Position numbers and translations under genes: made by a program. From SAR202 cluster bacterium (GTDB lineage: Bacteria; Chloroflexota; Dehalococcoidia; Lucifugimonadales; UBA2985): DNA of 64,000 nt. Of the stretch, positions 1-64,000 are shown in pieces. The notes beneath the pieces are model-generated. The model saw only the letters and a list, made by a program, of their open reading frames with translations, was not told the origin of the DNA and did no database searches. Location of the stretch: contig VFHP01000013.1 in NCBI GenBank assembly GCA_009391535.1, positions 16 through 64,015 on the forward strand, written 5' to 3'. Numbering within the stretch: position 1 is the first letter of the stretch; each line of letters opens with the position of its first letter.

Positions 1-235
1 CTATCTGAATCCCGTTTACAGCGGTTGAGATTGGCTTGAAAGGCCCCCTTATCTCTGATGGGGCTTCTGTTTTAATATCCCACATGTCTTGATGTGGTGG
101 GCCTCCACCTAGAAAGATGTTAATCACGGCTTTGTGTGATGTTCCCAGCCTATCCTGTGCATACATGACTTGAGGCATTGATAACATGCCAAGACCACCA
201 ACTGTCAAAAAGCTTCTTCGGGACAAGGTTAGCAT
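1..235 (-). CDS. DUF1501 family protein (5' part; runs off window edge)
   Basis: Manual translation from ATG at 235 gives [16 protein letters not shown]...[20 protein letters not shown]..., the same RRxFL and GGxxHxD/E motifs as the two upstream paralogues. Confidence 0.85.
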
Positions 236-248
236 GGTTATGTTCCTT

Positions 249-1505
249 TTATATAATTAAATCTTCTATGACTTTTCCACCGTCCACAATCTCTATCGGT
301 CTGTCACCGGGAGCCATTAGCTCCTTGTCGGAAACTATACCAAGTCTGTCGTAAATGGTAGATGCCCAGTCTTCTATGTTGACTGGGTTTTCTTCTGGCT
401 CACTAGCGGTTGCGTTGGATGTACCGTATGTCATCCCGCCTTTAATTCCACCGCCAGCAATAATTGTGCTGAATACTTTAGGCCAATGGTCTCTGCCAGC
501 ATTGGCGTTGATCTTTGGAGTTCGTCCAAACTCAGAAACAACACATACTAATGTGGAGTCAAGCATACCTCTATCGCTTAAGTCCCCTATAAGTGTTGAG
601 AAACCCTTGTCAAAAGCTGGCAACTGACTCCTCATGCTTCCTGCTATATTGTTGTGCATGTCCCAGCCACCATACGTTAAGGTTACAAATCTAGTGCCAG
701 CCTCTACTAGTCTTCTTGCTAGTATCATTCTGGCTCCAGCGGTATTTCTTCCGTACTTGTCTCGCAATTGATCTGGTTCTTTATTGAGATCAAACGCCTC
801 ACTAGCTTTGACATCACCTATCAGGCTGTACGCTCTTTGGTAGAATGAGTTGACCGCATCAATAGAGTCTGCGGATTGCTTAGAGTTAAAGTCTGTATTA
901 ACTATATCAAGAACTCTTTGCCTACGGCTGAATCTCGGGGCAGGCACTGGAGTCTTTAGGTCGCGGACTTGGAAATTTGAGCTAGCTGGATCAGAGCCTA
1001 AACCGAAACCTGCGTAAGAGCTGCTTAAGTAGCCTGTGCCAGCGTATTCGTTTGGCTGATTAGGTATGCATACATACGGTGGAAGGTTATGCCTAGGACC
1101 GAACTCATGTGAGACAACGGAACCCATAGATGGGTACTGAAGCGCTGGGCTGGGGCGATAACCCGTGAACATGTTGTGTGTTCCACGCTCATGAGCAGCT
1201 TCTCCATGAGTCATGCTGCGGATAATTGATATCTTATCAGCAACCTTAGATGTATTAACAAGAAGCTCGCCAAGCCTAGTGCCGGGAACGTTAGTTTCAA
1301 TACTACCTAAAGGTCCACGATACTCAAGGGGCGCAAACGGTTTTGGGTCTAGCGTCTCTTGGTGAGCCATTCCTCCGGGCAAGTATATAAAGATTACACT
1401 CTTGGCTGGCCCCTCCTTGCTTTCATAAAACTTTTGATCACCTCTTGCAAAGGATATCCCCAATCCCCCCAAGACTCCTGCTTGTAAAAAAGATCTTCTT
1501 AGCAT
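249..1505 (-). CDS. DUF1501 family protein (Tat-like RRSFL N-terminus)
   Basis: [57 protein letters not shown] motifs. Confidence 0.9.
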
Positions 1506-1506
1506 A

Positions 1507-2760
1507 TTATAATATAACCTTTCCTTCTCCCTCTAATAGGTATCTAGGCCTTCCGCCTTGATCTGTCCTCTGGATTTCCTTCGGAATACCGAAGTGATCA
1601 AACATAGTGGCCGCTAAATCAATAGGTGTTACCTTGGACTCTGTTGGGTAATAAGCTTTGTCTGATTTGCCGATAACCCTACCGTGGCTATACTTGCCTC
1701 CTGATAGCAGCATAGGGGTGATTGATGGCCAATGGTCTCTGCCAGCATTCTGGTTCAGTCTAGTTCTACCAAACTCGCCGGTTACAACTAGCAAGATCTT
1801 TTCAGAAAGTCCGCTTTGATAGATGTCTTGCACAAATGCTGCAAGAGCTTTGTCGAGTGGTGGAACCCTGCCTTCAAGAGCCTTCTTGATATTTCCATGC
1901 ATGTCCCAGCCACCATAGTGAACTGTTACAAACTTGGTTCCGAATTGAGCCAGCCTTCTAGCTAGTAGCATCTGATCACCAATACCACCCTTGCCATACA
2001 TTTCACGCATAGATTCTGGCTCTTTGTCTAGGTCAAAAGCTTCTTTAGCATTTCCTAAAATAACGTTATAGGCTTGGTTGCCAATCTTAGTAAACGAGGA
2101 GGCTTGAGCAGAAGCGTTTGGATCAAACAAGTCAAATGCAGCGAGTAAATCTTTACGCTCCTTGAATCTACCAACTTCAATCCTAGGCGTGAGGTTATCT
2201 TTATTGGACGGATCAAACGGCTTGTGCGCTCCACCTAAAAATGCAGGTTGCTCGCCCTCAATCTTGCCTTGCTTGACATATGCTGGCATGCCGTTTGTTG
2301 GATGGTTGGAACCAAACACTGCTGATACAACAGCACCGTGTCCGGGATACTCAGAGTTTGCAGTGTTCTCCCTCTTGGGGTTATGATGCCCTGTCATCAT
2401 CCAGTGAGTTGCTTGGCGATGCGAGGAGTCTCCGTGTGAGAAGGAGTTTATTGCGGTGAGGTTGTCCCCTTGCTTGATTAACTCTTGAAAAAGGCCCCCA
2501 AAGGCAAGGCCATTAGTGTGGGTTACGGGGGAGGTTACCGGCTTGTATGGGTCTGGAACTGATTCAGTTGGGGCGTGGAAGGTTTCAAACTGTGTCGGAC
2601 CACCTCCAAGCCAAACCCACACCACTGACTTGTCATTGTATGCAACATTCAAGTCTTCTTCTTGCGAAAAAGCAATGTCGGAAAAGGGGGTCATTCCTAA
2701 TCCTGCGCCAATACCACCCACTCTAAGAAAATCTCTTCTGTTGAAACCTAGATCCAGCAT
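1507..2760 (-). CDS. DUF1501 family protein (Tat-like RRDFL N-terminus)
   Basis: WLGGGPTQFETF, LARRLAQFG, GGWDMH, GEFGRT, GRDHWP motifs. Confidence 0.9.
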   Translation of the reverse strand: MLDLGFNRRDFLRVGGIGAGLGMTPFSDIAFSQEEDLNVAYNDKSVVWVWLGGGPTQFETFHAPTESVPDPYKPVTSPVTHTNGLAFGGLFQELIKQGDNLTAINSFSHGDSSHRQATHWMMTGHHNPKRENTANSEYPGHGAVVSAVFGSNHPTNGMPAYVKQGKIEGEQPAFLGGAHKPFDPSNKDNLTPRIEVGRFKERKDLLAAFDLFDPNASAQASSFTKIGNQAYNVILGNAKEAFDLDKEPESMREMYGKGGIGDQMLLARRLAQFGTKFVTVHYGGWDMHGNIKKALEGRVPPLDKALAAFVQDIYQSGLSEKILLVVTGEFGRTRLNQNAGRDHWPSITPMLLSGGKYSHGRVIGKSDKAYYPTESKVTPIDLAATMFDHFGIPKEIQRTDQGGRPRYLLEGEGKVIL

Positions 2761-2789
2761 GTCAGACTCCTAATACTATACTAATTTTA

Positions 2790-3812
2790 TTAACCCGGAG
2801 CGTTATAATAACCTATACTAAATCCTTCTTTAGTACATTCTTTTACGGTCTTCTCCATACCGTGTTTGTTAAGGTGCTCCTCTATATATATACACATATT
2901 CTTGTCTGAACCCTCCCAGTTATTTTTATAATAATGGCAGAGCTTTGTACACTTCCAGTGTTCCCTCCTTGTAGACAGTGGTCTGGGGGTGTTGTTTCTT
3001 TTAATTGACTCGAAAGTTTCTCTGAGCATCTCTTTGAACTTTGCCCTGTCCTTACTATCAAAGCACATAGAGAATGGCCCGCCATCTTTTATGTAAAAAA
3101 TAGTCATTATGGACTGTTCGTACTCTGGAAAAAGCTTAGATATAGCATAATTATACAGGAGCAACTGCGGATCTTTACAAAGCTTTTCGTAAGTCTTCTC
3201 TTCCCCAGTGGCCCAATCAAGTCTACGTCCAGTTTTCCAGTCGATGACCTCTATTATACCATCTTCCGCTTCAGTTACAAGGTCTATCGTGCCCTTTATG
3301 GCAAGATTTCCTTTGATTATCTCACCATTAGGCATCTCGTACTCATACTTGGCCCAGTCTTCATCTATCTCTATGTCAAAATGAGGCTCTGAAGCCACTA
3401 CGTTTCTAGTTCTTGGGTCAAACTGCCCATCATTATATTCAAATACCACCCACACTAAGTCTAAGCAGTTCTTTCTGTCCTTGTCTGTAAATTTATTCTT
3501 GGAGTTTTTGATATAATAATCAAAGCTACGGTCCAACAAATCAACCACAAAGAAGTCGTCCATAAACTTATCTTTATGTATTTTAACTTCCCCTAGGGCA
3601 TCATCATCTGACTTGAGGAATTTTCTTTGGGGGTTATCTTGCTTGAACTTTTTTAGGTCTGCAAGTACTTCCATTACTTTATGAACTATGGTTCCTAGTT
3701 CTGCCTTCTTTCCGCTATCGGTTTGATAGCCAAGCACATATGTCAGAAAATACTGCATCTGGCAAAATGAATAATTATTATAACTCGAACTTCTTATGTA
3801 GGTGACTAACAT
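2790..3812 (-). CDS. PD-(D/E)XK exonuclease, Cas4/RecB-like, probable Fe-S cluster
   Basis: GTIVH, GTIDLV...VIDWKTG, QLLLY motifs; one N-terminal Cys plus a C-terminal CxxxC...C. Confidence 0.8.
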   Translation of the reverse strand: MLVTYIRSSSYNNYSFCQMQYFLTYVLGYQTDSGKKAELGTIVHKVMEVLADLKKFKQDNPQRKFLKSDDDALGEVKIHKDKFMDDFFVVDLLDRSFDYYIKNSKNKFTDKDRKNCLDLVWVVFEYNDGQFDPRTRNVVASEPHFDIEIDEDWAKYEYEMPNGEIIKGNLAIKGTIDLVTEAEDGIIEVIDWKTGRRLDWATGEEKTYEKLCKDPQLLLYNYAISKLFPEYEQSIMTIFYIKDGGPFSMCFDSKDRAKFKEMLRETFESIKRNNTPRPLSTRREHWKCTKLCHYYKNNWEGSDKNMCIYIEEHLNKHGMEKTVKECTKEGFSIGYYNAPG

Positions 3813-3814
3813 AT

Positions 3815-4564
3815 TTACCTCAAAAACAAATTATTGTAAACTTCATCGTACATTGTTAAGCATTCATTGAGAGGCTTGTCATTTTCCACAACCGCATCAA
3901 AGTTACTCCAATCAAAATTTTCTTTATCGAGTCCACACTCGCTGGCATGGCAGTCGTCAGATGTTTGCCTTGTTAGCCTAATAACCTTACCGCCAGCTTC
4001 CTGAATAGACTTTACCTCATTTGGGAATCTGACATCAGCTATAATTGAAAGCGCTGAACCCTCAGCTTTAATTCTGCTGATTGCATGATCAACATGAACT
4101 GTTCCATGCATACTACGCATGATATCTGTACCAAAGAATTGCATGAACTCACGGGCTGTCATGGGGCCTTTTTTATTTTTGCCTGAAGGCATGTTTTCCC
4201 ACAGCAGGTGGGGTATCTTCTCGTTCTTTCTTTCGTCTGTACCGTAAACCTGATCCGGCTTAAGGCCAAAAAATTCAACGCACAGATTTTTAAGCCCATC
4301 GGCAAAGCTGTACATTTTTACGTATGGCCATATCTCTCTCTCAGCGTACTGAACAAAAGAGGTATCCTTCCTACAAACGTCAAACTCTCCCCACCCATAT
4401 CTACCGGTTGAATCTCGCGTTTCAATAACAAGAGTCCCCGTGTCCTCCTCAATATAGAAATCTCTAGCTAGGTTGAGTTCTTTTAGGATGTTCCCGTGTA
4501 TGTAATTAGCAGTTGTGTTTTTACCCGACTGCTTCTTGCCCGATATGCCTAGTATCCTAGCCAT
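3815..4564 (-). CDS. deoxynucleoside monophosphate kinase
   Basis: P-loop GISGKKQSGKNT, SFADGLK, REFMQFFGTD, DVRFPNE. Confidence 0.85.
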   Translation of the reverse strand: MARILGISGKKQSGKNTTANYIHGNILKELNLARDFYIEEDTGTLVIETRDSTGRYGWGEFDVCRKDTSFVQYAEREIWPYVKMYSFADGLKNLCVEFFGLKPDQVYGTDERKNEKIPHLLWENMPSGKNKKGPMTAREFMQFFGTDIMRSMHGTVHVDHAISRIKAEGSALSIIADVRFPNEVKSIQEAGGKVIRLTRQTSDDCHASECGLDKENFDWSNFDAVVENDKPLNECLTMYDEVYNNLFLR

Positions 4565-5588
4565 ACAAATTACCTCCAATTTGAGTCAATATCTTAGATT
4601 CAATCAATTCAACTGGCATGTCGCCTATGTCTTTGCTTGTCATTCTTGGGAAGATCAAGTTGAACATTCTTCCCAGCCTTCTCTGTATATCAGTCTTCGC
4701 TTCTCTACCCGCCTGATCGTTATCGGTGAGTACTACGAGTGTTGTAACTTCGCTACTTGTCAGCTTGTGTATCTGTTGTTCTGTTAGGGTCTTGCCGAAT
4801 ATGCTAACGGCATTGTTAACACCGGCTTCATAAAGCCTCCATACATCTCCTTGCCCTTCAGTCACAAAGAGGCATGAGGTTGATGTTGCCACGTCTATAG
4901 CCCTGTGGTAGTTGTAGAGGAACATCCTCTTATCAAAGCCTTTTGTGAATAAAAACTTAGGCTTCATGTAGTGCTTAGTTGTTCTGCCTATGTGGGCTAC
5001 AATCTCTGACCCATCGTCGTTGTGTATCGGTATGAGAGATCTGTTATGCATAGGTGAAGATTTGTCAACACAGTCACCAACTTCAAAGTGTAGTAATGTT
5101 GACTCAGCAAAACCTCTTGTTTGAAAGTATGGCGAAGGGTGTATTACATTATACCTGACACCGGTGCTTTCTGACAACTTATTATTTTGGTGCTCGGTAT
5201 TATTTCTAAATATGTTTACCAGCTTTACAAAATCATCTGGCTCCTCAACCTTTTCCACTTTGATGTCATGGCTGTCTATGTTTAACACCTTGCACACCCA
5301 AAGCAAGGCTTCTTTAAAGCCGACAGGCTCACCCGTTGATTGAGACAAGACTCCTTGTATTAATCCAAAAATGTCATTGCCGTAGTCTTCTTGACAGCCT
5401 CTAGTCCAACATGTCCATATTCTCTTGTCTTTAGAAAGAGAGAAGGCTCGGCAGTTGTCGCTACCTTCGTGTATTGGGCACGTTGAGTATATATTGTCAC
5501 CAAGAATCTCGTATGACATGTCTAGGTTGCTTAGTACTAATTCAATATCTTTAAAGATAATTGATTTAACCTTCTTCAAGTCCATCAT
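4557..5588 (-). CDS. dnaG: DNA primase (Zn finger + TOPRIM)
   Basis: CPIH...CWTRGC zinc finger; TEGQGD and DNDQAG TOPRIM motifs; adjacent to helicase. Confidence 0.85.
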   Translation of the reverse strand: MMDLKKVKSIIFKDIELVLSNLDMSYEILGDNIYSTCPIHEGSDNCRAFSLSKDKRIWTCWTRGCQEDYGNDIFGLIQGVLSQSTGEPVGFKEALLWVCKVLNIDSHDIKVEKVEEPDDFVKLVNIFRNNTEHQNNKLSESTGVRYNVIHPSPYFQTRGFAESTLLHFEVGDCVDKSSPMHNRSLIPIHNDDGSEIVAHIGRTTKHYMKPKFLFTKGFDKRMFLYNYHRAIDVATSTSCLFVTEGQGDVWRLYEAGVNNAVSIFGKTLTEQQIHKLTSSEVTTLVVLTDNDQAGREAKTDIQRRLGRMFNLIFPRMTSKDIGDMPVELIESKILTQIGGNLYG

Positions 5589-7026
5589 CTGCAATATTTT
5601 CCAACGCTTCTTGACTTATCAAACCAGTGTCTCCAGATGGCTGGTTGTTGAATTCATTTCTAGTTTTTAGTTCCAGTAGCTTGGCGTGCTCACCAACCAT
5701 ATTCATATTTATATAGTCGCCGTCGCTTAAGCCTGCACCGTGTCTGGATACAATAGGGACAAGTTTCCTGTTTCCAGCCTTGACGCCATCTTCAGCAAGC
5801 TCTTCGGCAGACTTTAGTTTGAATATACTGAAGGATGTACACAGCCATATGAGTCTGTCTGAACCACTAACGGTTGCAGTGGTCTCGGAAGTAATCCCGT
5901 CTCTGTTTAGCTGGACAAATGACAAGCATGGGAAGTCGTATTTAACGCACAGGTTATGTAGAGATGTTATTTGGAAACCTAGAGCTTGGTACTCTTGAAC
6001 ATTGTGCGTTATGGAGTTAGATGTCATTAGCTTAAGGTAGTCATAGATAACAACGCACTCGTTTGTTCTTCCATATTCGTCTGTGCCAACCTCCTGCATT
6101 ATCCACCTTTTAATGATATTCAATATTTGTTCAAAAGGTTTACCAGCTACTGATGTGTAACTGTACGGTATGGACTCTATATGTTCTACAGCTTCAGTAA
6201 CTTTCTCAAGCTTTTCATCGTCATCGGAAAACTTTCCGGTTGCTATTTCGTTGATAGGTATGCCGCTAAGATTAGCAATGATTCTATTTAGATGGTCTTC
6301 TTTCGACATTTCTGTGTCTAACATTAGCACTGGCACCCCGTTGGACGCAACGTTCAATGCTACATTGTCAGCGAAAACACTCTTGCCAACCTTTGGTCTT
6401 GCCGATACAAGATCAACACATTTTCTTCTAAGGCCTCCCCCTATAGACATGTCGAACCTAGGAAATCCTGTTGATATACCAACTAGGTCGCACTTGTTAT
6501 CCTTAAGGAACTCTATGTAGTCGTCAGCGCCTTCACCAATTCTTTCAGGCCTTTCCCCGCCATCATCCTCTCTGAGAAAGTCCATGATAGGAGTTTCTAC
6601 CATGGCCATAATCTGGTCAACGCTCTCGCTACCGTCAACCTTGTCAGCATCCTTAGATATTTTAGATACTAGCGACTTAATTTTTCTAGCAATCTCAAAC
6701 TTCTTGATTTGAGAAGCAAACCTTGGTACATTCTCAACCTTGATAGGGAAATCAAAAAGAGATTTGATGTACTCAAGCTCTTGCTTGCTGTTTATGATAT
6801 CTGAGAAGTTAAGTTGTTCTGCCGCAGATAGAATAGAGGGCAGGTCAACTTCCGCCCCGCCCTCAATCACTCTAGAAAGGCACTTGTAGAGAACCTGATT
6901 GTTGGTGTTACCAAAAGTTTGGTGATCTATTATGTCGGATATTTCAACGTAAGCTTCGGTTCCATATCTAAGCAAGCCCGCAAGGACAGCTCTCTCGGAA
7001 CCAATGTCTGTCAAATTTGAACTCAT
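5566..7026 (-). CDS. dnaB: replicative DNA helicase
   Basis: SERAVLAGLL N-terminus, Walker A SARPKVGKS, EMS, DYLKLM, QLNR. Confidence 0.9.
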   Translation of the reverse strand: MSSNLTDIGSERAVLAGLLRYGTEAYVEISDIIDHQTFGNTNNQVLYKCLSRVIEGGAEVDLPSILSAAEQLNFSDIINSKQELEYIKSLFDFPIKVENVPRFASQIKKFEIARKIKSLVSKISKDADKVDGSESVDQIMAMVETPIMDFLREDDGGERPERIGEGADDYIEFLKDNKCDLVGISTGFPRFDMSIGGGLRRKCVDLVSARPKVGKSVFADNVALNVASNGVPVLMLDTEMSKEDHLNRIIANLSGIPINEIATGKFSDDDEKLEKVTEAVEHIESIPYSYTSVAGKPFEQILNIIKRWIMQEVGTDEYGRTNECVVIYDYLKLMTSNSITHNVQEYQALGFQITSLHNLCVKYDFPCLSFVQLNRDGITSETTATVSGSDRLIWLCTSFSIFKLKSAEELAEDGVKAGNRKLVPIVSRHGAGLSDGDYINMNMVGEHAKLLELKTRNEFNNQPSGDTGLISQEALENIADDGLEEG

Positions 7027-7050
7027 TACTTGGTAGACTCCCGGTCTTGT

Positions 7051-7425
7051 TTACCTTCCGGTACATTTATTGCATCTGTAATATTCCCCGTATGTATATC
7101 TGGGGTCAATCTTATATGTCTTACCGCATACGTGACATTCTATATCCACCTTCTTTGGTGCCCCTCTTCTTCTTGGGGTTCTGGAAACGTTTGGCGTCTC
7201 AACGTCCCTAAATTCACCTGTATCTACCCACTTATTTTCACGGGCTGTCACTTTTGTTCTCCTCGTATTAGTAGTTTGGTCATTTCTGGTTACTTTAAAA
7301 TCTTCACTGACAGGCTCTTCACCTGCTTCCGCTTCTATTTCTTCGGTCTCGCTAGCACCCAGAGCCTGAAGTAGTTTTTTCTTCTGCTCGGGTGATAGTG
7401 AGCCAACAAAATCATCCATACTCAT
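7051..7425 (-). CDS. hypothetical protein with C-terminal Zn ribbon
   Basis: CHVC...CNKC; coupled to neighbouring genes. Confidence 0.6.
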   Translation of the reverse strand: MSMDDFVGSLSPEQKKKLLQALGASETEEIEAEAGEEPVSEDFKVTRNDQTTNTRRTKVTARENKWVDTGEFRDVETPNVSRTPRRRGAPKKVDIECHVCGKTYKIDPRYTYGEYYRCNKCTGR

Positions 7426-7901
7426 AGTCTTTTACCCTTTTCTAAAAGAATGTCTCCCTTTCTCTTTAGCTCAAAAACCTTACCTTCCAGAGACTGAAGT
7501 CTGGCTTCAGCAACAACTCTCATTTGGTCGCACTTTGCAGCATAGCTGTTATCTCTAACAATGCTTTGACGCTTTACTTCATGTTTGGTATACTGATCAA
7601 AGCTGGCAAGGTTAGCAACAACCATCTTCTCTATCTGGTCATTGCACCAACTAAGCACGACCTTGTTCTTGTTGATCTCGTCCTGAATATACGAAGCATA
7701 ACCATACAGTAAGTATGCGTGGTCGAAGTGCTCTTGCTGTGTAAGTGAGGATATTGCCGAGATAGACATGTCGGCAGAGATCAGGTATTCCTCATGGAAG
7801 TTTGAAAACCTGACATTGGAAAGGTCTAAGTAGTCGTCTATTTGCTCTATGTGCTTTGACAGTCTGTCAGCCGCTTTTAATTGCATTTCGCCATTCATCA
7901 T
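7422..7901 (-). CDS. hypothetical coiled-coil protein (possible UvsY-like mediator)
   Basis: Helical protein between recA and dnaB; function is inference only. Confidence 0.45.
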   Translation of the reverse strand: MMNGEMQLKAADRLSKHIEQIDDYLDLSNVRFSNFHEEYLISADMSISAISSLTQQEHFDHAYLLYGYASYIQDEINKNKVVLSWCNDQIEKMVVANLASFDQYTKHEVKRQSIVRDNSYAAKCDQMRVVAEARLQSLEGKVFELKRKGDILLEKGKRL

Positions 7902-8289
7902 CGGTATCCGAATATTTAAGTGTTATCAATTCTATCCCGTTCAGCTCACACCAGTCAGCCTTGTCTTCATCTCTGGCTTTCGCTAACAAGAAATCTCTCT
8001 TAGTCTTATGGAAGAACGGTATGTGTTCATAATGCTGTCTACCGTGAACCTCTACCCCAAGCATTAAATTAGGTATAAAGAAATCAAGATAGAGAACCGA
8101 TCTTCTGTGGGAAGCAGTGCTGCCGGGGAGTTTGACTTCCTCTAGAATCCGGTAGCTACTATAAATCTCCTTGATTATTTTTCTGGCTCTAAGGTGGTGC
8201 TTGGATCTTCTCTTTGTGTCATTGTTGTACACGTCGTATTTGGAAAGGTTCCAAACATACTCTCTACCATTAAAGCCTTTAGCTTTCAA
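7867..8289 (-). CDS. Vsr/DUF559-like endonuclease
   Basis: LDFFIP..GVEVHGRQHY...RDEDKADWC..NGIELI pattern. Confidence 0.7.
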   Translation of the reverse strand: MKAKGFNGREYVWNLSKYDVYNNDTKRRSKHHLRARKIIKEIYSSYRILEEVKLPGSTASHRRSVLYLDFFIPNLMLGVEVHGRQHYEHIPFFHKTKRDFLLAKARDEDKADWCELNGIELITLKYSDTDDEWRNAIKSG

Positions 8290-9388
8290 TTAGAAGTTCC
8301 TTGATTTGTCTATAAACAAAATCGCAAACACCTCGGTTGGCATTCAGAAATTCCGAGAGATTATTTACACCCTGAAACTTGAAAAACTTCTCAACACTTT
8401 CATCACTAAGGTCAACATCGTTGTCGGCTAGTACTTTGGAGATTGCTGGATCTTCTTGATTTTCTAGGGCGCAGGAAATAGTGTACCAAGCTCCGGCAGC
8501 TTTTATTAACCTGAACTCACAAGCTATCTGAACTACCTCCTGAACTTCATCTATGCCAACACCATACTTAATCCAGCTCTCCGCTGTAGAGTTGGGGGTA
8601 CCTCCTGCGTTAGATGTTAAAACTTTCCAGTTAGCTATCTGTCCTACGTGTGGGCCTGTGTCTTTAGGTACTTGCCATCTGCCTCTATGGGTAATGGCTA
8701 TGTTTGTTCCAGCTTGATACTGAATCATATTACCGCCATCGGTCATCTTAGCTGGTGCCCACCTGCTACCACCAGTATTAGCGATGTTGTGTAGGATGAA
8801 TAATGCAATGGTCTTATTCTTCGTTACCTGACCCCCAATTCTCTTTAGAAACATTGATAGCAGCCGGGGTAGTGCATTTCTAACACCTGTTCTGATCAGT
8901 CCTTCCAGTTCATCTTTAGGAACCATGCTAGAGACGGAATCAACGATAATAACACACTCTGGGTCATTGTTTATGTAGATCTCAATGATGTTTAAGAAGT
9001 CTTCCGCTGAGAGAACTCTATCGTCTGTTGACTCAATGACTATAATATCATCCTTGTTCAGGCTTTCTATCCCCTCAAAATTCTGAACTGCTAGGCGACC
9101 TTCTGTATTTACGTAGATAACTTTCTTGCCTTCCTGCTGGCATTTTCCTGCAAAGTGCAAGGCTGTTGTTGTCTTTCCAGTCTTGGGGTCGCCAGACATT
9201 ACTACGCAACTACCTTCTCTGATGCCTCCACCTAAAGCTAAGTCAAGGGCTGGTGACACGCTTAGCACTGAAAGACTGTTAAGGTTTTCCAGAACCTCGG
9301 TTCCCGGTCTTACGACATCGCCGTAAGTGGAGAACACGTTGTTGCTAGTAGGATCGTTATCAAATTTATTGGTCTTCTTCTTTGCCAT
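8279..9388 (-). CDS. recA: RecA/UvsX-like recombinase
   Basis: LDLALGGGI, Walker A GDPKTGKTT, IVDSV, AGAWY. Confidence 0.9.
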   Translation of the reverse strand: MAKKKTNKFDNDPTSNNVFSTYGDVVRPGTEVLENLNSLSVLSVSPALDLALGGGIREGSCVVMSGDPKTGKTTTALHFAGKCQQEGKKVIYVNTEGRLAVQNFEGIESLNKDDIIVIESTDDRVLSAEDFLNIIEIYINNDPECVIIVDSVSSMVPKDELEGLIRTGVRNALPRLLSMFLKRIGGQVTKNKTIALFILHNIANTGGSRWAPAKMTDGGNMIQYQAGTNIAITHRGRWQVPKDTGPHVGQIANWKVLTSNAGGTPNSTAESWIKYGVGIDEVQEVVQIACEFRLIKAAGAWYTISCALENQEDPAISKVLADNDVDLSDESVEKFFKFQGVNNLSEFLNANRGVCDFVYRQIKELLIES

Positions 9389-9818
9389 CTAATTCCCTCA
9401 ACTTTTGTAATCGTGTTTTCTTTCCGTAGCCACGTCTTGTTTTTGGCTTGGAGGTTTCCTCTACCCTTATAGTAGCGGACTGAGACGTTTGTTGCTTAAT
9501 GATTTTTTCATATTTCTCAATGATTTTCGGTAAAGCTGGGTACCGAAGCGAATAAACCCTTTTGCACTCGGGTGAATTGATAGCTTTCACTATTGCGGCT
9601 TCGCTATATTTTTTAACTAATCTGTTTGCTAGCACTACTTGATGCTGATAGTGCTTCTTCCACTTAGGCAGGTTCCAGAATTTGTGCGCCTGAGATCCTA
9701 TGTTCTCTTTCTCAGCCATTCTGTTGCACATAACTTCTGCAACATATTGGGCGCATGTTATAAAGTCTCCAGTAGAGGGGGACTTGTACCTGCTGTTATT
9801 CGTCGGTTCTTTCGGCAT
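9366..9818 (-). CDS. hypothetical phage protein
   Basis: ORF overlapping neighbours in the operon. Confidence 0.6.
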   Translation of the reverse strand: MPKEPTNNSRYKSPSTGDFITCAQYVAEVMCNRMAEKENIGSQAHKFWNLPKWKKHYQHQVVLANRLVKKYSEAAIVKAINSPECKRVYSLRYPALPKIIEKYEKIIKQQTSQSATIRVEETSKPKTRRGYGKKTRLQKLRELDGKEEDQ

Positions 9819-10230
9819 GATGGTATATTATAGCTTCCTCAAAGCAATTGTCAAGTGTGTCTTCTGATTTTTCCTCTTCAACCAGCTCAGGGATGAGCCA
9901 TCTTGTTTTATGAACTACATCCCCTTTGAGCTTTCCAACGGTATAATAATTTCTAGTCCATGATCCTACTTCTCCTAAGACCGATCTCACTAAGTAAGAA
10001 CCCTCGCAATCATTCATGTCTACGGTTATCTTGTGAGATTTAAATTGCAAATTAATAGCGCTTACTGACAAGTCTTCTTGCTGGCACTTTCTTTTTATAT
10101 CAAGCCACTCCTTGTGGTTGTTAAAATATATATCAGTACCATTGGATAGGTTTACAGTTACCCATATGCACTCGCTATCACCTCTGTAGGCTTCGATAAA
10201 GCCTTTGTATGTTGTTATGAAATCAGTCAT
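9796..10230 (-). CDS. hypothetical phage protein
   Basis: ORF coupled to neighbours. Confidence 0.6.
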   Translation of the reverse strand: MTDFITTYKGFIEAYRGDSECIWVTVNLSNGTDIYFNNHKEWLDIKRKCQQEDLSVSAINLQFKSHKITVDMNDCEGSYLVRSVLGEVGSWTRNYYTVGKLKGDVVHKTRWLIPELVEEEKSEDTLDNCFEEAIIYHHAERTDE

Positions 10231-10526
10231 TTTTTAATCCGTGTAACGCAGTCCCTTTTGCTAGACTTTTTCTTGGCTGTCTTCTTATCGTCGGCCATAG
10301 AGGAAGCGTTTTCTGTCATCAGCACAATACCTTCTCTTCTGGCCATCTGACTTCCAGCGGTAATCGTTGATGAAACGGGGTCTTCTTTATCTAGTTTGCT
10401 AACAAGATTCTTTACAGTGACAAGAGGCCTATCAAGAGCTTTTGCTATATCCTCAATGGATGTCGTCTTGTAGTGGCCTTTAACGTAATATTTTTCCGCA
10501 GTTCCTAATGGTCCTTTTTTAGTCAT
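10227..10526 (-). CDS. hypothetical protein, possible HTH
   Basis: SIEDIAKALDRPLVTVK resembles an HTH. Confidence 0.55.
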   Translation of the reverse strand: MTKKGPLGTAEKYYVKGHYKTTSIEDIAKALDRPLVTVKNLVSKLDKEDPVSSTITAGSQMARREGIVLMTENASSMADDKKTAKKKSSKRDCVTRIKK

Positions 10527-10857
10527 TGATAAAACTCCTTTGAGATCTAGTTAAGTATAACGAGTTACGTGTTTTTAGATACAGCATATAAAAATCAAAA
10601 GTCTCCTTGCTGACTCTTCTCATCTTCGCATCTACATAATCCTCTCTGTGGCTATGCATACCCCAAGGATCGTAGACAACACCGTTGTACACTTTGATGT
10701 AGTGAGACTCAGTAATGCCTGACCGAGTGGTGTTCTTGACAATTTTAGCGTAAGATTTTTCCTTTTCATTATCCACGAGATCCCCCGTGCTATTAAAGGT
10801 TTTTTCTGTTGTGTGGTCATCTAAACCACCCTTTTTAATTTTACTTATGTATCTCAT
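10519..10857 (-). CDS. hypothetical phage protein
   Basis: GGAGGG SD before ATG at 10857. Confidence 0.6.
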   Translation of the reverse strand: MRYISKIKKGGLDDHTTEKTFNSTGDLVDNEKEKSYAKIVKNTTRSGITESHYIKVYNGVVYDPWGMHSHREDYVDAKMRRVSKETFDFYMLYLKTRNSLYLTRSQRSFIND

Positions 10858-10870
10858 TTTCCCTCCGGGG

Positions 10871-11212
10871 TTAACCAAAAACTAAATATAGTAGGAGTAA
10901 TATCTGAAACATAAAAACTCCTAAACATACAAAGAAGCCCTTCCTCTTGTTCTTCCTATAGATCATGATGATTGTCATGACAGACAGGAGTGTTCCAAAT
11001 ATTTTACAGGGTATTACAACAGACCAGTCACCTGTAATTAATGCCATTTTTACTATTACTGGATTCTTTTCTGTTAGCCTTAACGTGAGTTCGTTAGATG
11101 GGTCTATCAGCTTGATCGCCAAGAAAAGGTCGATGGCTGATATAAGACATATAATCAGCAGCATGCACGCGATGCTCAAATTGCGACCATTCTTGGAATC
11201 CATTTTGGGCAC
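10871..11212 (-). CDS. DUF5658-like membrane protein
   Basis: 3 TM segments, D..(x)..E.NP motif (IDLFLA...EKNP). Confidence 0.5.
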   Translation of the reverse strand: MPKMDSKNGRNLSIACMLLIICLISAIDLFLAIKLIDPSNELTLRLTEKNPVIVKMALITGDWSVVIPCKIFGTLLSVMTIIMIYRKNKRKGFFVCLGVFMFQILLLLYLVFG

Positions 11213-11875
11213 CTACTCGTCTAAAGCTTGTAATATCTCACCGATGATCGAGTGTCTCTGGATGTCTTCATAGTCTAGCTCTACTGTACCTACGCCATCT
11301 ATATATTCTATCTTATCCATACAAACATGTAAGCCGCTTCTGTCTCGCAGGTCTGTTTGCTTGAGGTCGCCATTGATTATACACTTAGAATGCTCACCCA
11401 TTCTGGTGAGGAACATTTTTATTTGCTCCAGTGTGCAGTTTTGAGCTTCATCTAGAATCATATATGAATCATGAAACGTGGCACCCCTCATGGTTTCTAG
11501 AGGCTCAAACCTTATTTGACCTTTATTCATATAGTGTCCATATAAAGACTGTCCAAGAAAGAACTTTAGATTCTCTTCCATCGGTAGTAGGTAGGGTTTG
11601 ATCTTTTCATCAACATATCCGGGCATGGCTCCTATTTCTCTGCCAGCACAAACTAGTGGTCTTGTTATCACAATTTGTTCTATCTTGCCGTGATGCAAGT
11701 GTTCAGAAGCTATACCGGCAGCTACAAAAGACTTACCAGTGCCTGCTGGCCCTACACAAAACGTCACATCGTTGTCTATGATTGATCTTATGTATTCCCG
11801 CTGGTTGTACGTCTTAGCTTCTATCGGCTTTAGCTTCTGGGGTTGTTTATTGTTTTTCTTTTGTTTTCTGTGCAT
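11213..11875 (-). CDS. phoH: PhoH family ATPase
   Basis: GPAGTGKS, RGATF, ILDEAQN, GDLKQTD. Confidence 0.92.
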   Translation of the reverse strand: MHRKQKKNNKQPQKLKPIEAKTYNQREYIRSIIDNDVTFCVGPAGTGKSFVAAGIASEHLHHGKIEQIVITRPLVCAGREIGAMPGYVDEKIKPYLLPMEENLKFFLGQSLYGHYMNKGQIRFEPLETMRGATFHDSYMILDEAQNCTLEQIKMFLTRMGEHSKCIINGDLKQTDLRDRSGLHVCMDKIEYIDGVGTVELDYEDIQRHSIIGEILQALDE

Positions 11876-11885
11876 GTTTACCTTT

Positions 11886-12425
11886 TCATCTGCCCGAACT
11901 ACCGAATCCGTCTTCTCCTCTTTCGCTGGAAGAGAGTTCGCTAACTTCGGTTAGTTGGAAATAAGGAACTGGTTGGAATAATATTTGGGCAATCCTGTCA
12001 CCCTTTTTGACATTAACAGCTTCAGGTGAAGAGTTGTAGAGGCATACGCCAACATCTCCCCTGTATCCAGAGTCAACAACCCCTGCAAATACGTCAATAC
12101 CGCTCTTTACAGCCAGTCCAGATCGAGGCCATATCAATCCAACAAAACCTTTAGGTATCTGTAAAGAGATTCCAGTCTTTATTAGAGATCTTGAGACTGG
12201 TGGTATTTCCACATTCTCAAGCGAATACAAGTCCCATCCGGCATCTGATAGATTTGCTTTTGTGGGTGTTGTGGCACCTTCGTCTAGCTTTGTAAACTTC
12301 AGAGACCTTATTGAGAGAGGTTCTTCTTGTTTACTAATCTTATTATTTTGTAGTTGATTCCTCCTATGAATGTGGTCATCGCACCCTGAGTTAGTAGACC
12401 TTCCATCGTAATTAATCGTATTCAT
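11886..12425 (-). CDS. dut: dUTP diphosphatase
   Basis: AGWDL, PRSGLA, GVVDSGYRG, RIAQ, RGEDGFGSSG. Confidence 0.95.
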   Translation of the reverse strand: MNTINYDGRSTNSGCDDHIHRRNQLQNNKISKQEEPLSIRSLKFTKLDEGATTPTKANLSDAGWDLYSLENVEIPPVSRSLIKTGISLQIPKGFVGLIWPRSGLAVKSGIDVFAGVVDSGYRGDVGVCLYNSSPEAVNVKKGDRIAQILFQPVPYFQLTEVSELSSSERGEDGFGSSGR

Positions 12426-12437
12426 ACGTACTTTCCT

Positions 12438-14639
12438 TTACACTAGTTCACATTGACCACCAGAACAAGCCCATTCCTGTTCAGGTTTAACGTTGTTTTC
12501 TTCCTCTATGACTTGAGTATAGTCAACATCTTGATATTCCCTATTTAGGTCAACCCACTCTTTCCAGTTGTATACGTCCTTCATACAGTAGGTTAGCTGT
12601 CTAAGATCTCCCTCAAAATACTTATCGGCAAACTTCTTACATCTAACAGACCACTCTTTCTTTCCGTTACCTTTTATTTTCGCTCCCACTCCTAGAAGTG
12701 AGTCGCAAGCGGCCCATAAGTTGTCCTCCCACAGGTTTAAGGCTACCTCTATAAGACCGCTTACAAATAGAGACGCATCACCATAATGCCTTACCTGCTC
12801 CGTTGGTAGGTAAATTGCCGTGAACGGGGCTTGTGGGTAATCTTTATCTCCCGTGATTGGCAGGAGTGAAATTCCACAGAAAAACTTTCTATTCTTGTAG
12901 ATAAACTTCTCAACCTCGTCCCACTCGTCTGGCTTGATATTTATCGTGTTGGAAACATTGTGTACCAGCCAAGGCTGCGTGCAAAGAGACTTGTTGGTTC
13001 CTGTAATTACCCAGTTTTGCTGGGTACTCTTAACATCAGACAGAAGGTCGATTGCCCCCATCTGGTTTTTTGTCTTTGCTCCCGCAGGAACCTCGACACA
13101 GAAAGCAACTACATCGTCGCTATCATTGTTTGACCAGACAGATTCTTCACATGCCCTCGGATTTATTTCTCTGAAGTAGTTGTAAATTGGTTCCATCTTG
13201 TTGGCCTGTACTCTTCTTATGTAACGCTTAGCGTGGTGAGGGTGTATGCCAGATGAAGTTCCCAGAACACAGCTACTGGTACCTTCAGGTTTAATGCAGG
13301 TGGTTCTAGCTGCTTGATTAATGCCTATAATTTTAGCAATTCTTTTATTCTCTGACTTGACCGCCTTAGCACCCGCCCTCTGTGTTTCTGGGTCTAGACA
13401 TATTTCATGGTTCTCCATTATGCCAGTCATGGAGACCCCTAACAGGGCTTCTCTAGACACGATGCGTTCACTAGCTTCACCTAAATACGCGAAGCTGGCA
13501 AAACCGGCTTGAAGCGTACCTATAATCGAAGCGGCCTTGCACGCATCATAGAAGTCTTCTTCAGTCTTAACCTTGGCGCAGTTAATGGTACTTAGATTGC
13601 ACGCTTGCCAACCACTCTCTCCTGTAGTCTCGTCTACTGGCCACATTCCAATCTCCACGCAGGGATTGACTATTAGCTCTGTGGAGTCAGACCAAACAAA
13701 GCCCGGCTCACCAAATTCTTGTACAGATTTCATAAGCTCCGCAAACTGTTGGGCTGTAGTCTTATCTCGCAGCAATAAGGCTGAATTGTTAGACCTTCCT
13801 CTTTGAGGGTTCTCTACAAACCAAGAGCCAGTCTTAGCCTTTGCCATTTCGTCATCATCTGGGCTAAATAAACAGATAGTAGCACTTCTTCGCACACCGC
13901 CTGAAATAACAGCGTCTGCACTGTGCATCACTATATCATATGCCTGAATAGGACTTAGCTTCCTTGTGTCCTTTGACGCAAACTCCATGTCCTTGAGGGC
14001 TTTGTCTAGTATTTTTCTTATGTTTGATAAAGCGTTCTTTAGTGGTTCTGGGCCGGGAGCCTTGCCTCCGCTTGATCTTAGATATGAACCAGCAGGACGT
14101 ATCTGAGAGTAATCAAAATTTACATTCTTGCCAACATACTCAGGAAATAAGTCGCTTTGATCGAAATAGCTTGCCACTAATATTCCAACAGCATCAGACC
14201 ATCCCTCTATGGTGTCGGGAATGACGTACTTTTTTGTTCCGTTCTTGTTTCTCACGAGAGGGGGTAGCTTGCCTATGTGGTGCTTCTGAACAGAGAAGCC
14301 TGTTCCACAGCCGCAAAGCAGAAGGTACATACATTCTTGAAAGAATCTGAGACGGTCACAGAACGAGGTGATACAATTATATATTCTTGCGTTATGTTTA
14401 AAGATTGGCTTGCCGCCAAACTGCAAGGCTCTCTGTGACCCCAAGACTTTTTTCTTACGCATCATTTCGTATGCCCACTCTATATCCTCATGCACCTCTG
14501 GGATATCGTAGTACTTATTTAACATCATTTCTTTAACTCGGCTAACTGCCTCGTTCCAAGTTTCTCTCCTCTTCTTTTCTGGTATCCATCTAGCGTATTT
14601 AGAAACAAAGCTGTAGCTCATCAAAGATTTTATAGACAT
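12438..14639 (-). CDS. nrdJ: class II (B12-dependent) ribonucleotide reductase
   Basis: GGVRRSA, NPCVEI, CNL, KPEGT, C-terminal CSGGQC; no small-subunit gene nearby. Confidence 0.9.
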   Translation of the reverse strand: MSIKSLMSYSFVSKYARWIPEKKRRETWNEAVSRVKEMMLNKYYDIPEVHEDIEWAYEMMRKKKVLGSQRALQFGGKPIFKHNARIYNCITSFCDRLRFFQECMYLLLCGCGTGFSVQKHHIGKLPPLVRNKNGTKKYVIPDTIEGWSDAVGILVASYFDQSDLFPEYVGKNVNFDYSQIRPAGSYLRSSGGKAPGPEPLKNALSNIRKILDKALKDMEFASKDTRKLSPIQAYDIVMHSADAVISGGVRRSATICLFSPDDDEMAKAKTGSWFVENPQRGRSNNSALLLRDKTTAQQFAELMKSVQEFGEPGFVWSDSTELIVNPCVEIGMWPVDETTGESGWQACNLSTINCAKVKTEEDFYDACKAASIIGTLQAGFASFAYLGEASERIVSREALLGVSMTGIMENHEICLDPETQRAGAKAVKSENKRIAKIIGINQAARTTCIKPEGTSSCVLGTSSGIHPHHAKRYIRRVQANKMEPIYNYFREINPRACEESVWSNNDSDDVVAFCVEVPAGAKTKNQMGAIDLLSDVKSTQQNWVITGTNKSLCTQPWLVHNVSNTINIKPDEWDEVEKFIYKNRKFFCGISLLPITGDKDYPQAPFTAIYLPTEQVRHYGDASLFVSGLIEVALNLWEDNLWAACDSLLGVGAKIKGNGKKEWSVRCKKFADKYFEGDLRQLTYCMKDVYNWKEWVDLNREYQDVDYTQVIEEENNVKPEQEWACSGGQCELV

Positions 14640-14695
14640 GCAAATTCTTTCTTATTATCCATTATTAGTATAATTAATGTAAGTGCTACCAATAC

Positions 14696-14730
14696 AAAAA
14701 GCCACGCCCCAAGCGAGTTGGTGACGTGGC
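14696..14730 (-). terminator. intrinsic terminator
   Basis: GCCACG..CCAA-loop-TTGG..CGTGGC followed by T5 on the minus strand. Confidence 0.7.
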
Positions 14731-14752
14731 ATAAGTGGCAGGCATCTAGATA

Positions 14753-15139
14753 TTATTCTTCTTCATCTTTTTCAAATATGTTATCAAATATTTTTCTTAC
14801 TATCCAGTTTATTACTGCTGAAAGCAGCACTTGTAAAATAAATGGAAAGACCCAGACGGGGAAAAATCCTTTAGCGTCTTGAGGGTCTAGTCCATCCTTG
14901 ATATATTGTTTGCACTCATCCTTGAGTTGCTGTTGCCATTCCTTTGCGTTGGCTCCTGCGGGAACCCTAAAGCGATCAACACTTTCAAAACCCCCGCTTA
15001 CTATTCTAGTCCATTCGTGCCCAAGTTGCAGACACTTTTCGGCAATTTTTCGTTCTTTGTCTTTTTTATATTTAAGAGGGATTTCTGACCTTACTTTATC
15101 TATCCCCCTTACGAAAAGCGAAGCATATTTTCCTGTCAT
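14753..15139 (-). CDS. hypothetical membrane protein
   Basis: C-terminal hydrophobic segment. Confidence 0.55.
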   Translation of the reverse strand: MTGKYASLFVRGIDKVRSEIPLKYKKDKERKIAEKCLQLGHEWTRIVSGGFESVDRFRVPAGANAKEWQQQLKDECKQYIKDGLDPQDAKGFFPVWVFPFILQVLLSAVINWIVRKIFDNIFEKDEEE

Positions 15140-15142
15140 AGG

Positions 15143-15430
15143 CTATAGCTCCTCATAGTCAAAGGGCACGTCTGGAAAACCGTCTAGCTTTACTATGCCT
15201 CTGTTCTGTTTAAGTGTTAGTCCCAGAACGTCAAGAGTTATGGTAAAGATTTTCTTGACTTTTACAACGGGCTTGTTGTCTATGAAGTCTACCTCGATGG
15301 TGTCTCTGTCTGGTGAGGATACTTTAATTACTGCTGGGTATTTACCTTTTATCGTATACTTATCGACTTTTAATCCATCTTCTGAGGCTAGTTTTTGCAG
15401 AACCTCAAACGCTTGAGTGAGATTGTCCAT
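15143..15430 (-). CDS. hypothetical protein
   Basis: ORF in operon. Confidence 0.55.
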   Translation of the reverse strand: MDNLTQAFEVLQKLASEDGLKVDKYTIKGKYPAVIKVSSPDRDTIEVDFIDNKPVVKVKKIFTITLDVLGLTLKQNRGIVKLDGFPDVPFDYEEL

Positions 15431-15451
15431 GGGAGGTCTCCCTTGCTGTGT

Positions 15452-15856
15452 TTAACGTTTTTTACATTGACATTTTCCATAGGCATTTTTACAATTACAG
15501 TATGTAGTTGCTGTATCGCAACTGCACCTATGCTTTTCCTCCTCATCATCGTCGTCGTCATCTTCTTCCGGTTCTTCGTGGTATGGACATTTGGTTTGAT
15601 GCCCATCGCCGTGCCATATATACCCAGTACCTTTACAGGCACATTTTTCTACATCGGGGTGAGGTTTGGGTGTTATAGGTTGAGCCTCGGTCTCGTTTAC
15701 TACGAAGGCTACAAAGGCCTCGTTTCTCTTTTCATCTATATCTATTTTGTTTTCTTTGATATTTGTGATACCGGATGATATTTTACCATATGTGAACATA
15801 AAAATCAAGGCACATGTGGACACAAATAGTAAAAAATACTTTGTTTTCTGCATCAT
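15452..15856 (-). CDS. membrane-anchored Cys-rich protein
   Basis: N-terminal TM, CxCxGxG...CPxH, acidic tract, six C-terminal Cys. Confidence 0.6.
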   Translation of the reverse strand: MMQKTKYFLLFVSTCALIFMFTYGKISSGITNIKENKIDIDEKRNEAFVAFVVNETEAQPITPKPHPDVEKCACKGTGYIWHGDGHQTKCPYHEEPEEDDDDDDEEEKHRCSCDTATTYCNCKNAYGKCQCKKR

Positions 15857-16759
15857 CTATATGATCCTTGTGTTGAGCTTTCTAGGTTTAAATCCCTCAT
15901 ATCCACTAAAAGCCCAGCAATCTCCCTGACTGAGCATACGTTTTTCCACTACATCTGCGTCAATCCAAAAAGAACCTGTTGGCTGTTCTAGTCTTTTAGG
16001 GCCTGCGTTCCAGCTCCCCCAAGAATTCACACACAAAACTCCGGGTCTCTTGTATCCATCATCAATGCCTAACAAACACATTTGGTGCGCCCATTCTCCT
16101 TTGGGCTTGGCGAATCCTTCTGAGTCTCTTTGGGATGAAAAACCTTGGTTGCTTGCAACTGTTATTGCGTAACCGTTTGCTAGCAAATCTCTCGCCTGCT
16201 CATAAGTATCCACTCTAGATACAGTTTGGATAGGGTGTTGCTTTGATATATCTAACAAGGTTTTTGGTACTCCCCCAGACGGTCTACCCCAGCTTTTAGC
16301 TTTAGATCCGCTGTAAGTTGTAAGGTCTACGTTTCCGTACTTGCCTCTGGGAATAGCTCCATATTCATTGCAGTACCTAGCCGCCCATACACCATAAGCT
16401 CCATCTCCCCTTAATGTTCCGCCACCTATGATAACTCTACAGCCACCATATATATCCTCAGTTGCTGTTTCAGCTACCCACTCCTCAAACTCTTTGTTTA
16501 TGTGTATATCCACACACTTAGCAGCATCTACTGCATACGCAGCACCCTGTGATACGCAATCTCCTATTGTTTGGATTCTGTTTGGGAATTTTCCAGCAAC
16601 TCTCTTGATTATATCATATAAGAGTATGGTCTTACCTTTGCCGGAATCTTTAATAACGCCCCAAGAATCTTTGAAAACTGGGTGGGGCAAGGACTTCATC
16701 GCTTCGTCAACACCCTGCTCGTCTCTAACCCAACCCCCTAAGTGAGATAGGTTTTTCAT
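15857..16759 (-). CDS. papain-like cysteine peptidase (C1 family)
   Basis: QTIGDC (oxyanion Q, catalytic C), WAHQM (H), VNSWG (N). Confidence 0.85.
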   Translation of the reverse strand: MKNLSHLGGWVRDEQGVDEAMKSLPHPVFKDSWGVIKDSGKGKTILLYDIIKRVAGKFPNRIQTIGDCVSQGAAYAVDAAKCVDIHINKEFEEWVAETATEDIYGGCRVIIGGGTLRGDGAYGVWAARYCNEYGAIPRGKYGNVDLTTYSGSKAKSWGRPSGGVPKTLLDISKQHPIQTVSRVDTYEQARDLLANGYAITVASNQGFSSQRDSEGFAKPKGEWAHQMCLLGIDDGYKRPGVLCVNSWGSWNAGPKRLEQPTGSFWIDADVVEKRMLSQGDCWAFSGYEGFKPRKLNTRII

Positions 16760-17274
16760 AGCTTTACAGCTCCAGATAGGGACTCGAATATACCTTGAAA
16801 CCAGTCTCGATCCTCTTGGCTGTCAAGTTTTCTGGGTTCATCATATCCAGACGCTACTAGGTAACTAGAAACAGCGTCTGTAAATTCGGGGTACCGCTCA
16901 CGATCCCAACCATAAGAAGTCTGAACCCTAGCTAATATGGGATCAAACTGTGAGGTATTGTCTAGATTCTTTGCGTGCTTTAGATATTCAGCGGCACCTG
17001 ATAGAAGTTTATATATTAGAATTTTGTCGTCTTCGTTTTCTATTTTGTTGAATTCGCTCTCAACAAAAGCTAAAGATTCAGCGACTTTATCCACCTCGAC
17101 TTCGGCCTGTTCTTCACCACTATCTCCCCCCGTGTCAACAACTTGGTCAACAGTGGGGGGTGAAAGCGGTGGATGGGTGAACTCTGATACTTTCAGTGTT
17201 CCCAATACCAAAACCAAAGCCCAAGGGATTAAAGCAGCTAAACTTACCTTTGTATCCGATAGTTTAGCCATCAT
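16756..17274 (-). CDS. N-terminally anchored acidic protein
   Basis: Single TM followed by a Pro linker and helical domain. Confidence 0.6.
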   Translation of the reverse strand: MMAKLSDTKVSLAALIPWALVLVLGTLKVSEFTHPPLSPPTVDQVVDTGGDSGEEQAEVEVDKVAESLAFVESEFNKIENEDDKILIYKLLSGAAEYLKHAKNLDNTSQFDPILARVQTSYGWDRERYPEFTDAVSSYLVASGYDEPRKLDSQEDRDWFQGIFESLSGAVKL

Positions 17275-17295
17275 TAATAGATCCTTTTTAATGGG

Positions 17296-17529
17296 TTATG
17301 CAGGCGTATCCGGCTGGTCTACAACATGGTTGTTCTTAGCCCACTTAACAGCAGCATCTAAGAGAATGCTAACGATTGGAACTACAACCATACTGGAAGC
17401 CCCAAGATCAAGTGAGGATAGGTTTCCTCCGATGTAGGTGAGGCCTGCGGCTAGTCCAACTAGTAAACCGTTGATACCAACACGTCTGAGGTCGCCCAAG
17501 TTTAAACTAAAAGCTTTTGATGGTTCCAT
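17296..17529 (-). CDS. holin-like small membrane protein
   Basis: 77 aa, two TM segments, charged C-terminus, located next to the peptidase. Confidence 0.5.
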   Translation of the reverse strand: MEPSKAFSLNLGDLRRVGINGLLVGLAAGLTYIGGNLSSLDLGASSMVVVPIVSILLDAAVKWAKNNHVVDQPDTPA

Positions 17530-17533
17530 TGAC

Positions 17534-18118
17534 TTAACCTTTCTGAGAAATTTCTGATACACTTATTAAGAAACCGCCTTGTTCGTCCTCGTTGAGTTTG
17601 TAGGGAAACCCTACTATTCTCACATCCATATCATCTGATGTTTTCGTTTCCTTATCTAATCTCCTGTTCATGCTCAGGCAAGAATTCAACTCATGTATGA
17701 ACTCTTCCCTTTCGTCTTCGTGAACATATGTTATCCAGTCTCTACCCTCTAGATTATTTGTAGACTGACCGGTTAATTCATTGAAAGATTCATTTGTCCA
17801 GACTAACCTTCCTGCATTATCTGTCTCGAAGAGCGCTGTGGAATTGTAGTGCAATGCGGCTTTAGACCTTTGCTCTATTATTTTTTGACTTTCTTCTATC
17901 CTACCACAAGTGTCTCCAAGTTTGCAGACAACATCCTTCAGGCTTCCACCACCATTCGTGGTTATCTCTTTCTTGATCGTATCTATAGATTCTGACAAAT
18001 CTTCGTGTTTGTCTATAAATTTCAAAGTTGGTTTAACTACCTTAAAAAATATCCAAGAAAGAAAACCTCCCGCAAAGCTTAAGAGTGTTGTTGTTATTAC
18101 TACGGTATCTGGCTCCAT
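17534..18118 (-). CDS. TM + coiled coil + PAS-domain protein
   Basis: N-terminal TM; TNGGGSLKDVV; PAS signature TDNAGRLVWTN..F..LTG...LEGRDW..YVHEDER. Confidence 0.75.
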   Translation of the reverse strand: MEPDTVVITTTLLSFAGGFLSWIFFKVVKPTLKFIDKHEDLSESIDTIKKEITTNGGGSLKDVVCKLGDTCGRIEESQKIIEQRSKAALHYNSTALFETDNAGRLVWTNESFNELTGQSTNNLEGRDWITYVHEDEREEFIHELNSCLSMNRRLDKETKTSDDMDVRIVGFPYKLNEDEQGGFLISVSEISQKG

Positions 18119-18133
18119 GACCTACCCCTTCTG

Positions 18134-18170
18134 AAAAAAAACGAGAGTCCTCCCGGAGGAGGAACTCTCT
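18134..18170 (-). terminator. intrinsic terminator
   Basis: GAGAGT(T)CCTCC-loop-GGAGGACTCTC followed by GTTTTTTT. Confidence 0.75.
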
Positions 18171-18184
18171 TTATGGTTGGTAGG

Positions 18185-18934
18185 TTAGTTGTCAGTGCCT
18201 TCTCTGATGTCTCTACGTTTGTAATCGGTCTGCTTTGGATTCTTGCCACCGAACATGTAAGTGAGTTCGCCGGGAATACCAAACTGTGCAGCGCCACTAG
18301 GAATAGCAGCATGATCAGTAGATGCAGATTGACTAATAGCGTTAGTGAAGTTAGATGCTGCGGTAGGCTCGCCACTAGCTCCAGAAATAGTTCTACCCGG
18401 AACACGGTCAGTACTTGGTACTGCCAACATATTGTATGTCATTGTTCCGTGGTTGTAGACGCTATCTACATTATGAACGCCATCATAGGTCGTAGTGGAG
18501 CTGTGTTCTCTACCGGTGCTATTTAGAAGGCTGGAGCTGTCATTGTTGACTTTTCCAGCTCCGGTAGTTCCCGCAGCTCGAAGGAGGAAGTTTCTGTCAC
18601 CAGCTCTAGCGTCTGGGAAGTAAGCGAGACCTCCAGTGCCACCGCTTTTTGCTTTTACGATACCGTCAGGATTGTCGGTTTTTTCATCGCCGTTAGCTCG
18701 ATTGGTGGCCGTTTTTGCTACTACGATAGATCCGTAGTCATAGCTCTTAGCGCCATTAATGTCGTTGACATCAATGTTTTTTGTGATCTTAGAAGCGTCT
18801 CCCATACCGCCGACGTTTCCACCCTTGACCATAGAACCGCCGTCATTTGTTACGGGTGCTCCGTCGTCAGATCCGACTCTGCCGCTGTTTCCGGTGATGA
18901 CTCTGAAGTCACCTGATGCTGATTGTGTAGCCAT
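18185..18934 (-). CDS. Gly/Ser/Thr-rich protein, possibly virion structural
   Basis: Monocistronic with its own promoter-like motif and terminator; composition typical of structural proteins. Confidence 0.55.
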   Translation of the reverse strand: MATQSASGDFRVITGNSGRVGSDDGAPVTNDGGSMVKGGNVGGMGDASKITKNIDVNDINGAKSYDYGSIVVAKTATNRANGDEKTDNPDGIVKAKSGGTGGLAYFPDARAGDRNFLLRAAGTTGAGKVNNDSSSLLNSTGREHSSTTTYDGVHNVDSVYNHGTMTYNMLAVPSTDRVPGRTISGASGEPTAASNFTNAISQSASTDHAAIPSGAAQFGIPGELTYMFGGKNPKQTDYKRRDIREGTDN

Positions 18935-19016
18935 AATAGACTCCCTATATAAAAAGTTAGATGTTCAAATTCCGGCTCCACAATTTATTCCTATTTTCCT
19001 AACATTATTATACACC

Positions 19017-19472
19017 TTATTCCATACGTTTTGCCAATTGCTGTACGGATTTTTTCACTTTTCTTCGTATTGTTTCTCTGTTGCAGCCATGCTTCTTGGC
19101 TATTTCCTTGATGGTCATGTTGTCCATTCTGTCTAGAATGAGGTCGCTGTTAGAACATTTGTCTATTTCGTCCATCAATTCTATGGAAAAAAAGTGATCT
19201 GATTCGTCTGGGAGATTGGAATGTAGAGGTTGGTGCTTTCTTTTGTTAAACTTAACCTCTCTTATGCATTCTATCCTAACCCCGCTATAGAGGTAAGTTG
19301 TAAACTTAGAACCCTTCTTTTCATCCCAATTAGTAAATGCTTTCCAAAGAGCATTCAACTTACAGGTGTGGATCTCGTCGTCATTAAGTTGACTTCTGAA
19401 AGATCCAGCCGCCTTGTTCATTATATTTTGTATGTCCTGATTTTGCAAAGCTTCTTCAATTTGTTTATCCAT
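19017..19472 (-). CDS. phage sigma70-family sigma factor (regions 2 and 4 only)
   Basis: AFTNWDEKKGSKFTTYLY (region 2.3-like); MTIKEIAKKHGCNRETIRRK (region 4 HTH). Confidence 0.75.
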   Translation of the reverse strand: MDKQIEEALQNQDIQNIMNKAAGSFRSQLNDDEIHTCKLNALWKAFTNWDEKKGSKFTTYLYSGVRIECIREVKFNKRKHQPLHSNLPDESDHFFSIELMDEIDKCSNSDLILDRMDNMTIKEIAKKHGCNRETIRRKVKKSVQQLAKRME

Positions 19473-19486
19473 GATATCTCCTATGG

Positions 19487-19915
19487 TTATTTAAGTTTAT
19501 TTTCAAGGTTTTTTCTCACGTTTTTAAAATCAAACATCCTTCCAACCCCTATAAAGAATCGGTATCTGCTTACTAACCTAAGAACCTCAATCCCCTCTGT
19601 CTCGTTCAGTTTTTTGAGAATTGAGGGTGTTATATCAAAGTTTGTGTGCCCCACCCAGCAATCAAAATTAGATACTAGTGCTGCGTCTTGAGCAAACTCG
19701 TCTGATATTGGGATTATCGGCAGCATTAAGTCCTCTTCTTTAGAGTTACTGCCTTTTTCTTGATCAAAATACGATTCTTCTTGGTTGTCGTCTGCTTGAC
19801 TATATTGTTGTGCCTCGATGATTTGATTGAGAAAGATTCTCATCATAGGAGATTTGAGCTGGCGTTCCAGAACGTCTTCGTACTTCTGCCAGCCTATTTT
19901 TCGTTTACTTGTCAT
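19487..19915 (-). CDS. hypothetical phage protein
   Basis: ORF. Confidence 0.6.
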   Translation of the reverse strand: MTSKRKIGWQKYEDVLERQLKSPMMRIFLNQIIEAQQYSQADDNQEESYFDQEKGSNSKEEDLMLPIIPISDEFAQDAALVSNFDCWVGHTNFDITPSILKKLNETEGIEVLRLVSRYRFFIGVGRMFDFKNVRKNLENKLK

Positions 19916-19930
19916 TTGATGACTCCCATA

Positions 19931-20287
19931 TTATAACACATCGGAAGGTCGAATGCAAGGTTCTTCTTTCAAAAATTCGTCTTCATTTATTTTACTGGCC
20001 AGCCTTATGGCTAGTTCTAGGAATATGTCCTCCTTCCCGCTGTCTAATAGTCCCTTTTTGGCAATCTCCAAAAGCTCTAAAAAAGAACCCTTGTCGTTAA
20101 GTGTTTCAATGAGTGTGAAGAAGTTGTTTACCGTAGATTCCTCATAATCCCTCATTTCCACATCTACATAAACTTCTCCGTCCTCCTTAACATAATAAAC
20201 AACGCATGCGTCTACTAAATCCTCCTTATGCCAATCGCTTTTCTGCTCTACTGGTTCAGGCTTTTTCTTCTTGAAAAAATTAAACAT
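19931..20287 (-). CDS. hypothetical protein
   Basis: ORF coupled to the GT gene. Confidence 0.55.
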   Translation of the reverse strand: MFNFFKKKKPEPVEQKSDWHKEDLVDACVVYYVKEDGEVYVDVEMRDYEESTVNNFFTLIETLNDKGSFLELLEIAKKGLLDSGKEDIFLELAIRLASKINEDEFLKEEPCIRPSDVL

Positions 20288-21341
20288 TATTGATTACCTC
20301 TAATATTTTTCTAGCTGCATTTTCCCAAGTGTATTGATGGGCAGTTTCTATGCCAGCCTGATTTTTTTTCTTGTTCTTATGCACTTCCCTCATAGCTAGG
20401 GCTATTGATGATATTTCCTCATCGCCTATCTCAGCCCAGTTTCCGCACTTACCATGAAACCACTTGCCATCATAGGCAAGTTCTCTGTTCTTTATCTGTA
20501 CGAGTAGGGAGTTATCAGCGTTGCAGAATTCAGTGTGAGCTGAATAGTCTGTGGCTATTACCTGCTTTCCGCAAGACATCATCTCAAGAAGCTCAAGGTT
20601 CCAGCCCTCACCCCTTGATGGGAATACTCCGCAATCAGTTTGCGACATAATATTATACACCTCTTGCTGTGTCTCCTTCCTACCTATAAATTTTATTTTT
20701 TTAGAGAGGTTGGAGCGATTGTACAAGCTAATCCATTCGGATTGTTCAGATTGGCTATAAAATGGGTTATCGCACATCATCCAGAGTTCAACATTGTCTT
20801 CTTCAGTGAAAGCTTCCTCAAATGCTTTGTATAGTATGTCATGACCCTTTCTTACTTCCCATTTACCACAATTAAAAAAGATTGTCTTGTCTGTATGTTC
20901 TTTTTCCACATATTCAAATATGTCAGAGTCAACTCCTAGTGGTATGACATCAATTCTATCTTCATCAAAATCTATGTTACTTAGGCATACATCCTTTGCC
21001 CACTGGGAGCACACAAAGATTCTGTCGAGTGAGCTTAGGTGATGTTTTTCCAGATCGTTAAAGGCATCAAGTTCAAAAATGGGAAATCCTATTCTTATAC
21101 CATGCCCCGCAAAACTAGACATGTCATGCTGATGCCAGATTTTTATTTGAGGTGCTTCAAAGACAGGCATCTTGCTCATGGATATGAGTTCAGTTATGCA
21201 GCGAGCATCTTCTTCGTTGGTTACTGTTGGTTGACCTATTGGCCAAAGGGATACATCTGTAATCTGACTTAGAGACTTGCATATATTAAGACCTGTGATC
21301 CCATAACCAAGTTGGTTGATAGGTGATATAATATTTATCAT
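20280..21341 (-). CDS. glycosyltransferase family 4 (GT-B)
   Basis: RKGHD, FPSRGEGWNLELLEMMSCG (ExxxxxxxE motif). Confidence 0.85.
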   Translation of the reverse strand: MINIISPINQLGYGITGLNICKSLSQITDVSLWPIGQPTVTNEEDARCITELISMSKMPVFEAPQIKIWHQHDMSSFAGHGIRIGFPIFELDAFNDLEKHHLSSLDRIFVCSQWAKDVCLSNIDFDEDRIDVIPLGVDSDIFEYVEKEHTDKTIFFNCGKWEVRKGHDILYKAFEEAFTEEDNVELWMMCDNPFYSQSEQSEWISLYNRSNLSKKIKFIGRKETQQEVYNIMSQTDCGVFPSRGEGWNLELLEMMSCGKQVIATDYSAHTEFCNADNSLLVQIKNRELAYDGKWFHGKCGNWAEIGDEEISSIALAMREVHKNKKKNQAGIETAHQYTWENAARKILEVINNV

Positions 21342-22156
21342 TGAACTGCCCTTCCTTTAAGTTTTTCCCAATCCCTCTCGGGTCTCACGTCTATATTTGT
21401 AGACCAAGCTCCCTCTAAGGTGTTTAAGTTTAGTCCCAACTTTTTTGCGAAGTGTATTATTCCATTTAAGTCTTTGGGAAAACAGCTACCGCCAAAGCCT
21501 AGTCTACCATCAGGGCCGGGAACGGCAAAGTGTGTGTTTCCGAGTCTATCATCGTAGGTGGCATACTCTATTACCTTATCGTAGTCTACCCCAACAGCAT
21601 CACATAGCATACAGAACTCGTTAGCTATTGATACCTTTGCTGCCAAAAAACAGTTTGTCAGATATTTTACAAACTCCGCTGTCTCTGATGTTGTCTGTAC
21701 AATACTAGCTTTAGGAAAGACTTTGAGGTAGAACTGCTTCATTACCTTTGTTGCTGATGGAGTTCCACCAAGAATGATTCTGCTGGTATTTTTGAAGTCT
21801 TCAGTAGCATTTCTCTCTAAGAGGAATTCAGGGTTGAAGACAACCCTTTGTTGATTTTCTGAGGAAATTCTGGATGTCGTTCCCGGTGTTACGGTGGACT
21901 TAATAGCTACTATAGAGTTGGTGTCTATTTCTTTGCACACACTCTCAACTATTGATGTATCACACTCCCCATCTGGAGCCATAGGTGTGGGTACGCATAC
22001 AAAAGTTATGTCGCATCCACTAGAAGCGTCAGATATACTACTGAACTCACCGTCCTTGAACTTGTCATAAGTGTGGACATTGTAATGCTTTGAAAAAGCC
22101 TTCCTTAACGCAGTCCCAACAAACCCTTGTCCTATTATGCATACGTTACCTGTCAT
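21338..22156 (-). CDS. UDP-glucose/GDP-mannose dehydrogenase family (lacks C-terminal domain)
   Basis: GQGFVG, CVPTP, KSTV.PG, NPEFL, GFGGSCFPKD. Confidence 0.85.
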   Translation of the reverse strand: MTGNVCIIGQGFVGTALRKAFSKHYNVHTYDKFKDGEFSSISDASSGCDITFVCVPTPMAPDGECDTSIVESVCKEIDTNSIVAIKSTVTPGTTSRISSENQQRVVFNPEFLLERNATEDFKNTSRIILGGTPSATKVMKQFYLKVFPKASIVQTTSETAEFVKYLTNCFLAAKVSIANEFCMLCDAVGVDYDKVIEYATYDDRLGNTHFAVPGPDGRLGFGGSCFPKDLNGIIHFAKKLGLNLNTLEGAWSTNIDVRPERDWEKLKGRAVQ

Positions 22157-22876
22157 CTACTTATTCCACTCCATTCTTATGGTTTTCCTTGCCTTGCTTC
22201 CGTATAATTCTTCCATAGCGGCCTCATTCTGCTCTCCATGAAACCCGAATGAGTTATAGGTTTCCAGTTCAAGCCTGTTGTAATATTTTTCTTCCCTAGC
22301 CCATTCAACAGAAAAGCTTAAAGCTGTTCTTGGGTCTGGAAAATTGATGCCCTTGGAAAGCATGTAGCTGAAGTGGTGGACGCATGAAAACCAGTCCTCT
22401 GGGACGGGTCTATCTGGGGGAAGTTGAGGTTCTTTATGTTGTTCGTTTGGGTTATACTTTTCAATTAGCTCCGAGGTTGCGTGTAAAAACTTCTGGCTCC
22501 GTAGGGAGAATCCTCCGTTGCCAACCCTGTTTTCCCAGCCATGCCCCCAAGCCGCACCTATATAATCATAGTTAAGAAATTTGTCGTCCCATAGGTGTGG
22601 GTTTATGATAAAGCCGTCCCACTGTACTACCAAGCAGTGCTCTGTCGATACATAATCCTTAAGTTTGGATAGGCAAAATCTGTTGTATCCTTCCTCGTCC
22701 ATTTCTGGTATATCTATCACCTCTATGCCATCCAGCACCTCGTCGGTTGGGCATAATAATTTCTTTTCAGCAAAGTCAATACCCTCGCAGCATTTAACCA
22801 TTGCCTTGAGAGCGTTGTTTGCCAGAGATCTTAAACCTGTTACTGATATGAGCGTAACCGTCTCTAGTTTTTTCAT
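22157..22876 (-). CDS. DUF5672-like putative glycosyltransferase
   Basis: QWDG, YDYIGAAW, VGNGGFSLRS, EDWF, FGFHG. Confidence 0.75.
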   Translation of the reverse strand: MKKLETVTLISVTGLRSLANNALKAMVKCCEGIDFAEKKLLCPTDEVLDGIEVIDIPEMDEEGYNRFCLSKLKDYVSTEHCLVVQWDGFIINPHLWDDKFLNYDYIGAAWGHGWENRVGNGGFSLRSQKFLHATSELIEKYNPNEQHKEPQLPPDRPVPEDWFSCVHHFSYMLSKGINFPDPRTALSFSVEWAREEKYYNRLELETYNSFGFHGEQNEAAMEELYGSKARKTIRMEWNK

Positions 22877-23769
22877 TTGCAATACCTGTGTGTTGAATAC
22901 GACGTTATCATTGATGGGTTAAGCAGTATACTGTATCCATTCTCAACCATCTGCTTATGTAAACAGGGGTGGTCACAATTTACAGTATATCCAGCACCCG
23001 GAGAATTGGCTGAGTACCTAAACTTCAAAAACGGCTCTCTCTTATATATAGCGAGGCCGTTAAAGTTTGAGTTGACAAGTAGAGGGGGTTCTCCCCTTAC
23101 TGTTTTAAGGTGGTTGAATCCAGAGACCTCGTTAATCCTGAGATCAAAAACCTCTAGGGGTCGCATGGCCCAAGAGTCGAACATCATGTAGTATTGTTGC
23201 TCTACTTCCTCTAGACTCTTTGTGTTGGTGTACTCAGTGAGTATGCCGTAGGATGTAACACAGTCGGCAACTTCTAGATAAGCAAAAGAATTGAGAAAGC
23301 CTTCATAAGACCACCCGCCTTTAAGATCTAAATCTATAACAACCACATAGTCAAACTTATCAACATCTTCCATGGAAGATATATAATCCATATAGACATT
23401 GCGACATTCTGCCAGCTCTGTGGCCCGTATTAGTTGGTCTGGGTCGTCTTTTTCTCTGTAGTTTGAGGACTCTCTTGAATTTGATATGAGATGCAGGTTG
23501 TCATCATCCACTGATAGCTCAGCAACCGTGTTGTCGGTAGAATCGTTTTCGTATATGACTATCCTGTGTTCTTTGAAGAACTCCGCAGTTTTATATATTC
23601 TTTCAAGGTTGAGTCTGGCAACAGGCTCTATGTTTCTGCATATACCACAAAATATAACAGAGCTTTCTTCACACAGCTCTTTTCCTTGGAGTACATACTT
23701 TTCGTATTGCTCAGAGTACTGCTCAGGTGCAGGAAAAAGATATTCAGGAAATCTCGTATCTATTAACAT
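22873..23769 (-). CDS. GT-A fold glycosyltransferase (CAP59/mannosyltransferase-like)
   Basis: YENDSTD, LAECRN, IDLD, SNFNGLAIY. Confidence 0.7.
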   Translation of the reverse strand: MLIDTRFPEYLFPAPEQYSEQYEKYVLQGKELCEESSVIFCGICRNIEPVARLNLERIYKTAEFFKEHRIVIYENDSTDNTVAELSVDDDNLHLISNSRESSNYREKDDPDQLIRATELAECRNVYMDYISSMEDVDKFDYVVVIDLDLKGGWSYEGFLNSFAYLEVADCVTSYGILTEYTNTKSLEEVEQQYYMMFDSWAMRPLEVFDLRINEVSGFNHLKTVRGEPPLLVNSNFNGLAIYKREPFLKFRYSANSPGAGYTVNCDHPCLHKQMVENGYSILLNPSMITSYSTHRYCK

Positions 23770-24022
23770 ATATGGGTGTATTCCTTCCTACGTATGCAGA
23801 TATAGTATTAAACTCTATCCACTCTACAGAGTCCTCGTATGTCATTCCGGCTTCCTTCATGCAGGCCTCGATCATTTTTTCGTAATCGTATACCACCCTT
23901 CCTGAATCATGGCCATCAGCAACGCCAATAATAGCACTGTCAAAGCCATCGGCAAAAAGAAGATCATTACCAAAAACGTTAGAAAGGTGCTCTCTGACAT
24001 CCTCGCTTGTTTGTCCATCCAT
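23744..24022 (-). CDS. conserved hypothetical phage protein
   Basis: ADGFDSAIIG...VVYD...EFN...YVG..TP pattern. Confidence 0.6.
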   Translation of the reverse strand: MDGQTSEDVREHLSNVFGNDLLFADGFDSAIIGVADGHDSGRVVYDYEKMIEACMKEAGMTYEDSVEWIEFNTISAYVGRNTPIYVNRYEIS

Positions 24023-24034
24023 AAAGGCCTCACT

Positions 24035-24964
24035 TTAAACTCCAATATAATTTTCGTAAATAAGTCCAGCCAACGCTACGTCCTCTATAGCTAGGCCTGT
24101 CGAATCAAAAAAGCTGATTCCTGTTTCGTGGTCGAAACCAAGGGGTAATCCATTTTTAACAATATGAAATAGATCCAGCATTGATTCCTTGTTTTCGCTA
24201 TGCTGTGATTCACCAGAGTGAAAAGCTTGAACCTTATCGTCAACTACAAACAGTGAACACACGTTGGCCACATTGTCCTCAAACTCTTGTTTGCCTTCAG
24301 CGTCAGCTCCTATCGCGTTTACGTGCATGCCCGGCTCGATCCATGCAGCCTTAACGAAAGGTGATCTTGAAGGTGTTAGGGTTGTTAATATGTCACTACC
24401 CCTTACGCAATCTTCAATTGTATCACATACTTCGCAGTTGTCAACATTAATATTTGAACAAAGTTCGTTAGCTTTGTCTTTATCTAGGTCAAATAGTTTT
24501 ATTGTCTTGATATTTCTAACATTACAGATAGCTTCAATTTGAAAGTTGGTCTGGAAACCGCAACCTATGAATGCTGCCGTTTCAGCGTTACTATTAGACA
24601 GATACTTAGTAGCTACCGCTGTCACTGCCGCTGTGCGGTAGGAAGTGATCAGCATTCCATCCATAACTGCTAGTGGTCGTCCATTTTCTAGGCTATTGAC
24701 TATTATAGTAGCAGATACGCTTGGGCCGTGTCCACGGGCACCATTTTGGGGGAACAGAGCCGCCCATTTAATCCCAGAATACTTCCCATGTCTGGCTGGC
24801 ATTGCCCTGAAGTCGTTTCCTTCTAAACCCTCCTCTAGGTATATCTTAGGTACCATATCCCCTTTTTCGGGGTGCTTGAATACATCCTCCATTAGCTCTA
24901 TAACTTGGGGCATGTGGAGATTGTCAGCGATTTCCTTTTCCGGTATAAAGATTGGGTTGGACAT
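24035..24964 (-). CDS. ornithine cyclodeaminase/mu-crystallin family (AlaDH-like)
   Basis: MPA, GIKW, RTAA, IGCGFQ, GADAEGKQE, FDSTGLAIEDVA. Confidence 0.88.
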   Translation of the reverse strand: MSNPIFIPEKEIADNLHMPQVIELMEDVFKHPEKGDMVPKIYLEEGLEGNDFRAMPARHGKYSGIKWAALFPQNGARGHGPSVSATIIVNSLENGRPLAVMDGMLITSYRTAAVTAVATKYLSNSNAETAAFIGCGFQTNFQIEAICNVRNIKTIKLFDLDKDKANELCSNINVDNCEVCDTIEDCVRGSDILTTLTPSRSPFVKAAWIEPGMHVNAIGADAEGKQEFEDNVANVCSLFVVDDKVQAFHSGESQHSENKESMLDLFHIVKNGLPLGFDHETGISFFDSTGLAIEDVALAGLIYENYIGV

Positions 24965-25020
24965 GTCTGGCTCCTTTTGTGGTTAGAGAAACTGTAAACC
25001 TCTTAATTATACACTTTGAA

Positions 25021-25938
25021 TCAGACTTTGAGTGAGAATTCATGTGGAGAATATAACGTTATTAGAGAGGGATTCAAAAATATATCTTCGCCCCGCTTTC
25101 TCATTTCCCTGTGAAAATAGCTCCACTCGTTGGTTACGCTTCCATCTTTATTTTCCTCTGCCCCAAACTGAACCCCCTTTATTGACTCAGGCCTGTATAT
25201 CCCAAGACCGTTAAAGTTTGAGAAAACCCCTATTGGAGGATCTCCCCTTTCAAATCTATACAAATTAACTATATCGCATATCTTTAGTTTTTCGTCACCA
25301 TAATCCCTGTAAGCCCATGTGTCAAAAAATAGCCTTTCAACTTCAGAGAGTTCTTGGTCTGGAACACCTGCCAGTTTTCTTGTGATGGTTTTTTGCCTAA
25401 ACTGTAGGCCGTTTGCGGTCATAGCACCCCACCCAAGATCACCATACGCTAATGAATTCATGATCCCGTCATAAGACCATCCACCAAGTAGGTCTAGATC
25501 TATCACAATTACAAAGTCTGGTTTATACGCAAGGGATTCTATGTACGTATGGCATTTATTTCTAAGGGAGGCTAGGTATTTAGGCCTCTCAACTTCCCTA
25601 CCGCCAACGAAATGCTTGTGTCCTGTGTTTTCTTGAATTAATAAAAACTTGTCATCCTTTATTGAGTGGTTTAGTATTGATTCGGAAGTGCCATCTATTG
25701 AATCGTTTTCATATACGACAAATCTGTAGTCCCTAAAGAATGAGGCAGTGTGATACAATCTAGCTATGGTATGATCTAAGGTTCCTATTATGTTTCTACA
25801 TAGTCCTGTTATTAGAATGTTGCACTTGGAAGCTACTTTCATTCCTGTTAGTAGAGACTTATTATAGCTTGAAACGTCAGAAGCTGGGAAAAGCTCTTCA
25901 GGAAAGCGTGAATATAATTTGTGTGTGTGTATATCCAT
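25021..25938 (-). CDS. GT-A glycosyltransferase, paralogue of 22873..23769
   Basis: Shared RFPE.LFPA, YENDS.D, IDLD..GGWSY, SNFNGL.IY, LNPS.IT.YS. Confidence 0.7.
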   Translation of the reverse strand: MDIHTHKLYSRFPEELFPASDVSSYNKSLLTGMKVASKCNILITGLCRNIIGTLDHTIARLYHTASFFRDYRFVVYENDSIDGTSESILNHSIKDDKFLLIQENTGHKHFVGGREVERPKYLASLRNKCHTYIESLAYKPDFVIVIDLDLLGGWSYDGIMNSLAYGDLGWGAMTANGLQFRQKTITRKLAGVPDQELSEVERLFFDTWAYRDYGDEKLKICDIVNLYRFERGDPPIGVFSNFNGLGIYRPESIKGVQFGAEENKDGSVTNEWSYFHREMRKRGEDIFLNPSLITLYSPHEFSLKV

Positions 25939-25949
25939 TTCACTCCCCC

Positions 25950-27254
25950 TTATTCACATATCGGTAGTTGCATATTAAATTGTTCATCCATAGGTTCCCA
26001 AAATTTACTCACAAAGCACGAATCGCAGGCAGAGCATCTGAAAGATTCCCAACACACTACGGGTTCAGACATCAGTGAGAAATTGTCGTCTAGTATATTT
26101 CCAACTGGTTTGTAGTGGGGTAGTGCGTGCCTGCCAAACATTTTTGATCTATCGACAGCGCTCATGCAGGTGTAAGCATCTCCAAAGCCATCTACATTTA
26201 TACGCATACTACCCGCTGGGCAGAAAATGGGGAGCCTTGCTTTATCTGTACAGGGTTCTAGTTTAAGTGAGCAGTCGAGAGGTATTTCAACGGGTTCACA
26301 AAGAGGCCCGAAGTCCAGAGGGCTTAAAGGTTTTATATCTACTATTTGCTTGTAAAGATCAAGCTCCATGCCGTCCTGATCCTCTTCTTCAAACACGGAT
26401 ACGTACTCATCCAGATTTAAGGTTATACCCCTATCTTTACAAAAATCTATTAGACCAGCTTCGTTCACTATCTTTAGGTTGTCAGGATGTCTGACGAGTT
26501 CTATACCAAACTTTTCTGATCCGTACTTTTCAGTGTAATCCGCAACCTTCCTGATAAAGTCATCAACATTGACCTGTGTGGGGTGAAGGCTTGCGTCTAC
26601 GTCTACTCTGTTGGGGGGTAGTTCAGACCACTTGTCGAGATTAAAAGTCTTGCCGAAATTTGTTGTCATGCGAAGTTCTATCTCAGGGTTTAGCATTTTT
26701 ATTACGTCAACAAGACCTTTGTATAGGGTAGGCTCCCCTCCTGTGAAGTAAATTTCTTTGGGATTCAGTTTATTGAAAGATTCTGCCCACAATTCGGGTG
26801 TAAGCTTATTGTTTTTGGTATTTCTATAAATCTCATTGGCGGCTTCCTGCCAGCAGTACTGACACTTGTAATTGCATTTCCAAGTTAAAAACCACTGTAT
26901 GTGTGGTTTTGCGTCAAGCATCGACTCGCTAACCTTAGATTTGTTTTTATCGTAATTATTCTTATCAACTAGGTTGGATTCAGAGAGGTTTAAAAAATCT
27001 CCCTGTTGAGACCTGTTTACAATGGATACTATTTCAATCTGCGCGTCTTTTGGCTTCATTATCTCTAGTTTTAGTATACCCACAGAGGGGGTTTCATAGC
27101 TTATGGTTCTGGGGCTACCATACGTCACGCGAAATGTTTCTTCATGCTCTGAGGACAGCTCCTTGACTTTTATGTCGCAGACCTTGGGACTTGTTAAGTT
27201 GTAAACTATGTCTACATACTTGGACTTGAGATGTTGTGTAAATATTGTATTCAT
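25950..27254 (-). CDS. radical SAM protein with C-terminal SPASM/twitch-like Cys
   Basis: CNYKCQYC, TGGEP, TTN, CPAG...C...C..RCSACDSC. Confidence 0.88.
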   Translation of the reverse strand: MNTIFTQHLKSKYVDIVYNLTSPKVCDIKVKELSSEHEETFRVTYGSPRTISYETPSVGILKLEIMKPKDAQIEIVSIVNRSQQGDFLNLSESNLVDKNNYDKNKSKVSESMLDAKPHIQWFLTWKCNYKCQYCWQEAANEIYRNTKNNKLTPELWAESFNKLNPKEIYFTGGEPTLYKGLVDVIKMLNPEIELRMTTNFGKTFNLDKWSELPPNRVDVDASLHPTQVNVDDFIRKVADYTEKYGSEKFGIELVRHPDNLKIVNEAGLIDFCKDRGITLNLDEYVSVFEEEDQDGMELDLYKQIVDIKPLSPLDFGPLCEPVEIPLDCSLKLEPCTDKARLPIFCPAGSMRINVDGFGDAYTCMSAVDRSKMFGRHALPHYKPVGNILDDNFSLMSEPVVCWESFRCSACDSCFVSKFWEPMDEQFNMQLPICE

Positions 27255-27970
27255 GAAAAGGAGTATCCAAAAAATTCTATGTCTTCTTTACAAATGTTGT
27301 ATACGGCTTCTATCATTTTCTCGTTGTAGTAATCTTTATAGTTCTTGTGCTTTGATTTGTTTGTGTGCTTTAGTGGCCTATAAGCAAGGCCGCATTTTTG
27401 AACCAAGTGCTTCCAGTGTGGCTTGTTAGGGTCTGTTAGATCTTCCTGTTTAAATATATCGTCTACCAAAAAGGGGATTTTTGGCAAGCCTTTCGATGTC
27501 CACCCTAAAGCATCTATTCCACGCCTTCTCTTCTTCATCATTAGGTCGCACAAATGTTCATCCGAGTCTCCGTATAAAAGCCACGAGTCTTTCATTTGAA
27601 AGTATATGTCTCTATGTGGTCGCGTCTCCATACCGCCCATCACCCACTCCTCAAAAGAGGAGAATTCTTTGTACCACTTAAAGTGGTCGTGGTAGCTGCG
27701 TTGTTGATGCCAGAAAAACCAAGATACGGCTCTGTCCCAAGGATTTCTGACAACTGAAAAGATATAATCATATCCTTCAAGGTTGTCTGGTGGAATTACG
27801 CCGTCATCTCTTCCCATGACTATAGAGTTTAGTGATGGCTGTGGCGATTTAACCCACAAATTTCCATTTTTCCCCTGACAGGCCGCAGGGTTATGAGGGA
27901 TCAAGCTCTCGGAAATGCTCGTCCCTGCACATTTTGGTATATGAATAAACAGAAAATTTGTTGTGCTCAT
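27251..27970 (-). CDS. sulfotransferase family protein
   Basis: FIHIPKCAGTS (5'-PSB), VRNPWDRAVS (3'-PB), DIEFFGY. Confidence 0.85.
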   Translation of the reverse strand: MSTTNFLFIHIPKCAGTSISESLIPHNPAACQGKNGNLWVKSPQPSLNSIVMGRDDGVIPPDNLEGYDYIFSVVRNPWDRAVSWFFWHQQRSYHDHFKWYKEFSSFEEWVMGGMETRPHRDIYFQMKDSWLLYGDSDEHLCDLMMKKRRRGIDALGWTSKGLPKIPFLVDDIFKQEDLTDPNKPHWKHLVQKCGLAYRPLKHTNKSKHKNYKDYYNEKMIEAVYNICKEDIEFFGYSFS

Positions 27971-28055
27971 AGTTTCTTGATGATTCCTTTTCTCAGTAGG
28001 TTGGAGATTATTTGTTTTTCACGCACTCTGTTGTGAGCTGTTGCGCGAAACTGAT

Positions 28056-28640
28056 CTAGCTATTTACTATTTTTTTTGAATTATTAATTACCCCCTCAGT
28101 ATCCCGGTTGAAGAAAAACCACCTCTCGTAGTGGCGCGGGTTATTGCTCTGATTGACGTAATGAAGATATACCATAAGATCATCCATTGAGTCAAAAATG
28201 TGCTCGTGTGGCAACATAAAAAACAGCCAGTTAGGAGCATTCTTCTTGCCCTGCTTGCAGTGGACTAAAATTGGCTTCTTCTGCCTGTTGGCTAAGGTTA
28301 TCTCCTCGTAAGTTCCACACGCATGTACATCAAGATCAATGTGGGCTACGATGAAATCTGATATATCCACACACCTAAGATCTACGGTTCTTATGACGCC
28401 ATACTCCTGCTTAATTTTATCAAACTGTCCTGTTTCCTTGTAATGCTCCATCCAATATCTAGAGTCATCGTCCTCGACCCCGACATCAATCGGTTTCTTG
28501 CAAGGGTTAAGGACAGTTACACCCATTTGCTCAAGGGTTGGGGTGATATTCTCTCTCCAACCTGAACCGGCGTCTGCAACGCGATCCATTGCTCCAACTA
28601 AATAGGTTCTGGTTCCATTAAGTCTGTTTATCGAATCCAT
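28056..28640 (-). CDS. nucleoside 2-deoxyribosyltransferase-like protein
   Basis: YLVGAM, NP, D...SDFIVA, GTYEE. Confidence 0.65.
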   Translation of the reverse strand: MDSINRLNGTRTYLVGAMDRVADAGSGWRENITPTLEQMGVTVLNPCKKPIDVGVEDDDSRYWMEHYKETGQFDKIKQEYGVIRTVDLRCVDISDFIVAHIDLDVHACGTYEEITLANRQKKPILVHCKQGKKNAPNWLFFMLPHEHIFDSMDDLMVYLHYVNQSNNPRHYERWFFFNRDTEGVINNSKKIVNS

Positions 28641-29028
28641 AATCTGTGCTCCACCATACTTTAGTAATATCCAACGCTTTTAGAATTTTATTACACCTCT
28701 TACAAGGCTTGCTGTTTCTTAATTCGCCATTCCTGTTTAGCCTCACGACTACCACTGAAAGGTTTTTGTCTATATAATATTTTCCCCACAGTCTAGAGAT
28801 TAGATCTGTCTCGGCGTGCATATATGGGTATTTAATGTCAGTTTTAAACCTTTTTGATAGCCTGACAGCCTTTGCGTTGGTCTTCTCTGGGTCATTTTGA
28901 CCAATCGCAATCAGTTTATTTTTTCTAAACCCAAAGGCGAAGTGGAACGCTGAACTTTTCTTTCGCTTTGATGTTACTGATGGTAGTATGTCCTCTGCTA
29001 TACCAAGAGACTGCTCCAAAATACTCAT
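28618..29028 (-). CDS. cytidine-deaminase-like Zn protein
   Basis: HAE...SKPCKRC. Confidence 0.75.
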   Translation of the reverse strand: MSILEQSLGIAEDILPSVTSKRKKSSAFHFAFGFRKNKLIAIGQNDPEKTNAKAVRLSKRFKTDIKYPYMHAETDLISRLWGKYYIDKNLSVVVVRLNRNGELRNSKPCKRCNKILKALDITKVWWSTDYGFDKQT

Positions 29029-29145
29029 CGTGCTAATTCCAAAAATTTTTTATTGAAATGTTGAAAAAATGTACTTGCTGTTCCACTCCGTTAACAAATA
29101 ATTACCCCAAGATCAGGTAGATCCTATTGCTTAGGGAAATACAAC

Positions 29146-29328
29146 CTAATCTTTGTCGTATATCCGGCCAATTTCAAACAAGCTCCAGTCATCGACAGGT
29201 TTCTTGCTTTCTTCTGGTTTTATAGGGGTTGGTCGCTCACGCATGCCCGAAAATATCGCCCAGAGGGTAATGTATACGACTGCTATCGAGGTTAAGCTTA
29301 CCAACCAAGCTTCTGGTTGAGGGTTCAT
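29146..29328 (-). CDS. small membrane protein
   Basis: Single TM; directly downstream of a consensus promoter with GAGA SD. Confidence 0.55.
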   Translation of the reverse strand: MNPQPEAWLVSLTSIAVVYITLWAIFSGMRERPTPIKPEESKKPVDDWSLFEIGRIYDKD

Positions 29329-29363
29329 CTAGGTTCTCCAAATAAGGTTTCAATTTATACTTT

Positions 29364-29404
29364 ATTATACCTTGTTTATCGGCAATTGTCAACCCAATTA
29401 TTGA
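29364..29404 (-). promoter_or_regulatory. sigma70 promoter with nested sigma28-like element
   Basis: TTGACA-17-TATAAT with GCCGATAA in the spacer. Confidence 0.75.
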
Positions 29405-29413
29405 ATTAAAATT

Positions 29414-29455
29414 AAAAAAAGCCCAGTTCACTAATATAATTAGCAAGGCTGGGCT
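29414..29455 (-). terminator. intrinsic terminator after ssb
   Basis: AGCCCAG...CTGGGCT followed by T6. Confidence 0.7.
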
Positions 29456-29497
29456 AGACCTTATGAAAGTCGGGCAGAGATTTTCACCAACTTTCTA

Positions 29498-29863
29498 TTA
29501 GAAGGGTACTGATTCATCAGAAGATTCTGAACTCTTACTCTTTGATGCACCATCACCATTTTTAGGGCCTAGAGAAATATCGTCGGCCATCACGCAGACA
29601 GAGGTTCTCTTGACGCCTTCCTTGTCCTCGTAGTCGTCAATTTTGAGCTTACCTTGAACCCCTACTAAGAGTCCTTTGTTGAGGTGTGGCCCAAGCGCTT
29701 CAGCCATCTTTCCGAAGCAGAGGACGTTGAGAAAAAGAGTGTCGTCGTTACGTCTATCGTTTACCGCCAGACGAAACTTTGACATGGAAGTACCCTTTTG
29801 GGTTTGGCTATTTTCGGCGTCTTTGGTCAGACGACCTGCTACTACTAGTTGATTAATATTCAT
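29498..29863 (-). CDS. ssb: single-stranded DNA-binding protein
   Basis: GRLTKD, FRLAVN, KG..V.VQGKL, acidic C-terminus ending in PF. Confidence 0.9.
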   Translation of the reverse strand: MNINQLVVAGRLTKDAENSQTQKGTSMSKFRLAVNDRRNDDTLFLNVLCFGKMAEALGPHLNKGLLVGVQGKLKIDDYEDKEGVKRTSVCVMADDISLGPKNGDGASKSKSSESSDESVPF

Positions 29864-29868
29864 ACTAT

Positions 29869-30192
29869 TTAGATCTCCAATGCTGATCGAATTTTTCCAC
29901 GAACTACTTGACTGTGACCACGATTTGACTTGTTTGTCGTGGCTTCATAAAGATTTTCAGTAAACGTTTTAGTAAGACCGAGAGCCTTCCCTGCTTGCTG
30001 CGTTCCGCGCTTGTTTGAGGCGAACACACCTTTGCCTTGCTTATATGCAACTGCTGTCACAGGATTTAGTGACTCTCCTTTAACCTTCCCACGCTTACCT
30101 GTTGCAGTAATAGTTTTTTTATCACTGACCTGCCAGTTGTACGTGGCAGAGGTTTGGGAAAGCTTGTCGTAAAACTCGCTACTATTCATCAT
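29869..30192 (-). CDS. hypothetical basic protein
   Basis: AGGAG SD; ORF. Confidence 0.6.
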   Translation of the reverse strand: MMNSSEFYDKLSQTSATYNWQVSDKKTITATGKRGKVKGESLNPVTAVAYKQGKGVFASNKRGTQQAGKALGLTKTFTENLYEATTNKSNRGHSQVVRGKIRSALEI

Positions 30193-30210
30193 AAACTTCT
30201 CCTAAAATTA

Positions 30211-30468
30211 CTAACCTTGCTGAGGCAGTGTCAATGTCGGAATGCTAGGGGATACCTGTTTTCCGTCAATAAAATCTTGACCCTGTTGGTTCATTGCCTG
30301 TTCTGGGTTAGCGTCCTGATTACCAGCATTAAGCTCGGCAACGCCTTGTTGCAGATAGTCACTTAATGTCTGAATGTCCTGCTCGATACGAGCTTTGTTT
30401 TGCTGAAGCTCCTGAATCTGTTGTTCAACGTTTCTCAGGTGGGCTTCTGCCATTTCTCTAAGGTTCAT
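30211..30468 (-). CDS. coiled-coil hypothetical protein
   Basis: GAAAGG SD before ATG 30468; upstream promoter at 30509-30537. Confidence 0.6.
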   Translation of the reverse strand: MNLREMAEAHLRNVEQQIQELQQNKARIEQDIQTLSDYLQQGVAELNAGNQDANPEQAMNQQGQDFIDGKQVSPSIPTLTLPQQG

Positions 30469-30546
30469 TTTTATACCTTTCCAATAAAGACCGACTTTCT
30501 CATGCTTTATTATAGCATGTGGAGTACCGAAGTGCAACCGAAATCT

Positions 30547-31551
30547 CTAAAATAATCCTAAAGTTTTGTTTGTTAACTCAATGCTAGCTGATGAGCTGGT
30601 TCCCATGAGGCATCTTATAGCGTCAATGTTTTCTGGGACAACATCGCTTTCTTGGTGAACGGCTTGTATGTATAAAAGCTTATTCCCCCAAACTCCCATA
30701 GTTTCCTCCCAAACGCAAACCTCTGGCATGTCACCCCTACTGTTCCCTAAGTCTTTTGCGTATTCCATAATCTCAGCGGTAGATCGTATGCCGTCAGAGT
30801 TTTTGACTACCCTGACTCTAGTAGATGCATCAAAAAGTCCAACAACACCATCAACACTAGGCTTTTTATTAAGATCAACCGTTATGCTGTGGAGATGCAT
30901 CAGTGTGGTTGGTACAGATATTGAAGTTGTAAAAATTTCCATATCCTCAAGAACTGTTCTTACGTCTGGCCCGTGATGGGATGGTACGATTAAGTGCGGA
31001 ACAAGGGCGTTAACGGGGCCATGATATATATCCCAAGGGTCAGCAGCTCTTCGTATCATAGTCGCATGAACTTTATCTACCCCGTATTTCCAATGTAATG
31101 CGTCTAGAGTCCTACAAAGCCCTGTTGTGTTACAGCTTACAACACGAATAAACTCATGACCAACGCAATCTTCGTAATTGCATTGAGACACAAAGCTTTT
31201 CCCACATGAGCTTGGCTCTCCACCTTGGAATATAGCCTTGGTATTGTACTTCTTATATCTAGAGGTGTTTCTTTCTGCTGCACCTTTTGGTGTACAGTCA
31301 ACAACTACATCACTTTTGCTTATCAGGTCGTCTACGCTACCAGCTACTCGCAGCCCATGTTCTACATGTACAAATCCTTCAATATCAGAAAAGATTGGGA
31401 TGCCCTTTTCGTGAGCGGTCTTGATCTTAAAATTGTAGCTATTAGCAGTGACCCCTACTAGGTTCATATCTGGTTGCAATAGGACGGCATCGGCTACTCT
31501 TTTACCTATGGTGCCATACCCAAAAACACCGACATTTATATGGGGTTTCAT
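30547..31551 (-). CDS. gap: glyceraldehyde-3-phosphate dehydrogenase, type II (archaeal-type)
   Basis: GYGTIGKRVADAV..QPDM.LVGV, VVSCNTTGL, SHHGPDV, HQESDVVPENIDAIR. Confidence 0.88.
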   Translation of the reverse strand: MKPHINVGVFGYGTIGKRVADAVLLQPDMNLVGVTANSYNFKIKTAHEKGIPIFSDIEGFVHVEHGLRVAGSVDDLISKSDVVVDCTPKGAAERNTSRYKKYNTKAIFQGGEPSSCGKSFVSQCNYEDCVGHEFIRVVSCNTTGLCRTLDALHWKYGVDKVHATMIRRAADPWDIYHGPVNALVPHLIVPSHHGPDVRTVLEDMEIFTTSISVPTTLMHLHSITVDLNKKPSVDGVVGLFDASTRVRVVKNSDGIRSTAEIMEYAKDLGNSRGDMPEVCVWEETMGVWGNKLLYIQAVHQESDVVPENIDAIRCLMGTSSSASIELTNKTLGLF

Positions 31552-31781
31552 TAGAATTCGCCTTTTGTTAAAAAGTCCATGAGCTTAATGTGAGTCCACT
31601 GTACATCGTATTGATCATCAGTAGCTAGTCTGGCAAGCTCAATATAATCCAGTTGAAGTTTTGTTACGACTCTCGCAACAAATTCAGATTTTCCTGAGTT
31701 GACAAGATCTTCTAATATCGCAGCCAGTTTTATTATTGTTTGCTCAGGAGATTCTTGAGGGTCTGAATCTTCAGGAATCAT
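31551..31781 (-). CDS. hypothetical protein
   Basis: TAATG-coupled ORF. Confidence 0.55.
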   Translation of the reverse strand: MIPEDSDPQESPEQTIIKLAAILEDLVNSGKSEFVARVVTKLQLDYIELARLATDDQYDVQWTHIKLMDFLTKGEF

Positions 31782-32302
31782 TACATTTTTTCCATTACCG
31801 AAAGTGGAACTATGTAGTTTAGAGGCTTTCCAGCCCCGTACTTCTTCTTCTTCTTGTGTTTGTCGAAGCTTTCTCTAGTTATCGTTCCCAGAACGTCTAC
31901 TTCTTTTCTACCCCTATCGTACCTAACCAAGGCGTATGTTTTTGGCGGGGTTCTGGTCTCGTATTCGTTGACAGGAATTTTAAGCTCCGGTTCCCCTGCT
32001 CCCATATACGTTATGGTCTTCACTTCAACGCCATCAAAGTCTTCTCCAGAATCTCTTACGGAATATATCTCCTCGTCAACAGGCTCGCCTGTGGCTAGGG
32101 AATACCCAAGCTCCCCAATAACTCCTAGAAAGTGAGCCATATACTGGAAGTCAACCTTCATGTCTTCGGACAGTTTGGTTTTGCTTTCATTGATAAACTT
32201 CTTCGTGTCTTTGTTTCTGAAGGATATGTGTTTTGCGTCATGCCTCATGATGGCAAGTTCTAATGCGTACTTTAATTGTTTTTTACTAAGCTTAAATTTC
32301 AT
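31781..32302 (-). CDS. hypothetical protein, possible PD-(D/E)XK nuclease
   Basis: GE...D.G.D...EVK pattern. Confidence 0.5.
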   Translation of the reverse strand: MKFKLSKKQLKYALELAIMRHDAKHISFRNKDTKKFINESKTKLSEDMKVDFQYMAHFLGVIGELGYSLATGEPVDEEIYSVRDSGEDFDGVEVKTITYMGAGEPELKIPVNEYETRTPPKTYALVRYDRGRKEVDVLGTITRESFDKHKKKKKYGAGKPLNYIVPLSVMEKM

Positions 32303-32726
32303 ATTCCAACAGTTCTATGCCTGCCTCCTTAAACATGTTTCTCGATAGGGCGAATTCTTCGCTCCATCTCTCATTGTTACTTTTATAAGACACAACTCTG
32401 GTTATGCCTGTTTGTATTATCATACCCGCACATTTAGGACAGGGCATGAATGGGTATGTATATATTGTAGCACCCACGGGTGGTTCTGAGCAGAACAACA
32501 ATGCGTTGCACTCAGCGTGTACTATCATTTTATATTTGATTTCACGATTGTCAAGTCTTTTATCGTCAGAAAGTCCTAAAGGGAATCCGTTATATCCAAG
32601 AGAGAGCACTCTCCTGTCCTCATCCACTATTACCGCACCTACTTTCGTGGACGGGTCTTTAGACCAACTCGCTACCAGCTCAGCCATCTCTAAAAACCTG
32701 TTGTCCCACCCGCTATTGATCATCAT
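32292..32726 (-). CDS. dCMP deaminase
   Basis: SKDPSTKVGA, GYNG, HAE, PCPKC. Confidence 0.9.
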   Translation of the reverse strand: MMINSGWDNRFLEMAELVASWSKDPSTKVGAVIVDEDRRVLSLGYNGFPLGLSDDKRLDNREIKYKMIVHAECNALLFCSEPPVGATIYTYPFMPCPKCAGMIIQTGITRVVSYKSNNERWSEEFALSRNMFKEAGIELLEYEI

Positions 32727-33390
32727 TGTCATACCTGTCAACTAATATGTTTAGTTCTGTTGTGATAACGGGCTTCCAAGGTTCTTCTCTTATCACCATA
32801 TCTCTTCTGTCGTAATTACACTTAAGCCAAAAGTTAAAGTCTGGTAGCTTGTACCCTTTATCTTGGTATCGCTGTAGTCTTTTGATGCAAGAGTGGTACT
32901 CGCCCCAAGCGAGGTGGTAATGATTTCCTGTGTAATTAAGTGTCCTGCTTTCTAAGTCGTCAAAAAAACTTTCGCAGTAGTAAAAATCTAGGTTTGAGTC
33001 TATGGCACATGCTGAGACTGTGAAGTCAAAATAGCTAATACATTTCTCTGGAGTTAGGTCGTCTATGTTTGGATAAGTCCAGAATTCCCAAGTGTCCATA
33101 GAGGGTGATAAAAACTGCCTATTGTGACAGTTGTATCCATTGAAAGCTAAAGGACGATTTGGGTAACATGGAAGTGATTCGCAATTGATACAAAAGTTAG
33201 ACATCCTTTCGCTGTCACTCATATTTCTAAAGTATAAGTCTACGTCTCTGCGTTCTTTTTCCAACATGCAGTCCGTGATTGTGCCACCAACAACCCAGAA
33301 GTAAACACCTGAATCTTTCAGGGGGTCAAACATTAACTCCTTAACAAGACTTCTAGCCTTGTTTACTTTTGTTAGATCTTGAGGTCTCAT
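32713..33390 (-). CDS. class II nucleotidyltransferase head domain (CCA/poly(A) polymerase-like)
   Basis: VVGG..TD...RDVDLY, FDFTVSA, R...Y..KGY. Confidence 0.7.
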   Translation of the reverse strand: MRPQDLTKVNKARSLVKELMFDPLKDSGVYFWVVGGTITDCMLEKERRDVDLYFRNMSDSERMSNFCINCESLPCYPNRPLAFNGYNCHNRQFLSPSMDTWEFWTYPNIDDLTPEKCISYFDFTVSACAIDSNLDFYYCESFFDDLESRTLNYTGNHYHLAWGEYHSCIKRLQRYQDKGYKLPDFNFWLKCNYDRRDMVIREEPWKPVITTELNILVDRYDNDDQ

Positions 33391-33983
33391 AATGTTTTTC
33401 TAATCCACAACTGATAGTCTGAATGAATAACTTCAAGCTCGTCTCTAAAGAGGTCTAAAAAATAATCTATTGAATTTTTAGGAAGACCCTTTAATGTTTT
33501 AGACCCCGGAGAATCTGGATATCTTATCCCCATAAGGTAGTCATCAAAGGCGATTATTCCACCGCTTGTTAGTAGCCTGAACGACATGATCGCATCGCTC
33601 AGTACCTGCTTTTCGTCGTGGTTGCCATCAATGTAAATAAAGTCAAAAAAGTTTTTGCTGAAATTTCCTAGATGGTCTGAGGAGCATCCCTTTATTATTT
33701 CAACCTTGTCTTTGTGTCCGCTAGCCGACAGGTTGTTGATGAAAGTTTTGAAGGCTTCCCCAGTCCAGTCAGCCCAAGCGTCTATACACCACAGTCTTGA
33801 GCTATTATGCGTCAGTATGTTCTCAAGCATCCATAAAGCAGACATACCCTCGTAAGAGCCGATCTCAAGAAATTTACAAGGCTTGCCAGCGTAGGGTGAC
33901 AAGAACTTATTAAATTCTCTGATCACAGGTTCTCCGTTTTGTTCGGAAAACCAGTCTTCTGTAAAAGTATATTTACTATCCAT
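33387..33983 (-). CDS. class I SAM methyltransferase (Methyltransf_24-like)
   Basis: LEIGSYEGMS, YIDGNH, GGIIAFDDY. Confidence 0.85.
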   Translation of the reverse strand: MDSKYTFTEDWFSEQNGEPVIREFNKFLSPYAGKPCKFLEIGSYEGMSALWMLENILTHNSSRLWCIDAWADWTGEAFKTFINNLSASGHKDKVEIIKGCSSDHLGNFSKNFFDFIYIDGNHDEKQVLSDAIMSFRLLTSGGIIAFDDYLMGIRYPDSPGSKTLKGLPKNSIDYFLDLFRDELEVIHSDYQLWIRKTL

Positions 33984-34212
33984 TTTCCTTTTCGTATTTA
34001 CCTTCTTCGTATTCTTTTTTATGCTTCTCTACTGATTCAGCTTCATGTACATGTTTGAAATAATGTTTAAATTGCTTGTATAGAGCTTTTACTTGTTCAA
34101 ATGCTTCATTCTCGTCTATCTTGCCGCCCTGTTCTAGATCGCATATAATAGACATTTGTATGTTAAACGCTCTAAATGGATCATCGTACTTCTCAAACTT
34201 ATATTGACTCAT
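33976..34212 (-). CDS. hypothetical protein
   Basis: Coupled ORF. Confidence 0.55.
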   Translation of the reverse strand: MSQYKFEKYDDPFRAFNIQMSIICDLEQGGKIDENEAFEQVKALYKQFKHYFKHVHEAESVEKHKKEYEEGKYEKENG

Positions 34213-34474
34213 CTCTCATATTCCACTTTCTCTGGGCTTCAACCCAATCTTCACCGGAGCCAGAAGCTCCACCGCAAGTCTCGCACTCGTACCAGTACAG
34301 AGATATTGAACTCAAACACTCTGCGCCAGCTTTACCTCCACAAAAGGGGCAGGGAGACAAGACATCATCTAATTCAGTAACTTCTATATTATGTTCTGCA
34401 CACGCAAGGCACCACTTAGGCTTGTTATCAACATCGACAACCTTGCCGCAACAACTTAACTTATATTTAGCCAT
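34199..34474 (-). CDS. Lar-like (restriction alleviation) Zn-finger protein
   Basis: LSPCPFCGG...CETCG...A..KWN.R. Confidence 0.65.
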
Positions 34475-35096
34475 TTTTCCAATTTAGTGCCTCTGATGTA
34501 TTAGGGAAATTGTCTATAAAGAGGGACTTGATTGATTCTGCAATATCCCTGTGTTCTCTCTGTGTAGATGGGTCTGTTCTAAGTTGTATGTAGTGAATCC
34601 AGCTACGAACAGTACCATTCATGTACATGCGTGTCTTAGTGTTTAGCGGCAATAGGAACCTAGCAGATTCTTTAGCGATGCCTAACGACAGAGCCGTTTC
34701 GTAATAATAGTTACTAAGTTCTTCAACTTCCTTTACCGCTCCATTAAACCAATCAATAATACCATCCTCTATGTCGTCTATAGAATTTTGTCGGTTTTTA
34801 GTGTCCTGCCTACGTGGTTTAACGTCTTCAAAGCCTTGAGCTTTTGCGTACCTTTGGCTAAACTCCTGAAAAGAAAAGCTTCTATGTCTGAGTATTTGTG
34901 CAGCAATACCACGAGTTGTCTCTATTTCTACAACCATATTGGCCATCTCGAAGATAGACCAATGGCCGTGTTTAATGCAATAACCAAGAAGCTTGGAAAC
35001 GTCTGGGTTGTCTTGGTTTTTAGGGTTGCTTACTCTAGCGCAGTACCCAATTACATTTTCGGCTTCTGGCGTTACCGAGATGAGTTTTGTTTTCAA
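34467..35096 (-). CDS. thyX: flavin-dependent thymidylate synthase
   Basis: [28 protein letters not shown]. Confidence 0.95.
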
Positions 35097-35473
35097 CTTT
35101 CTTCCTTTTGGTTCCTGTTGTATTTATCTGTCAGTCTAACAATGTCGTTCTCGTCACATACGCCAACCTGCATTTCAAAGATAACTAGCATGGACGTGCC
35201 TATATTTTTAACCTGATGCTTAACACCGCTTTTAATTGAGAAAGTATCACCACTAAAGGCACCAGCCTCTATGTCATTTATAATCATCAGCCCGTGACCT
35301 TCTAGGATATACCAAAACTCATCCCGCTTGGAGTGGTATTGGTATGACATCTCTTCTCCGGGGGAAACCTCTATTCTTTTAAAGACTACATTTTTTGTTC
35401 TGTATATATCTGTGTACTGACCCCAAGGTTTAGAAACATGAACCTTGCCATCGTGGATTCTGCTTTTATTCAT
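35093..35473 (-). CDS. cupin, mannose-6-phosphate isomerase type II C-terminal-like
   Basis: [17 protein letters not shown]...N, EMQ.G..E.DIVR. Confidence 0.8.
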
Positions 35474-35897
35474 CTTTTGCCCCTTTAGAGTTAGATACAA
35501 GTTCGCTACTGCTTTGAACCTTTCCTCCTCCTGCGTTGTAAACCATCTCGATGCCATACACGTCACATGTGGCGTCCTCTGGTACGTTGTGTTCTTTTCT
35601 ATCTCCACCATTAGCAAAAATGTTTGGACGAAGACGTTCAAGAGCTTTGCATACAGTGTCGTCACTATCATCAACAGAAGAGACTGCATCGACACCTCTA
35701 AAGCCCATCAGTATTTCCCTTCTCTCGTCAAAAGGCATGAACACATAACCTTTCTTTCTTTGGAGCCAATCATCGCTATTGAGTATTACAATAAGCTTTC
35801 CATCTATGCCAGCGAGCTTCTTGGCTGCTCTTATCATTCTTAAGTGTCCCACATGTACTGGGTCAAAGCCTCCACTTATACATACTGTTAAGCCCAT
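35466..35897 (-). CDS. cytidylyltransferase-like nucleotidyltransferase
   Basis: SGGFDPVHVGH, NSD, NGGDR, SSS. Confidence 0.85.
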   Translation of the reverse strand: MGLTVCISGGFDPVHVGHLRMIRAAKKLAGIDGKLIVILNSDDWLQRKKGYVFMPFDERREILMGFRGVDAVSSVDDSDDTVCKALERLRPNIFANGGDRKEHNVPEDATCDVYGIEMVYNAGGGKVQSSSELVSNSKGAKDE

Positions 35898-35898
35898 A

Positions 35899-36951
35899 TT
35901 ACTTTCTCCTTACAACAAATGTGGCGCATTTAGGTAAATCTTTTAGGGTGGGCGCTCCAACATAAGCGCAAGCGCTTCTTATGCCGCCAGTTATCTCCTG
36001 TAGTATTCTTGATACCGAGCCTTTGTAGGGGACTGATTTTACAATGCCTTCAGATGCCCTGTAGGAACCCATTCCCGACCCATGTTTGTTCATAGCTTCT
36101 TCACTTGACATCCCGTAGAACTTTAAGGCGACCTTTTCGCCGCCATCTGAGTATTCCCATTCCCCTTCACACTCATCTGTTCCAGCAAGCATGCCTCCTA
36201 GCATAACAAAGTCCGCTCCAGCAGCGAAAGCTTTAACTACATCGCCAGCTTCTCTGCAACCACCGTCAGCGCATATATGGCCACCCACACCATGGGCAGC
36301 ATCAGCACACTCTATTATAGCTGATAGTTGTGGATATCCACACCCGGTAATCTTTCTTGTAGCACAAACAGACCCCGGCCCGATACCAATCTTAACTATG
36401 TCTGCTCCACCACTAATTAATAGCTCACTTACCATCTCGGGAGTGCAAACATTGCCAGCCATTATAACGGAATGGGGAAATAGGTTTCTGACACGCCTAA
36501 CATGGTCAACAAAAACCTTTTGATATCCGTTGGCTACATCAATACATATTCTTTCTATTCCAAGTCCCACTGACGTGGGGCATCTGGATCGAACAATATC
36601 GTCTACCGCTATGAGTTTCTTAACATCTTCTTCCTTAATTCCTATAGTATACCAAGTGTTTGTACACCACCCAGAGGAAAAGAATCCAGCTAAATCATCT
36701 AGGCTATAGTGTTTATGTAGGGCTGTTTGCATTCCCATTGTTTCAAAACCTTCAAGGGAATTTGACATTGCAAAAGTCCCTGTCGTGTCCATATTGGCAG
36801 CTATTATAGGAATAGTTGATTCCCACCACTTGCAATGGAGATATCTGTAAGATCTTTCAATATCTACGCCAGACCTAGTAGCTAAGGTAGACCTCTTGGG
36901 TTTAATTAAAACGTCATCAAAGTCTAGTTTAATCCCGTCTTCAAACTTCAC
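35899..36951 (-). CDS. guaC: GMP reductase
   Basis: KLDFDDVLIKPKRSTL, ANMD, IDVANGY, GIGPGSVC, YPQLSA, FYGMSS, YRASEG. Confidence 0.92.
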   Translation of the reverse strand: MKFEDGIKLDFDDVLIKPKRSTLATRSGVDIERSYRYLHCKWWESTIPIIAANMDTTGTFAMSNSLEGFETMGMQTALHKHYSLDDLAGFFSSGWCTNTWYTIGIKEEDVKKLIAVDDIVRSRCPTSVGLGIERICIDVANGYQKVFVDHVRRVRNLFPHSVIMAGNVCTPEMVSELLISGGADIVKIGIGPGSVCATRKITGCGYPQLSAIIECADAAHGVGGHICADGGCREAGDVVKAFAAGADFVMLGGMLAGTDECEGEWEYSDGGEKVALKFYGMSSEEAMNKHGSGMGSYRASEGIVKSVPYKGSVSRILQEITGGIRSACAYVGAPTLKDLPKCATFVVRRK

Positions 36952-37100
36952 TATTCCACTCCACTATATTCAAGAAATGCAACCCATAAAAACATCAAGA
37001 TAGCTATACCTAGGTTGAAGTTAGACCTTACGGTTAATCCAAGGATTAGGTTTGTAAAACCGAAGAGGATGCAAAGTCTTTTGCTTAGTTCAAGACTCAT
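36951..37100 (-). CDS. small membrane protein (49 aa)
   Basis: Manual translation MSLELSKRLCILFGFTNLILG...; ATGA overlap with upstream ORF. Confidence 0.45.
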   Translation of the reverse strand: MSLELSKRLCILFGFTNLILGLTVRSNFNLGIAILMFLWVAFLEYSGVE

Positions 37101-37285
37101 GATAGAAACCAGATTAAGGTTAACAAGAAAGCCATTGACATAAAAACTATACCAAGAGTTATAAGCCTAGCCTTCCTCCTCATCCTATCCTTTTCTTCTA
37201 GCCGATCCCTTATATGCTGAGCTGTTGGCCAGTAGCCATCCTTCATAGGATCAAAGCCTAGGTCGTTCCATTCCTTCATGTCCAT
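37097..37285 (-). CDS. small membrane protein
   Basis: C-terminal TM. Confidence 0.5.
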   Translation of the reverse strand: MDMKEWNDLGFDPMKDGYWPTAQHIRDRLEEKDRMRRKARLITLGIVFMSMAFLLTLIWFLS

Positions 37286-37835
37286 CTTTATTTTTGCTTT
37301 CTGTGCTGGTAGATTCCATCAGATTCTTTACCGAACCTTTGCAGAAGCCCTTATCGCCTCTTTCTATTAGCTCTATTATTATACCTCCTAGGAGTGTTTG
37401 AGGCTCAGTAAAAATTTGTCTCAGGTTATCTTCTGGGCAGTCTATGATTTCATCTGACAGAAATCTGACGCCGAGTGACCGAAACTCTTTAACCTTCGCG
37501 TCTATGTCCTGCACGCTATAGGCTAGGTGGTGTATGCCTCCACCGGTTTCCTTGACCCATGTGTCAACGATAGAGCCTTTTGATCCTTGGCTAATAAATA
37601 TCTCTGGAGCCAGATGGTACGACGTTACCGTTGGCCCGACTGCTGGAAAGTCTACTGAGAACTTTTGCGAGCTATGGGATTTCTCTGGAGGAGTCATGGC
37701 GACACACATAGCCTTGGAGTTATCGCTGAAAGTTATTTCAAACTCTTCGGCTTGCGTGTATTTCAGTACGTTCTCAAGGTATTCTACAGTAGCGTCTCGG
37801 TCTTGAACTCTATATGCTATATGGTCAAGTCTCAT
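37251..37835 (-). CDS. VOC-family metalloenzyme resembling the HPPD catalytic domain
   Basis: LDHIA, GGIHHLA, LRQIFT, IELIER..KGF. Confidence 0.75.
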   Translation of the reverse strand: MRLDHIAYRVQDRDATVEYLENVLKYTQAEEFEITFSDNSKAMCVAMTPPEKSHSSQKFSVDFPAVGPTVTSYHLAPEIFISQGSKGSIVDTWVKETGGGIHHLAYSVQDIDAKVKEFRSLGVRFLSDEIIDCPEDNLRQIFTEPQTLLGGIIIELIERGDKGFCKGSVKNLMESTSTESKNKDGHEGMERPRL

Positions 37836-37944
37836 TTTTGCCTTCTTTTGATTACCTTGGTTTCTTCCCACTTTACAAGGAATAATATGAACATCACAAT
37901 TGATATTTCAATTACCCACGCTAAACTTCCAGCCATGACAGCCT

Positions 37945-38652
37945 TCATAGTATTATGTCCTTTAGTATCTCTCTAGTGTGCATCCAGCTATGTACATTAT
38001 AAAATGAGTCACAAACCTGTGATATCGTGTAGTCATTTCCGTTTGGGTGACATCTGTCCCCAAAATATATAGTTTCTCCAGACATGTCCTGTACAACTTG
38101 GGACTTGTCTCTCCCTTTTGGAAAGATGTCTATGCTTATCTCCCCACCTATCATAAATTGTAAGTCTGGGTACTTGGGAGACAGTTCCTTCACTATTCTA
38201 TCTCTCTCTTTGTTAACTAAATCCCAAGTGTAGTATTCTTGCCTCTCTTCGTCAGAGCAATTTCTTCCGATAGTTGAGAAGTTACAGGTGCCTGTTCTTT
38301 GTTCAAGCTTTACTGTAGCTGTGTTACGCCAATGGCTACCTTCGACTATCATTTTCAGATCTTCTTTTAGATCATCTGAAGCGACCCAAGAAGCCGACTT
38401 GATTACAGAGTTTCTTATGTAGAGGACATTACCAGAACATTGGTAGCAACCGTCCCAAGATATATGTCTCCATAGGGAAACGCCTAGTTGCTGAACTGAT
38501 TTTCTCTTATCTGAACCTGTTACCAGAAAAACTTTATGTCCCAAGCTTCTAGCCTCAGTAATCCAACCCCCAAACATTTTACGGAAAGATCTGTTTATAG
38601 ATTTTCTAGACGGTGTGAGAGTTCCATCTACGTCAAATAAAAAGTTAGCCAT
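37945..38652 (-). CDS. HAD-IIB phosphomannomutase (eukaryote-type PMM-like)
   Basis: FDVDGTLT, TGSD, NFSTIGR, GGEISIDIFPKG.DK, FGD....GNDY. Confidence 0.85.
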   Translation of the reverse strand: MANFLFDVDGTLTPSRKSINRSFRKMFGGWITEARSLGHKVFLVTGSDKRKSVQQLGVSLWRHISWDGCYQCSGNVLYIRNSVIKSASWVASDDLKEDLKMIVEGSHWRNTATVKLEQRTGTCNFSTIGRNCSDEERQEYYTWDLVNKERDRIVKELSPKYPDLQFMIGGEISIDIFPKGRDKSQVVQDMSGETIYFGDRCHPNGNDYTISQVCDSFYNVHSWMHTREILKDIIL

Positions 38653-38654
38653 TT

Positions 38655-38873
38655 TTATTCACTATGAAATCCTATTTTTATTTTTTTCTTTCTCTTGTCA
38701 AGCGCCTCTAGGTTGTTCTCATGAAACCATTCCGTGTTTCTAGAGTCTCCATTCCACCAAGCGCACTGGTATTGTATATAGTCGCCAACATGTATTGCTA
38801 CAGACGTAATTGTAGCTTGTATCTCATCGTCTATAACCACCTTTGTTCCCGGTCTCATGACTTGCATATTCAA
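38655..38873 (-). CDS. hypothetical protein
   Basis: Coupled ORF. Confidence 0.55.
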   Translation of the reverse strand: MNMQVMRPGTKVVIDDEIQATITSVAIHVGDYIQYQCAWWNGDSRNTEWFHENNLEALDKRKKKIKIGFHSE

Positions 38874-39127
38874 TCTCCCTGTTCATACTCTATGAGTTCA
38901 ATTCTTTTGTTTGTTGAATATCTATTGGGATCAGCCAACCCTGTATCTAAGCGGCTTGTGAGGGTTATGTAGTACCCTTCATCATCCTTGCACACAACCT
39001 CGTTATACTCAAGTTTAGGCCATGGCTCAGCACTTGTGGGGTCTAGAACCATATCAGAGTGACTACCAAATCGACTTCTGGTAGTAACTTTCTTCCCTGT
39101 TTCGTGTCTGTTTGAACTCTTTGCCAT
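38870..39127 (-). CDS. hypothetical protein
   Basis: AGGAG SD. Confidence 0.55.
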   Translation of the reverse strand: MAKSSNRHETGKKVTTRSRFGSHSDMVLDPTSAEPWPKLEYNEVVCKDDEGYYITLTSRLDTGLADPNRYSTNKRIELIEYEQGD

Positions 39128-39192
39128 TTTATAAGCTCCTGTTTTTCACTGGCGGGTCGATCATGCGAGATACCCGATTAGATAGGCTAGTA

Positions 39193-39396
39193 CTACTCAG
39201 CCTCACGTTTAGCTTCCTTCATTATCTGATACAGCATGCTGACGGATGCGTCTGCGTCTGCGTAAATTCTGCCAACTTCATATTCTGGGTATCTCTTTGC
39301 CATCGTGTTATGCGCTGACTCCATAGTTTCCGCATTTACTTTTCTCACTTTTCCCTTCCCTGTTGTTTTGTGAGTTAGGTTTACTATATATTTCAT
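39193..39396 (-). CDS. hypothetical protein
   Basis: AAGG SD. Confidence 0.55.
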   Translation of the reverse strand: MKYIVNLTHKTTGKGKVRKVNAETMESAHNTMAKRYPEYEVGRIYADADASVSMLYQIMKEAKREAE

Positions 39397-39414
39397 GTGT
39401 CTTTACCTTTGTAG

Positions 39415-39448
39415 AAAAAAATGCACTGGTGGCGGGAACCACCAGTGC
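39415..39448 (-). terminator. intrinsic terminator
   Basis: GCACTGGTGG-loop-CCACCAGTGC followed by ATTTTTTT. Confidence 0.8.
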
Positions 39449-39455
39449 TTGACGC

Positions 39456-39905
39456 TTACTTCTTGGCTATTCTGTCATCAGCAACTTTGTATGGTGCTGG
39501 CAGATACCTCAAAGGTAGCGGGTCGTCCACCCCGTCAACCCTAGCCGGAGGCTTTGGTGGAGCAGGTAATCCCTTTGGAGGGATGACGACAGAGGGCGGC
39601 TTAATTTCATACATTTCTGCTGGTTCGAGATGAATCCTAGGAGGAACATAACGAAAGCGTCTTTGTGGAACACAGATCCTTGCTCTAAATGGTGCAGTAA
39701 TTAGCTCACCTAGACCTTCCACTGTGGTATGAACACCATCCACCACATTCTTGCCGGTATCCTTAATAAAGATTCCCGTACCGTGCAAGACATCAATTGG
39801 AGTGAAGCATTTAAACTCAACCCCTCGTCGCTGGTTGCCTGCAAAGCAGTCGTTAGCAAACCCGCAGATAGCAATAACAGCGATGAACGTTCTAAAAAAT
39901 CTCAT
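39456..39905 (-). CDS. signal-peptide, Pro-rich protein
   Basis: MRFFRTFIAVIAICGFANDCFA signal peptide; Pro-rich tail. Confidence 0.6.
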   Translation of the reverse strand: MRFFRTFIAVIAICGFANDCFAGNQRRGVEFKCFTPIDVLHGTGIFIKDTGKNVVDGVHTTVEGLGELITAPFRARICVPQRRFRYVPPRIHLEPAEMYEIKPPSVVIPPKGLPAPPKPPARVDGVDDPLPLRYLPAPYKVADDRIAKK

Positions 39906-39926
39906 TATACTTTAACCTTTCTATAA

Positions 39927-40799
39927 TTAAACAGTAGCGTAACGCTCTACCTTTTCAAGTACTTCCTTGACCCTCTTAAGCTTTGAGGTAATCTCATGCG
40001 CCCATTCTTTGGTACGCTTCTCACGCTTGATAGAGTCAATTTCATTCTCTGTCATGTAGACGGAAGAGCTGAAAATGTTATCAAACATGGAGACCACTTC
40101 ATACTTGCAGCATCTCAGTTTTTGGAACCTTGAGTCGCTTGGAACGCTGACGACATCCATTGGGTTCACCTTGCAAATAACAAGGTTGTTACCACCATCG
40201 TCGTCTGACTTGTTGTTAATATCAATACCGCCATAGCTGGCAGCATAGTCAATAGCGCCAACGTGCAGTCCAGCAGCACAATGCGAATTGCGATTGCTAT
40301 TTACGCTGGATCTGGGAACTTCAACAGTTTGCCCAACAGAGTTGTCTAGACTGCCTGAGTACAGGTCTGTGAAGTCCTCACCTACAGCCTTGTAAGCCAA
40401 GAAATGGCCGTCAGAGGTTATTGGGAGATGCTTGTTTTGCATAAAATCAAACAACTCAACAACTGCTTGGTCTGAAGGGTTTTGGCTGAGGTTGTCTAGG
40501 AAATTGAGCATAGGCTCAAAGGGAAATCCTTGACTTATCATATCTAGGATTCTGTCAGTAAACAGGTCTGGCATAGCGATGCCGTCCCAAGTCATTTCGC
40601 CTCCATCAGCGCTGACGTAGCCTTCGCAAAAACTGTTTACACGACTAATAATGTCGTATGAAGCCTCAAAGTACTCAACGTTACCTGTCTTCAGGTTGTT
40701 CAAAAGTTTATCATAGCTTGGGTGGTCACTGTTGAATGTGTAGGTCTGACCCGCTACAACCGCAGTTACTGTCCCGTCATTTGCAATTACGTACTTCAT
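39927..40799 (-). CDS. rIIB: RIIB-like protein
   Basis: FLDNL.QNPS, LPIT.DG.FLAYK, C..GLH, KVNP.DVVSVP.D; follows rIIA. Confidence 0.85.
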   Translation of the reverse strand: MKYVIANDGTVTAVVAGQTYTFNSDHPSYDKLLNNLKTGNVEYFEASYDIISRVNSFCEGYVSADGGEMTWDGIAMPDLFTDRILDMISQGFPFEPMLNFLDNLSQNPSDQAVVELFDFMQNKHLPITSDGHFLAYKAVGEDFTDLYSGSLDNSVGQTVEVPRSSVNSNRNSHCAAGLHVGAIDYAASYGGIDINNKSDDDGGNNLVICKVNPMDVVSVPSDSRFQKLRCCKYEVVSMFDNIFSSSVYMTENEIDSIKREKRTKEWAHEITSKLKRVKEVLEKVERYATV

Positions 40800-40857
40800 A
40801 GTTTTTTCCTTAAAAGTAAAATCGTTTCACCGATAACCTATTATAGTGTAGATCTTG

Positions 40858-42972
40858 TTATTTGTCAACAGAATTTTGAATCAAATCAATATAATTGGCG
40901 AAATCTTGAGCCTGATCATCATCCAGCCCATACCATCCAATGTCAGAATGTGAGATCATAGGGTAGGACTCCAAGGCTTTGTCATACCTATCTGAGAAGC
41001 TGTTATTCTCCTCGTATTTAGGAACCTCGGTGGTCGCCCAGTGCTCCAGCTTAAACAGTTGTTCACAAGTGTATTCGTTCTCTGTGATGTCGGCACAGTG
41101 CTCTTTCCACTCAGCATGAATCTTCTTGAGATCATTATCAGTAGTGGTAAGTTCAACCGCTTTAGCAATCCGTTGACCTGATCGTTCCTTTGAGATTTCA
41201 GGTTTGTTACGGTGCTTGTTGAGTATTTCATAATTCTCTTCAATAAGCTCATTTATGTATCGCACAATTAGCTTGCTGCCGTTACGCCAACCGTCTCTTT
41301 CGCTAAGCTTCTTATTCTTAGCTACAGAAGGCTTGACCAAGAAGATCTTGTAGTCATTAATGCTATCGGCGTGCTGAGCAATTGTCCTAAGCTTACTTTG
41401 CAAAGCAGATATATGAATGGAGCGATAGTAGTCCTCAAATTTCAAGTACACTTCACCCCTAGACTCCTCAATATAATAGGCGTCTTCTTCTTTTACACTG
41501 ATCTTACACTCTACAAAATGACCTGCCTCATGGTCATAAACCTGACCCTGAACACTAGCTCCACCACCGCTGTAAGAATAGTTACGAACAGGTTTAGGTA
41601 GGGTAGACGTAAGGATGCAGTCTTCAACCTCAGCTCCACCAAGAAGCTCAAGAAAAGCGTTGGCGGCATTTGGATTATCCTCAAGGTCTCCAGCGTGGAA
41701 CATATAGCCAGAGAACTCTCTCTGCTCTTTAATATATTCCCTAATACGGCTGAGTCCACCTCTTGGGAGATCGTCAATAATGATTGTAGTATCGTGACGA
41801 AGGTTAATCTTGGTGGCGTGATCTGTCTCAATCTTTTGTCGCCACTGACTTTTGTAATAATGTTTTACGGAAATCAATTCACCAACTTCAATTTGTTCCA
41901 AACCGCTATCCCACAACGCCTCGCCGTTATATGAGATCGAGTTATCCAGAGAATCCATTACGGACTTCAGGGATTGACATTGATTACAAAGATTGAGGTA
42001 CTGACGACGAGCCTTGTACAAAGTAGGTTGTTGCTGAACCTGTCGTTCCATATCAACGGCAAGCTCAAGACTCATCTCCGTTATAATATTCTTAATAGCC
42101 TGTTTTGTCACCGCATTATATGACAGAGCTTCCCTACTAGGAGTGATATCAACATCACCAATGTCTACATATATACGGAGACCACGAGACCGATCAAGGA
42201 AATTGTACGCCTCGGAGTCTTCATCAGCAATTGGCCAGCTCCAGACATCATCAGCGTCGAGTGGGTAGGCAATCTGCCCCATGATCACAAAATTTCTACT
42301 TTCGCGCTTTACGAACTCGAAGTTAGAGCCGGAGAGAATTACTTCTTTGGTAGCCGTTGAGATCTCCTTGCCAATCATCTTGGGGGCGACATTAAAGAAG
42401 GCATATAGTTCAGAAGCCTCTCTCTCAAAATCGTAAATATCTTCCTCTTTTACCGGCATTGAAACTTTGAGACCGTCAGGCTCATCGGTTACGGTTTCAT
42501 CAAGGAGAGAAAAGACTGGCGAGCCATCTTCATTCATGAACGCTGAGTATACACGGGCAACCCCATTGAGATATGCTTCTACGGTGAACTGGTCGCAGTA
42601 TGCAAAAGGAGCTTTACTTCCCAGACCTAGGCAACCCACCGCATCATTACTATCATTGCGGGTGCTACGGAAGTATGTCGTGTAAAGAGACATGCACTCA
42701 GAGTGAGTCATGCTTGTGCCATAGTCCCTGACATAGAAAACAGGGTCGAGACGGGTAGGAAGATGCACGTCAAACGGACAATCAATCATACCTGCGTCTA
42801 CATGGGAGTCGTAAGCGTTTGTAGACAGCTCACGAATAACAGCTTTGACCTTGTTGGAGTAAAGGCCGTCAGAGAGAATGAAGAAAGCCTTAGCAGATGC
42901 TTCAATGCTAAAACTGGAATCTTCCAGAACGCCAGACTTTTCAATATTTTTTACTTGGGTGTGAAGTTTCAT
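40858..42972 (-). CDS. rIIA: RIIA-like protein (GHKL ATPase N-terminus)
   Basis: LYSNK..AVIRELSTNAYDSH, DYGT.M, G.LGLGSKAPF.Y, ITPSREALSY. Confidence 0.88.
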   Translation of the reverse strand: MKLHTQVKNIEKSGVLEDSSFSIEASAKAFFILSDGLYSNKVKAVIRELSTNAYDSHVDAGMIDCPFDVHLPTRLDPVFYVRDYGTSMTHSECMSLYTTYFRSTRNDSNDAVGCLGLGSKAPFAYCDQFTVEAYLNGVARVYSAFMNEDGSPVFSLLDETVTDEPDGLKVSMPVKEEDIYDFEREASELYAFFNVAPKMIGKEISTATKEVILSGSNFEFVKRESRNFVIMGQIAYPLDADDVWSWPIADEDSEAYNFLDRSRGLRIYVDIGDVDITPSREALSYNAVTKQAIKNIITEMSLELAVDMERQVQQQPTLYKARRQYLNLCNQCQSLKSVMDSLDNSISYNGEALWDSGLEQIEVGELISVKHYYKSQWRQKIETDHATKINLRHDTTIIIDDLPRGGLSRIREYIKEQREFSGYMFHAGDLEDNPNAANAFLELLGGAEVEDCILTSTLPKPVRNYSYSGGGASVQGQVYDHEAGHFVECKISVKEEDAYYIEESRGEVYLKFEDYYRSIHISALQSKLRTIAQHADSINDYKIFLVKPSVAKNKKLSERDGWRNGSKLIVRYINELIEENYEILNKHRNKPEISKERSGQRIAKAVELTTTDNDLKKIHAEWKEHCADITENEYTCEQLFKLEHWATTEVPKYEENNSFSDRYDKALESYPMISHSDIGWYGLDDDQAQDFANYIDLIQNSVDK

Positions 42973-43015
42973 TTTGCTATCCTTTTTACTTTGCTAGTTT
43001 GCTAACGATGCGTTT

Positions 43016-43055
43016 ATTATACAGTACTTATCGGTTTTGTCAACCCCAAACTTTA
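43016..43055 (-). promoter_or_regulatory. nested sigma70/sigma28-like promoter for rIIA
   Basis: TAAAGTTTGGGG-TTGACA-AAACCGATAAGTACTG-TATAAT. Confidence 0.75.
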
Positions 43056-43079
43056 AAAAATTTTCAGAAATAATCCATA

Positions 43080-43355
43080 TTAATACGTGGCCAGTAGAAA
43101 ACAGTTAACAAGGACAACCGCAGACATCACCACACAGAGAGTGACCATGAAATTAGGCGTAACCTTTTTCCAGAAAACAATAATGCCCAGTAATCCTATA
43201 AGCTTTGGTGTCCACATTCCACCGGGAATATAGTCCATTGCAATTTGCATGATTGGGTTGCCTTCAGCGATGAATGGGAACCTTATCACATATTCTGTAA
43301 CAAATAGATCGGCAATTACAAGCATTGTGAAACATGTATACATGCCCGTTTTCAT
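43080..43355 (-). CDS. DUF5658-like membrane protein
   Basis: ADLFVT...EGNP motif, 3 TM. Confidence 0.55.
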   Translation of the reverse strand: MKTGMYTCFTMLVIADLFVTEYVIRFPFIAEGNPIMQIAMDYIPGGMWTPKLIGLLGIIVFWKKVTPNFMVTLCVVMSAVVLVNCFLLATY

Positions 43356-43375
43356 TTATCAACCCTAGACTTAAA

Positions 43376-43603
43376 TTATTCTGAAAAAAAATCAATAGTG
43401 CTATCAAGATAGTGGATAGTGTCCTTGATGAGGCCTATTAGATTTGAAAGCTCTACTGGGGTTACTTCTACACCACTCTCTGCCATAACATTTCTAATGG
43501 CTACAGGATCTTGACTTATCTCGGATATGAGTTTATCTCTGTTTTCTAAAACAAAGCTAAGCCATTCACGCTTATTCATCTGTCTCATTGATCTTCTTTC
43601 CAT
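43376..43603 (-). CDS. hypothetical protein
   Basis: ORF. Confidence 0.5.
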   Translation of the reverse strand: MERRSMRQMNKREWLSFVLENRDKLISEISQDPVAIRNVMAESGVEVTPVELSNLIGLIKDTIHYLDSTIDFFSE

Positions 43604-43956
43604 TTTTATCTACGGTAATCCACCCGCACCCTTCACACAGGCAGAAATACTTTTCATTGTTTCTAACGATCCCTGCAAAATCATTTTCCATCGCTTCCTC
43701 TTCGCTGCCTGAAAAAAGCTCCAAGCAACAGTCATAACAAAAGTTAGCCATTGGTCAGGCTCCATAGGTAAAATATATTCATGGCTTTATTGTACTATAT
43801 GTATCGTCAATGTCAAGAAGGTTCTTTAAGTTTTTTTGAGCAAAATCAAATAAAAACAAAGGGAGAACCACAAGTATAGATCCTTCAAAAGGCATTTGAA
43901 TGGTAAAAAGTATGGACATTAACGCAATGAACGGCTTGTCTGTAATTTTCACTAGG

Positions 43957-44376
43957 CTAATATTTCCATATTTTTCCAGAACCAACATTTACCACAATGA
44001 ACTTGTAGTTGAAGCCTCTTTCTCTGAGTTGGTTCACAACACCAAGAGCAGTGTTGTAATACTCATCATCTCCGTTCTTAAATAATAAGATAAGTCCGGG
44101 ATCTGAATTGGTGGCTATAGCGTAGCCAAGAGATTGACCTATGCCCTCTTCCCATTTTTGGCACCAGTCTACTTCGTATGATATATTATTGCTTTTGTCG
44201 TATATATCTATACGTCTTCCGTCTGGCAAGATGTACTCAACGCCTTCCTCCTCAACGTTGAGAACACCCGCCACAAACTCAGCCCATTGAGCCTCGTTGC
44301 TCCCTGAGTCTGGAGCATCTGTCTGGTTTAAATTTAGGAAAACCAAACAAAGTATACCAGCCAAATAATTTTTCAT
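43957..44376 (-). CDS. signal-peptide protein with PD-(D/E)XK-like motif
   Basis: EY.LPDG.RID...EVD...KW.E.IGQ.L.YA. Confidence 0.6.
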   Translation of the reverse strand: MKNYLAGILCLVFLNLNQTDAPDSGSNEAQWAEFVAGVLNVEEEGVEYILPDGRRIDIYDKSNNISYEVDWCQKWEEGIGQSLGYAIATNSDPGLILLFKNGDDEYYNTALGVVNQLRERGFNYKFIVVNVGSGKIWKY

Positions 44377-44555
44377 TATTCGGTAACTCGGATACTGTCA
44401 CCTACAATCCAAGACGCAGCTAACAGTACTACATTCTGAACAGTGGTCGGGTCGATAGTACCTTCGCCAAGAACGGTATCAGCACAGATGACGATAACGC
44501 CAGCTACACCAACCCAAAAACGACGAGAGGCAAATAAAGCTTTAATCTTTCCCAT
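44376..44555 (-). CDS. holin-like small membrane protein (59 aa)
   Basis: Manual translation MGKIKALFASRRFWVGVAGVIVI...ASWIVGDSIRVTE; two TM, SRRFW motif. Confidence 0.55.
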   Translation of the reverse strand: MGKIKALFASRRFWVGVAGVIVICADTVLGEGTIDPTTVQNVVLLAASWIVGDSIRVTE

Positions 44556-44583
44556 ATTCTATCCTTAAACCTCCTAAAAACAA

Positions 44584-45807
44584 TTAAACAGGAGAGCCTT
44601 TCCAGCCCTCCAACAACAATCTCAAAGCGTTGCCGCCTAAGAATTTACTAATAGCTTCATCTCTATGTCCTGTTGCCTGAAGATATTTTGTTATCCTAGG
44701 CATCTGTGAAGCGTCTACAATTTCATCTGGCGGGTCTGTGAATCCGTCAAAGTCTGTACCTATACTGACGACATCTTCACCCGCCACATTTGTCATGTGG
44801 CTCATCGTTTCTTCTATATATTTTAAGCCAAGGTCTGTGGTGTGAGGAGTGAGCCAGTAGTTCATGAAAATAATACCAACAACTCCACCATTATCAGCTA
44901 GCCACTTTAGTTCCCAATCGTGTAGGTTGTAGGTATTTCTGTTAACGCCAAATGCTCCTGAGTGTGTAGCTAATATACACTGTTTTTTCTTGTGGTGGGA
45001 AGCTATGTCATATATTCTTTTCCTTGCACTTAACGTGCAGTGTGATATATCTATCAACATTCCTAGATCTAACATTTTTTCAACAACAGCTTCACCTCTG
45101 GATGTAAGACCTAGCGTCTCATCCCATTTTGATAATAGCCCTTTCCAGTCGCCGTGATTAAAAGCGTACTCAGGCCATGGAAAAACTGGGTTAACACATG
45201 CATTGGGGTAGAAGTGTGCTAAGGTTAAATATGCAACACCTCTGTTGTTTAATATGTCTAAGTTTTCCAGCATCTGCGCTCTACCGTGTAGACCTCTTTT
45301 AATATCGTCGGGATAGTCAGATGCAGATTTTGTTTCTAGTGAGTGCGCGCCTTCAACCGAATGGATGAGGCAGAACAAGTCGTCCTTTAATGCTTTCTTG
45401 AGATCTCTGGGATTTCGGCATATCTTAATTTTCTTCGGTTCTTGACTAGCGTTCCAAGAAAGAACCTGCTCTTCAACATCGTCTAACACTGTCATTATAG
45501 CGTTGAAGTAGGGTGACTTGTAGATTTTCTTTTTAACTCTCGGGGCTAGGTTTATTAACCATCTAGCAAGCCTCATGTCGCTATACCAGCCACCTTCAGG
45601 TACGTATGCCGTAGATAATATAATATCTGTACCACCTTCAATCAATAAAGGGAAGGAAGCTCTGTTGCTGAGCGGCCAGAATTTACGCTTAAATAGTTCC
45701 GCTAAAAACTTTTTACGTCTAGAGCCTAGGTCTCTATGAAATATAGAAGCTTTTATACATGGGTGTGTATGCAAGTCCACGACCACCGAATCTTCGTGTA
45801 ATCCCAT
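44584..45807 (-). CDS. membrane dipeptidase (peptidase M19, amidohydrolase fold)
   Basis: DLHTH, SVEGAH, LTLAH, IDISH, THS, IGTDFDG, GGNALR. Confidence 0.85.
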   Translation of the reverse strand: MGLHEDSVVVDLHTHPCIKASIFHRDLGSRRKKFLAELFKRKFWPLSNRASFPLLIEGGTDIILSTAYVPEGGWYSDMRLARWLINLAPRVKKKIYKSPYFNAIMTVLDDVEEQVLSWNASQEPKKIKICRNPRDLKKALKDDLFCLIHSVEGAHSLETKSASDYPDDIKRGLHGRAQMLENLDILNNRGVAYLTLAHFYPNACVNPVFPWPEYAFNHGDWKGLLSKWDETLGLTSRGEAVVEKMLDLGMLIDISHCTLSARKRIYDIASHHKKKQCILATHSGAFGVNRNTYNLHDWELKWLADNGGVVGIIFMNYWLTPHTTDLGLKYIEETMSHMTNVAGEDVVSIGTDFDGFTDPPDEIVDASQMPRITKYLQATGHRDEAISKFLGGNALRLLLEGWKGSPV

Positions 45808-45808
45808 T

Positions 45809-46159
45809 TTAGAACAGCCCTTTAATCTTTTCTAATAAACCATCTGTTGTTCCACCACCGACACCCTTAAAGATAACCAGATATGCTATTATAGCACCGG
45901 CAATGATAAAAAACAACCATTTTCTCTTAGACGCCACAGCATAAATTTTTTCCTTAACTGCATTTATCCGTTCTATTCGCCAGTTTCGTCGTGATTCTTT
46001 TCTTTTCTCTCTCCACTCTCTACGTCTTTCCTTCTTTTCCTGATTAGTCATGTTCAAGTAATCAGGTTCAGGTTCGTCTATCTCTGGAGGAGTCTTTAGA
46101 AAGATGTTGTAGACTACAATTAAAGCTGCTAATACTACAGCCGCTAACACATAAAACAT
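45809..46159 (-). CDS. two-TM membrane protein with basic loop
   Basis: Hydropathy pattern. Confidence 0.55.
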   Translation of the reverse strand: MFYVLAAVVLAALIVVYNIFLKTPPEIDEPEPDYLNMTNQEKKERRREWREKRKESRRNWRIERINAVKEKIYAVASKRKWLFFIIAGAIIAYLVIFKGVGGGTTDGLLEKIKGLF

Positions 46160-46169
46160 TAAGCTCTCA

Positions 46170-46577
46170 TTAAACCTCTACCTTTAAAGTTGTATCTAGT
46201 TTACCTTTGAGGTAGACTCTCATCTGATCCCCTTTGATTGATATAAACCAACTGCCTTCTCCCTCTGCCCCTATTTTGGTTTTTGCAAAGAGGTCTGTTG
46301 GGTTGTCTCGGTATCCGCTAAAAACGGTGACTCTTCCCATTTGCCAGCCGTTTACTACCCAGTCTTCCTGCGCCCAGCCCGCTGGACTATTGTAAGATCT
46401 ATATATCTTAACCTTTTCTTTTTCTATGTTAGTAGGTCTTCCGTAGTGTGCATACAAGCACTCTAGTATAGACCTGTCTGAAGGGAAGCTGTTTCCCTGT
46501 TTTTTAACGGTCTTCTTGACGTTTTTGTTCTTGATGGGTTGGTGCATGGTAGCAACTCCGCTGCTAGTGCTCATCAT
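46170..46577 (-). CDS. hypothetical protein
   Basis: Coupled ORF. Confidence 0.55.
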   Translation of the reverse strand: MMSTSSGVATMHQPIKNKNVKKTVKKQGNSFPSDRSILECLYAHYGRPTNIEKEKVKIYRSYNSPAGWAQEDWVVNGWQMGRVTVFSGYRDNPTDLFAKTKIGAEGEGSWFISIKGDQMRVYLKGKLDTTLKVEV

Positions 46578-46867
46578 TACTTCCTTCTTGTGATATTAAA
46601 TTCAAGTGTTTCTGGGTAGTCCTCTTTAAGTTCCCAACTAGTGTTAAAGCTTTTCGCCTTATCGTCTAGTGAGAATATATACTCTGGGCTGTCCCATTCA
46701 TTCCAAATGTAAACTTTTTCTCTGTTTACCTCAACATCATCTATTGAGGTTTTAAGTGCTCTTGATATTGCCCTCACTAACGGACTTTTTGAGGGGTCTG
46801 ATTCTGCTCGTTTTGTATCGTGTTTTGTTACCTTAATGAGAATCTTGTCAGGCACTTGTTTCTCCAT
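46577..46867 (-). CDS. hypothetical protein
   Basis: ORF; promoter-like element at 46866-46893. Confidence 0.5.
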   Translation of the reverse strand: MEKQVPDKILIKVTKHDTKRAESDPSKSPLVRAISRALKTSIDDVEVNREKVYIWNEWDSPEYIFSLDDKAKSFNTSWELKEDYPETLEFNITRRK

Positions 46868-46919
46868 TATAGTATAAAAAACCTAGTTGTCAATAGAAGC
46901 CTGTGCGGGACTTGATAAA

Positions 46920-47378
46920 TTAGTTAACTTTTATTACTTTAGGTTGCTTCTCTTCGGGGATATTCTCCTCAAGAGTTACTGTAAGCAGACCATCATTAAA
47001 TTCTGCGGACTTAACCTCCACATGCTCCCCAAGCTTAAAGTCTCGCTTGAACTTACGTGTGGCTATGCCCTTATGTACATGTACATGATCTTCACTATGT
47101 TCAGAGTGACCGGAAGCTGCAATAGAAAGAATACCTTCCTCGACTACTACATTCAGGTCGTCCTTGCTATATCCAGCCAAGGCAACCTCAACAAGAGTGG
47201 TCTTGTCCTTCTGAATTATATTATATGGGGGAAAGTTACTATTAACCTGACTTGTGTAAACTAGCTGGTTGAATAGTCTGTCTAAACCAATGGTACTACG
47301 AAAGAACTCATTAAATAGTTTATCGTGCAGAGTTGGCGTCTCTTTCCCTTTGTGGGAAAAATTTTTAATTACGTTCAT
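46920..47378 (-). CDS. small heat-shock protein Hsp20 (IbpA-like)
   Basis: FPPYNI, ALAG, HKGIATRKF, A...DGLL. Confidence 0.92.
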   Translation of the reverse strand: MNVIKNFSHKGKETPTLHDKLFNEFFRSTIGLDRLFNQLVYTSQVNSNFPPYNIIQKDKTTLVEVALAGYSKDDLNVVVEEGILSIAASGHSEHSEDHVHVHKGIATRKFKRDFKLGEHVEVKSAEFNDGLLTVTLEENIPEEKQPKVIKVN

Positions 47379-47450
47379 ATCTTTTCTCCTTGTTAAAGCA
47401 AGATTAAAGTGCTACCCTCTTAGGCGTAGCTGTTTGCCCGCACAGGCAAG

Positions 47451-47788
47451 TGGAGGCGGCGGGAATCGAACCCGCGTCCAGTATAATATCCACACTAGTA
47501 TCTACATTGTTAGTCTATTGTAGTCGCACAAAAGACAAAGCTATCAGGAATTACCTGAATCAGACAAATTATTGCCATCACCCTCCTTTACTTCAAGTGA
47601 GAAAACTCTATCCGATTATCGGAGTCAGCGTAATTGGGTAAGAAGGTTTACGCAACCCCCTGCCGCTAAGCGGCTAGTGCGAAATTCTTTTCGGCACTTA
47701 GAACTTTAATCGGTTTTTATACTGGCCTACCGATCAACCAGTCAATGCAACTAATACTTTTATTACCTGTCGATGCCTTTTCACCCCC
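47451..47788 (-). ncRNA. ssrA: tmRNA, tag peptide (A)AEKNFALAA*
   Basis: 5' GGGGGTG...TCGAC; 3' GGACGCGGGTTCGATTCCCGCCGCCTCCA with G3.U pair; tag ORF at 47666-47695. Confidence 0.93.
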
Positions 47789-47806
47789 TTGTTAAAATAT
47801 AATCAG

Positions 47807-48247
47807 TTAGCTTACGAAACTGTCCCAATAAGCCTTTTGTTCTTCTGTGTAATTTCCGTACTTATCCTTACCTTCTAGAGCCTTGACCTCTTTCCAAACT
47901 TGATTCCATCCCTCATGTGTGTCAGCTTCGACTCTAGCCGCCTTATCGTCTATATACAAGACGCCTGCGGGTTTACCCATATATGCATGGTGGTACTTGA
48001 CACCGTGTTTATTAAGCCACTCGACCCACTCGGCGTATCCAGCTTCATACATTTGGTTGATGTTGCCCTGCTTTCTCTCGCCATATCTAGCAGTGAACAA
48101 TATGATCTCATATCCCATATCGTAAAGCTTGTTGACTTGATCAATACCGTGTTGTAGCGGTGGAGCTTTAGCGTACTCGCCACCGTTATCCTTTCCAGCA
48201 ATTACGCCGTCACAATCTACGATTATCTTTTTTAGTGGGTCTCCCAT
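47807..48247 (-). CDS. HAD-family phosphatase (capsule-biosynthesis phosphatase-like)
   Basis: DCDG, FTAR, GKP...YIDDKA. Confidence 0.8.
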   Translation of the reverse strand: MGDPLKKIIVDCDGVIAGKDNGGEYAKAPPLQHGIDQVNKLYDMGYEIILFTARYGERKQGNINQMYEAGYAEWVEWLNKHGVKYHHAYMGKPAGVLYIDDKAARVEADTHEGWNQVWKEVKALEGKDKYGNYTEEQKAYWDSFVS

Positions 48248-48248
48248 C

Positions 48249-48419
48249 TCACGTTTCCTCTCTAATTTCTATTTTATCTAATCGGTCAAGAAGTTTACCG
48301 ATAATATCAAAAACTTCTGTGTGGTTCTCACTTTTTAATTTTGACATCTCCGCTTCAGTGAGTTGTATATTATATTTAAGTGGTGATGTGTTTGACTGTT
48401 TAAATTCATATATTCTCAT
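48249..48419 (-). CDS. hypothetical protein (56 aa)
   Basis: Manual translation MRIYEFKQ...; fills the gap after the tRNA. Confidence 0.4.
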   Translation of the reverse strand: MRIYEFKQSNTSPLKYNIQLTEAEMSKLKSENHTEVFDIIGKLLDRLDKIEIREET

Positions 48420-48422
48420 AAG

Positions 48423-48496
48423 TAACCCTGACAGGATTTGAACCTGTAACCTACGGTTTAGAAGACCGTTGCTCTATCCGATTGAGCTACAGGGTC
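48423..48496 (-). tRNA. tRNA-Arg(UCU)
   Basis: Cloverleaf; anticodon arm ACGGT-CT TCT AA-ACCGT; GGTTCAAATCC; CCA not encoded. Confidence 0.92.
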
Positions 48497-48511
48497 TCTA
48501 ATCGTAGTGTG

Positions 48512-48769
48512 TTAAAATGGAGGTTCTTCCTCGTCTTCAGACCTTCCAAACCGTTCCTCAATTACTTCGAGCCTATCTTCTGCATCAACAAGGGCATCTA
48601 AGGCCTCGTCTAGGTTAGACCAGAAATCTCCCGTGGAATGATCTCCAATACCAACACCATTGTTCATTAGGAGGTTCAATGAAAGCTCCGCTTTGTTTCT
48701 ATCGGAAACCGCTTTGTGAAACAAGTAGTCTACAGCTTTAGTAAAATTGCTAGTGGATCTATTACGCAT
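48512..48769 (-). CDS. conserved hypothetical phage protein
   Basis: VGIGDHS motif; AGGA SD. Confidence 0.6.
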   Translation of the reverse strand: MRNRSTSNFTKAVDYLFHKAVSDRNKAELSLNLLMNNGVGIGDHSTGDFWSNLDEALDALVDAEDRLEVIEERFGRSEDEEEPPF

Positions 48770-49079
48770 TTTATTTCCTGCTTAAATTCCTGTGTTCATA
48801 CTCAGATGCAACTAAACAAATCATAGCACATTGCCACAGTAGCATGTAGTCTATGTCAAGATCGGTAAAAAACTTTAGTGCATGTGGAATAACTATAATA
48901 AATGTATACCAAATGTACTTTGAGAGTCTTTTGATCAAGTTACGTCTCCTATTATACCTTCTTTATCGTCAATGTCAACCAAAATCTTTAGGCAATTGTG
49001 GCAAATATTGTCTGAGATTCCCATCTCATAGAGATCCTCTACCGGAATTCTACAGAATGTTCCGCAGTGATCACAGGCT

Positions 49080-49487
49080 TCAATTAGATCCATTGACCCT
49101 TTTCCTTAACTCGCTAGTAGAGTAACCATACCTCTTGTTATAAAACATCTCGTAATGCTTAAGCTTGGCTTGTCTCCATCCAGTGAACCGTTTGTCTCTC
49201 CAGTCCTCACCTATGAATCTTATGTCAGGATTAATGTAGTTAATGAGTTGTAGTAACTGATCCTCGGTCTCGTAGATAGCTATCTCATCCACACAATCAA
49301 TAGCGTCTAGTTGAATATATCTTTCAAAGACGTTTTGAACAGGCTTGTTTTTGTTTTCCCTGTCAATAGTGGGGTCTGTCTGTAATCCAACTACGAGGTA
49401 GTCGCAATTATTGCTACACTCCTTTAGCATTAGTATGTGGCCTGCGTGGAGCAGGTCAAACGAAGAACATGTGAATCCAATTTTCAT
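49080..49487 (-). CDS. glycerol-3-phosphate cytidylyltransferase-like
   Basis: SSFDLLHAGH, GLQTDP, YSTS.LR. Confidence 0.85.
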   Translation of the reverse strand: MKIGFTCSSFDLLHAGHILMLKECSNNCDYLVVGLQTDPTIDRENKNKPVQNVFERYIQLDAIDCVDEIAIYETEDQLLQLINYINPDIRFIGEDWRDKRFTGWRQAKLKHYEMFYNKRYGYSTSELRKRVNGSN

Positions 49488-50464
49488 TATTTCTTGTCTA
49501 TTGTAACATCCTGTTTGCTTTTGTCAAGCTCTGGAAGAGTAGGAAATTTCTTTGAGTCGGCAGAAATTGACTTCTCGCCTTCTTTTCCTTCGTCCTTCTT
49601 TACTTCGCCTTCGATGGGAAGTTTTAGGATATCTTCTAAAGAGGGGACTTGTACGGTCTCGTCAACAGCCCATCCAATACCATTCTTGTTGGCGTATTCC
49701 CTGAGCCTTCTTACTGGTACCATTAGATTGAAAGTTTCACCAGCACCCCTTACGAGCATACCTACATATTCTCCCTTTTTATCCCCGGATCGCTCTGTGA
49801 GAAAAATTCCTCCTCCACTGGAACCGGGAAACGCTGTAACGGTTGTCTGGTCGAATACTACACCGTCTCCGCTACCAAGATTTAATACTCTACCGACTTG
49901 AGATACAATCCCTCTTGTCATAGAGTTACTTCCCACCTGTCCTAGTAGTGAGCCTACATGGTATAGTTCCGTTCCGATGGCAACTGGATTCCCTTCGCCT
50001 TTATAAAAACTAATTCCTGCGTCTGTGAAGTTGACCTTTCTGATCATCAATAGTGCTAAGTCTTCTCCCTCTTCGGAATCTGAATATTTCAGAACCTTAG
50101 CGTCCATCTTAACTTCACCCACACGTCTACCGTTTTCTACAAGCTCCTGTACAATTTGGGCGTCTTTGAACTCTACGCTTGTTTTGACCTTACCATCATA
50201 AACAGTATTCCTGACCGTTCTAAGGTTGTCGATGACATGAGCAGCAGTCCAGACAAAATTTATTTTAGCGGTCTTGTTTGGTGCAATCTGAACTTCTCTT
50301 GTAATGATAGTTCCAGAACCCTCGCCTGAACCAGATTTTACAGTAACAGATACTTGCTGGAACTTGTCATATAAACTATCTGGGTCTTGAGCCTGACCAG
50401 AAACGTTGGGCGTAAAGGTTACTGCTAGTAGTAGTGCCACCACTAATTTGTTAAACATCTTCAT
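49487..50464 (-). CDS. secreted trypsin-like serine protease
   Basis: Signal peptide; TAAHV, DLALL, PGSSGGG. Confidence 0.85.
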   Translation of the reverse strand: MKMFNKLVVALLLAVTFTPNVSGQAQDPDSLYDKFQQVSVTVKSGSGEGSGTIITREVQIAPNKTAKINFVWTAAHVIDNLRTVRNTVYDGKVKTSVEFKDAQIVQELVENGRRVGEVKMDAKVLKYSDSEEGEDLALLMIRKVNFTDAGISFYKGEGNPVAIGTELYHVGSLLGQVGSNSMTRGIVSQVGRVLNLGSGDGVVFDQTTVTAFPGSSGGGIFLTERSGDKKGEYVGMLVRGAGETFNLMVPVRRLREYANKNGIGWAVDETVQVPSLEDILKLPIEGEVKKDEGKEGEKSISADSKKFPTLPELDKSKQDVTIDKK

Positions 50465-50474
50465 CCTCCTTTGG

Positions 50475-50690
50475 TTAATTCCCATTTCGTTTTAATAATT
50501 CTGCTATGATATCATGGTCGGGAACCATGACATCATCTTCGTGTTTTTCAAACCCTCGTTCAGAGACTATCCAGCTAATACCAGCAGTCGTCACATTCAT
50601 AACTTCGCTGGCTACAACGCAAGCTTTTAGTTCGCTGTCAGCATTGACGATAGTCTTTCTATCTAGGCATGTAACATAATATTTAGCCAT
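50475..50690 (-). CDS. hypothetical protein
   Basis: AGGA SD before ATG 50690. Confidence 0.5.
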   Translation of the reverse strand: MAKYYVTCLDRKTIVNADSELKACVVASEVMNVTTAGISWIVSERGFEKHEDDVMVPDHDIIAELLKRNGN

Positions 50691-50858
50691 TTGTTTTCCT
50701 ACTCTATGTTGTCGCCACAACAGACAAGTTCCCATCCCTCGTAGAAAATATCCGCAAATACTTCCCACTCCATAACACTAAATCCAAGAACGATGTCTGG
50801 AAAACTCACAGTTAACCAGCTATCAGTGCTAGGCCTTTCAAACCTAGCAGAGTTGTAT

Positions 50859-51074
50859 CTAACATTCTCCGATTCCATCTATTTTGCCGCTTGAGAAATC
50901 AATAGTGACAGATCTAGGTAGTTTATATTCTACAGTAGGTCTACCTCTGCCGGAACTCCTGTTCTCTCCAGAGATCTCGCATACGCCACTCTTAATTAAT
51001 ATCTTCAGAAGCCCGCTGGCCTGTAGATAGTCAACTCCAAATAATTCGGAAATCTCTTTACATGTAACTTTCAT
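50859..51074 (-). CDS. winged-HTH DNA-binding protein
   Basis: EISELFGV...GRGRPTVEY. Confidence 0.65.
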   Translation of the reverse strand: MKVTCKEISELFGVDYLQASGLLKILIKSGVCEISGENRSSGRGRPTVEYKLPRSVTIDFSSGKIDGIGEC

Positions 51075-51158
51075 CCGGTGAATCCTCCATACCTATTATA
51101 GCTAAATATGGCGAACAGCACCCATTTTTTTAAATAATTATTGACTTTTACACATAAT

Positions 51159-51428
51159 TCAGGATTTACGTCTTTTCCATGAGAACACTTTATTTAACCA
51201 AGCCTTACGCTTGCTACAGTTACATTCCTGTAGATTGAACCAGTTCTTAAATCTCTCTTCAGTAATACCGAGAGTACTTAGTGCTGATTCCACCATATCC
51301 CCAAGCCCAGCCATGTCACTTGCGTTATGTACACTAACACCCTGTCTTTCTAAGAAGTTGATGGTCTTGTCTAGATCTGGTTTTATGCAGTCGTTGTTGG
51401 TTGGTTTGTCGCAGTCGCCGCTCATCAC
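51159..51428 (-). CDS. hypothetical protein
   Basis: GLGDMV...GI...CNC..RK..LN motif. Confidence 0.55.
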   Translation of the reverse strand: MMSGDCDKPTNNDCIKPDLDKTINFLERQGVSVHNASDMAGLGDMVESALSTLGITEERFKNWFNLQECNCSKRKAWLNKVFSWKRRKS

Positions 51429-51436
51429 TCTTTATT

Positions 51437-52066
51437 TCACCTCTTTGCTAATAGTATTAACATGTCCATGTATGTTTCAGAGTCTGGATCTACTGCAACA
51501 ACAGGACTTCCGTTATGCCACAGCTCCCTGTCGTCAAGGTATACAGACTCGCCGTCTCTTAGTATCATATCTACAATAGGTTCAGATTTCCTATCACGAT
51601 ATAATAATAAGTGACCGCCTGTCATATTTTTTCTGGAAACGCCTAGCATGCTTATGTTATCGAAGCCGTCCTGATGAATTCCCTCTGGAGAAAGCTTACC
51701 TCCCTCCTTAGCTAGAACTCTCATCTGGTGAACTTCTATGTTCCCTTGCCAATTAAACTCCTTGTTAAATAGATTGCAGATAAAGGTAAATGCCTTAGAT
51801 CTGACAAAAGATTCCTCAAGTGGTTCAAATACTCTCTTTACGTCTCCCTGAAACTTATTATATTTTGATGATTGTGTGAACTCATTTGTAGAGAGCCTTC
51901 CATACCCCAAAGGCATTAAATGTCCTTCTATAATTGGTGCTACAACTGAGTATCTCCGCAGTCTATATTTTCCATCCAAGTGATTCGTTTCTGGTAAGTT
52001 ATTATGATAAGGGGTGATTTCATCTATCACCCAGTCAGGTAATTTTCTTACTTGGAACAGTCTCAT
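51437..52066 (-). CDS. 2OG-Fe(II) dioxygenase family protein
   Basis: R.RRYS, HQMRV, PEGIHQDG, D...WH. Confidence 0.8.
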   Translation of the reverse strand: MRLFQVRKLPDWVIDEITPYHNNLPETNHLDGKYRLRRYSVVAPIIEGHLMPLGYGRLSTNEFTQSSKYNKFQGDVKRVFEPLEESFVRSKAFTFICNLFNKEFNWQGNIEVHQMRVLAKEGGKLSPEGIHQDGFDNISMLGVSRKNMTGGHLLLYRDRKSEPIVDMILRDGESVYLDDRELWHNGSPVVAVDPDSETYMDMLILLAKR

Positions 52067-52075
52067 GGTTGTCTC

Positions 52076-52447
52076 CTAAAATCCAAATTGAAAGTAGAAA
52101 CCTTGGAATGGCGCTGGGTATACTGGTTGAGGATATGTAATAACCGGAGGATTGTAATAGGGGTTGATTACTGGAGGTCTGTAAACTCTATAGAATCCAT
52201 GTAGTGGGTGAAACCTAGTCTCCACAGAGGGGTAGTAGAATGGATGTACATAGGGTCTGTAATAATTATTAGGCCTAATGGTTTGCTGTTGTGGACGAGA
52301 ATTTTGCCACTCTTGTTTACCTACACCCAGTCTATTTCCAACTAGAGGTCTAGGCTGAGGAGGTTTAATAATACGATTAGGCTCCTGTGCATCACATGTT
52401 GCAGATGAAAATAGTAATACAATTACTGATAGAATAGCGGATTTCAT
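52076..52447 (-). CDS. signal-peptide, Tyr/Pro-rich low-complexity protein
   Basis: Signal ending CDA-Q; YYRPY/YYPS/YNPP; C-terminal FYFQFGF. Confidence 0.65.
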   Translation of the reverse strand: MKSAILSVIVLLFSSATCDAQEPNRIIKPPQPRPLVGNRLGVGKQEWQNSRPQQQTIRPNNYYRPYVHPFYYPSVETRFHPLHGFYRVYRPPVINPYYNPPVITYPQPVYPAPFQGFYFQFGF

Positions 52448-52719
52448 AGATTTCCTCCTTTTGTGGGTTTTATGCCCATTTTCTTCTAGTTTCTATTTTT
52501 TTATTGGGTTTTCTACCCTAATGCTCTACTTAATTATACACGTTAGATATGCCATTTCGGATACTCAAAGGGTAGTACGACATACAATATATACCATTAT
52601 AACACTATATACAGTATTAAAAGACCCCCTATACCACAAAGGATACAGGAGGTCTAAGGGGAGAGAAAAATATTGATTTGAACCTGCTGGCATGGCAATA
52701 AGCACAAAGTACGCGCATG

Positions 52720-53028
52720 TTATTCGTCGAGTGAGTGATTTATAGCTAATTCTAGTAAGACGACATATTCATCTACTTGTCTAGGGGTCATTTCAATACC
52801 TTCTTCTGCTAAGTGCATACGCCATCGTAATTTCTCTTTAAGAGTCATAGTGGACATTCTAACCATTTGAGCAAGGGCAAAATCGTCTCCAGACTTCAGT
52901 TGAGTTACCAGATCGACAAACGTTTCATAAGCATCGTTAATCTCTGTAGAAGAATTAGAATCAAGACCTATTGTTTCTTCCTTTGCTTTAACAAACATAT
53001 CTGTGAAGTAAGTAATATTCATATTCAT
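52720..53028 (-). CDS. hypothetical protein
   Basis: AAGGAAAG SD. Confidence 0.55.
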   Translation of the reverse strand: MNMNITYFTDMFVKAKEETIGLDSNSSTEINDAYETFVDLVTQLKSGDDFALAQMVRMSTMTLKEKLRWRMHLAEEGIEMTPRQVDEYVVLLELAINHSLDE

Positions 53029-53156
53029 TCTTTCCTTTTGGAAGCAAACGTTTTATTATATAATAGGGGCGGCGACTACAAAAAACAACCCGAATCCGCG
53101 AAAATTCACAAAACAGTTCCGCTTTTGAATAATATCGTTAGCAGATCCCTCGAAGT

Positions 53157-53573
53157 TTAACGTGGTATATAGTCTACCTTACACAGTTTATGTGGGGCGT
53201 TGAACATATTATCTAGGAGCTTAGACTGCTTCTCCTTACCCATATACAGGAACTCGAATCCATGTGATTGTCTTCCGACTCCTATTACAGTCAATCCTTC
53301 CCCATGTTTCTGTTTTATATGATAGATCCCGGCATCTGTAAAATATATCTTATCCCCATTAGACTTGATATAGTAACTACCCGACCTACCAATGACACGA
53401 ATGTAATCCCCTACCTCCAAGGTTCGCCAGTCCTTCACAGGACGCCCTCTACGGTTCTTAGAACGCTTCTTCATCTTAAAGGCATAATCACACTCCTTAC
53501 AGTAGTAGGCGCGCACACCGTTCACTGTACCGCACTCAGGGCACACCTTCTGTCCTCTCTTCTTCTTACCCAT
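53157..53573 (-). CDS. Zn-ribbon basic protein
   Basis: CPECG...CKEC; AAGGAG SD. Confidence 0.65.
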   Translation of the reverse strand: MGKKKRGQKVCPECGTVNGVRAYYCKECDYAFKMKKRSKNRRGRPVKDWRTLEVGDYIRVIGRSGSYYIKSNGDKIYFTDAGIYHIKQKHGEGLTVIGVGRQSHGFEFLYMGKEKQSKLLDNMFNAPHKLCKVDYIPR

Positions 53574-53821
53574 AATTCTCTCCTTTTTTAGCTGGCTATA
53601 CTATAAACGCTTTCATCCAATTGGGTTTGGTGCGACAGCCACGCTATATGATACAATCTGTATCGGTATTTGTCAACTAGATTCTTTAGAAAAAATGGTT
53701 TTTCTCGCTGGCTATAACTATTTGGGCGGATCTGAAATGATTAGCAGAGACACTCGGTGGAATATATGGTTAGCCGTGTATAATATACTACCACCCTCTA
53801 GTCGTTAGCGAGGTAATAACT

Positions 53822-54181
53822 ATGATAAGTCCTTGTATAAAGGCGTCGAAGCCTAGTAATAATACTCCGTCTAAAACTATTTCTATCCTCTTCGTATTTT
53901 TGCTTCTATTGATACATACGGCAGATATGTGGCTCACAAGATACTATATTGGAAATTCTTGGGAGCGAGAAATATTTCTACCTATGAGATATTGTATTAA
54001 GTGGTTTGGTGTATATAATGCACTCTGGATATCCCGGATTAGTATATATTCTATCCTCTTCTTATATTTCCTCAACTGGAAGAAATGGAAGTGGCATTAT
54101 TTCTTAATTACCGGGACTATACTCTACTGGGCCGCTATGCTACCGTGGCTCGACACACTCGGATTCTTTAGCTTCCCATAG
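53822..54181 (+). CDS. DUF5658-like membrane protein (only convincing plus-strand gene)
   Basis: GAGGT SD, upstream GTGTATAAT, ADMWLT...E motif, 3 TM. Confidence 0.55.
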   Translation: MISPCIKASKPSNNTPSKTISILFVFLLLLIHTADMWLTRYYIGNSWEREIFLPMRYCIKWFGVYNALWISRISIYSILFLYFLNWKKWKWHYFLITGTILYWAAMLPWLDTLGFFSFP

Positions 54182-54186
54182 ATCCT

Positions 54187-54410
54187 AAAATGGTCTTTTC
54201 TCGCTGGCTGTCACTAAATCACTTGGAACTGATAAGTTGGGCCGGGACAAACGAATTGATACCGGGTTACAAAACGCAACTTTTTCGCTGGCTGTCACTG
54301 AATCACTTGACCGGGGTGAATAGGGGGAGACACCGGGAAACAAGAGGTGGCCGGGCAGGGGAGCTGTACACCGGGATAGAGATTGAGTCTCAATATCAAC
54401 CGGGAGAGAG
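54187..54410 (+). repeat. direct repeats and co-oriented CCGGG cluster
   Basis: TCGCTGGCTGTCACT(A/G)AATCACTTG at 54201-54225 and 54285-54309; seven CCGGG in 54241-54405. Confidence 0.75.
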
Positions 54411-54517
54411 CTGGGCTACATACAGTGGTCAGACTATACCATTATACCATATATCGACACAATGTCCATAAGTCTTGAGTCTATAAGTAGTTAAGTAAAA
54501 TATATGACAGGGCGGTT

Positions 54518-54544
54518 TGGCACAAAAATTGCGGGGTGTTTTTG
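54518..54544 (+). promoter_or_regulatory. sigma54-type -24/-12 box (copy 1 of 5)
   Basis: TGGCACAAAAATTGCGGGGTGTTTTT. Confidence 0.6.
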
Positions 54545-54581
54545 AAAAAAGCCGGGCCGTTTTTTGGCCCGTTGTCAACCC

Positions 54582-54812
54582 CTATTCTTTAGGTTCTCGA
54601 AATAATTTCAATTGGTATTGCTCTATATTTTTGGCCGTTGCTTCTTCATCCCAAGTAGGCCCGACGAAATCCTCAATCATCTCTTGACACATACGCTCTA
54701 GCAATATGCCTTTGCACTCCATGCCCAAGTCGGCTAGGTCATCTTCTGTATAATCATTTTTAAGATACATCAGAGCCATAGTAATAATGTTACGTTCTGT
54801 TTCGTTAAACAT
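54582..54812 (-). CDS. hypothetical protein
   Basis: GGAGGT SD before ATG 54812. Confidence 0.55.
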   Translation of the reverse strand: MFNETERNIITMALMYLKNDYTEDDLADLGMECKGILLERMCQEMIEDFVGPTWDEEATAKNIEQYQLKLFREPKE

Positions 54813-54821
54813 GACACCTCC

Positions 54822-54862
54822 AAAAAGAAAAACCGGCAGCGGCTGCCAACCAACCGCCACCG
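54822..54862 (-). terminator. intrinsic terminator after the DUF932 gene
   Basis: GCCGGTGGCGGT...GCCGCTGCCGGT followed by TTTTCTTTT. Confidence 0.75.
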
Positions 54863-54879
54863 GCCCAACGAAAGGAAAC

Positions 54880-56079
54880 CTAAACCGCAGTCATAAAGAC
54901 TTTCTCAAAGTCCTTATCCTGCATTGAATCGGCACGCTTGAGAATCGCAGACCATCGGCTTGCGTCAGTATCAATCAGGCTACCGCCAACTTCGTCGAAC
55001 TTCACCCATGTAGCAGAGTCAAACTCTTGACCTGCTCTCGTGATTGCGTTGACAACCCCGAACAGGTTACGCTCATGGTTCTCGTAGGTAACGAACTGCT
55101 CAAGAACCGTTGACGCTTCACGCTTGGTGAATCGCTCATCCTTACAGACAGCGGCAATGATGTTTTTCATCGACACATCGCCATTCTCAAATTCACGCAT
55201 AGCGAGGAACTTGGTGATACCGTTAGGCAACAATGGCAACTGGTGTTCAATGTTCTCACCAATCTCAACCTTCAACGCTTCCAAGTCAATCGTACCAATG
55301 TGACGGCGACGAATCTGCTTGCCAGACACTTGACCCCAGATACAACCATTCAGGCAAATGGAACGGAACAGGCTTGGAGTCTGAGAGATACGGCGTTTAC
55401 CAATCTCACAGTTACCAATGCTAATCATTCCACCGTAGTCAGAATCGTCGTCAGTACCATAATCCAGAATGGTATCAGGCAGAAGGATGTTACCATATAT
55501 AGTATCCTCGTCGCCCTTCCAGTGGGACAAACGGCCTTCAGGCATGAACTCTTGGAGAGTCTCAAGATACCAACGGTTGTCAACTGGTGCGTACTTGTCA
55601 GTCACAAATGCGCGGCAAGTCCCATCAGTGTAAGTCCGCAAGCGATACTCTTTATCCTGATTCAATCGACGCAAAGCATTGTTGGCAAGATAGGTCATAA
55701 CGTCAGCATCTTGTGCGTCATAATCTTCCTGCTTTCGCAGTTCACGCATAACGCTAGACGATGGAACGCCAGCCCTAATTGCGAATTGCTCAATGGCATG
55801 GTCGGTTGGGATAAACTCACGGTCACCAACCTTAAAAACAAAGTTGCCGTCAGAATCGACAGAACCTTGAATATCCTTGACAGGTGCGAGAATATCCTCA
55901 CGGTCACGGGCAGCATCATACGCCAGTTCCAACGCATCGTCGTAAGACATCGTTGTGGCGTACCAGTCCTTATGGACATGATGATTCTCAGCGAACCCCA
56001 CGCCAGTCTTACCTTCCAGATTCCTAACGAAGGAACCTTCGGACTTGTCAGCGGTCATTTGCAATTTTTCGTAATTCAT
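54880..56079 (-). CDS. DUF932/DUF945-family phage protein
   Basis: RAFVTDKY...DN, ISIGNCEIG, LFR.ICLNG, R.RH, LFGVVNAIT. Confidence 0.75.
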   Translation of the reverse strand: MNYEKLQMTADKSEGSFVRNLEGKTGVGFAENHHVHKDWYATTMSYDDALELAYDAARDREDILAPVKDIQGSVDSDGNFVFKVGDREFIPTDHAIEQFAIRAGVPSSSVMRELRKQEDYDAQDADVMTYLANNALRRLNQDKEYRLRTYTDGTCRAFVTDKYAPVDNRWYLETLQEFMPEGRLSHWKGDEDTIYGNILLPDTILDYGTDDDSDYGGMISIGNCEIGKRRISQTPSLFRSICLNGCIWGQVSGKQIRRRHIGTIDLEALKVEIGENIEHQLPLLPNGITKFLAMREFENGDVSMKNIIAAVCKDERFTKREASTVLEQFVTYENHERNLFGVVNAITRAGQEFDSATWVKFDEVGGSLIDTDASRWSAILKRADSMQDKDFEKVFMTAV

Positions 56080-56144
56080 TTCAAAACCTTTCATTGAAAA
56101 AACTTGTGCTTATGCCATACATTATAGCATATAAAATCTAAATG

Positions 56145-56360
56145 TCAATCATCCATCGGCGGAAAAAGTTCTTGCCAGCATGAATCGCAGGTTGCCGACA
56201 TCAGCAACTCACGATGACCTTTTGGCAGGTACGGCAGTGCATCCTGAATCAGCGTGCCGGTTCCCCACTTGCGTATGTCATCTGGATCAGCCTTGACAAC
56301 GGTGGTTTCCCTGCACAGGCGGCAGACAAGCTGGTACTCTTGCATCTCTTTCATGGTCAA
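56145..56360 (-). CDS. small Zn-finger protein
   Basis: CRLC...IQDALPYL..G.RELLMS..CDSCW. Confidence 0.6.
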   Translation of the reverse strand: MTMKEMQEYQLVCRLCRETTVVKADPDDIRKWGTGTLIQDALPYLPKGHRELLMSATCDSCWQELFPPMDD

Positions 56361-56463
56361 TCTCCTTTGTTGTTACACTACCATTCTATCATATATATCG
56401 GCAAAGTCAAGCTCTAACCTTGAGATAATTACCAGAAAAACCAGAGTTTTGCGAAAAACTTTT

Positions 56464-56490
56464 TGGCACAAAAATTGCGGGGCGTTTTTT
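56464..56490 (+). promoter_or_regulatory. sigma54-type box (copy 2)
   Basis: TGGCACAAAAATTGCGGGGCGTTTTTT. Confidence 0.6.
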
Positions 56491-56518
56491 GATATATTAT
56501 TCAAGGTACTCCACCATG

Positions 56519-56716
56519 TCACACCCTCTTCTCATTCAACCACGGAAACGCATCTTCTAATTCCTGTGCGCTATCTCTCCCAGCCTCCGCCAAACTTCCT
56601 AAGTCTACGTCTGACTCACCTATGTGAGCTACAGCCATACAGTCCAGCCATGCGTGTGTAATAGCGTCAACTTGTTCATTTGTTAAATTATCCGGCATGT
56701 CGTACCAATCTCCCAC
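56519..56716 (-). CDS. small acidic protein
   Basis: ORF in the early cluster. Confidence 0.5.
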   Translation of the reverse strand: MGDWYDMPDNLTNEQVDAITHAWLDCMAVAHIGESDVDLGSLAEAGRDSAQELEDAFPWLNEKRV

Positions 56717-56820
56717 TCCAAATCATTGTTATCCATTAGCTCGTTTAGATATTCATATACATCTATGTCATCAATATCGTCACGTTCAAAGTCTAAATAT
56801 ATTACTACTGTACTACTCAT
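56683..56820 (-). CDS. small acidic protein (45 aa)
   Basis: Manual translation MSSTVVIYLDFERDDIDD...; starts inside the TTGAAGATGAGT junction. Confidence 0.5.
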   Translation of the reverse strand: MSSTVVIYLDFERDDIDDIDVYEYLNELMDNNDLEWEIGTTCRII

Positions 56821-56896
56821 CTTCAATTTCCACTTTATTTTCTTCAAGCCAATCTAACCAAACCTGCCTCATAATATCCCATCCATCACTACTCAT
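56813..56896 (-). CDS. 27-aa microprotein
   Basis: MSSDGWDIMRQVWLDWLEENKVEIEDE*; starts and ends in junction repeats. Confidence 0.45.
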   Translation of the reverse strand: MSSDGWDIMRQVWLDWLEENKVEIEDE

Positions 56897-57077
56897 CTTC
56901 AACCCCTTTTACCTCAATACCAAGTTCATTATAAGAATAATTAGTAGCTGCTATGCAGGCATCTAAGCTCCAAGCCTCGGCAACAATACCCTCATCACCT
57001 AATTGAATCTCAACAGTAGCACCAGACTCAGGGCTTATCATATGTGGCTCTAAATGTAGGTATATAGTTCTACTCAT
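56889..57077 (-). CDS. small hypothetical protein
   Basis: MSRTIY...GVEDE*. Confidence 0.55.
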   Translation of the reverse strand: MSRTIYLHLEPHMISPESGATVEIQLGDEGIVAEAWSLDACIAATNYSYNELGIEVKGVEDE

Positions 57078-57231
57078 CTTCAATCTCCGGTGGACAATCT
57101 CTATCATCAATGTAATACTGCCAGTCAGCAGGTAGTCCATTAACTTCGACTACCATGCCACCCTCTACAACAATGCTTACTAGCTTATCGCTATCAGCAA
57201 TTTCTCCGGTCTTATAATTAAGATCACTCAT
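57070..57231 (-). CDS. small hypothetical protein
   Basis: MSDLNY...EIEDE*; GAGGAG SD. Confidence 0.55.
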   Translation of the reverse strand: MSDLNYKTGEIADSDKLVSIVVEGGMVVEVNGLPADWQYYIDDRDCPPEIEDE

Positions 57232-57257
57232 CTTCAACTCCTCTATATAGTCTACCA

Positions 57258-57605
57258 TTATACTGGCTTAAACATCAGTGCAGGTCTGTCCATAGGAACC
57301 CGCCGACTTCCCTCTCCCCAAGATATTGTAATCTCACAACGTAAGTGGGTTGCGGATTCAACTACCTTGACCACAAAGCCATGTTTCTCAAATTCGTCAG
57401 CAATCGCATCTCTATGATAGTAGCAATCACTGACAGTAAGACTCGTATAACCCTCTCGTGCTGCTTTCTTTAACCTTCTTCTAACACTTGTAATTCTATT
57501 GCTAAGAGTATGTGAGGAATTGCTCTTACGTTTAGCCTTAGCCGCAAGTTCCCTACAATCCTCTAACAATTTAGAAGGCAAATAATTTTCATACTTCTCA
57601 CTCAT
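57258..57605 (-). CDS. hypothetical protein
   Basis: MSEKYE...ITISW. Confidence 0.55.
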   Translation of the reverse strand: MSEKYENYLPSKLLEDCRELAAKAKRKSNSSHTLSNRITSVRRRLKKAAREGYTSLTVSDCYYHRDAIADEFEKHGFVVKVVESATHLRCEITISWGEGSRRVPMDRPALMFKPV

Positions 57606-57628
57606 CTTCAATCTCTCTTAAAAAGAAA

Positions 57629-57732
57629 ACCGGCTTGTCCGACTTACGCAGCAGGCGCACAGTGCTTTAACGTCCTTAGTCCTGCTACTCGGTTACGGTT
57701 TTGGATCACACCGCACTTGTGACCTCGCCGGT
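57629..57732 (-). ncRNA. putative structured RNA (multi-stem, possible pseudoknot)
   Basis: ACCGGC/GCCGGT closing stem then U-tract; GGTCAC/GTGATC; GTAGCAGG/CCTGCTGC; AGTGC/GCACT. Confidence 0.5.
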
Positions 57733-57745
57733 ATTCCTAGTCAGG

Positions 57746-57913
57746 CTACTCTAGTGTAACGTCACTTCCCATTGCGGCAAACAGGCCATTCAGCCAGTCC
57801 CTTGCACCCTCGTCGTCATCCATATCAATAGGCTTTCCGTCGTCGGTTGCTTCACAATAGTCATGCAGCAAGTTAAAGTCTCCGTGAAAAATAGGTTCTT
57901 CTGGGTTACTCAT
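57746..57913 (-). CDS. small acidic protein (55 aa)
   Basis: Manual translation MSNPEEPIFHGDF...; AAGGAG SD. Confidence 0.5.
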   Translation of the reverse strand: MSNPEEPIFHGDFNLLHDYCEATDDGKPIDMDDDEGARDWLNGLFAAMGSDVTLE

Positions 57914-58091
57914 TCTTTTCTCTCCTTGTGGTTAGAATTACTCCCAACCATCAGCTAACACAAACATTAAAACTAAAAGCAAAATCGCTCCCATAGGCAG
58001 CACTCCTCAAAAGGTTACATCGTACACTCCTTCATTATACCATACATCGTCATTTTGTCAACCAAACTTTAGCTTATCCTGATATATATAG

Positions 58092-58164
58092 TAGGGCTGG
58101 TGAGAATCGAACTCACGACACCCGCCTTATAAGGACGGCGCTCTTACCACTGAGCTACAGCCCC
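58092..58164 (-). tRNA. tRNA-Ile(UAU)
   Basis: Cloverleaf; CCGTC-CT TAT AA-GGCGG; discriminator A; no CCA. Confidence 0.88.
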
Positions 58165-58206
58165 GCAGCGTGCCTTTTTATATCAGAAGGCTAACTGGTT
58201 GTATTG

Positions 58207-58377
58207 TGGAAGGGTGGGATTTATGTATCACCCACAACGTTTCAGGGACAGATATGTCTACGGTTTGACCCGCTTCCCTACTTTGTACCACCTCTAACAG
58301 CCTCATCCATTCGGACATACTCCGTTAGCGGTGTGCCTTTGCGACCTCTGACTAGCTTTCGCTTTCAGCCACCTTCC
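58207..58377 (-). ncRNA. expanded tRNA-like RNA (171 nt)
   Basis: GGAAGG/CCTTCC-A acceptor, TGGCTGA...AAGGCA D-arm, 12-bp anticodon-position stem, branched variable arm, GTGGG/CCCAC T-stem. Confidence 0.6.
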
Positions 58378-58488
58378 TGTCAGATGGGAGCTACCCACCT
58401 AACATATATTTTAGGGACAGTCCAAAGCCTGCATACGCGGCAACCTCTGAGCAATGGACTAAGTTCACTTGATTGCTAGCTAGTCCCT
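58378..58488 (-). ncRNA. putative structured RNA modules
   Basis: 11-bp hairpin 58378-58404; domain 58413-58488 closed by AGGGAC/GTCCCT. Confidence 0.45.
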
Positions 58489-58489
58489 A

Positions 58490-58888
58490 TTATTCTGGAT
58501 TCAACGCCAATACCGGCGGTTCACCATGTTTTAAGTCTAGTTCAACAAACTCTGCTTGATGAACTGGGTTACCTTGAAAGTCTACAAACGTCTTTGCTTT
58601 GTAGGGGTTGTAATATATTTCATCTAGAACCGCTGGCGAGCAGTTGTTTGAAATATAACCTCTAACGAAAGCATGAACATTCTTACGCTTCTCTCGTATA
58701 ACCTTAGCGTGTCCTGCCGGTTGGACTACGAACACGCAATCCCTTAGACTGACAACGCTACAGTGGAACTTGACAAGACCGGCTTGCCTAACGCTCCAAC
58801 ACTTCTTATGCAGGTTTCGGTAGACCTCAATCTTGCGACTGGGGTCTACCAGAGTGACCTGCTCTTTATAGTCATCCGTGTTAATCAT
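58490..58888 (-). CDS. conserved hypothetical phage protein
   Basis: VYRNLH...SVR...FVV..AG...V....RKNVHAFVRG...YNPY. Confidence 0.7.
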   Translation of the reverse strand: MINTDDYKEQVTLVDPSRKIEVYRNLHKKCWSVRQAGLVKFHCSVVSLRDCVFVVQPAGHAKVIREKRKNVHAFVRGYISNNCSPAVLDEIYYNPYKAKTFVDFQGNPVHQAEFVELDLKHGEPPVLALNPE

Positions 58889-58895
58889 GGTTATA

Positions 58896-59135
58896 TTATA
58901 CCACATCTCCAACAGATTTCAAGTAGATTTTGCACAAAGTTTTAAATCTTTTGTGCGTACTTCCATCTTGAGGGTGAGCCGCAACGATTACGCCGCTATC
59001 CTCAATCTTGACGAAACGTGAAGGCTTCTCTTGCCCGCACTTAACCCACTGACCGGCCTGCAACTTCAACTGACCAGTACGAACCATATGTGCCGTGTTG
59101 CCGTCCCAAAGGTCAACCGTCTTCGTGTAACGCAT
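58896..59135 (-). CDS. hypothetical protein
   Basis: AAGGAG SD. Confidence 0.6.
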   Translation of the reverse strand: MRYTKTVDLWDGNTAHMVRTGQLKLQAGQWVKCGQEKPSRFVKIEDSGVIVAAHPQDGSTHKRFKTLCKIYLKSVGDVV

Positions 59136-59345
59136 CTCGTCTCTCCTTGTGCTTACCTGTGAAATAGAAATCGTTTCTTATGTCTCTATTATACTATATC
59201 GTCATTATATGTCAATAGTCTTTAGCCTTTTCCTCAGAATTTTCCAATCTTTTCGCTGGCTATCTTATGGTGTCTTAGATCCGGGAAGATTGGCTAAGAC
59301 CTGGGGTGGCCGGGATGTAACCCCTTGGCCGGGAAGGGTTTGCGT

Positions 59346-59374
59346 CAAAAAACGCCTACGCATTTTTCGTGCCA
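59346..59374 (-). promoter_or_regulatory. sigma54-type box (copy 3)
   Basis: TGGCACGAAAAATGCGTAGGCGTTTTTT immediately 3' of tRNA-Asp. Confidence 0.5.
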
Positions 59375-59377
59375 AAG

Positions 59378-59451
<74 letters not shown>

Positions 59452-59567
59452 AGTAAAACATACTACACCCTAACATATATACGAAATGAAAACGAGTGAA
59501 GGGAAGCCCAGCGTAATGCTGGACTCCCCCGCACAAGTAAACACCCCTTTCAGGGACACAACAAAGA

Positions 59568-59774
59568 TTAGACTTTCTGCGGGTCAATCATCTTTGAAAA
59601 CGAGAGTGTGCGGACAGTGTTGTCCTCGCTGCGAATAGTCGCATACAGACCATTCTTGCTAACGCCGAGATTCTCGACAACTCCCTCGTGTCGCTTCAAG
59701 ATGTTGCGACGACCATGCTTTGGGTATTTGCAGGCGAGTGTATCGCCCTTGACGATGTTTACATTATTAAACAT
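59568..59774 (-). CDS. small SH3-like hypothetical protein
   Basis: AAGGAG SD before MFNNVN. Confidence 0.55.
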   Translation of the reverse strand: MFNNVNIVKGDTLACKYPKHGRRNILKRHEGVVENLGVSKNGLYATIRSEDNTVRTLSFSKMIDPQKV

Positions 59775-59775
59775 A

Positions 59776-59931
59776 TTATTTGTCTCCTTTGAAAGACAGT
59801 TCAACTTGTGCGAAGTCCAACGTAGACTTCTTACCATTCTTTTCAACCGTGACACTATCATGATTGATGGATACAACAGTACCCTGCGGCAACTCAGTGC
59901 CAACACTAACAAGTGGCTTCTGATTACTCAT
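59776..59931 (-). CDS. small hypothetical protein
   Basis: MSNQKP...; GAGGAG SD, overlaps the upstream stop. Confidence 0.5.
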   Translation of the reverse strand: MSNQKPLVSVGTELPQGTVVSINHDSVTVEKNGKKSTLDFAQVELSFKGDK

Positions 59932-60181
59932 CAGCAATCTCCTCTGAAAATGCTTCTTCTTTCGCTTTGGCTTCAGCGATCTCTTTAGCCAACTCCTCAG
60001 CTCTCTCGCTGTCATACTGAGCAATTCGCTCATTCAGACGTTTGGTCAAGCTCCGTAGCTGCTGCTCGTCGTAGCTGAACTCCACCTTGTCATCACCAAA
60101 GTATAGTTCAATCTTCTCAGACCAACTGGAAACGTATGAAGCGGTCAGGTTGCCAGCTTCGATTTGTTGAGAAACTTTCAT
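59924..60181 (-). CDS. hypothetical protein
   Basis: GGGAG SD, downstream of promoter 60227-60266. Confidence 0.6.
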   Translation of the reverse strand: MKVSQQIEAGNLTASYVSSWSEKIELYFGDDKVEFSYDEQQLRSLTKRLNERIAQYDSERAEELAKEIAEAKAKEEAFSEEIADE

Positions 60182-60226
60182 TTTCTCTCCCTTTCAAAAA
60201 AGTAGTGTTACTGTGCTACAGCATTC

Positions 60227-60266
60227 ATTATACAATAATTATCGGCATTGTCAACCGGTTTCTTTA
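60227..60266 (-). promoter_or_regulatory. nested sigma70/sigma28-like promoter
   Basis: TAAAGAAACCGG-TTGACA-ATGCCGATAATTATTG-TATAAT. Confidence 0.8.
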
Positions 60267-60272
60267 ACTTTT

Positions 60273-60680
60273 TTACCACCAACTAGAATATATAACAGTA
60301 TATCCTTGCTTGATTGCGGCGCGAGCCTGAACGATAAATTCACGGTCTTGCTCGGCGTAGTGGATACTAGAGTCAGTACCAAAGAAGAAACCTGCTGTTT
60401 CCGGTAGTGCTTCCTCGTCAAGACTCTGTTCAAGACAGTCCAAGTCACTCAGTGTCAACTCTAAGTCAACACAGTTGAAGTCACTGCCAAAGCCAGTGTC
60501 AGTGGTTTCAGGATTACCGTTAGGACAACCCTTCTCATACCAAAGGTTTTCCATCCACCCTTGCAGGTTTGGATGCTTACGCCAGTAGGCTAGCTCCATC
60601 TCATCTTCATAGAAGATATAACCTTCTTCATCTTTCTGTGGCTGGCCTTTGCGTGCCATCCCGTATTGGTCTAATCCCAT
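60273..60680 (-). CDS. conserved phage protein (MGLD...YWRK...GFFFG...Y.SWW)
   Basis: Motif pattern common in phage early regions. Confidence 0.7.
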   Translation of the reverse strand: MGLDQYGMARKGQPQKDEEGYIFYEDEMELAYWRKHPNLQGWMENLWYEKGCPNGNPETTDTGFGSDFNCVDLELTLSDLDCLEQSLDEEALPETAGFFFGTDSSIHYAEQDREFIVQARAAIKQGYTVIYSSWW

Positions 60681-60835
60681 TTCTTTTCTCCTTACGTTGT
60701 CCTTTGTTACTCTTCTATTATAACATATATCGGCTGTTTGTCAAGTCATTCTTTAATCTTTTTTTTGCTTTTTTTCGCTGGCGGTGAGTTTTCGCTGACT
60801 TCCACATCGCCGCTTGACTCTTTTAGTTTAGGGAA

Positions 60836-60929
60836 GACAACACGATGGCAAGCCTGTCCATCTGTACCCTACACCGTCTTACCGATGCTGTCCCGTCTGG
60901 GCTACGAAGGCTTTAACTGGGGTGTTGTC
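60836..60929 (-). ncRNA. putative stand-alone small structured RNA
   Basis: Starts about 8 nt after promoter 60938-60965; 8-bp closing stem GACAACAC/GTGTTGTC; no ORF. Confidence 0.6.
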
Positions 60930-60995
60930 ACTACTCCATTATAGTATATATCGGCTATATGTCAAGTAGACTTGAGACAATTCCAGAATTTTCTT

Positions 60996-61022
60996 TGGCA
61001 TAAAAATTGCGGGCCGTTTTTT
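60996..61022 (+). promoter_or_regulatory. sigma54-type box (copy 4)
   Basis: TGGCATAAAAATTGCGGGCCGTTTTTT. Confidence 0.55.
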
Positions 61023-61035
61023 GAAATTTAAAGAA

Positions 61036-61165
61036 ACCGGCGACCCTCATGTTGGCGATGAGAGATCTATTTGAGTCCTGTTATCCCGCCGCCCTCTTCT
61101 CATCTTACAGTTACCGTTGTTAGCGTAAGACGACAGGCAGGCAACCAACACAAAGGTCAACCGGC
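61036..61165 (-). ncRNA. putative 3'-UTR structured RNA / long terminator
   Basis: GCCGGT-GACCTT-TGTTGG pairs with CCAACA-AGGGTC-GCCGGT then U-tract; inner GTCTTAC/GTAAGAT. Confidence 0.5.
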
Positions 61166-61184
61166 ATTCTCTCGAAAGGAATTC

Positions 61185-61490
61185 TTATCCCCAAGCCTCG
61201 TTCATTTCTTCGGCATCGGCTTGGGCTTTCATGGCTTTCATTGTGATACCGTATACACACGCGGATAGCTCAATCAACATCGACGCCGCCGCTTGTGCGT
61301 TAATGTCTTCGTCATGCTCAATCAGCGGTTCAACATATTTATTAATAACCTCGTGAATGGCCATAGTCAGTTCCGGCTGTTCAGTCATACCGTCAAGCAT
61401 GGTAGTCATTGCAAACTCATCAGGCCTCGATTGTACAGCCTTGTCGAGTGTTGCTAATATGGTATCAATGTTAATTCTTGGAAGTGTCAT
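61185..61490 (-). CDS. hypothetical protein
   Basis: ACGAAAGGAAAG SD. Confidence 0.6.
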   Translation of the reverse strand: MTLPRINIDTILATLDKAVQSRPDEFAMTTMLDGMTEQPELTMAIHEVINKYVEPLIEHDEDINAQAAASMLIELSACVYGITMKAMKAQADAEEMNEAWG

Positions 61491-61540
61491 AATTCTTTCC
61501 TTTCGTAATATTGTTTAGTACAACTTTATTATATCATACT

Positions 61541-62323
61541 TTATACAGTTGTCAACTTTTTTCTACTGTAAGATCCGACGCCTTTCAGGGCTTTCAGTGC
61601 CGTCGCTGCATCGGTTCCCTTTGGTTGCGTTCCGTGTAGCAGTAGGGCAAAACTCTGATTCTTTAATGATGGACGTGCCGCATGGCTGTCATCGTGGTCA
61701 ATTTCTAATCCGAGTTTATTCGCTTCCGCTTCACTGAACACAACCTGTGCGAATCGTAGATTCTGGGATTCGATTAATTCGTCATTTCTTCCGCCATAGC
61801 TAGCAGTAAGAACAAAATTATCAATGCTACAATAGTAATCCTCCAACTCAAGCCAATACTTCAGTGACTTAGTGTAAGCATAGAATAACGTGTTGGGATT
61901 GAGTTCCGCCAACGTCATCCATGCTAACATATAATCACGACTAAAGAAATCGCCTGCAACGTGGATTCTCACGATACCCGCATCCGATGGAAGTGCATCA
62001 TATAACATACGATTCATTTCCAACTGTGACGATCCACGCAACATATCAAAATTGTGTTTGCGTGAATTGTATACGTTGGTATACTGCACTTCTTGGCTAG
62101 CAGAGAAACAACGGAATTCTGTTTTCTTTCCGTCTTTGATTTTCCGCTTGCCGGTTGCCTTGTCAACTGTTGCCTTAGAAAGACACTTCTCAGCAAACGG
62201 ACAACTATAACCGCTCAGCAGGTCAAGAGAATAGATTTTCCGCTTGTCTGCAAGATACGGCTTCAGCTCCTCGACTTGCTTCAGGGCTTCAGTTTTGGCA
62301 TTGGCTTTTGAGAACTTCAACAT
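61541..62323 (-). CDS. GP88-like phage protein
   Basis: SCPFA..C, RC, RIHVAGDF, YAYTKS. Confidence 0.75.
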   Translation of the reverse strand: MLKFSKANAKTEALKQVEELKPYLADKRKIYSLDLLSGYSCPFAEKCLSKATVDKATGKRKIKDGKKTEFRCFSASQEVQYTNVYNSRKHNFDMLRGSSQLEMNRMLYDALPSDAGIVRIHVAGDFFSRDYMLAWMTLAELNPNTLFYAYTKSLKYWLELEDYYCSIDNFVLTASYGGRNDELIESQNLRFAQVVFSEAEANKLGLEIDHDDSHAARPSLKNQSFALLLHGTQPKGTDAATALKALKGVGSYSRKKLTTV

Positions 62324-62516
62324 TGTGCTTTCCTTTCGCGTGATTGTTTCCTCTATTATAATATATTATCGGCATATGTCAAGGGGCAACTTAAACTTTT
62401 TTTCGCATTTTTACTGACTTTCCGCTGGCTATACATTGGAGCATTTAACCCGATAGGATTGAGGGGGACAGATCATTATAGCACATATCCCCGCCGATGT
62501 CAAGGGCAAAAAAATA

Positions 62517-62543
62517 AAAAAACGCCCCGCGATTTTTGTGCCA
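62517..62543 (-). promoter_or_regulatory. sigma54-type box (copy 5)
   Basis: TGGCACAAAAATCGCGGGGCGTTTTTT. Confidence 0.55.
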
Positions 62544-62550
62544 AAAATAT

Positions 62551-63031
62551 AGCAGCCTCAAACCGGCACGAAAGGAAACCGGCGAGGCTGCTGGTGAACC
62601 GCGCATCAAGCGCGGGATAATTGTGTGGCGACTTGCAGGGGATTTGCACCCCTACCGATTGCACTGAACTGGAGGGACTAAGCTGTCCCATCGTATCCAC
62701 CGATTTGGTTAACCGCCCCTCGGGGCATCCTCGGTTTCGTGTCCTATCTATCAGTTCAGTGGCTTATCAACCGGCGCACTACGCCAAGCCATTGTATTGT
62801 GCCGCGTTTATACCCCAGTAGCAGACGTTAGGCTTTCACTTTACTAAAGGGGAGCGGCGTTGTATTGCACTGGTGAGTGTGGCGATCAACCACGCTCTCA
62901 TTCACTGCGACCCGATGCCTCGGACAGTGAAGCCCACGCCAGTGTCGTGAGCAGGTTGTGATGCCGGAAAAGCGAATTAACTTGCGGACTGACATGTCCA
63001 AGCCGCAGAGGTTTCCTTATCTGGCTATCAC
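62551..63031 (-). ncRNA. array of structured RNA modules incl. a tRNA-like RNA ending in CCA (62626-62790)
   Basis: ORF-free, GC-rich, six self-closing modules separated by CAATACAA-type linkers. Confidence 0.65.
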
Positions 63032-63040
63032 GCACTTGTA

Positions 63041-63253
63041 TCAAAATTCGTTATATAGGTCACAATCCCACTCGTATTCAGCGTGATCGTATTGGCCGTG
63101 ATCCCAATCATCACCGCCGTAAAAATCCTGCCACTCATCATACTCAGACGGTTGGCCGTCGTCTTCCATGATGTCGTCCACCGTAGGCTCATCCACCTCT
63201 GGAAGGTAGTCGTCCATAAACGGCTTGCTGCGTTGGATGTTGTCGTTGCTCAT
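63041..63253 (-). CDS. highly acidic small protein (possible DNA mimic)
   Basis: Very D/E-rich 70 aa; ACGAAAGG SD. Confidence 0.6.
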   Translation of the reverse strand: MSNDNIQRSKPFMDDYLPEVDEPTVDDIMEDDGQPSEYDEWQDFYGGDDWDHGQYDHAEYEWDCDLYNEF

Positions 63254-63278
63254 AGTAAAACCTTTCGTAGAGTAAAAA

Positions 63279-63363
63279 AGTGGGATGCAGTGGCTCTTAA
63301 CCCTAGCCGGTTGGCTCCAGTTCCCGTTTTGAGTCGTCCCCAGTGGTCGGGGTGCCTGTCACT
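63279..63363 (-). ncRNA. putative structured leader RNA
   Basis: Begins just after promoter 63375-63402; several hairpins, ends in U6. Confidence 0.4.
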
Positions 63364-63374
63364 CGTATGTCTTT

Positions 63375-63414
63375 ATTATACTATAATTATCGGCGTTGTC
63401 AAGTGGTTTCTTTA
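63375..63414 (-). promoter_or_regulatory. nested sigma70/sigma28-like promoter
   Basis: TAAAGAAACCAC-TTGACA-ACGCCGATAATTATAG-TATAAT. Confidence 0.8.
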
Positions 63415-63654
63415 GTTTTTTTTGAAGTTTTTCAAATCTTCGTACCGAAGAGGCCCAGCACCAATACGGCTAGGGTAGCCAGCGTCAATCCAGTGGTTGA
63501 CTGTACCCTTCGTGGTGTCGTAGGGTGAGATGTCAGCAAACACGGTTTCGCCGTTTGGCTTTGTAACCGTATGCCAAGCCTTACACACGTCAGGCTCAAC
63601 GTGGAATTCAATCCTACAATCGTGATTCTTATAAGTCCAAGTTTTGTCTTTCAT
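63412..63654 (-). CDS. hypothetical protein
   Basis: ACGAAAGGG SD; promoter at 63678-63706. Confidence 0.6.
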   Translation of the reverse strand: MKDKTWTYKNHDCRIEFHVEPDVCKAWHTVTKPNGETVFADISPYDTTKGTVNHWIDAGYPSRIGAGPLRYEDLKNFKKN

Positions 63655-63927
63655 AATTTCCCTTTCGTTATGTATATATTATACCATAAATTGCGCCGGT
63701 TGTCAAGAGCAAACTTCAGTTTTTTTTGCTTCTTTGTCTATGACAATCATGGCGTCAATAATGGCATACTTCACAGCCTTTGATGCACCTAGTGCTTGAG
63801 CCTTGAAGATAACTTCCCATAGCTCTCGCTTAATCTCTTTTATGTCTTTTATGTCTTTCACTTTATTACCTTTCGTGTTAGGGTGCTGTCGGTTACCCCA
63901 GTTGAATGTTGCCCTTGTTATGTCTTA

Positions 63928-63967
63928 AGTATACTATAATTATCGGCAATGTCAAGAGTAAACTTGA
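63928..63967 (-). promoter_or_regulatory. nested sigma70/sigma28-like promoter
   Basis: TCAAGTTTACTC-TTGACA-TTGCCGATAATTATAG-TATACT. Confidence 0.75.
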
Positions 63968-64000
63968 GAAAAAATCAAGATAAATACCACTTTCCAGTGG

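Follow-up and report, generated by a model that had tools for sequence, protein, structure and literature searches.

Roughly 60% of the strong sigma-70-type early promoters of an uncultured marine phage appear to hold a further promoter, complete in itself and of the sigma-28 (FliA/WhiG) type. The window, that is, the whole stretch of 64,000 nucleotides analyzed, is one whole phage contig and probably represents the early and middle half of the phage. At all 15 loci listed in an initial annotation of this DNA, the element T(A/C)AAG ... (G)NCGATA is interwoven with the sigma-70 boxes, a nested arrangement which is real and far above chance. Its anatomy, rigid spacing, direction, conservation across phages, and likeness to the flagellin promoters of Planctomycetota are matters of observation, while the explanation that we favor, in which the nested elements are host sigma-28-type promoters interdigitated with sigma-70 promoters, is given about an even chance of being correct. 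The interpretation of the initial annotation, according to which early genes fire from either the housekeeping or the flagellar sigma factor, is on the present sequence evidence partly supported.

With no more than one mismatch permitted, a scan of the whole window for TTGACA-N15-19-TATAAT gave 27 minus-strand and 3 plus-strand sites. The region from 29364 to 63967 holds 23 of the 27 minus-strand sites, with a 16-nt spacer in 18 of the 23, in agreement with the approximately 22 near-consensus promoters, mostly with this spacer, described initially. Perfect TTGACA-N16/17-TATAAT sites number 17, with no plus-strand case among them; 100 shuffles gave an expectation of 0.03. Among the minus-strand sites recovered by the box scan, sigma-70-type promoters without the nested element are located at 63678..63706 (with CCGGCG and no CGAT in the spacer and CTGAAG upstream), 62475..62503, 61528..61555, 56121..56148, 46866..46893, and 40840..40868, all of which entered the perfect-site count, and at 58895..58922 (TTGAAA). 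The sigma-70-type sites at 49500..49527 (TACAAT), which falls within an ORF, and at 32527..32554 (TAAAAT) also lack the element. The motif of the late phage genes is another one, tgtgTATAAT, consisting of a -10 box only.

All 15 of the -10 positions listed initially exist, and 14 were recovered in the scan at one mismatch or fewer; the promoter at 56383..56423 (TCAAG, gap 17, CCGATA), being TTGACT-N16-TAGAAT with two mismatches to the sigma-70 consensus, was checked separately. The reported pairing of a spacer CGAT with an upstream T(A/C)AAG was found at 15 of 15 loci, with the 5-mer variants TTAAG at 62355 and TCAAT at 29364. Gap here denotes the number of bases that separate T(A/C)AAG, which ends in G, from the hexamer NCGATA; the TAAAG-to-CGAT figure of the initial annotation is this gap plus 1. 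On the minus strand, composites with gap 16 comprise TCAAG with CCGATA at 63928..63967 (in TTGACA-N16-TATACT) and at 60938..60975 (the pair lying 2 nt further downstream than in the commonest register); TCAAG with TCGATA at 54441..54478 (in TGGACA-N16-TATAAT); TAAAG with CCGATA at 63375..63414 (in TTGACA-N16-TATAAT), 60227..60266, and 43016..43055, the last upstream of an rIIA-like gene (40858-42972); TAAAG with ACGATA at 48951..48990, preceding a small ORF, tRNA-Arg, and a tmRNA gene, and at 43789..43828 (in TTGACA-N16-TACAAT); and TAAAG with ACGATG at 58034..58071. Those with gap 17, likewise on the minus strand, comprise TTAAG with CCGATA at 62355..62394 (in TTGACA-N16-TATAAT), upstream of a GP88-family gene (61541-62323); TAAAG with CCGATA at 60717..60755 and 53648..53688 (the latter in TTGACA-N17-TATCAT); TAAAG with ACGATA at 59188..59224, the most shifted register, with the 5-mer 4 nt before the -35 box and CGAT 8 nt after it; and, with a weak upstream half, TCAAT with CCGATA at 29364..29404 (in TTGACA-N17-TATAAT), the final composite ahead of the middle region. 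The composite promoters also share an A/T-rich tract upstream and CATAAC at the start region.

The window holds 9 copies of TAAAG-N17/18-CGATA, against 0.31 expected; all are on the minus strand, and 8 lie inside a sigma-70 promoter (composites at 63375, 60717, 60227, 59188, 53648, 48951, 43789, and 43016 entered the chance counts). The reported TAAAG-to-CGAT figures were reproduced, nine loci having 17 and the other six 18, as was the sliding of CGAT between 4 and 8 nt past TTGACA across the 15 loci. The coupling of these distances was assessed in a pool of 32 composites, 13 from this contig and 19 from C7, a related phage contig of the same bin which shares the element; sites 29364 (TCAAT) and 56383 (two mismatches) were left out. 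Across this pool, the distance from the 5-mer to the -35 box (4 to 9 nt) and that from the -35 box to CGAT (3 to 8 nt) are anticorrelated (r = -0.90) and always sum to 11 or 12, a variance as low as that observed being reached in 0 of 100,000 permutations. The gap is 16 or 17 in 32 of 32 promoters, while the register relative to the -35 and -10 boxes moves by up to 5 nt.

Among 59 sigma-70 sites of contigs C7, C13, and C9, the element runs in the direction of the sigma-70 promoter in 28 cases and is reversed in 1, and the logo of these sites reads cTAAAGat ... GCCGATAa. The 28 own sites carry TAAAG (17) or TCAAG (11), with hexamers including CCGATA (17) and ACGATA (9); a G directly precedes the hexamer in 23 of them and in 133 of 149 IMG/VR sites, and gap 17 is found in 16 of 28 and 93 of 149, respectively. 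Rigid internal spacing, logo, and co-direction with the sigma-70 promoter bear out the earlier proposal that the element is independent, bipartite, and of sigma-28 type.

It could be argued that the element is functionless, representing baggage of one promoter cassette copied many times, as the composites have the upstream A/T-rich tract and CATAAC in common and one register dominates, the 5-mer lying 7 nt before the -35 box in 14 of the 28 own sites. This explanation is disfavored and is considered very improbable, because the sequence between the blocks varies freely while the blocks themselves are retained, and because shifts of register are always compensated on both sides. Orthologous promoters likewise retain the element despite changes of register, 5-mer variant, and gap class; at the GP88 gene of the two phages, the distance between 5-mer and -35 box grows from 7 to 9 nt and that between -35 box and hexamer shrinks from 4 to 2 nt, the gap remaining 17. 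The element is, moreover, present on more than 100 IMG/VR contigs, and 66 of 119 element-bearing viral contigs have no detectable protein in common with the phage within the stretch examined, which also argues against mere inheritance.

The closest known counterpart is the class 3 flagellar promoter read by sigma-28 (FliA/SigD/WhiG), whose consensus, TAAAGTTT-N11-GCCGATAA as printed in the available portion of PMC2859248, is the one quoted in the initial annotation and corresponds in E. coli to a gap of 15; the excerpted text of PMC12784957 gives the -35 sequence of Pseudomonas aeruginosa as TCTAAAG. Compared with that printed consensus, both blocks match the phage octamers cTAAAG and GCCGATAa, down to the C preceding TAAAG and the G preceding CCGATA, and both elements are two-block, asymmetric, fixed in spacing, and aimed at the gene. 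In contrast to class 3 sites, which serve flagellar genes, the phage sites precede early phage genes and always lie inside a near-consensus sigma-70 promoter, never alone.

The pattern T[AC]AAG-N(g)-NCGA[TA]A, with g from 8 to 25, was sought upstream of flagellin genes in Planctomycetota (106 regions, 51.7 kb), which returned 1, 10, 12, and 1 motifs at gaps of 14, 15, 16, and 17, respectively, compared with 4 at all other gaps together and 6 in all on the reverse strand. The alternation of TAAAG (13) and TCAAG (11) and the hexamers CCGATA (13), TCGATA (5), and ACGATA (4) are common to flagellin and phage sets, CCGAAA (2) being the remaining flagellin variant, although the flagellin promoters have no interwoven TTGACA/TATAAT. 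Whereas the phage uses gaps of 16 and 17, the flagellin promoters use mainly 15 and 16, gap 16 (12 of 24 motifs) being common to both and gap 17 accounting for 1 of 24. The claim that the phage gap is 1 to 2 nt longer than that of sigma-28 promoters therefore holds against the printed consensus but not against planctomycete flagellin promoters, the use of gaps 15 and 16 by the latter reducing the objection to about 1 nt; given the many gap-17 sites of the phage, its spacing nevertheless lies about 1 nt above any host set examined.

The phage host is probably a planctomycete, as suggested by a single gene family, DUF1501, compared across three phyla, and the initial guess of such a host thereby gains support. 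Two phage DUF1501 genes occupy 249..2760 on the minus strand (249-1505 and 1507-2760), the first reaching 70% identity with genes of Planctomycetota. Of 101 Planctomycetota genomes searched, 53 contained a match, whereas none was obtained in 100 other genomes of the phylum to which the bin belongs or in 101 from the phylum of G003; the bin was accordingly rejected as the host. FliA/WhiG scores above the curated cutoff in 100 of 121 Planctomycetota genomes, and flagellin is present in 66 of 121. In G078, G044, and G024 (59 to 62% DUF1501 identity, flagellin motif present), 5 of 5 sites have gap 16, while no motif stood out clearly in front of the flagellin genes of G099, G074, G001, and G047, the closest flagellin-bearing genomes by DUF1501. 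The bin assembly (89.6% complete) lacks FliA, FlhA, and flagellin, which would weigh against a dual-sigma reading were the bin the host after all.

Likeness to sigma-28 promoters also bears on the notion that the element is an operator for a DNA-binding protein, of phage or host origin, whose two reading heads differ and which, by occupying T(A/C)AAG and CGATA, would cover the -35 box and spacer and shut off or modulate the sigma-70 early promoters. Confinement to sigma-70 promoters, a sliding register that stays within the polymerase footprint and so suits occlusion, and a preferred 11-nt offset equal to one helical turn are all compatible with such a protein. We nonetheless regard it as quite unlikely: the halves are neither direct nor inverted repeats, they match the sigma-28 octamers including flanking bases as well as flagellin promoters of the likely host phylum, and the orientation fixed to transcription (28 to 1) is unneeded for simple occlusion. 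A candidate repressor is also lacking, no DNA-binding Pfam family having been detected among the early ORFs scanned.

The phage encodes a sigma factor of its own, sigma-A (19017..19472, minus strand; 151 amino acids), with weak profile matches to regions 2 and 4, and this protein, whose target is unassigned, counts against the host sigma-28 reading. Were sigma-A the reader, host sigma-70 would start the early genes and sigma-A would then sustain a subset of them from a start about 11 nt upstream, supporting early and middle expression, perhaps while host sigma-70 is being disabled. Because regions 2 and 4 are present, recognition of a two-block promoter is to be expected, and the gene lies just downstream of the promoter-rich region and is conserved in C7 (36245-36685, 41% identity) and in 113 metagenomic clusters. 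The -10-only motif of the late genes differs from the nested element, which leaves the latter as a candidate target of sigma-A. A gap of 16 to 17, about 1 nt above the host-type promoters examined, would suit a different protein geometry; of 27 family members, 22 show partial matches to FliA/WhiG, and among PDB chains WhiG alone aligns along a single long stretch, albeit weakly (E value, 0.018). Sigma-A is, however, a generic sigma factor of ECF size, the sigma70-ECF model matching 27 of 27 members and none reaching the FliA/WhiG curated cutoff; hhalign against planctomycete FliA returned a probability of only 25%, and the recognition helix reads RETIRRK in sigma-A versus SESRVSQ in FliA. An unrelated sigma factor would, furthermore, need to copy both sigma-28 octamers together with the host-like variants (TCAAG; A/T/CCGATA). 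In the available accounts, known phage sigma factors use stand-alone promoters before middle or late genes, whereas no stand-alone copies above background were found in C7, C13, and C9, and a sigma-A promoter is judged unlikely overall. This lack also counts against the host sigma-28 reading, as an independent promoter class might be expected to stand by itself in some cases.

Precedents exist for parts of this arrangement. The T4 early and middle promoters, which employ MotA/AsiA (PMC2988021), and the sigma cascades of SPO1 and phiEco32/7-11 (PMC13401047, PMC8948821) resemble the present phage in their strong sigma-70 early promoters, phage-encoded sigma-like factors, and two promoter classes for many genes. 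T4 middle promoters retain the sigma-70 -10 box and have a MotA box, fixed in position, instead of the -35 box, whereas here an entire second -35/-10 pair slides inside the first. The E. coli sigma network, in the part of PMC3923258 available, similarly has promoter regions shared by several sigma factors, so that more than one serves a regulatory region; there, however, the overlap is a statistical one of binding regions in a cellular genome, as opposed to the base-by-base interdigitation of the phage, which looks designed, recurs at dozens of viral loci, and is retained across a viral lineage.

Under the favored sigma-28 reading, the -35 half, cT(A/C)AAG, would sit 4 to 9 nt upstream of TTGACA and the -10 half, G(C/A/T)CGATA, within the sigma-70 spacer, placing the predicted sigma-28-type start 7 to 12 nt, mostly 11 nt, upstream of the sigma-70 start. 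At an 11-nt offset, this predicted start coincides with an A of TATAAT, and given the two favored offsets, 11 and 9 nt, it falls on such an A in 25 of the 28 own sites. Because the promoters overlap, each locus would accommodate one RNA polymerase holoenzyme at a time, and an early gene could thus be started by either the housekeeping holoenzyme or that of a host FliA/WhiG-family sigma factor. We infer that host FliA is the reader and that both starts are in use. Early phage genes may, therefore, be switchable by two different host sigma factors, and, if so, the phage could launch in cells with differing sigma pools, such as flagellated swarmer as opposed to sessile cells.

Nearly all genes of the window lie on the minus strand, and the encoded products include an rIIA-like protein, a DnaB helicase, a class II ribonucleotide reductase, a GP88-family protein, a mycobacteriophage-L5-gp82-like protein, three tRNAs and one tmRNA; the window is phage DNA. 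The contig to which it belongs (C13; 64,029 bp, of which the window covers all but 29 bases) is one of 26 in the assembly. A second contig, C7 (152,655 bp), represents a related phage, the 1- to 58-kb region of which is syntenic with reversed C13 at 48 to 83% protein identity, and because a third, C9 (93.7 kb), matches the late half of C7, C13 and C9 most likely form a single phage genome of approximately 158 kb. The viral share of the assembly is thus 3 of the 26 contigs, or about 310 kb of 1.36 Mb. An 8-kb part of the window had no match in the phage collection searched by blastn, while the rIIA-like and DnaB proteins share no more than 37% identity with those of cultured phages (tblastn), none of which is close; of 10 large late proteins compared with PHROGs, just 2 received a name. 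One late ORF of C7 (positions 101194 to 114429) specifies 4,412 aa. DNA of the window was found in marine metagenomes of at least eight coded studies.

Phage early promoters are textbook cases of simple, strong sigma-70 sites, and the window harbors 27 minus-strand sites that depart from TTGACA-N15-19-TATAAT by no more than one base, versus 3 on the plus strand. Perfect copies of TTGACA-N16/17-TATAAT number 17, all in the coding orientation, where 0.03 would be expected. In sigma-70 promoters, which depend on the primary sigma and start transcription about 7 nt past the -10 box, the -35 and -10 boxes stand 17 +/- 1 nt apart in front of genes of equal orientation, and this arrangement of the boxes is seen here. 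Twenty-three of the 27 are located within the stretch to which the initial annotation had assigned dual promoters, 18 of these 23 with a 16-nt spacer. The coding strand of C7 carries 30 such sites, almost all of which fall inside the first 33 kb of the contig; the majority have an insert of the kind described below. The remaining 23 contigs of the assembly display background levels only. A start-region motif, (g)aCATAAC(a), is situated 5 to 8 nt past many TATAAT boxes (for example, at 63362 to 63369); it is conserved not only in the window but also in C7 and among IMG/VR relatives, which suggests a shared 5' leader.

The initial annotation had described, at 15 loci, a CGAT within the spacer and T(A/C)AAG, or a variant thereof, upstream of the -35 box. 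All 15 loci are present, with sigma-70 boxes containing at most one mismatch in 14 and two in the remaining one (56383); CGAT occurs in each, mostly as GCCGATA or GACGATA, and the upstream 5-mer is likewise found at each, being TTAAG once and TCAAT once. When the gap is taken as the number of bases between the closing G of the 5-mer and the start of the NCGATA hexamer, its value is 16 in nine loci and 17 in six, corresponding to the distances of 17 and 18 nt previously reported under a count that is one base longer. TAAAG-N17/18-CGATA is present in 9 copies in the window versus 0.31 expected.

Across 32 pooled composite promoters, that is, sigma-70 promoters with both blocks, the 5-mer lies 4 to 9 nt before the -35 box and CGAT 3 to 8 nt after it, and yet these two distances total 11 or 12 in all 32 (r = -0.90), a variance as small as which was obtained in 0 of 100,000 permutations. 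Such compensated distances bear out the earlier claim of an independent bipartite element: T(A/C)AAG and NCGATA are one element and not two. In the GP88 promoter, a shift of the pair by 2 nt against the sigma-70 boxes separates C13 from C7 with the gap of 17 retained, and other orthologous promoter pairs exhibit an exchange among TAAAG, TCAAG and TTAAG or a change between gaps 16 and 17; in three orthologous pairs the element is missing on one side. That the element is inert is considered very improbable.

The element logo reads AAT..cTAAAGat, followed by a smear of the sliding TTGACA and by atGCCGATAa. Of the 28 element copies in the phage contigs, 17 have TAAAG and 11 have TCAAG as the 5-mer, and in 27 the base before it is C or T; as the hexamer, 17 have CCGATA and 9 have ACGATA, and 22 continue with A or T. 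A G stands directly ahead of the hexamer in 23 of the 28 and in 133 of 149 IMG/VR sites. The element is co-directional with the sigma-70 promoter at 28 of 59 sites in C7, C13 and C9 and opposite at 1 of the 59, and outside sigma-70 promoters it is no denser in these three contigs than in the non-phage contigs. That the element represents an operator, as opposed to a promoter, is regarded as a slim possibility.

The composite arrangement extends well beyond the two phages. Screening of IMG/VR with TTGACA-N2-7-CCGATA-N3-9-TATAAT returned at least 119 stretches with at least 160 matches; T[ACT]AAG is located at gap 16 or 17 from CCGATA in 72 of the 160 matches listed, and at the other gaps from 12 to 21 in only 1 of those 160. 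Only 53 of the 119 stretches listed have a detectable protein in common with C7 or C13. A strict 23-base pattern, for which well under one match was expected across 185,579 species genomes, was recovered from 22 stretches, most of these being short phage-like contigs in bins labeled as many differing phyla. The anatomy is a solid observation, and in this widespread lineage of marine phages some 60% of early promoters contain the element.

FliA-dependent promoters serve flagellar, chemotaxis or developmental genes, whereas the phage element precedes early phage genes, namely small early ORFs, the GP88-family gene, the rIIA-like gene, tRNAs and the tmRNA. The tmRNA (47448 to 47788, minus strand; tag AEKNFALAA) is positioned downstream of the composite promoter at 48951, as is tRNA-Arg(tct) (48422 to 48496), while tRNA-Ile(tat) (58091 to 58164) and tRNA-Asp(gtc) (59377 to 59451) are encoded elsewhere on the same strand. 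Metatranscriptome contigs from a phage-containing sample stack at 56534 to 57334 with a summed word depth of up to approximately 1,200; small ORFs underlie this pile-up, no Rfam family was detected there, and, as the RNA contigs are 90 to 99% alike, they derive in part from relatives. Three metatranscriptome runs from phage-containing samples consist of assembled contigs, in which no transcription starts are visible, and no RNA data set was listed as containing the DNA of the window.

The sigma-28 consensus is given as TAAAGTTT-N11-GCCGATAA (PMC2859248, PMC7286023), and for Pseudomonas aeruginosa the sigma-28 -35 element is reported as TCTAAAG, with the flipped base at -11 being the A of CGA (PMC12784957). 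The phage element matches both the -35 block, TAAAG(TTT), and the -10 block, GCCGATAA, and, since the two blocks and their flanking bases agree with the consensus, the blocks are those of sigma-28. The N11 spacer corresponds to a gap of 15, in contrast to 16 or 17 at all phage sites, so that the 1- to 2-nt excess over the consensus noted by the initial annotation stands. Because PMC12784957 describes the length of sigma-28 spacers as not conserved, the phage gap is viewed as a deviation rather than an exclusion. When the A of CGA is taken as -11, a sigma-28-type start would be placed 7 to 12 nt upstream of the sigma-70 start; of the 28 sites, 17 have a predicted offset of 11 nt and 8 have one of 9 nt, either of which would put the start at an A within the TATAAT box. 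The limited collection of literature searched yielded no description of sigma-28 elements nested in phage promoters, and relative to it this interdigitated sigma-28-type and sigma-70 promoter anatomy is new.

A near-identical TAAAGTTT-N12-GCCGATAA overlapping TTGACA-N15-TATAAT was also observed in eight MAGs labeled Desulfobacterales or Desulfobacteraceae (contigs L125, L127, L128, L130, L136, L140, L142 and L144). This site was dismissed as a clue to the phage, being located before an operon for an RND efflux fusion protein and pump (L125) and not before flagellar genes.

Flagellin promoters of Planctomycetota, with which a comparison had been advised, were assessed in 106 upstream regions (51.7 kb) using T[AC]AAG-N(g)-NCGA[TA]A at each g from 8 to 25. 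The motif occurred once at g = 14, 10 times at 15, 12 times at 16 and once at 17, with 4 matches at all other gaps together, compared with 6 matches overall on the reverse strand. The 24 motifs at gaps 14 to 17 contain TAAAG (13) or TCAAG (11), and CCGATA (13), TCGATA (5), ACGATA (4) or CCGAAA (2). The gap differs among lineages, being 16 twice each in the Planctomycetota genomes G078, G044 and G114 and 15 twice in G073; it is 16 in 5 of 5 flagellin motifs of the three motif-yielding genomes with 59 to 62% DUF1501 identity. The comparison thus held for the sequence variants, the set of which is the same as in the phage element, and for spacing at gap 16, but not at the phage's 17, which the flagellin promoters leave almost unused. 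Judged by its sequence, the phage element is a flagellin-type promoter of Planctomycetota. At the genome-wide scale, TAAAG-N12-20-GCCGATA in five planctomycete genomes did not exceed the level of a reversed-pattern control, and none of its conserved matches in these genomes preceded flagellar genes. Of the 121 Planctomycetota genomes sampled, 100 have a FliA/WhiG match that exceeds the curated cut-off and 66 have flagellin, and the FliA/WhiG family may have a role beyond flagella in this phylum. Some of these genomes contain up to five FliA/WhiG-family matches at E <= 1e-40.

No such sigma factor was recovered from the bin in which the phages were found: apart from its viral contigs, the assembly amounts to a small genome, probably of a Dehalococcoidia-like Chloroflexota, with one primary sigma and an RpoD resembling Chloroflexota proteins, and searches of this 89.6% complete assembly recovered no FliA, FlhA or flagellin. 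An indication of the host is provided by the DUF1501 genes, of which C13 contains two complete tandem copies (249 to 1505 and 1507 to 2760) and one cut by the contig end (2 to 235), and C7 contains three (55.8 to 60.3 kb), with none on the non-phage contigs of the assembly. Relatives of the first DUF1501 gene, reaching 70% identity across its whole length, were identified in 53 of 101 Planctomycetota genomes; none turned up among 100 further genomes from the phylum of the bin or among 101 from that of a Gammaproteobacteria-labeled MAG. The bin was, therefore, rejected as host, relatives having been found neither on its non-phage contigs nor in those 100 genomes of its phylum. This distribution suggests that the gene was acquired from a planctomycete, which the phage probably also infects, in a comparison that covered three phyla; binning would then be accidental. 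Together with DUF1501, the occurrence of phage-like contigs with the same promoters in bins of many phyla is why binning was treated as uninformative. The best-matching Planctomycetota genomes sampled have a G+C content of 44 to 48% versus 42% for the phage; among those closest by DUF1501, G074 and G099 come nearest to it in G+C. The tmRNA was discarded as a host marker, since it is equally similar (57 to 59% identity) to four planctomycete tmRNAs and to that of the bin and is thus uninformative. The three tandem DUF1501 genes per phage have the appearance of an expanded auxiliary family.

A phage sigma regulon of the SPO1 gp28 or phiEco32 gp36 type would call for a phage sigma gene, and one is present: sigma-A (19017 to 19472; 151 aa), with weak matches to sigma regions 2 and 4, an ortholog on C7 and a family that spans at least 113 metagenomic clusters. 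Profile searches assign it to the general sigma-70/ECF superfamily only. The partial FliA/WhiG matches obtained for 22 of 27 family members all stayed well short of the cut-off. For sigma-A itself, the best PDB matches are SigA (E = 0.003) and WhiG (E = 0.018), hhalign gave 25% probability against planctomycete FliA, and its ESM Atlas look-alikes are viral sigma-like clusters. By PDB profile search, NCBIfam and hhalign, sigma-A could not be placed in any specific sigma group. That sigma-A reads the element is deemed a minor possibility, against which stand the lack of stand-alone sites, with no stand-alone element above background before middle or late genes of C7, C13 and C9, and the use by late genes of a different signal. 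Late-gene upstream regions (C7 88 to 152 kb, minus strand) contain a tttttgtgTATAATa-like or tgtgTATAAT extended -10 without a -35, and no shared middle-gene motif was found in the intergenic regions of C7 34 to 88 kb.

A 194-aa PAS-domain protein (17534 to 18118, minus strand; C7 homolog 50% identical) is encoded two genes downstream of sigma-A and may be a sensor linked to it. Between sigma-A and the last composite promoter, a minus-strand block (20280 to 27970) comprises glycosyltransferase-like, UDP-glucose-dehydrogenase-like, radical-SAM-like and sulfotransferase-like genes; it seemingly has no counterpart there on C7, as the C7 sigma gene is only about 3 kb from the last composite promoter. 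A second small sigma-like gene (C9 1823 to 2317, plus strand; 164 aa, region 2 only) adjoins an HTH protein gene at the junction of the late and early regions and has no counterpart on the C7 contig. A FlgM-like match in an early ORF (59924 to 60181; E = 0.15 and 0.05), considered as an anti-sigma-28, was discounted as noise among coiled-coil matches.

The reading to which we give the most weight, at roughly even chances, is that a FliA/WhiG-family sigma of the host reads the element, so that early genes would start from either holoenzyme; a small remainder is reserved for something outside the readings considered. More tentatively, we propose that a widespread lineage of marine Planctomycetota phages carries interlocked early promoters read by both the housekeeping and the host FliA/WhiG sigma, whereby the phage would sense the developmental state of the cell and its launch would be secured or tuned. 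The states sensed through the host sigma would be those of the motile swarmer and the sessile reproductive cell.

To our knowledge, viral use of a host cell-type sigma is undescribed, and we know of almost no cultured phages of Planctomycetota. Within a lineage represented by more than 100 viral contigs with composite promoters, each genome has dozens of loci at which a second, complete promoter of flagellar-sigma type is woven base by base into the first, with its own spacing under selection. If host FliA reads the element, the launch of a virus would be coupled to a host developmental sigma, which would offer a first way into the transcription signals of Planctomycetota and into their phage-host biology; if the phage sigma does so, a new way of setting middle promoters within early ones would be represented. 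Under either reader, these promoters constitute a compact natural two-sigma design and a sequence signature by which this phage group may be found.

Follow-up and report, generated by a model that had tools for sequence, protein, structure and literature searches.

The DNA stretch that we analyzed (the window, 64,000 nucleotides) has a phage gene content that includes rIIA, a DnaB-type helicase, primase, UvsX/RecA, RNR and thyX, and complete relatives of this phage measure 130-177 kb. Among the ORFs picked in the window, 96 of 116 lie on the minus strand. In its right-hand 6 kb, this marine-phage contig encodes small acidic proteins besides folded RNA modules, and 11 perfect sigma-70 consensus promoters are found between 56 and 64 kb, all 11 on the minus strand (a promoter scan gave 30 sites vs 13.5 ± 3.5 in shuffles). 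Judged from its consensus promoters and small ORFs, this 6 kb has a layout typical of early genes. A search of the whole window with Rfam 15 at gathering thresholds detected a tmRNA and three tRNAs only, with no match inside the six intervals to which an earlier note had assigned a repertoire of structured RNAs. These intervals were indeed located where the note had placed them, and ten modules (A, B1, B2, C, D, E1-E4 and F) were delimited, all on the minus strand. Listed in the direction of transcription, the features of the region are:

63375..63402, minus strand: sigma-70 consensus promoter (hexamers 12/12), heading the unit formed by F, a 70-aa ORF and E1-E4
63282..63325, minus strand: module F, 44 nt long, folding into a closing helix plus two small hairpins and lying within the 5' leader of ORF 63041-63253
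62958..63031, minus strand: module E1, with a long closing helix
62868..62944, minus strand: module E2, a three-way junction of closing helix, long hairpin and T-arm-like hairpin
62860..62867, minus strand: linker CAAUACAA, between E2 and E3
62801..62858, minus strand: module E3, a 58-nt RNA with three stacked helices, an 18-nt loop and a 7-nt bulge
62792..62799, minus strand: linker CAAUACAA, between E3 and E4
62626..62791, minus strand: module E4, a 166-nt tRNA-shaped RNA
62552..62591, minus strand: terminator-like hairpin with a 24-nt loop, closing the E unit
61036..61165, minus strand: module D, predicted to fold into a long irregular hairpin, with a U-rich tract after it
60965-60938, minus strand: promoter upstream of module C
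60836..60929, minus strand: module C, a 94-nt pseudoknotted RNA starting about 9 nt past the -10 box of that promoter
60744-60717, minus strand: next promoter, after module C
58413..58488, minus strand: module B1, a 76-nt RNA immediately preceding the manA-like B2
58208..58404, minus strand: module B2, a manA-type RNA followed by a single A
58206-58199, minus strand: linker CAAUACAA, after B2 and the single A, and followed by a small hairpin
58164-58092, minus strand: tRNA-Ile(UAU), after B2, the linker and the small hairpin
57629..57732, minus strand: module A, an RNA of three helices with a U run after the closing one, just ahead of ORF 57258-57611

The five pairs of complementary ends listed in the earlier note were all found in the sequence and close E2, E3, E1, B1 and C, and the elevated GC content that it reported is real, at a moderate level (0.50-0.61 over modules vs 0.26-0.39 over promoters, in 100-nt windows). 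Its description of RNAs lying behind strong promoters and beside tRNAs applies to part of the set: F and C follow promoters directly, whereas the others come after small ORFs within the same transcription units, and the B array touches a tRNA but the other arrays do not.

Homologs of the modules were taken from IMG/VR and metagenome relatives, with shuffled and slid alignments as controls. Compensatory base changes beyond both types of control, the covariation that the note had proposed to look for, were detected in seven modules (E3, E4, C, F and B2, with a weaker signal for E1 and A), in each of which the covariation score was reached by 0 of 500 shuffles and the slid controls were 22-53% paired. 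For E3, 48 distinct sequences had 99.3% paired cells, 7 compensatory pairs of 14 and a score of 0.400 vs 0.196 in shuffles (slid controls, 30-48% paired); its loops are nearly invariant over the 48 sequences, with the 18-nt loop strictly conserved, and three homologs carry an extra hairpin inside the loop. The corresponding values were 98.8% paired cells, 17/44 pairs and 0.301 vs 0.171 for E4 (13 sequences); 93.3%, 15/30 and 0.298 vs 0.132 for C (11 sequences); 90.1%, 8/12 and 0.377 vs 0.151 for F (18 distinct homologs); and 93.6%, 25/43 and 0.483 vs 0.203 for B2 (9 sequences). The 5-bp pseudoknot of C was paired in all 10 sequences with letters at those positions, with one compensatory change. 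Values for E1 were 91.2%, 5/26 and 0.206 vs 0.134, and its 11-nt loop region 63001-62991, which contains an 8-nt self-complementary stretch (62998-62991), was invariant in 8/8 homologs. Nine sequences of A gave 98.7%, 3/17 and 0.212 vs 0.133, a compensatory-pair count matched by 22/500 shuffles.

B1 and E2 are conserved with hardly any variation. Four near-identical homologs of B1 yielded compensatory changes in 2 of 22 pairs, and the structure of E2 is weakly tested, since its 8 homologs are 91% identical and a single pair covaries. The sole homolog of D is a 94% identical copy on another contig (C7) of the same bin, and this one paralog has compensatory changes in 0 of 44 predicted pairs. 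Single-sequence folding was mostly unremarkable (z scores of -1.53 for A, -0.87 for B1, -1.30 for C, -1.88 for E2, -1.84 for E3 and +0.64 for F); among single modules only D (-4.54; 0/200 shuffles) and E1 (-2.43) stood out, and longer stretches gave -3.96 (whole E stretch) and -2.17 (B stretch). On the predicted fold, D could be either an RNA gene or a terminator of elaborate form. Taken as comparative evidence, these alignments show that selection for RNA secondary structure acts on at least seven of the ten modules.

With respect to known families, B2 aligned with the manA model of Rfam (RF01745) over model positions 1-192 with 26.0 bits (local E 5.9e-5), below the Rfam threshold of 55.2 bits, and its homologs gave graded full-length matches of 24.2-51.9 bits. 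By these matches B2 is a divergent, sub-threshold manA-family RNA, and thus not all modules are unknown. As manA is described in PMC2864571, B2 has in common with it the enclosing helix, a 5' hairpin, a conserved hairpin on the 3' side and a marine phage source, but its central domain is unlike that of manA and it lies in an RNA array by tRNA-Ile, not in a metabolic gene's 5' UTR. The proposal of at least ten unannotated RNAs largely holds, with ten modules delimited and no gathering-threshold Rfam match inside the intervals, but with the reservations that one module resembles a known family below threshold and that D found no comparative support. The module families appear mostly uncatalogued, B2 being the divergent member of a known one. 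A large-scale comparative prediction over IMG/VR (Fremin et al. 2023) gave thousands of conserved structured RNAs from uncultured phages, some of them tRNA-like; short strings of E3, C and A, in DNA and RNA letters, were absent from 6 supplementary files of that work, its 3 other files, probably alignments, lying outside the search (PMC10690425).

Searches with blastn and nhmmer found the modules one at a time at differing loci, and in related uncultured marine phages the families recur singly, in shuffled order and in varied neighbourhoods. In a survey of 62 profile-confirmed metagenome loci with copies of E3, E4 was located 8-9 nt downstream of 12 copies, and 5 copies had E2 at 11 nt on their upstream side; the remaining copies have different neighbours. 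A chimera of two 3' halves, one from E3 and one from F, occurs at one locus. In marine metatranscriptome runs, contigs 90-100% alike span portions of A, B1, E1-E2 and F (57686-57733, 58414-58494, 62831-63034 and 63281-63364), and also ORFs; as these contigs carry no end, strand or level information and may derive from DNA carry-over, they are a weak hint of expression. Altogether, the comparative data support the view that the modules are real, conserved, structured non-coding RNAs of the phage, arrayed with a conserved spacer. The explanation towards which we lean, if only slightly, is that the phage early region encodes independently folding non-coding RNA genes that are released as free RNAs. 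In keeping with stand-alone units, C lies between two promoters, and A begins 7-9 nt past a TATAAT box in 8/9 homologs and finishes in a U run.

The modules could instead act in cis on the adjoining early genes, as leader or terminator devices such as attenuators, riboswitch-like sensors or translation controls, an alternative that we regard as possible but doubtful for the set. It fits as well as free RNAs for A and F, which precede ribosome-binding sites in most homologs: in 8/9 homologs A leads into a U run, then a ribosome-binding site and lastly a small ORF, and the start codon lies 15-40 nt downstream of F in most of its homologs. Further points in its favor are the U run that several homologs of B2, B1 or E2 have after their closing helix, the resemblance of D to a long terminator hairpin, and complementarity to the early ribosome-binding leader in loops at 61179 and in the hairpin that closes the E unit, where a 12-nt stretch (62578-62567) could pair with the leader and ribosome-binding site common to five early genes. 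However, the small proteins encoded after A and after F are unrelated, and linker-separated arrays also contain F and E3, as in one metagenome locus with the order F, linker, E3. In addition, C is a stand-alone unit between two promoters, the four-module E array comes after an ORF and before a terminator, and leaders of the tRNA-like or manA-like format seen in E4, E2 and B2 are not known in such a setting.

As for tRNA likeness, E4 shows, in its predicted structure, a four-arm tRNA outline that includes a hairpin of T-loop type and an encoded CCA but lacks an anticodon loop. An acceptor-like helix of 6-7 bp and a D-like hairpin of 3 bp are accompanied by a T-arm (62653-62637; 7-nt loop) and CCA at 62628-62626, and a long, branched arm stands where a tRNA has its anticodon arm. 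In line with an RNase P substrate format, a U before the helix and a G at its first paired position are present in 13/13 sequences, and G and CCA after the helix in 11/13. A G.U pair of the acceptor helix is kept in 12/13. In E2, the closing helix is followed by A and CCA in 5/8 homologs, with CAA instead in the window copy. The suggestion that tRNA mimics might be among these RNAs therefore suits E4, and E2 less firmly; neither was recognised by the Rfam tRNA and tmRNA models or by ARAGORN at default settings. It seems improbable to us that E2, E4 and the modules next to them are remnants of a tRNA cluster, with genes for tRNA or tmRNA that have lost their function and are decaying. The T-arm-like hairpins, acceptor-like helices and CCA tails would suit such an origin, as would the tRNA-Ile, tRNA-Asp and tmRNA encoded in the same region as the modules. 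Nevertheless, decay would erase both the pairing of E4, with its 17 compensatory pairs, and the conserved loops of E3; moreover, long unpaired stretches of E4 are invariant across its 13 sequences, and the genuine tRNAs here have no encoded CCA.

The linker CAAUACAA was confirmed at the three sites reported for it, all on the minus strand, but its frequency in the window is not above chance (4 matches vs 3.13 ± 1.83 expected; at least 4 in 36/100 shuffles), so it is taken as real solely because it is conserved in relatives. There, the spacer on both sides of E3 is conserved, G-poor and CA-rich, with A 61%, C 26%, U 10% and G 3% in the 10 nt 5' of E3 and A 47%, C 25%, U 21% and G 6% in the 10 nt 3' of it; the pattern is present on the 5' side of 36/48 copies and on the 3' side of 26/48. 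Such spacer delimits E2, E3, E4 and B2, and F too in relatives. Closely related CA-rich strings form the usual leader between promoter and ribosome-binding site in many early mRNAs of these phages, and the linker is no signal dedicated to the arrays. The linker was found in none of the 80 distinct tRNAs of these phages that were read. Because their genuine tRNAs and tmRNA have different trailers and no encoded CCA, the spacer is not a general tRNA-processing signal, and it may be mere unstructured filler.

Small mobile DNA elements, with the paired ends as terminal inverted repeats and the linker as a duplicated target site, are likewise an unlikely source of the modules. Their single recurrence in many contexts, the nearly identical 8-9 nt string on either side of E3 and the E3/F chimera could be read in this way, but compensatory changes fall within internal helices and not just at the ends, every copy has a single orientation relative to transcription, and the flanking string also makes mRNA leaders without a module. 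Coding of small proteins is the least credible alternative, very improbable in our view: chance ORFs of 30-91 aa do overlap the intervals, which the note had called ORF-free, but from one homolog to the next the longest open frame switches strand and reading frame, internal gap runs are mostly not multiples of three (divisible in 2/56 for B2, 1/19 for A, 2/23 for E1, 24/75 for E4 and 19/46 for C), and the observed changes preserve base pairs.

Among known systems, species 1 and 2 of phage T4 (rnaC/rnaD) are small stable non-tRNA RNAs of the T4 tRNA cluster, co-transcribed with the phage tRNAs and matured by host tRNA-processing enzymes; to our knowledge, their function is still unknown. In arrangement, the modules described here differ from them in being more numerous, mostly not tRNA-adjacent and served by their own promoters. 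GOLLD and ROOL, as presented in 10.1101/2024.12.08.627333, are also structured RNAs encoded by phages and prophages, often by tRNA islands, and form RNA-only cages like manA members; they are, however, single RNAs and several-fold longer (GOLLD often >800 nt) than the many modules of 44-200 nt found here, for which Rfam gave no match to GOLLD or ROOL. With the tRNA-like domains of tmRNA and of the bacterial Y RNA YrlA (PMC4201824), E4 and E2 share an acceptor-like helix, a T-loop hairpin, a CCA-type end and the absence of a decoding anticodon loop, but they have neither a tag reading frame nor a Ro-binding helix, and the Rfam tmRNA, tRNA and related models did not match them.

If the modules are RNA genes released as free RNAs, strong sigma-70-type promoters would drive short transcripts holding several of them. 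The terminal helix closing each module, followed by one unpaired base and CCA or CAA, would provide a minimal RNase P substrate format, so that host RNase P would cut before tRNA-shaped modules and tRNAs; the CAA ends of E3 and B2 count against processing of this format. A further point against it is that an encoded CCA is known to block RNase Z. We infer that a single-strand endonuclease would cut the spacer, with stable free RNAs as the result. The decamers and 60-mer cages in 10.64898/2026.07.01.735769 concern other manA members only; by homology, B2 would self-assemble into closed oligomers. E1 could dimerise through its invariant self-complementary loop, A, F and D may instead, or additionally, act in cis on the following gene, and the tRNA-shaped RNAs would keep proteins acting on the ends of tRNAs occupied.

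The 64-kb contig C13, nearly all of which lies within the window, belongs to a bin of 1.36 Mb and 26 contigs. It carries one tmRNA and three tRNAs, and the proteins of the window include rIIA, a DnaB-type helicase, a Toprim primase, RecA/UvsX, a class II RNR, thyX, a dUTPase, PhoH and sugar-nucleotide enzymes. These phage-type proteins, together with the tmRNA and tRNAs, identify C13 as a phage contig inside a bacterial bin. The minus strand carries 96 of the 116 non-overlapping ORFs of the window. No CCA-adding enzyme, RNA ligase or other tRNA-handling enzyme was found by Pfam among 86 window ORFs, and an Rfam search of 14000-57000 with E values up to 0.5 gave nothing further. The sequencing runs containing window sequence are marine metagenomes, and IMG/VR relatives rated complete by CheckV measure 130-177 kb.

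The six intervals flagged in the earlier note were resolved into ten modules, all read on the minus strand and arranged in several transcription units.

Modules, transcription units and the tmRNA of the window
63325-63282, minus strand: F core
63031-62958, minus strand: E1
62944-62868, minus strand: E2
62858-62801, minus strand: E3
62791-62626, minus strand: E4
61165-61036, minus strand: D, after the ORF 61185-61490
60929-60836, minus strand: C
58488-58413, minus strand: B1
58404-58208, minus strand: B2
57732-57629, minus strand: A, after the ORF 57746-57913
47448-47788: the genuine tmRNA, separate from E4
Unit from promoter 63402: F, a 70-aa acidic ORF, E1, E2, linker, E3, linker, E4, a small hairpin, a terminator-like hairpin (62591-62552)
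Unit from promoter 60965: C, then the next promoter
Unit from promoter 58922: two ORFs, B1, B2, linker, a small hairpin, tRNA-Ile

Between 56 and 64 kb we counted 30 promoter-like sites, compared with 13.5 +/- 3.5 in shuffled sequences; the perfect TTGACA-N16/17-TATAAT matches number 11, every one of them on the minus strand. The spaces between these promoters are taken up by small ORFs and by the flagged intervals, which are poor in ORFs. One perfect promoter (62503-62475) is followed after about 90 nt by the next (62382-62355, minus strand), a spacing that could make 62400-62474 (minus strand) an additional short RNA unit. A repeat some 34 nt long, with copies 93-97% alike and in both orientations (62529-62562, 56475-56508, 54531-54558, 59340-59376), lies where transcription units end, immediately upstream of promoters; it may act as a terminator in both directions or as an upstream promoter element. 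In the terminator-like hairpin that closes the E array, the open loop contains a 12-nt stretch (62578-62567, minus strand) complementary to the leader and ribosome-binding motif common to five early genes, which start near 63875, 63667, 63267, 62338 and 61505; two more stretches complementary to this motif lie at 61173-61179 and 54869-54875 (minus strand). Another phage-like contig of the bin (C7, 1-21 kb; loci L124 and L125) has a paralogous early region, with ORFs 67-74% identical, a copy of module D 94% identical and partial copies of C and F, and carries its own tmRNA and a cluster of tRNA-Glu, Ile(UAU), Arg(UCU) and Leu(UAA). C7 may be the other part of the phage genome of C13, or a second related phage.

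Taken by itself, the window makes a thin case for structured RNA modules, and the weight of the argument rests on comparison with relatives. The linker CAAUACAA, which the earlier note saw separating modules, occurs four times in the window against 3.13 expected by chance. Folding z-scores range from +0.64 to -2.43 per module, except for D (-4.54), and reach -3.96 for the whole E stretch. The description of the modules as unannotated holds insofar as no Rfam match inside the intervals reached the gathering threshold, but B2 proved to be a sub-threshold relative of manA.

Megablast and blastn searches of the region against 50,697 isolated phage genomes gave no match, so that all comparison rests on uncultured contigs. 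Through a neighbouring protein (Pfam GP88) we retrieved 80 IMG/VR loci; a DNA search of 36 of the corresponding records gave matches in 34, and their early regions were used. Homolog sets were built with nhmmer profiles and one exact-pattern scan, and divergent members have therefore probably been missed. The scan, made for E3, matched 9 stretches in IMG/VR and no fewer than 119 in metagenomes. Of the latter, 80 were taken further; in 62 of these E3 was confirmed with a profile search, and the other 18 pattern matches, which are not E3, were left out of the counts. Among 185,579 cellular species genomes, a set from which the window's own genome may be absent, the pattern matched 37 times against some 70 expected by a rough estimate of chance, and a profile search of these matches found no full-length E3, only two partial, marginal hits. 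By blastn and nhmmer, the modules turn up singly, in differing loci and orders. One metagenome locus (L149:700-777) carries a chimera in which the 3' half of E3 runs straight into the 3' half of F, followed by a CA-rich spacer, which hints at recombination between modules.

Base pairs were counted on MAFFT alignments, using as controls 500 shuffles of the 3' partners and partners slid by 1-3 columns.

Covariation of the modules (number of sequences; cells paired; compensatory pairs; score, observed vs shuffled; shuffles reaching the score)
E3: 48 distinct; 99.3%; 7/14; 0.400 vs 0.196; 0/500
E4: 13; 98.8%; 17/44; 0.301 vs 0.171; 0/500
B2: 9; 93.6%; 25/43; 0.483 vs 0.203; 0/500
C: 11; 93.3%; 15/30, including a 5-bp pseudoknot paired in 10/10 sequences with letters there; 0.298 vs 0.132; 0/500
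F: 18; 90.1%; 8/12; 0.377 vs 0.151; 0/500
E1: 8; 91.2%; 5/26; 0.206 vs 0.134; 0/500
A: 9; 98.7%; 3/17, a count matched in 22/500 shuffles; 0.212 vs 0.133; 0/500

Since relatedness among sequences can by itself lift a score above the shuffles, even where there is no structure, the weight falls on the slid controls, in which 22-53% of cells were paired for every module in the table, and on the number of distinct compensatory pairs. Covariation, which the earlier note had named as a way of checking its proposal, stood above both the shuffled and the slid controls in E3, E4, B2, C and F and, more weakly, in E1 and A. The claim of at least ten modules is borne out in that ten could be delimited, seven of them with covariation, but the remaining three are weakly tested: B1 has 2 of 22 pairs compensatory among four sequences, E2 a single covarying pair among eight sequences 91% identical, and D, with one paralog, 0 of 44. 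The modules are unlikely to code for protein, judging from open frames that switch strand and frame among homologs and from indels that are mostly not multiples of three.

Module E4 folds into a four-arm junction composed of a terminal helix of 6-7 bp, a 3-bp hairpin, a branched arm of about 125 nt and a hairpin of 5-6 bp. The last is of T-arm type, with a 7-nt loop whose bases 1 and 5 are U and A in 13/13 sequences, and in 11/13 the terminal helix has G and CCA after its 3' strand. E2 has a comparable layout of three arms, with a tetraloop hairpin where the anticodon arm would be, a canonical T-loop sequence in five of its eight homologs, and A followed by CCA in five of eight; its terminal helix is longer and contains mismatches, and an alternative hairpin competes with this helix, the sequences varying too little to choose between the two. 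With these departures in E2, both modules show the tRNA arrangement in which the acceptor helix stacks on a T-arm bearing a 7-nt T-loop and leads into one unpaired base and then CCA. E4 lacks an anticodon stem-loop, the branched arm standing in its place, and is in outline a tRNA without the anticodon loop. Neither E4 nor E2 matched the tRNA model RF00005 at E values up to 10 (0.1 in relatives), and ARAGORN with default settings called neither; when its threshold was relaxed to 80%, its calls of tRNAs and permuted tmRNAs overlapped one another, and we took them as noise. A G.U pair is kept in 12 of the 13 E4 sequences; it numbers as 3:70, the place of the alanine identity pair G3.U70 of tmRNA, or as 2:71, according to whether the outermost U.G pair is included. 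In E4 we saw no tag reading frame and no match to RF00023. In one relative, E2 is followed by a spacer and an element of about 190 nt with a canonical T-arm and acceptor-like ends (L006:1176-1370), which is either a further long RNA shaped like a tRNA or a small gene resembling tmRNA.

B2 scored 26.0 bits against the Rfam manA model (RF01745) and its homologs 51.9, 43.7, 28, 25.2, 24.9 and 24.2 bits, all below the gathering score of 55.2. On the other hand, its alignment spans model positions 1-192 end to end, the conserved 3' hairpin and the enclosing helix are matched at high posterior probability, the 5' hairpin is present, and the helices are supported by the compensatory pairs tabulated for B2. 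By this alignment, B2 is a divergent manA-type RNA. manA is described as a riboswitch candidate from marine metagenomes and cyanophages (PMC2864571), and its members are reported to form decamers and a 60-subunit cage by cryo-EM (10.64898/2026.07.01.735769). Such closed oligomers (pentamer-based decamers, 60-mers) were seen only in other manA members. The phage also carries a mannose-6-phosphate isomerase (35093-35695), a phosphomannomutase (37945-38652), a UDP-glucose/GDP-mannose dehydrogenase (21338-22156) and an Hsp20 chaperone (46920-47378), which are gene classes found downstream of manA RNAs as first described; no manA-type RNA adjoins any of these four genes in the window.

The small RNAs E3, C and F keep long unpaired stretches invariant, as binding RNAs typically do, and by that analogy they may bind something too; none of them matched a riboswitch model. 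Across 56500-64000, no hammerhead, twister, pistol, hatchet or HDV-like ribozyme family was among the matches at E values up to 10. In E1, an 11-nt loop region containing an 8-nt self-complementary stretch is unchanged in all eight homologs, including one whose closing helix is wholly different. Module A starts 7-9 nt past a -10 box in 8/9 homologs and ends in a closing helix and a U run, before small ORFs. A 5'-UTR position is common to A and F, but the proteins encoded downstream are unrelated small ORFs, and F is also found inside arrays; the steady place ahead of functionally related genes that would mark a riboswitch or cis-regulatory leader is thus not seen. The small ORFs behind A, unrelated in sequence, yet share an acidic tail in 5/8 cases (last three residues E-D-E).

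The spacer pattern stands directly 5' of E3 in 36 of the 48 distinct copies and directly 3' in 26, and the 10 nt flanking E3 contain 3% G on the 5' side and 6% on the 3' side. After the terminal CCA of E4 copies come the final five or six letters of the linker, so that the linker of the window can be read as a CCA-like triplet to which a short CA-rich trailer is joined. It is absent from all 80 distinct tRNAs read in these phages, which like the tmRNA have no encoded CCA, and the idea of a shared tRNA trailer was rejected. In many early mRNAs of these phages, the leader that runs from promoter to ribosome-binding site consists of near-identical CA-rich strings. The suggestion that the linker is a shared processing site is thereby limited: the spacer is conserved around E3, but near-identical strings lead ordinary mRNAs, and the linker is missing from the tRNAs. 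The spacer is best seen as a conserved, pairing-inert sequence that keeps the folding of the modules independent and that single-strand nucleases can reach; its cleavage we infer.

Starting from the conserved structure, modular recurrence, manA kinship, tRNA-like format, conserved spacer and promoter context documented here, a working scheme may be proposed. The module units would be transcribed early and strongly. The smallest classical substrate of RNase P is a helix with an unpaired base and CCA behind it, and on this ground RNase P would free the modules at the tRNA-shaped ones. An RNase E-type enzyme would cut in the spacers, and the closing helices would stabilise the released modules. 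More speculatively, B2 and E1 might self-assemble, and E2 and E4 might bind tRNA-handling proteins. Contigs of three marine metatranscriptome runs, 90-100% alike, cover 62831-63034 (parts of E1-E2-E3) as well as B1, the core of A, F, tRNA-Asp and ORFs; with neither ends nor strand visible, they are a weak sign of module expression. Of four such runs, one gave no contig on the region, and none covered C, D, E4 or most of B2, among other parts; a gap in contigs is no proof of absence.

We also advance, as a long shot, that E4 and E2 constitute a previously undescribed class of tRNA-shaped, CCA-tailed RNAs which, with the small pseudoknotted partners E3, C and F, would be freed by host tRNA-maturation enzymes early in infection. 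They would act with a cage-forming manA-type RNA, as an RNA-only assembly holding or shielding tRNA-like cargo, or as decoys absorbing host nucleases and transferases aimed at tRNA ends.

The stable RNAs of T4 are structured phage RNAs located beside tRNA islands. GOLLD and ROOL are described in the same setting (10.1101/2024.12.08.627333) and, with manA, belong to the phage RNAs near tRNA genes recently reported to build RNA-only cages. A survey of IMG/VR predicted about 10,000 structured RNAs (PMC10690425); in six of its nine supplementary files, three short module motifs, searched in DNA and RNA letters, were absent. What is new here is the combination of units driven by consensus promoters outside a tRNA cluster, E4 and E2 with an encoded CCA, and E3, C and F with strong covariation. 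The manA-type RNA of this marine phage lineage belongs to a wider group of small conserved RNAs, which includes tRNA-shaped RNAs with encoded CCA ends behind very strong promoters and of which E3 is carried by at least 62 related metagenome loci. The window offers compact RNAs of 44-166 nt, well backed by covariation, for structural and biochemical study, together with a concrete processing hypothesis involving RNase P, and should be of solid interest to RNA biologists.
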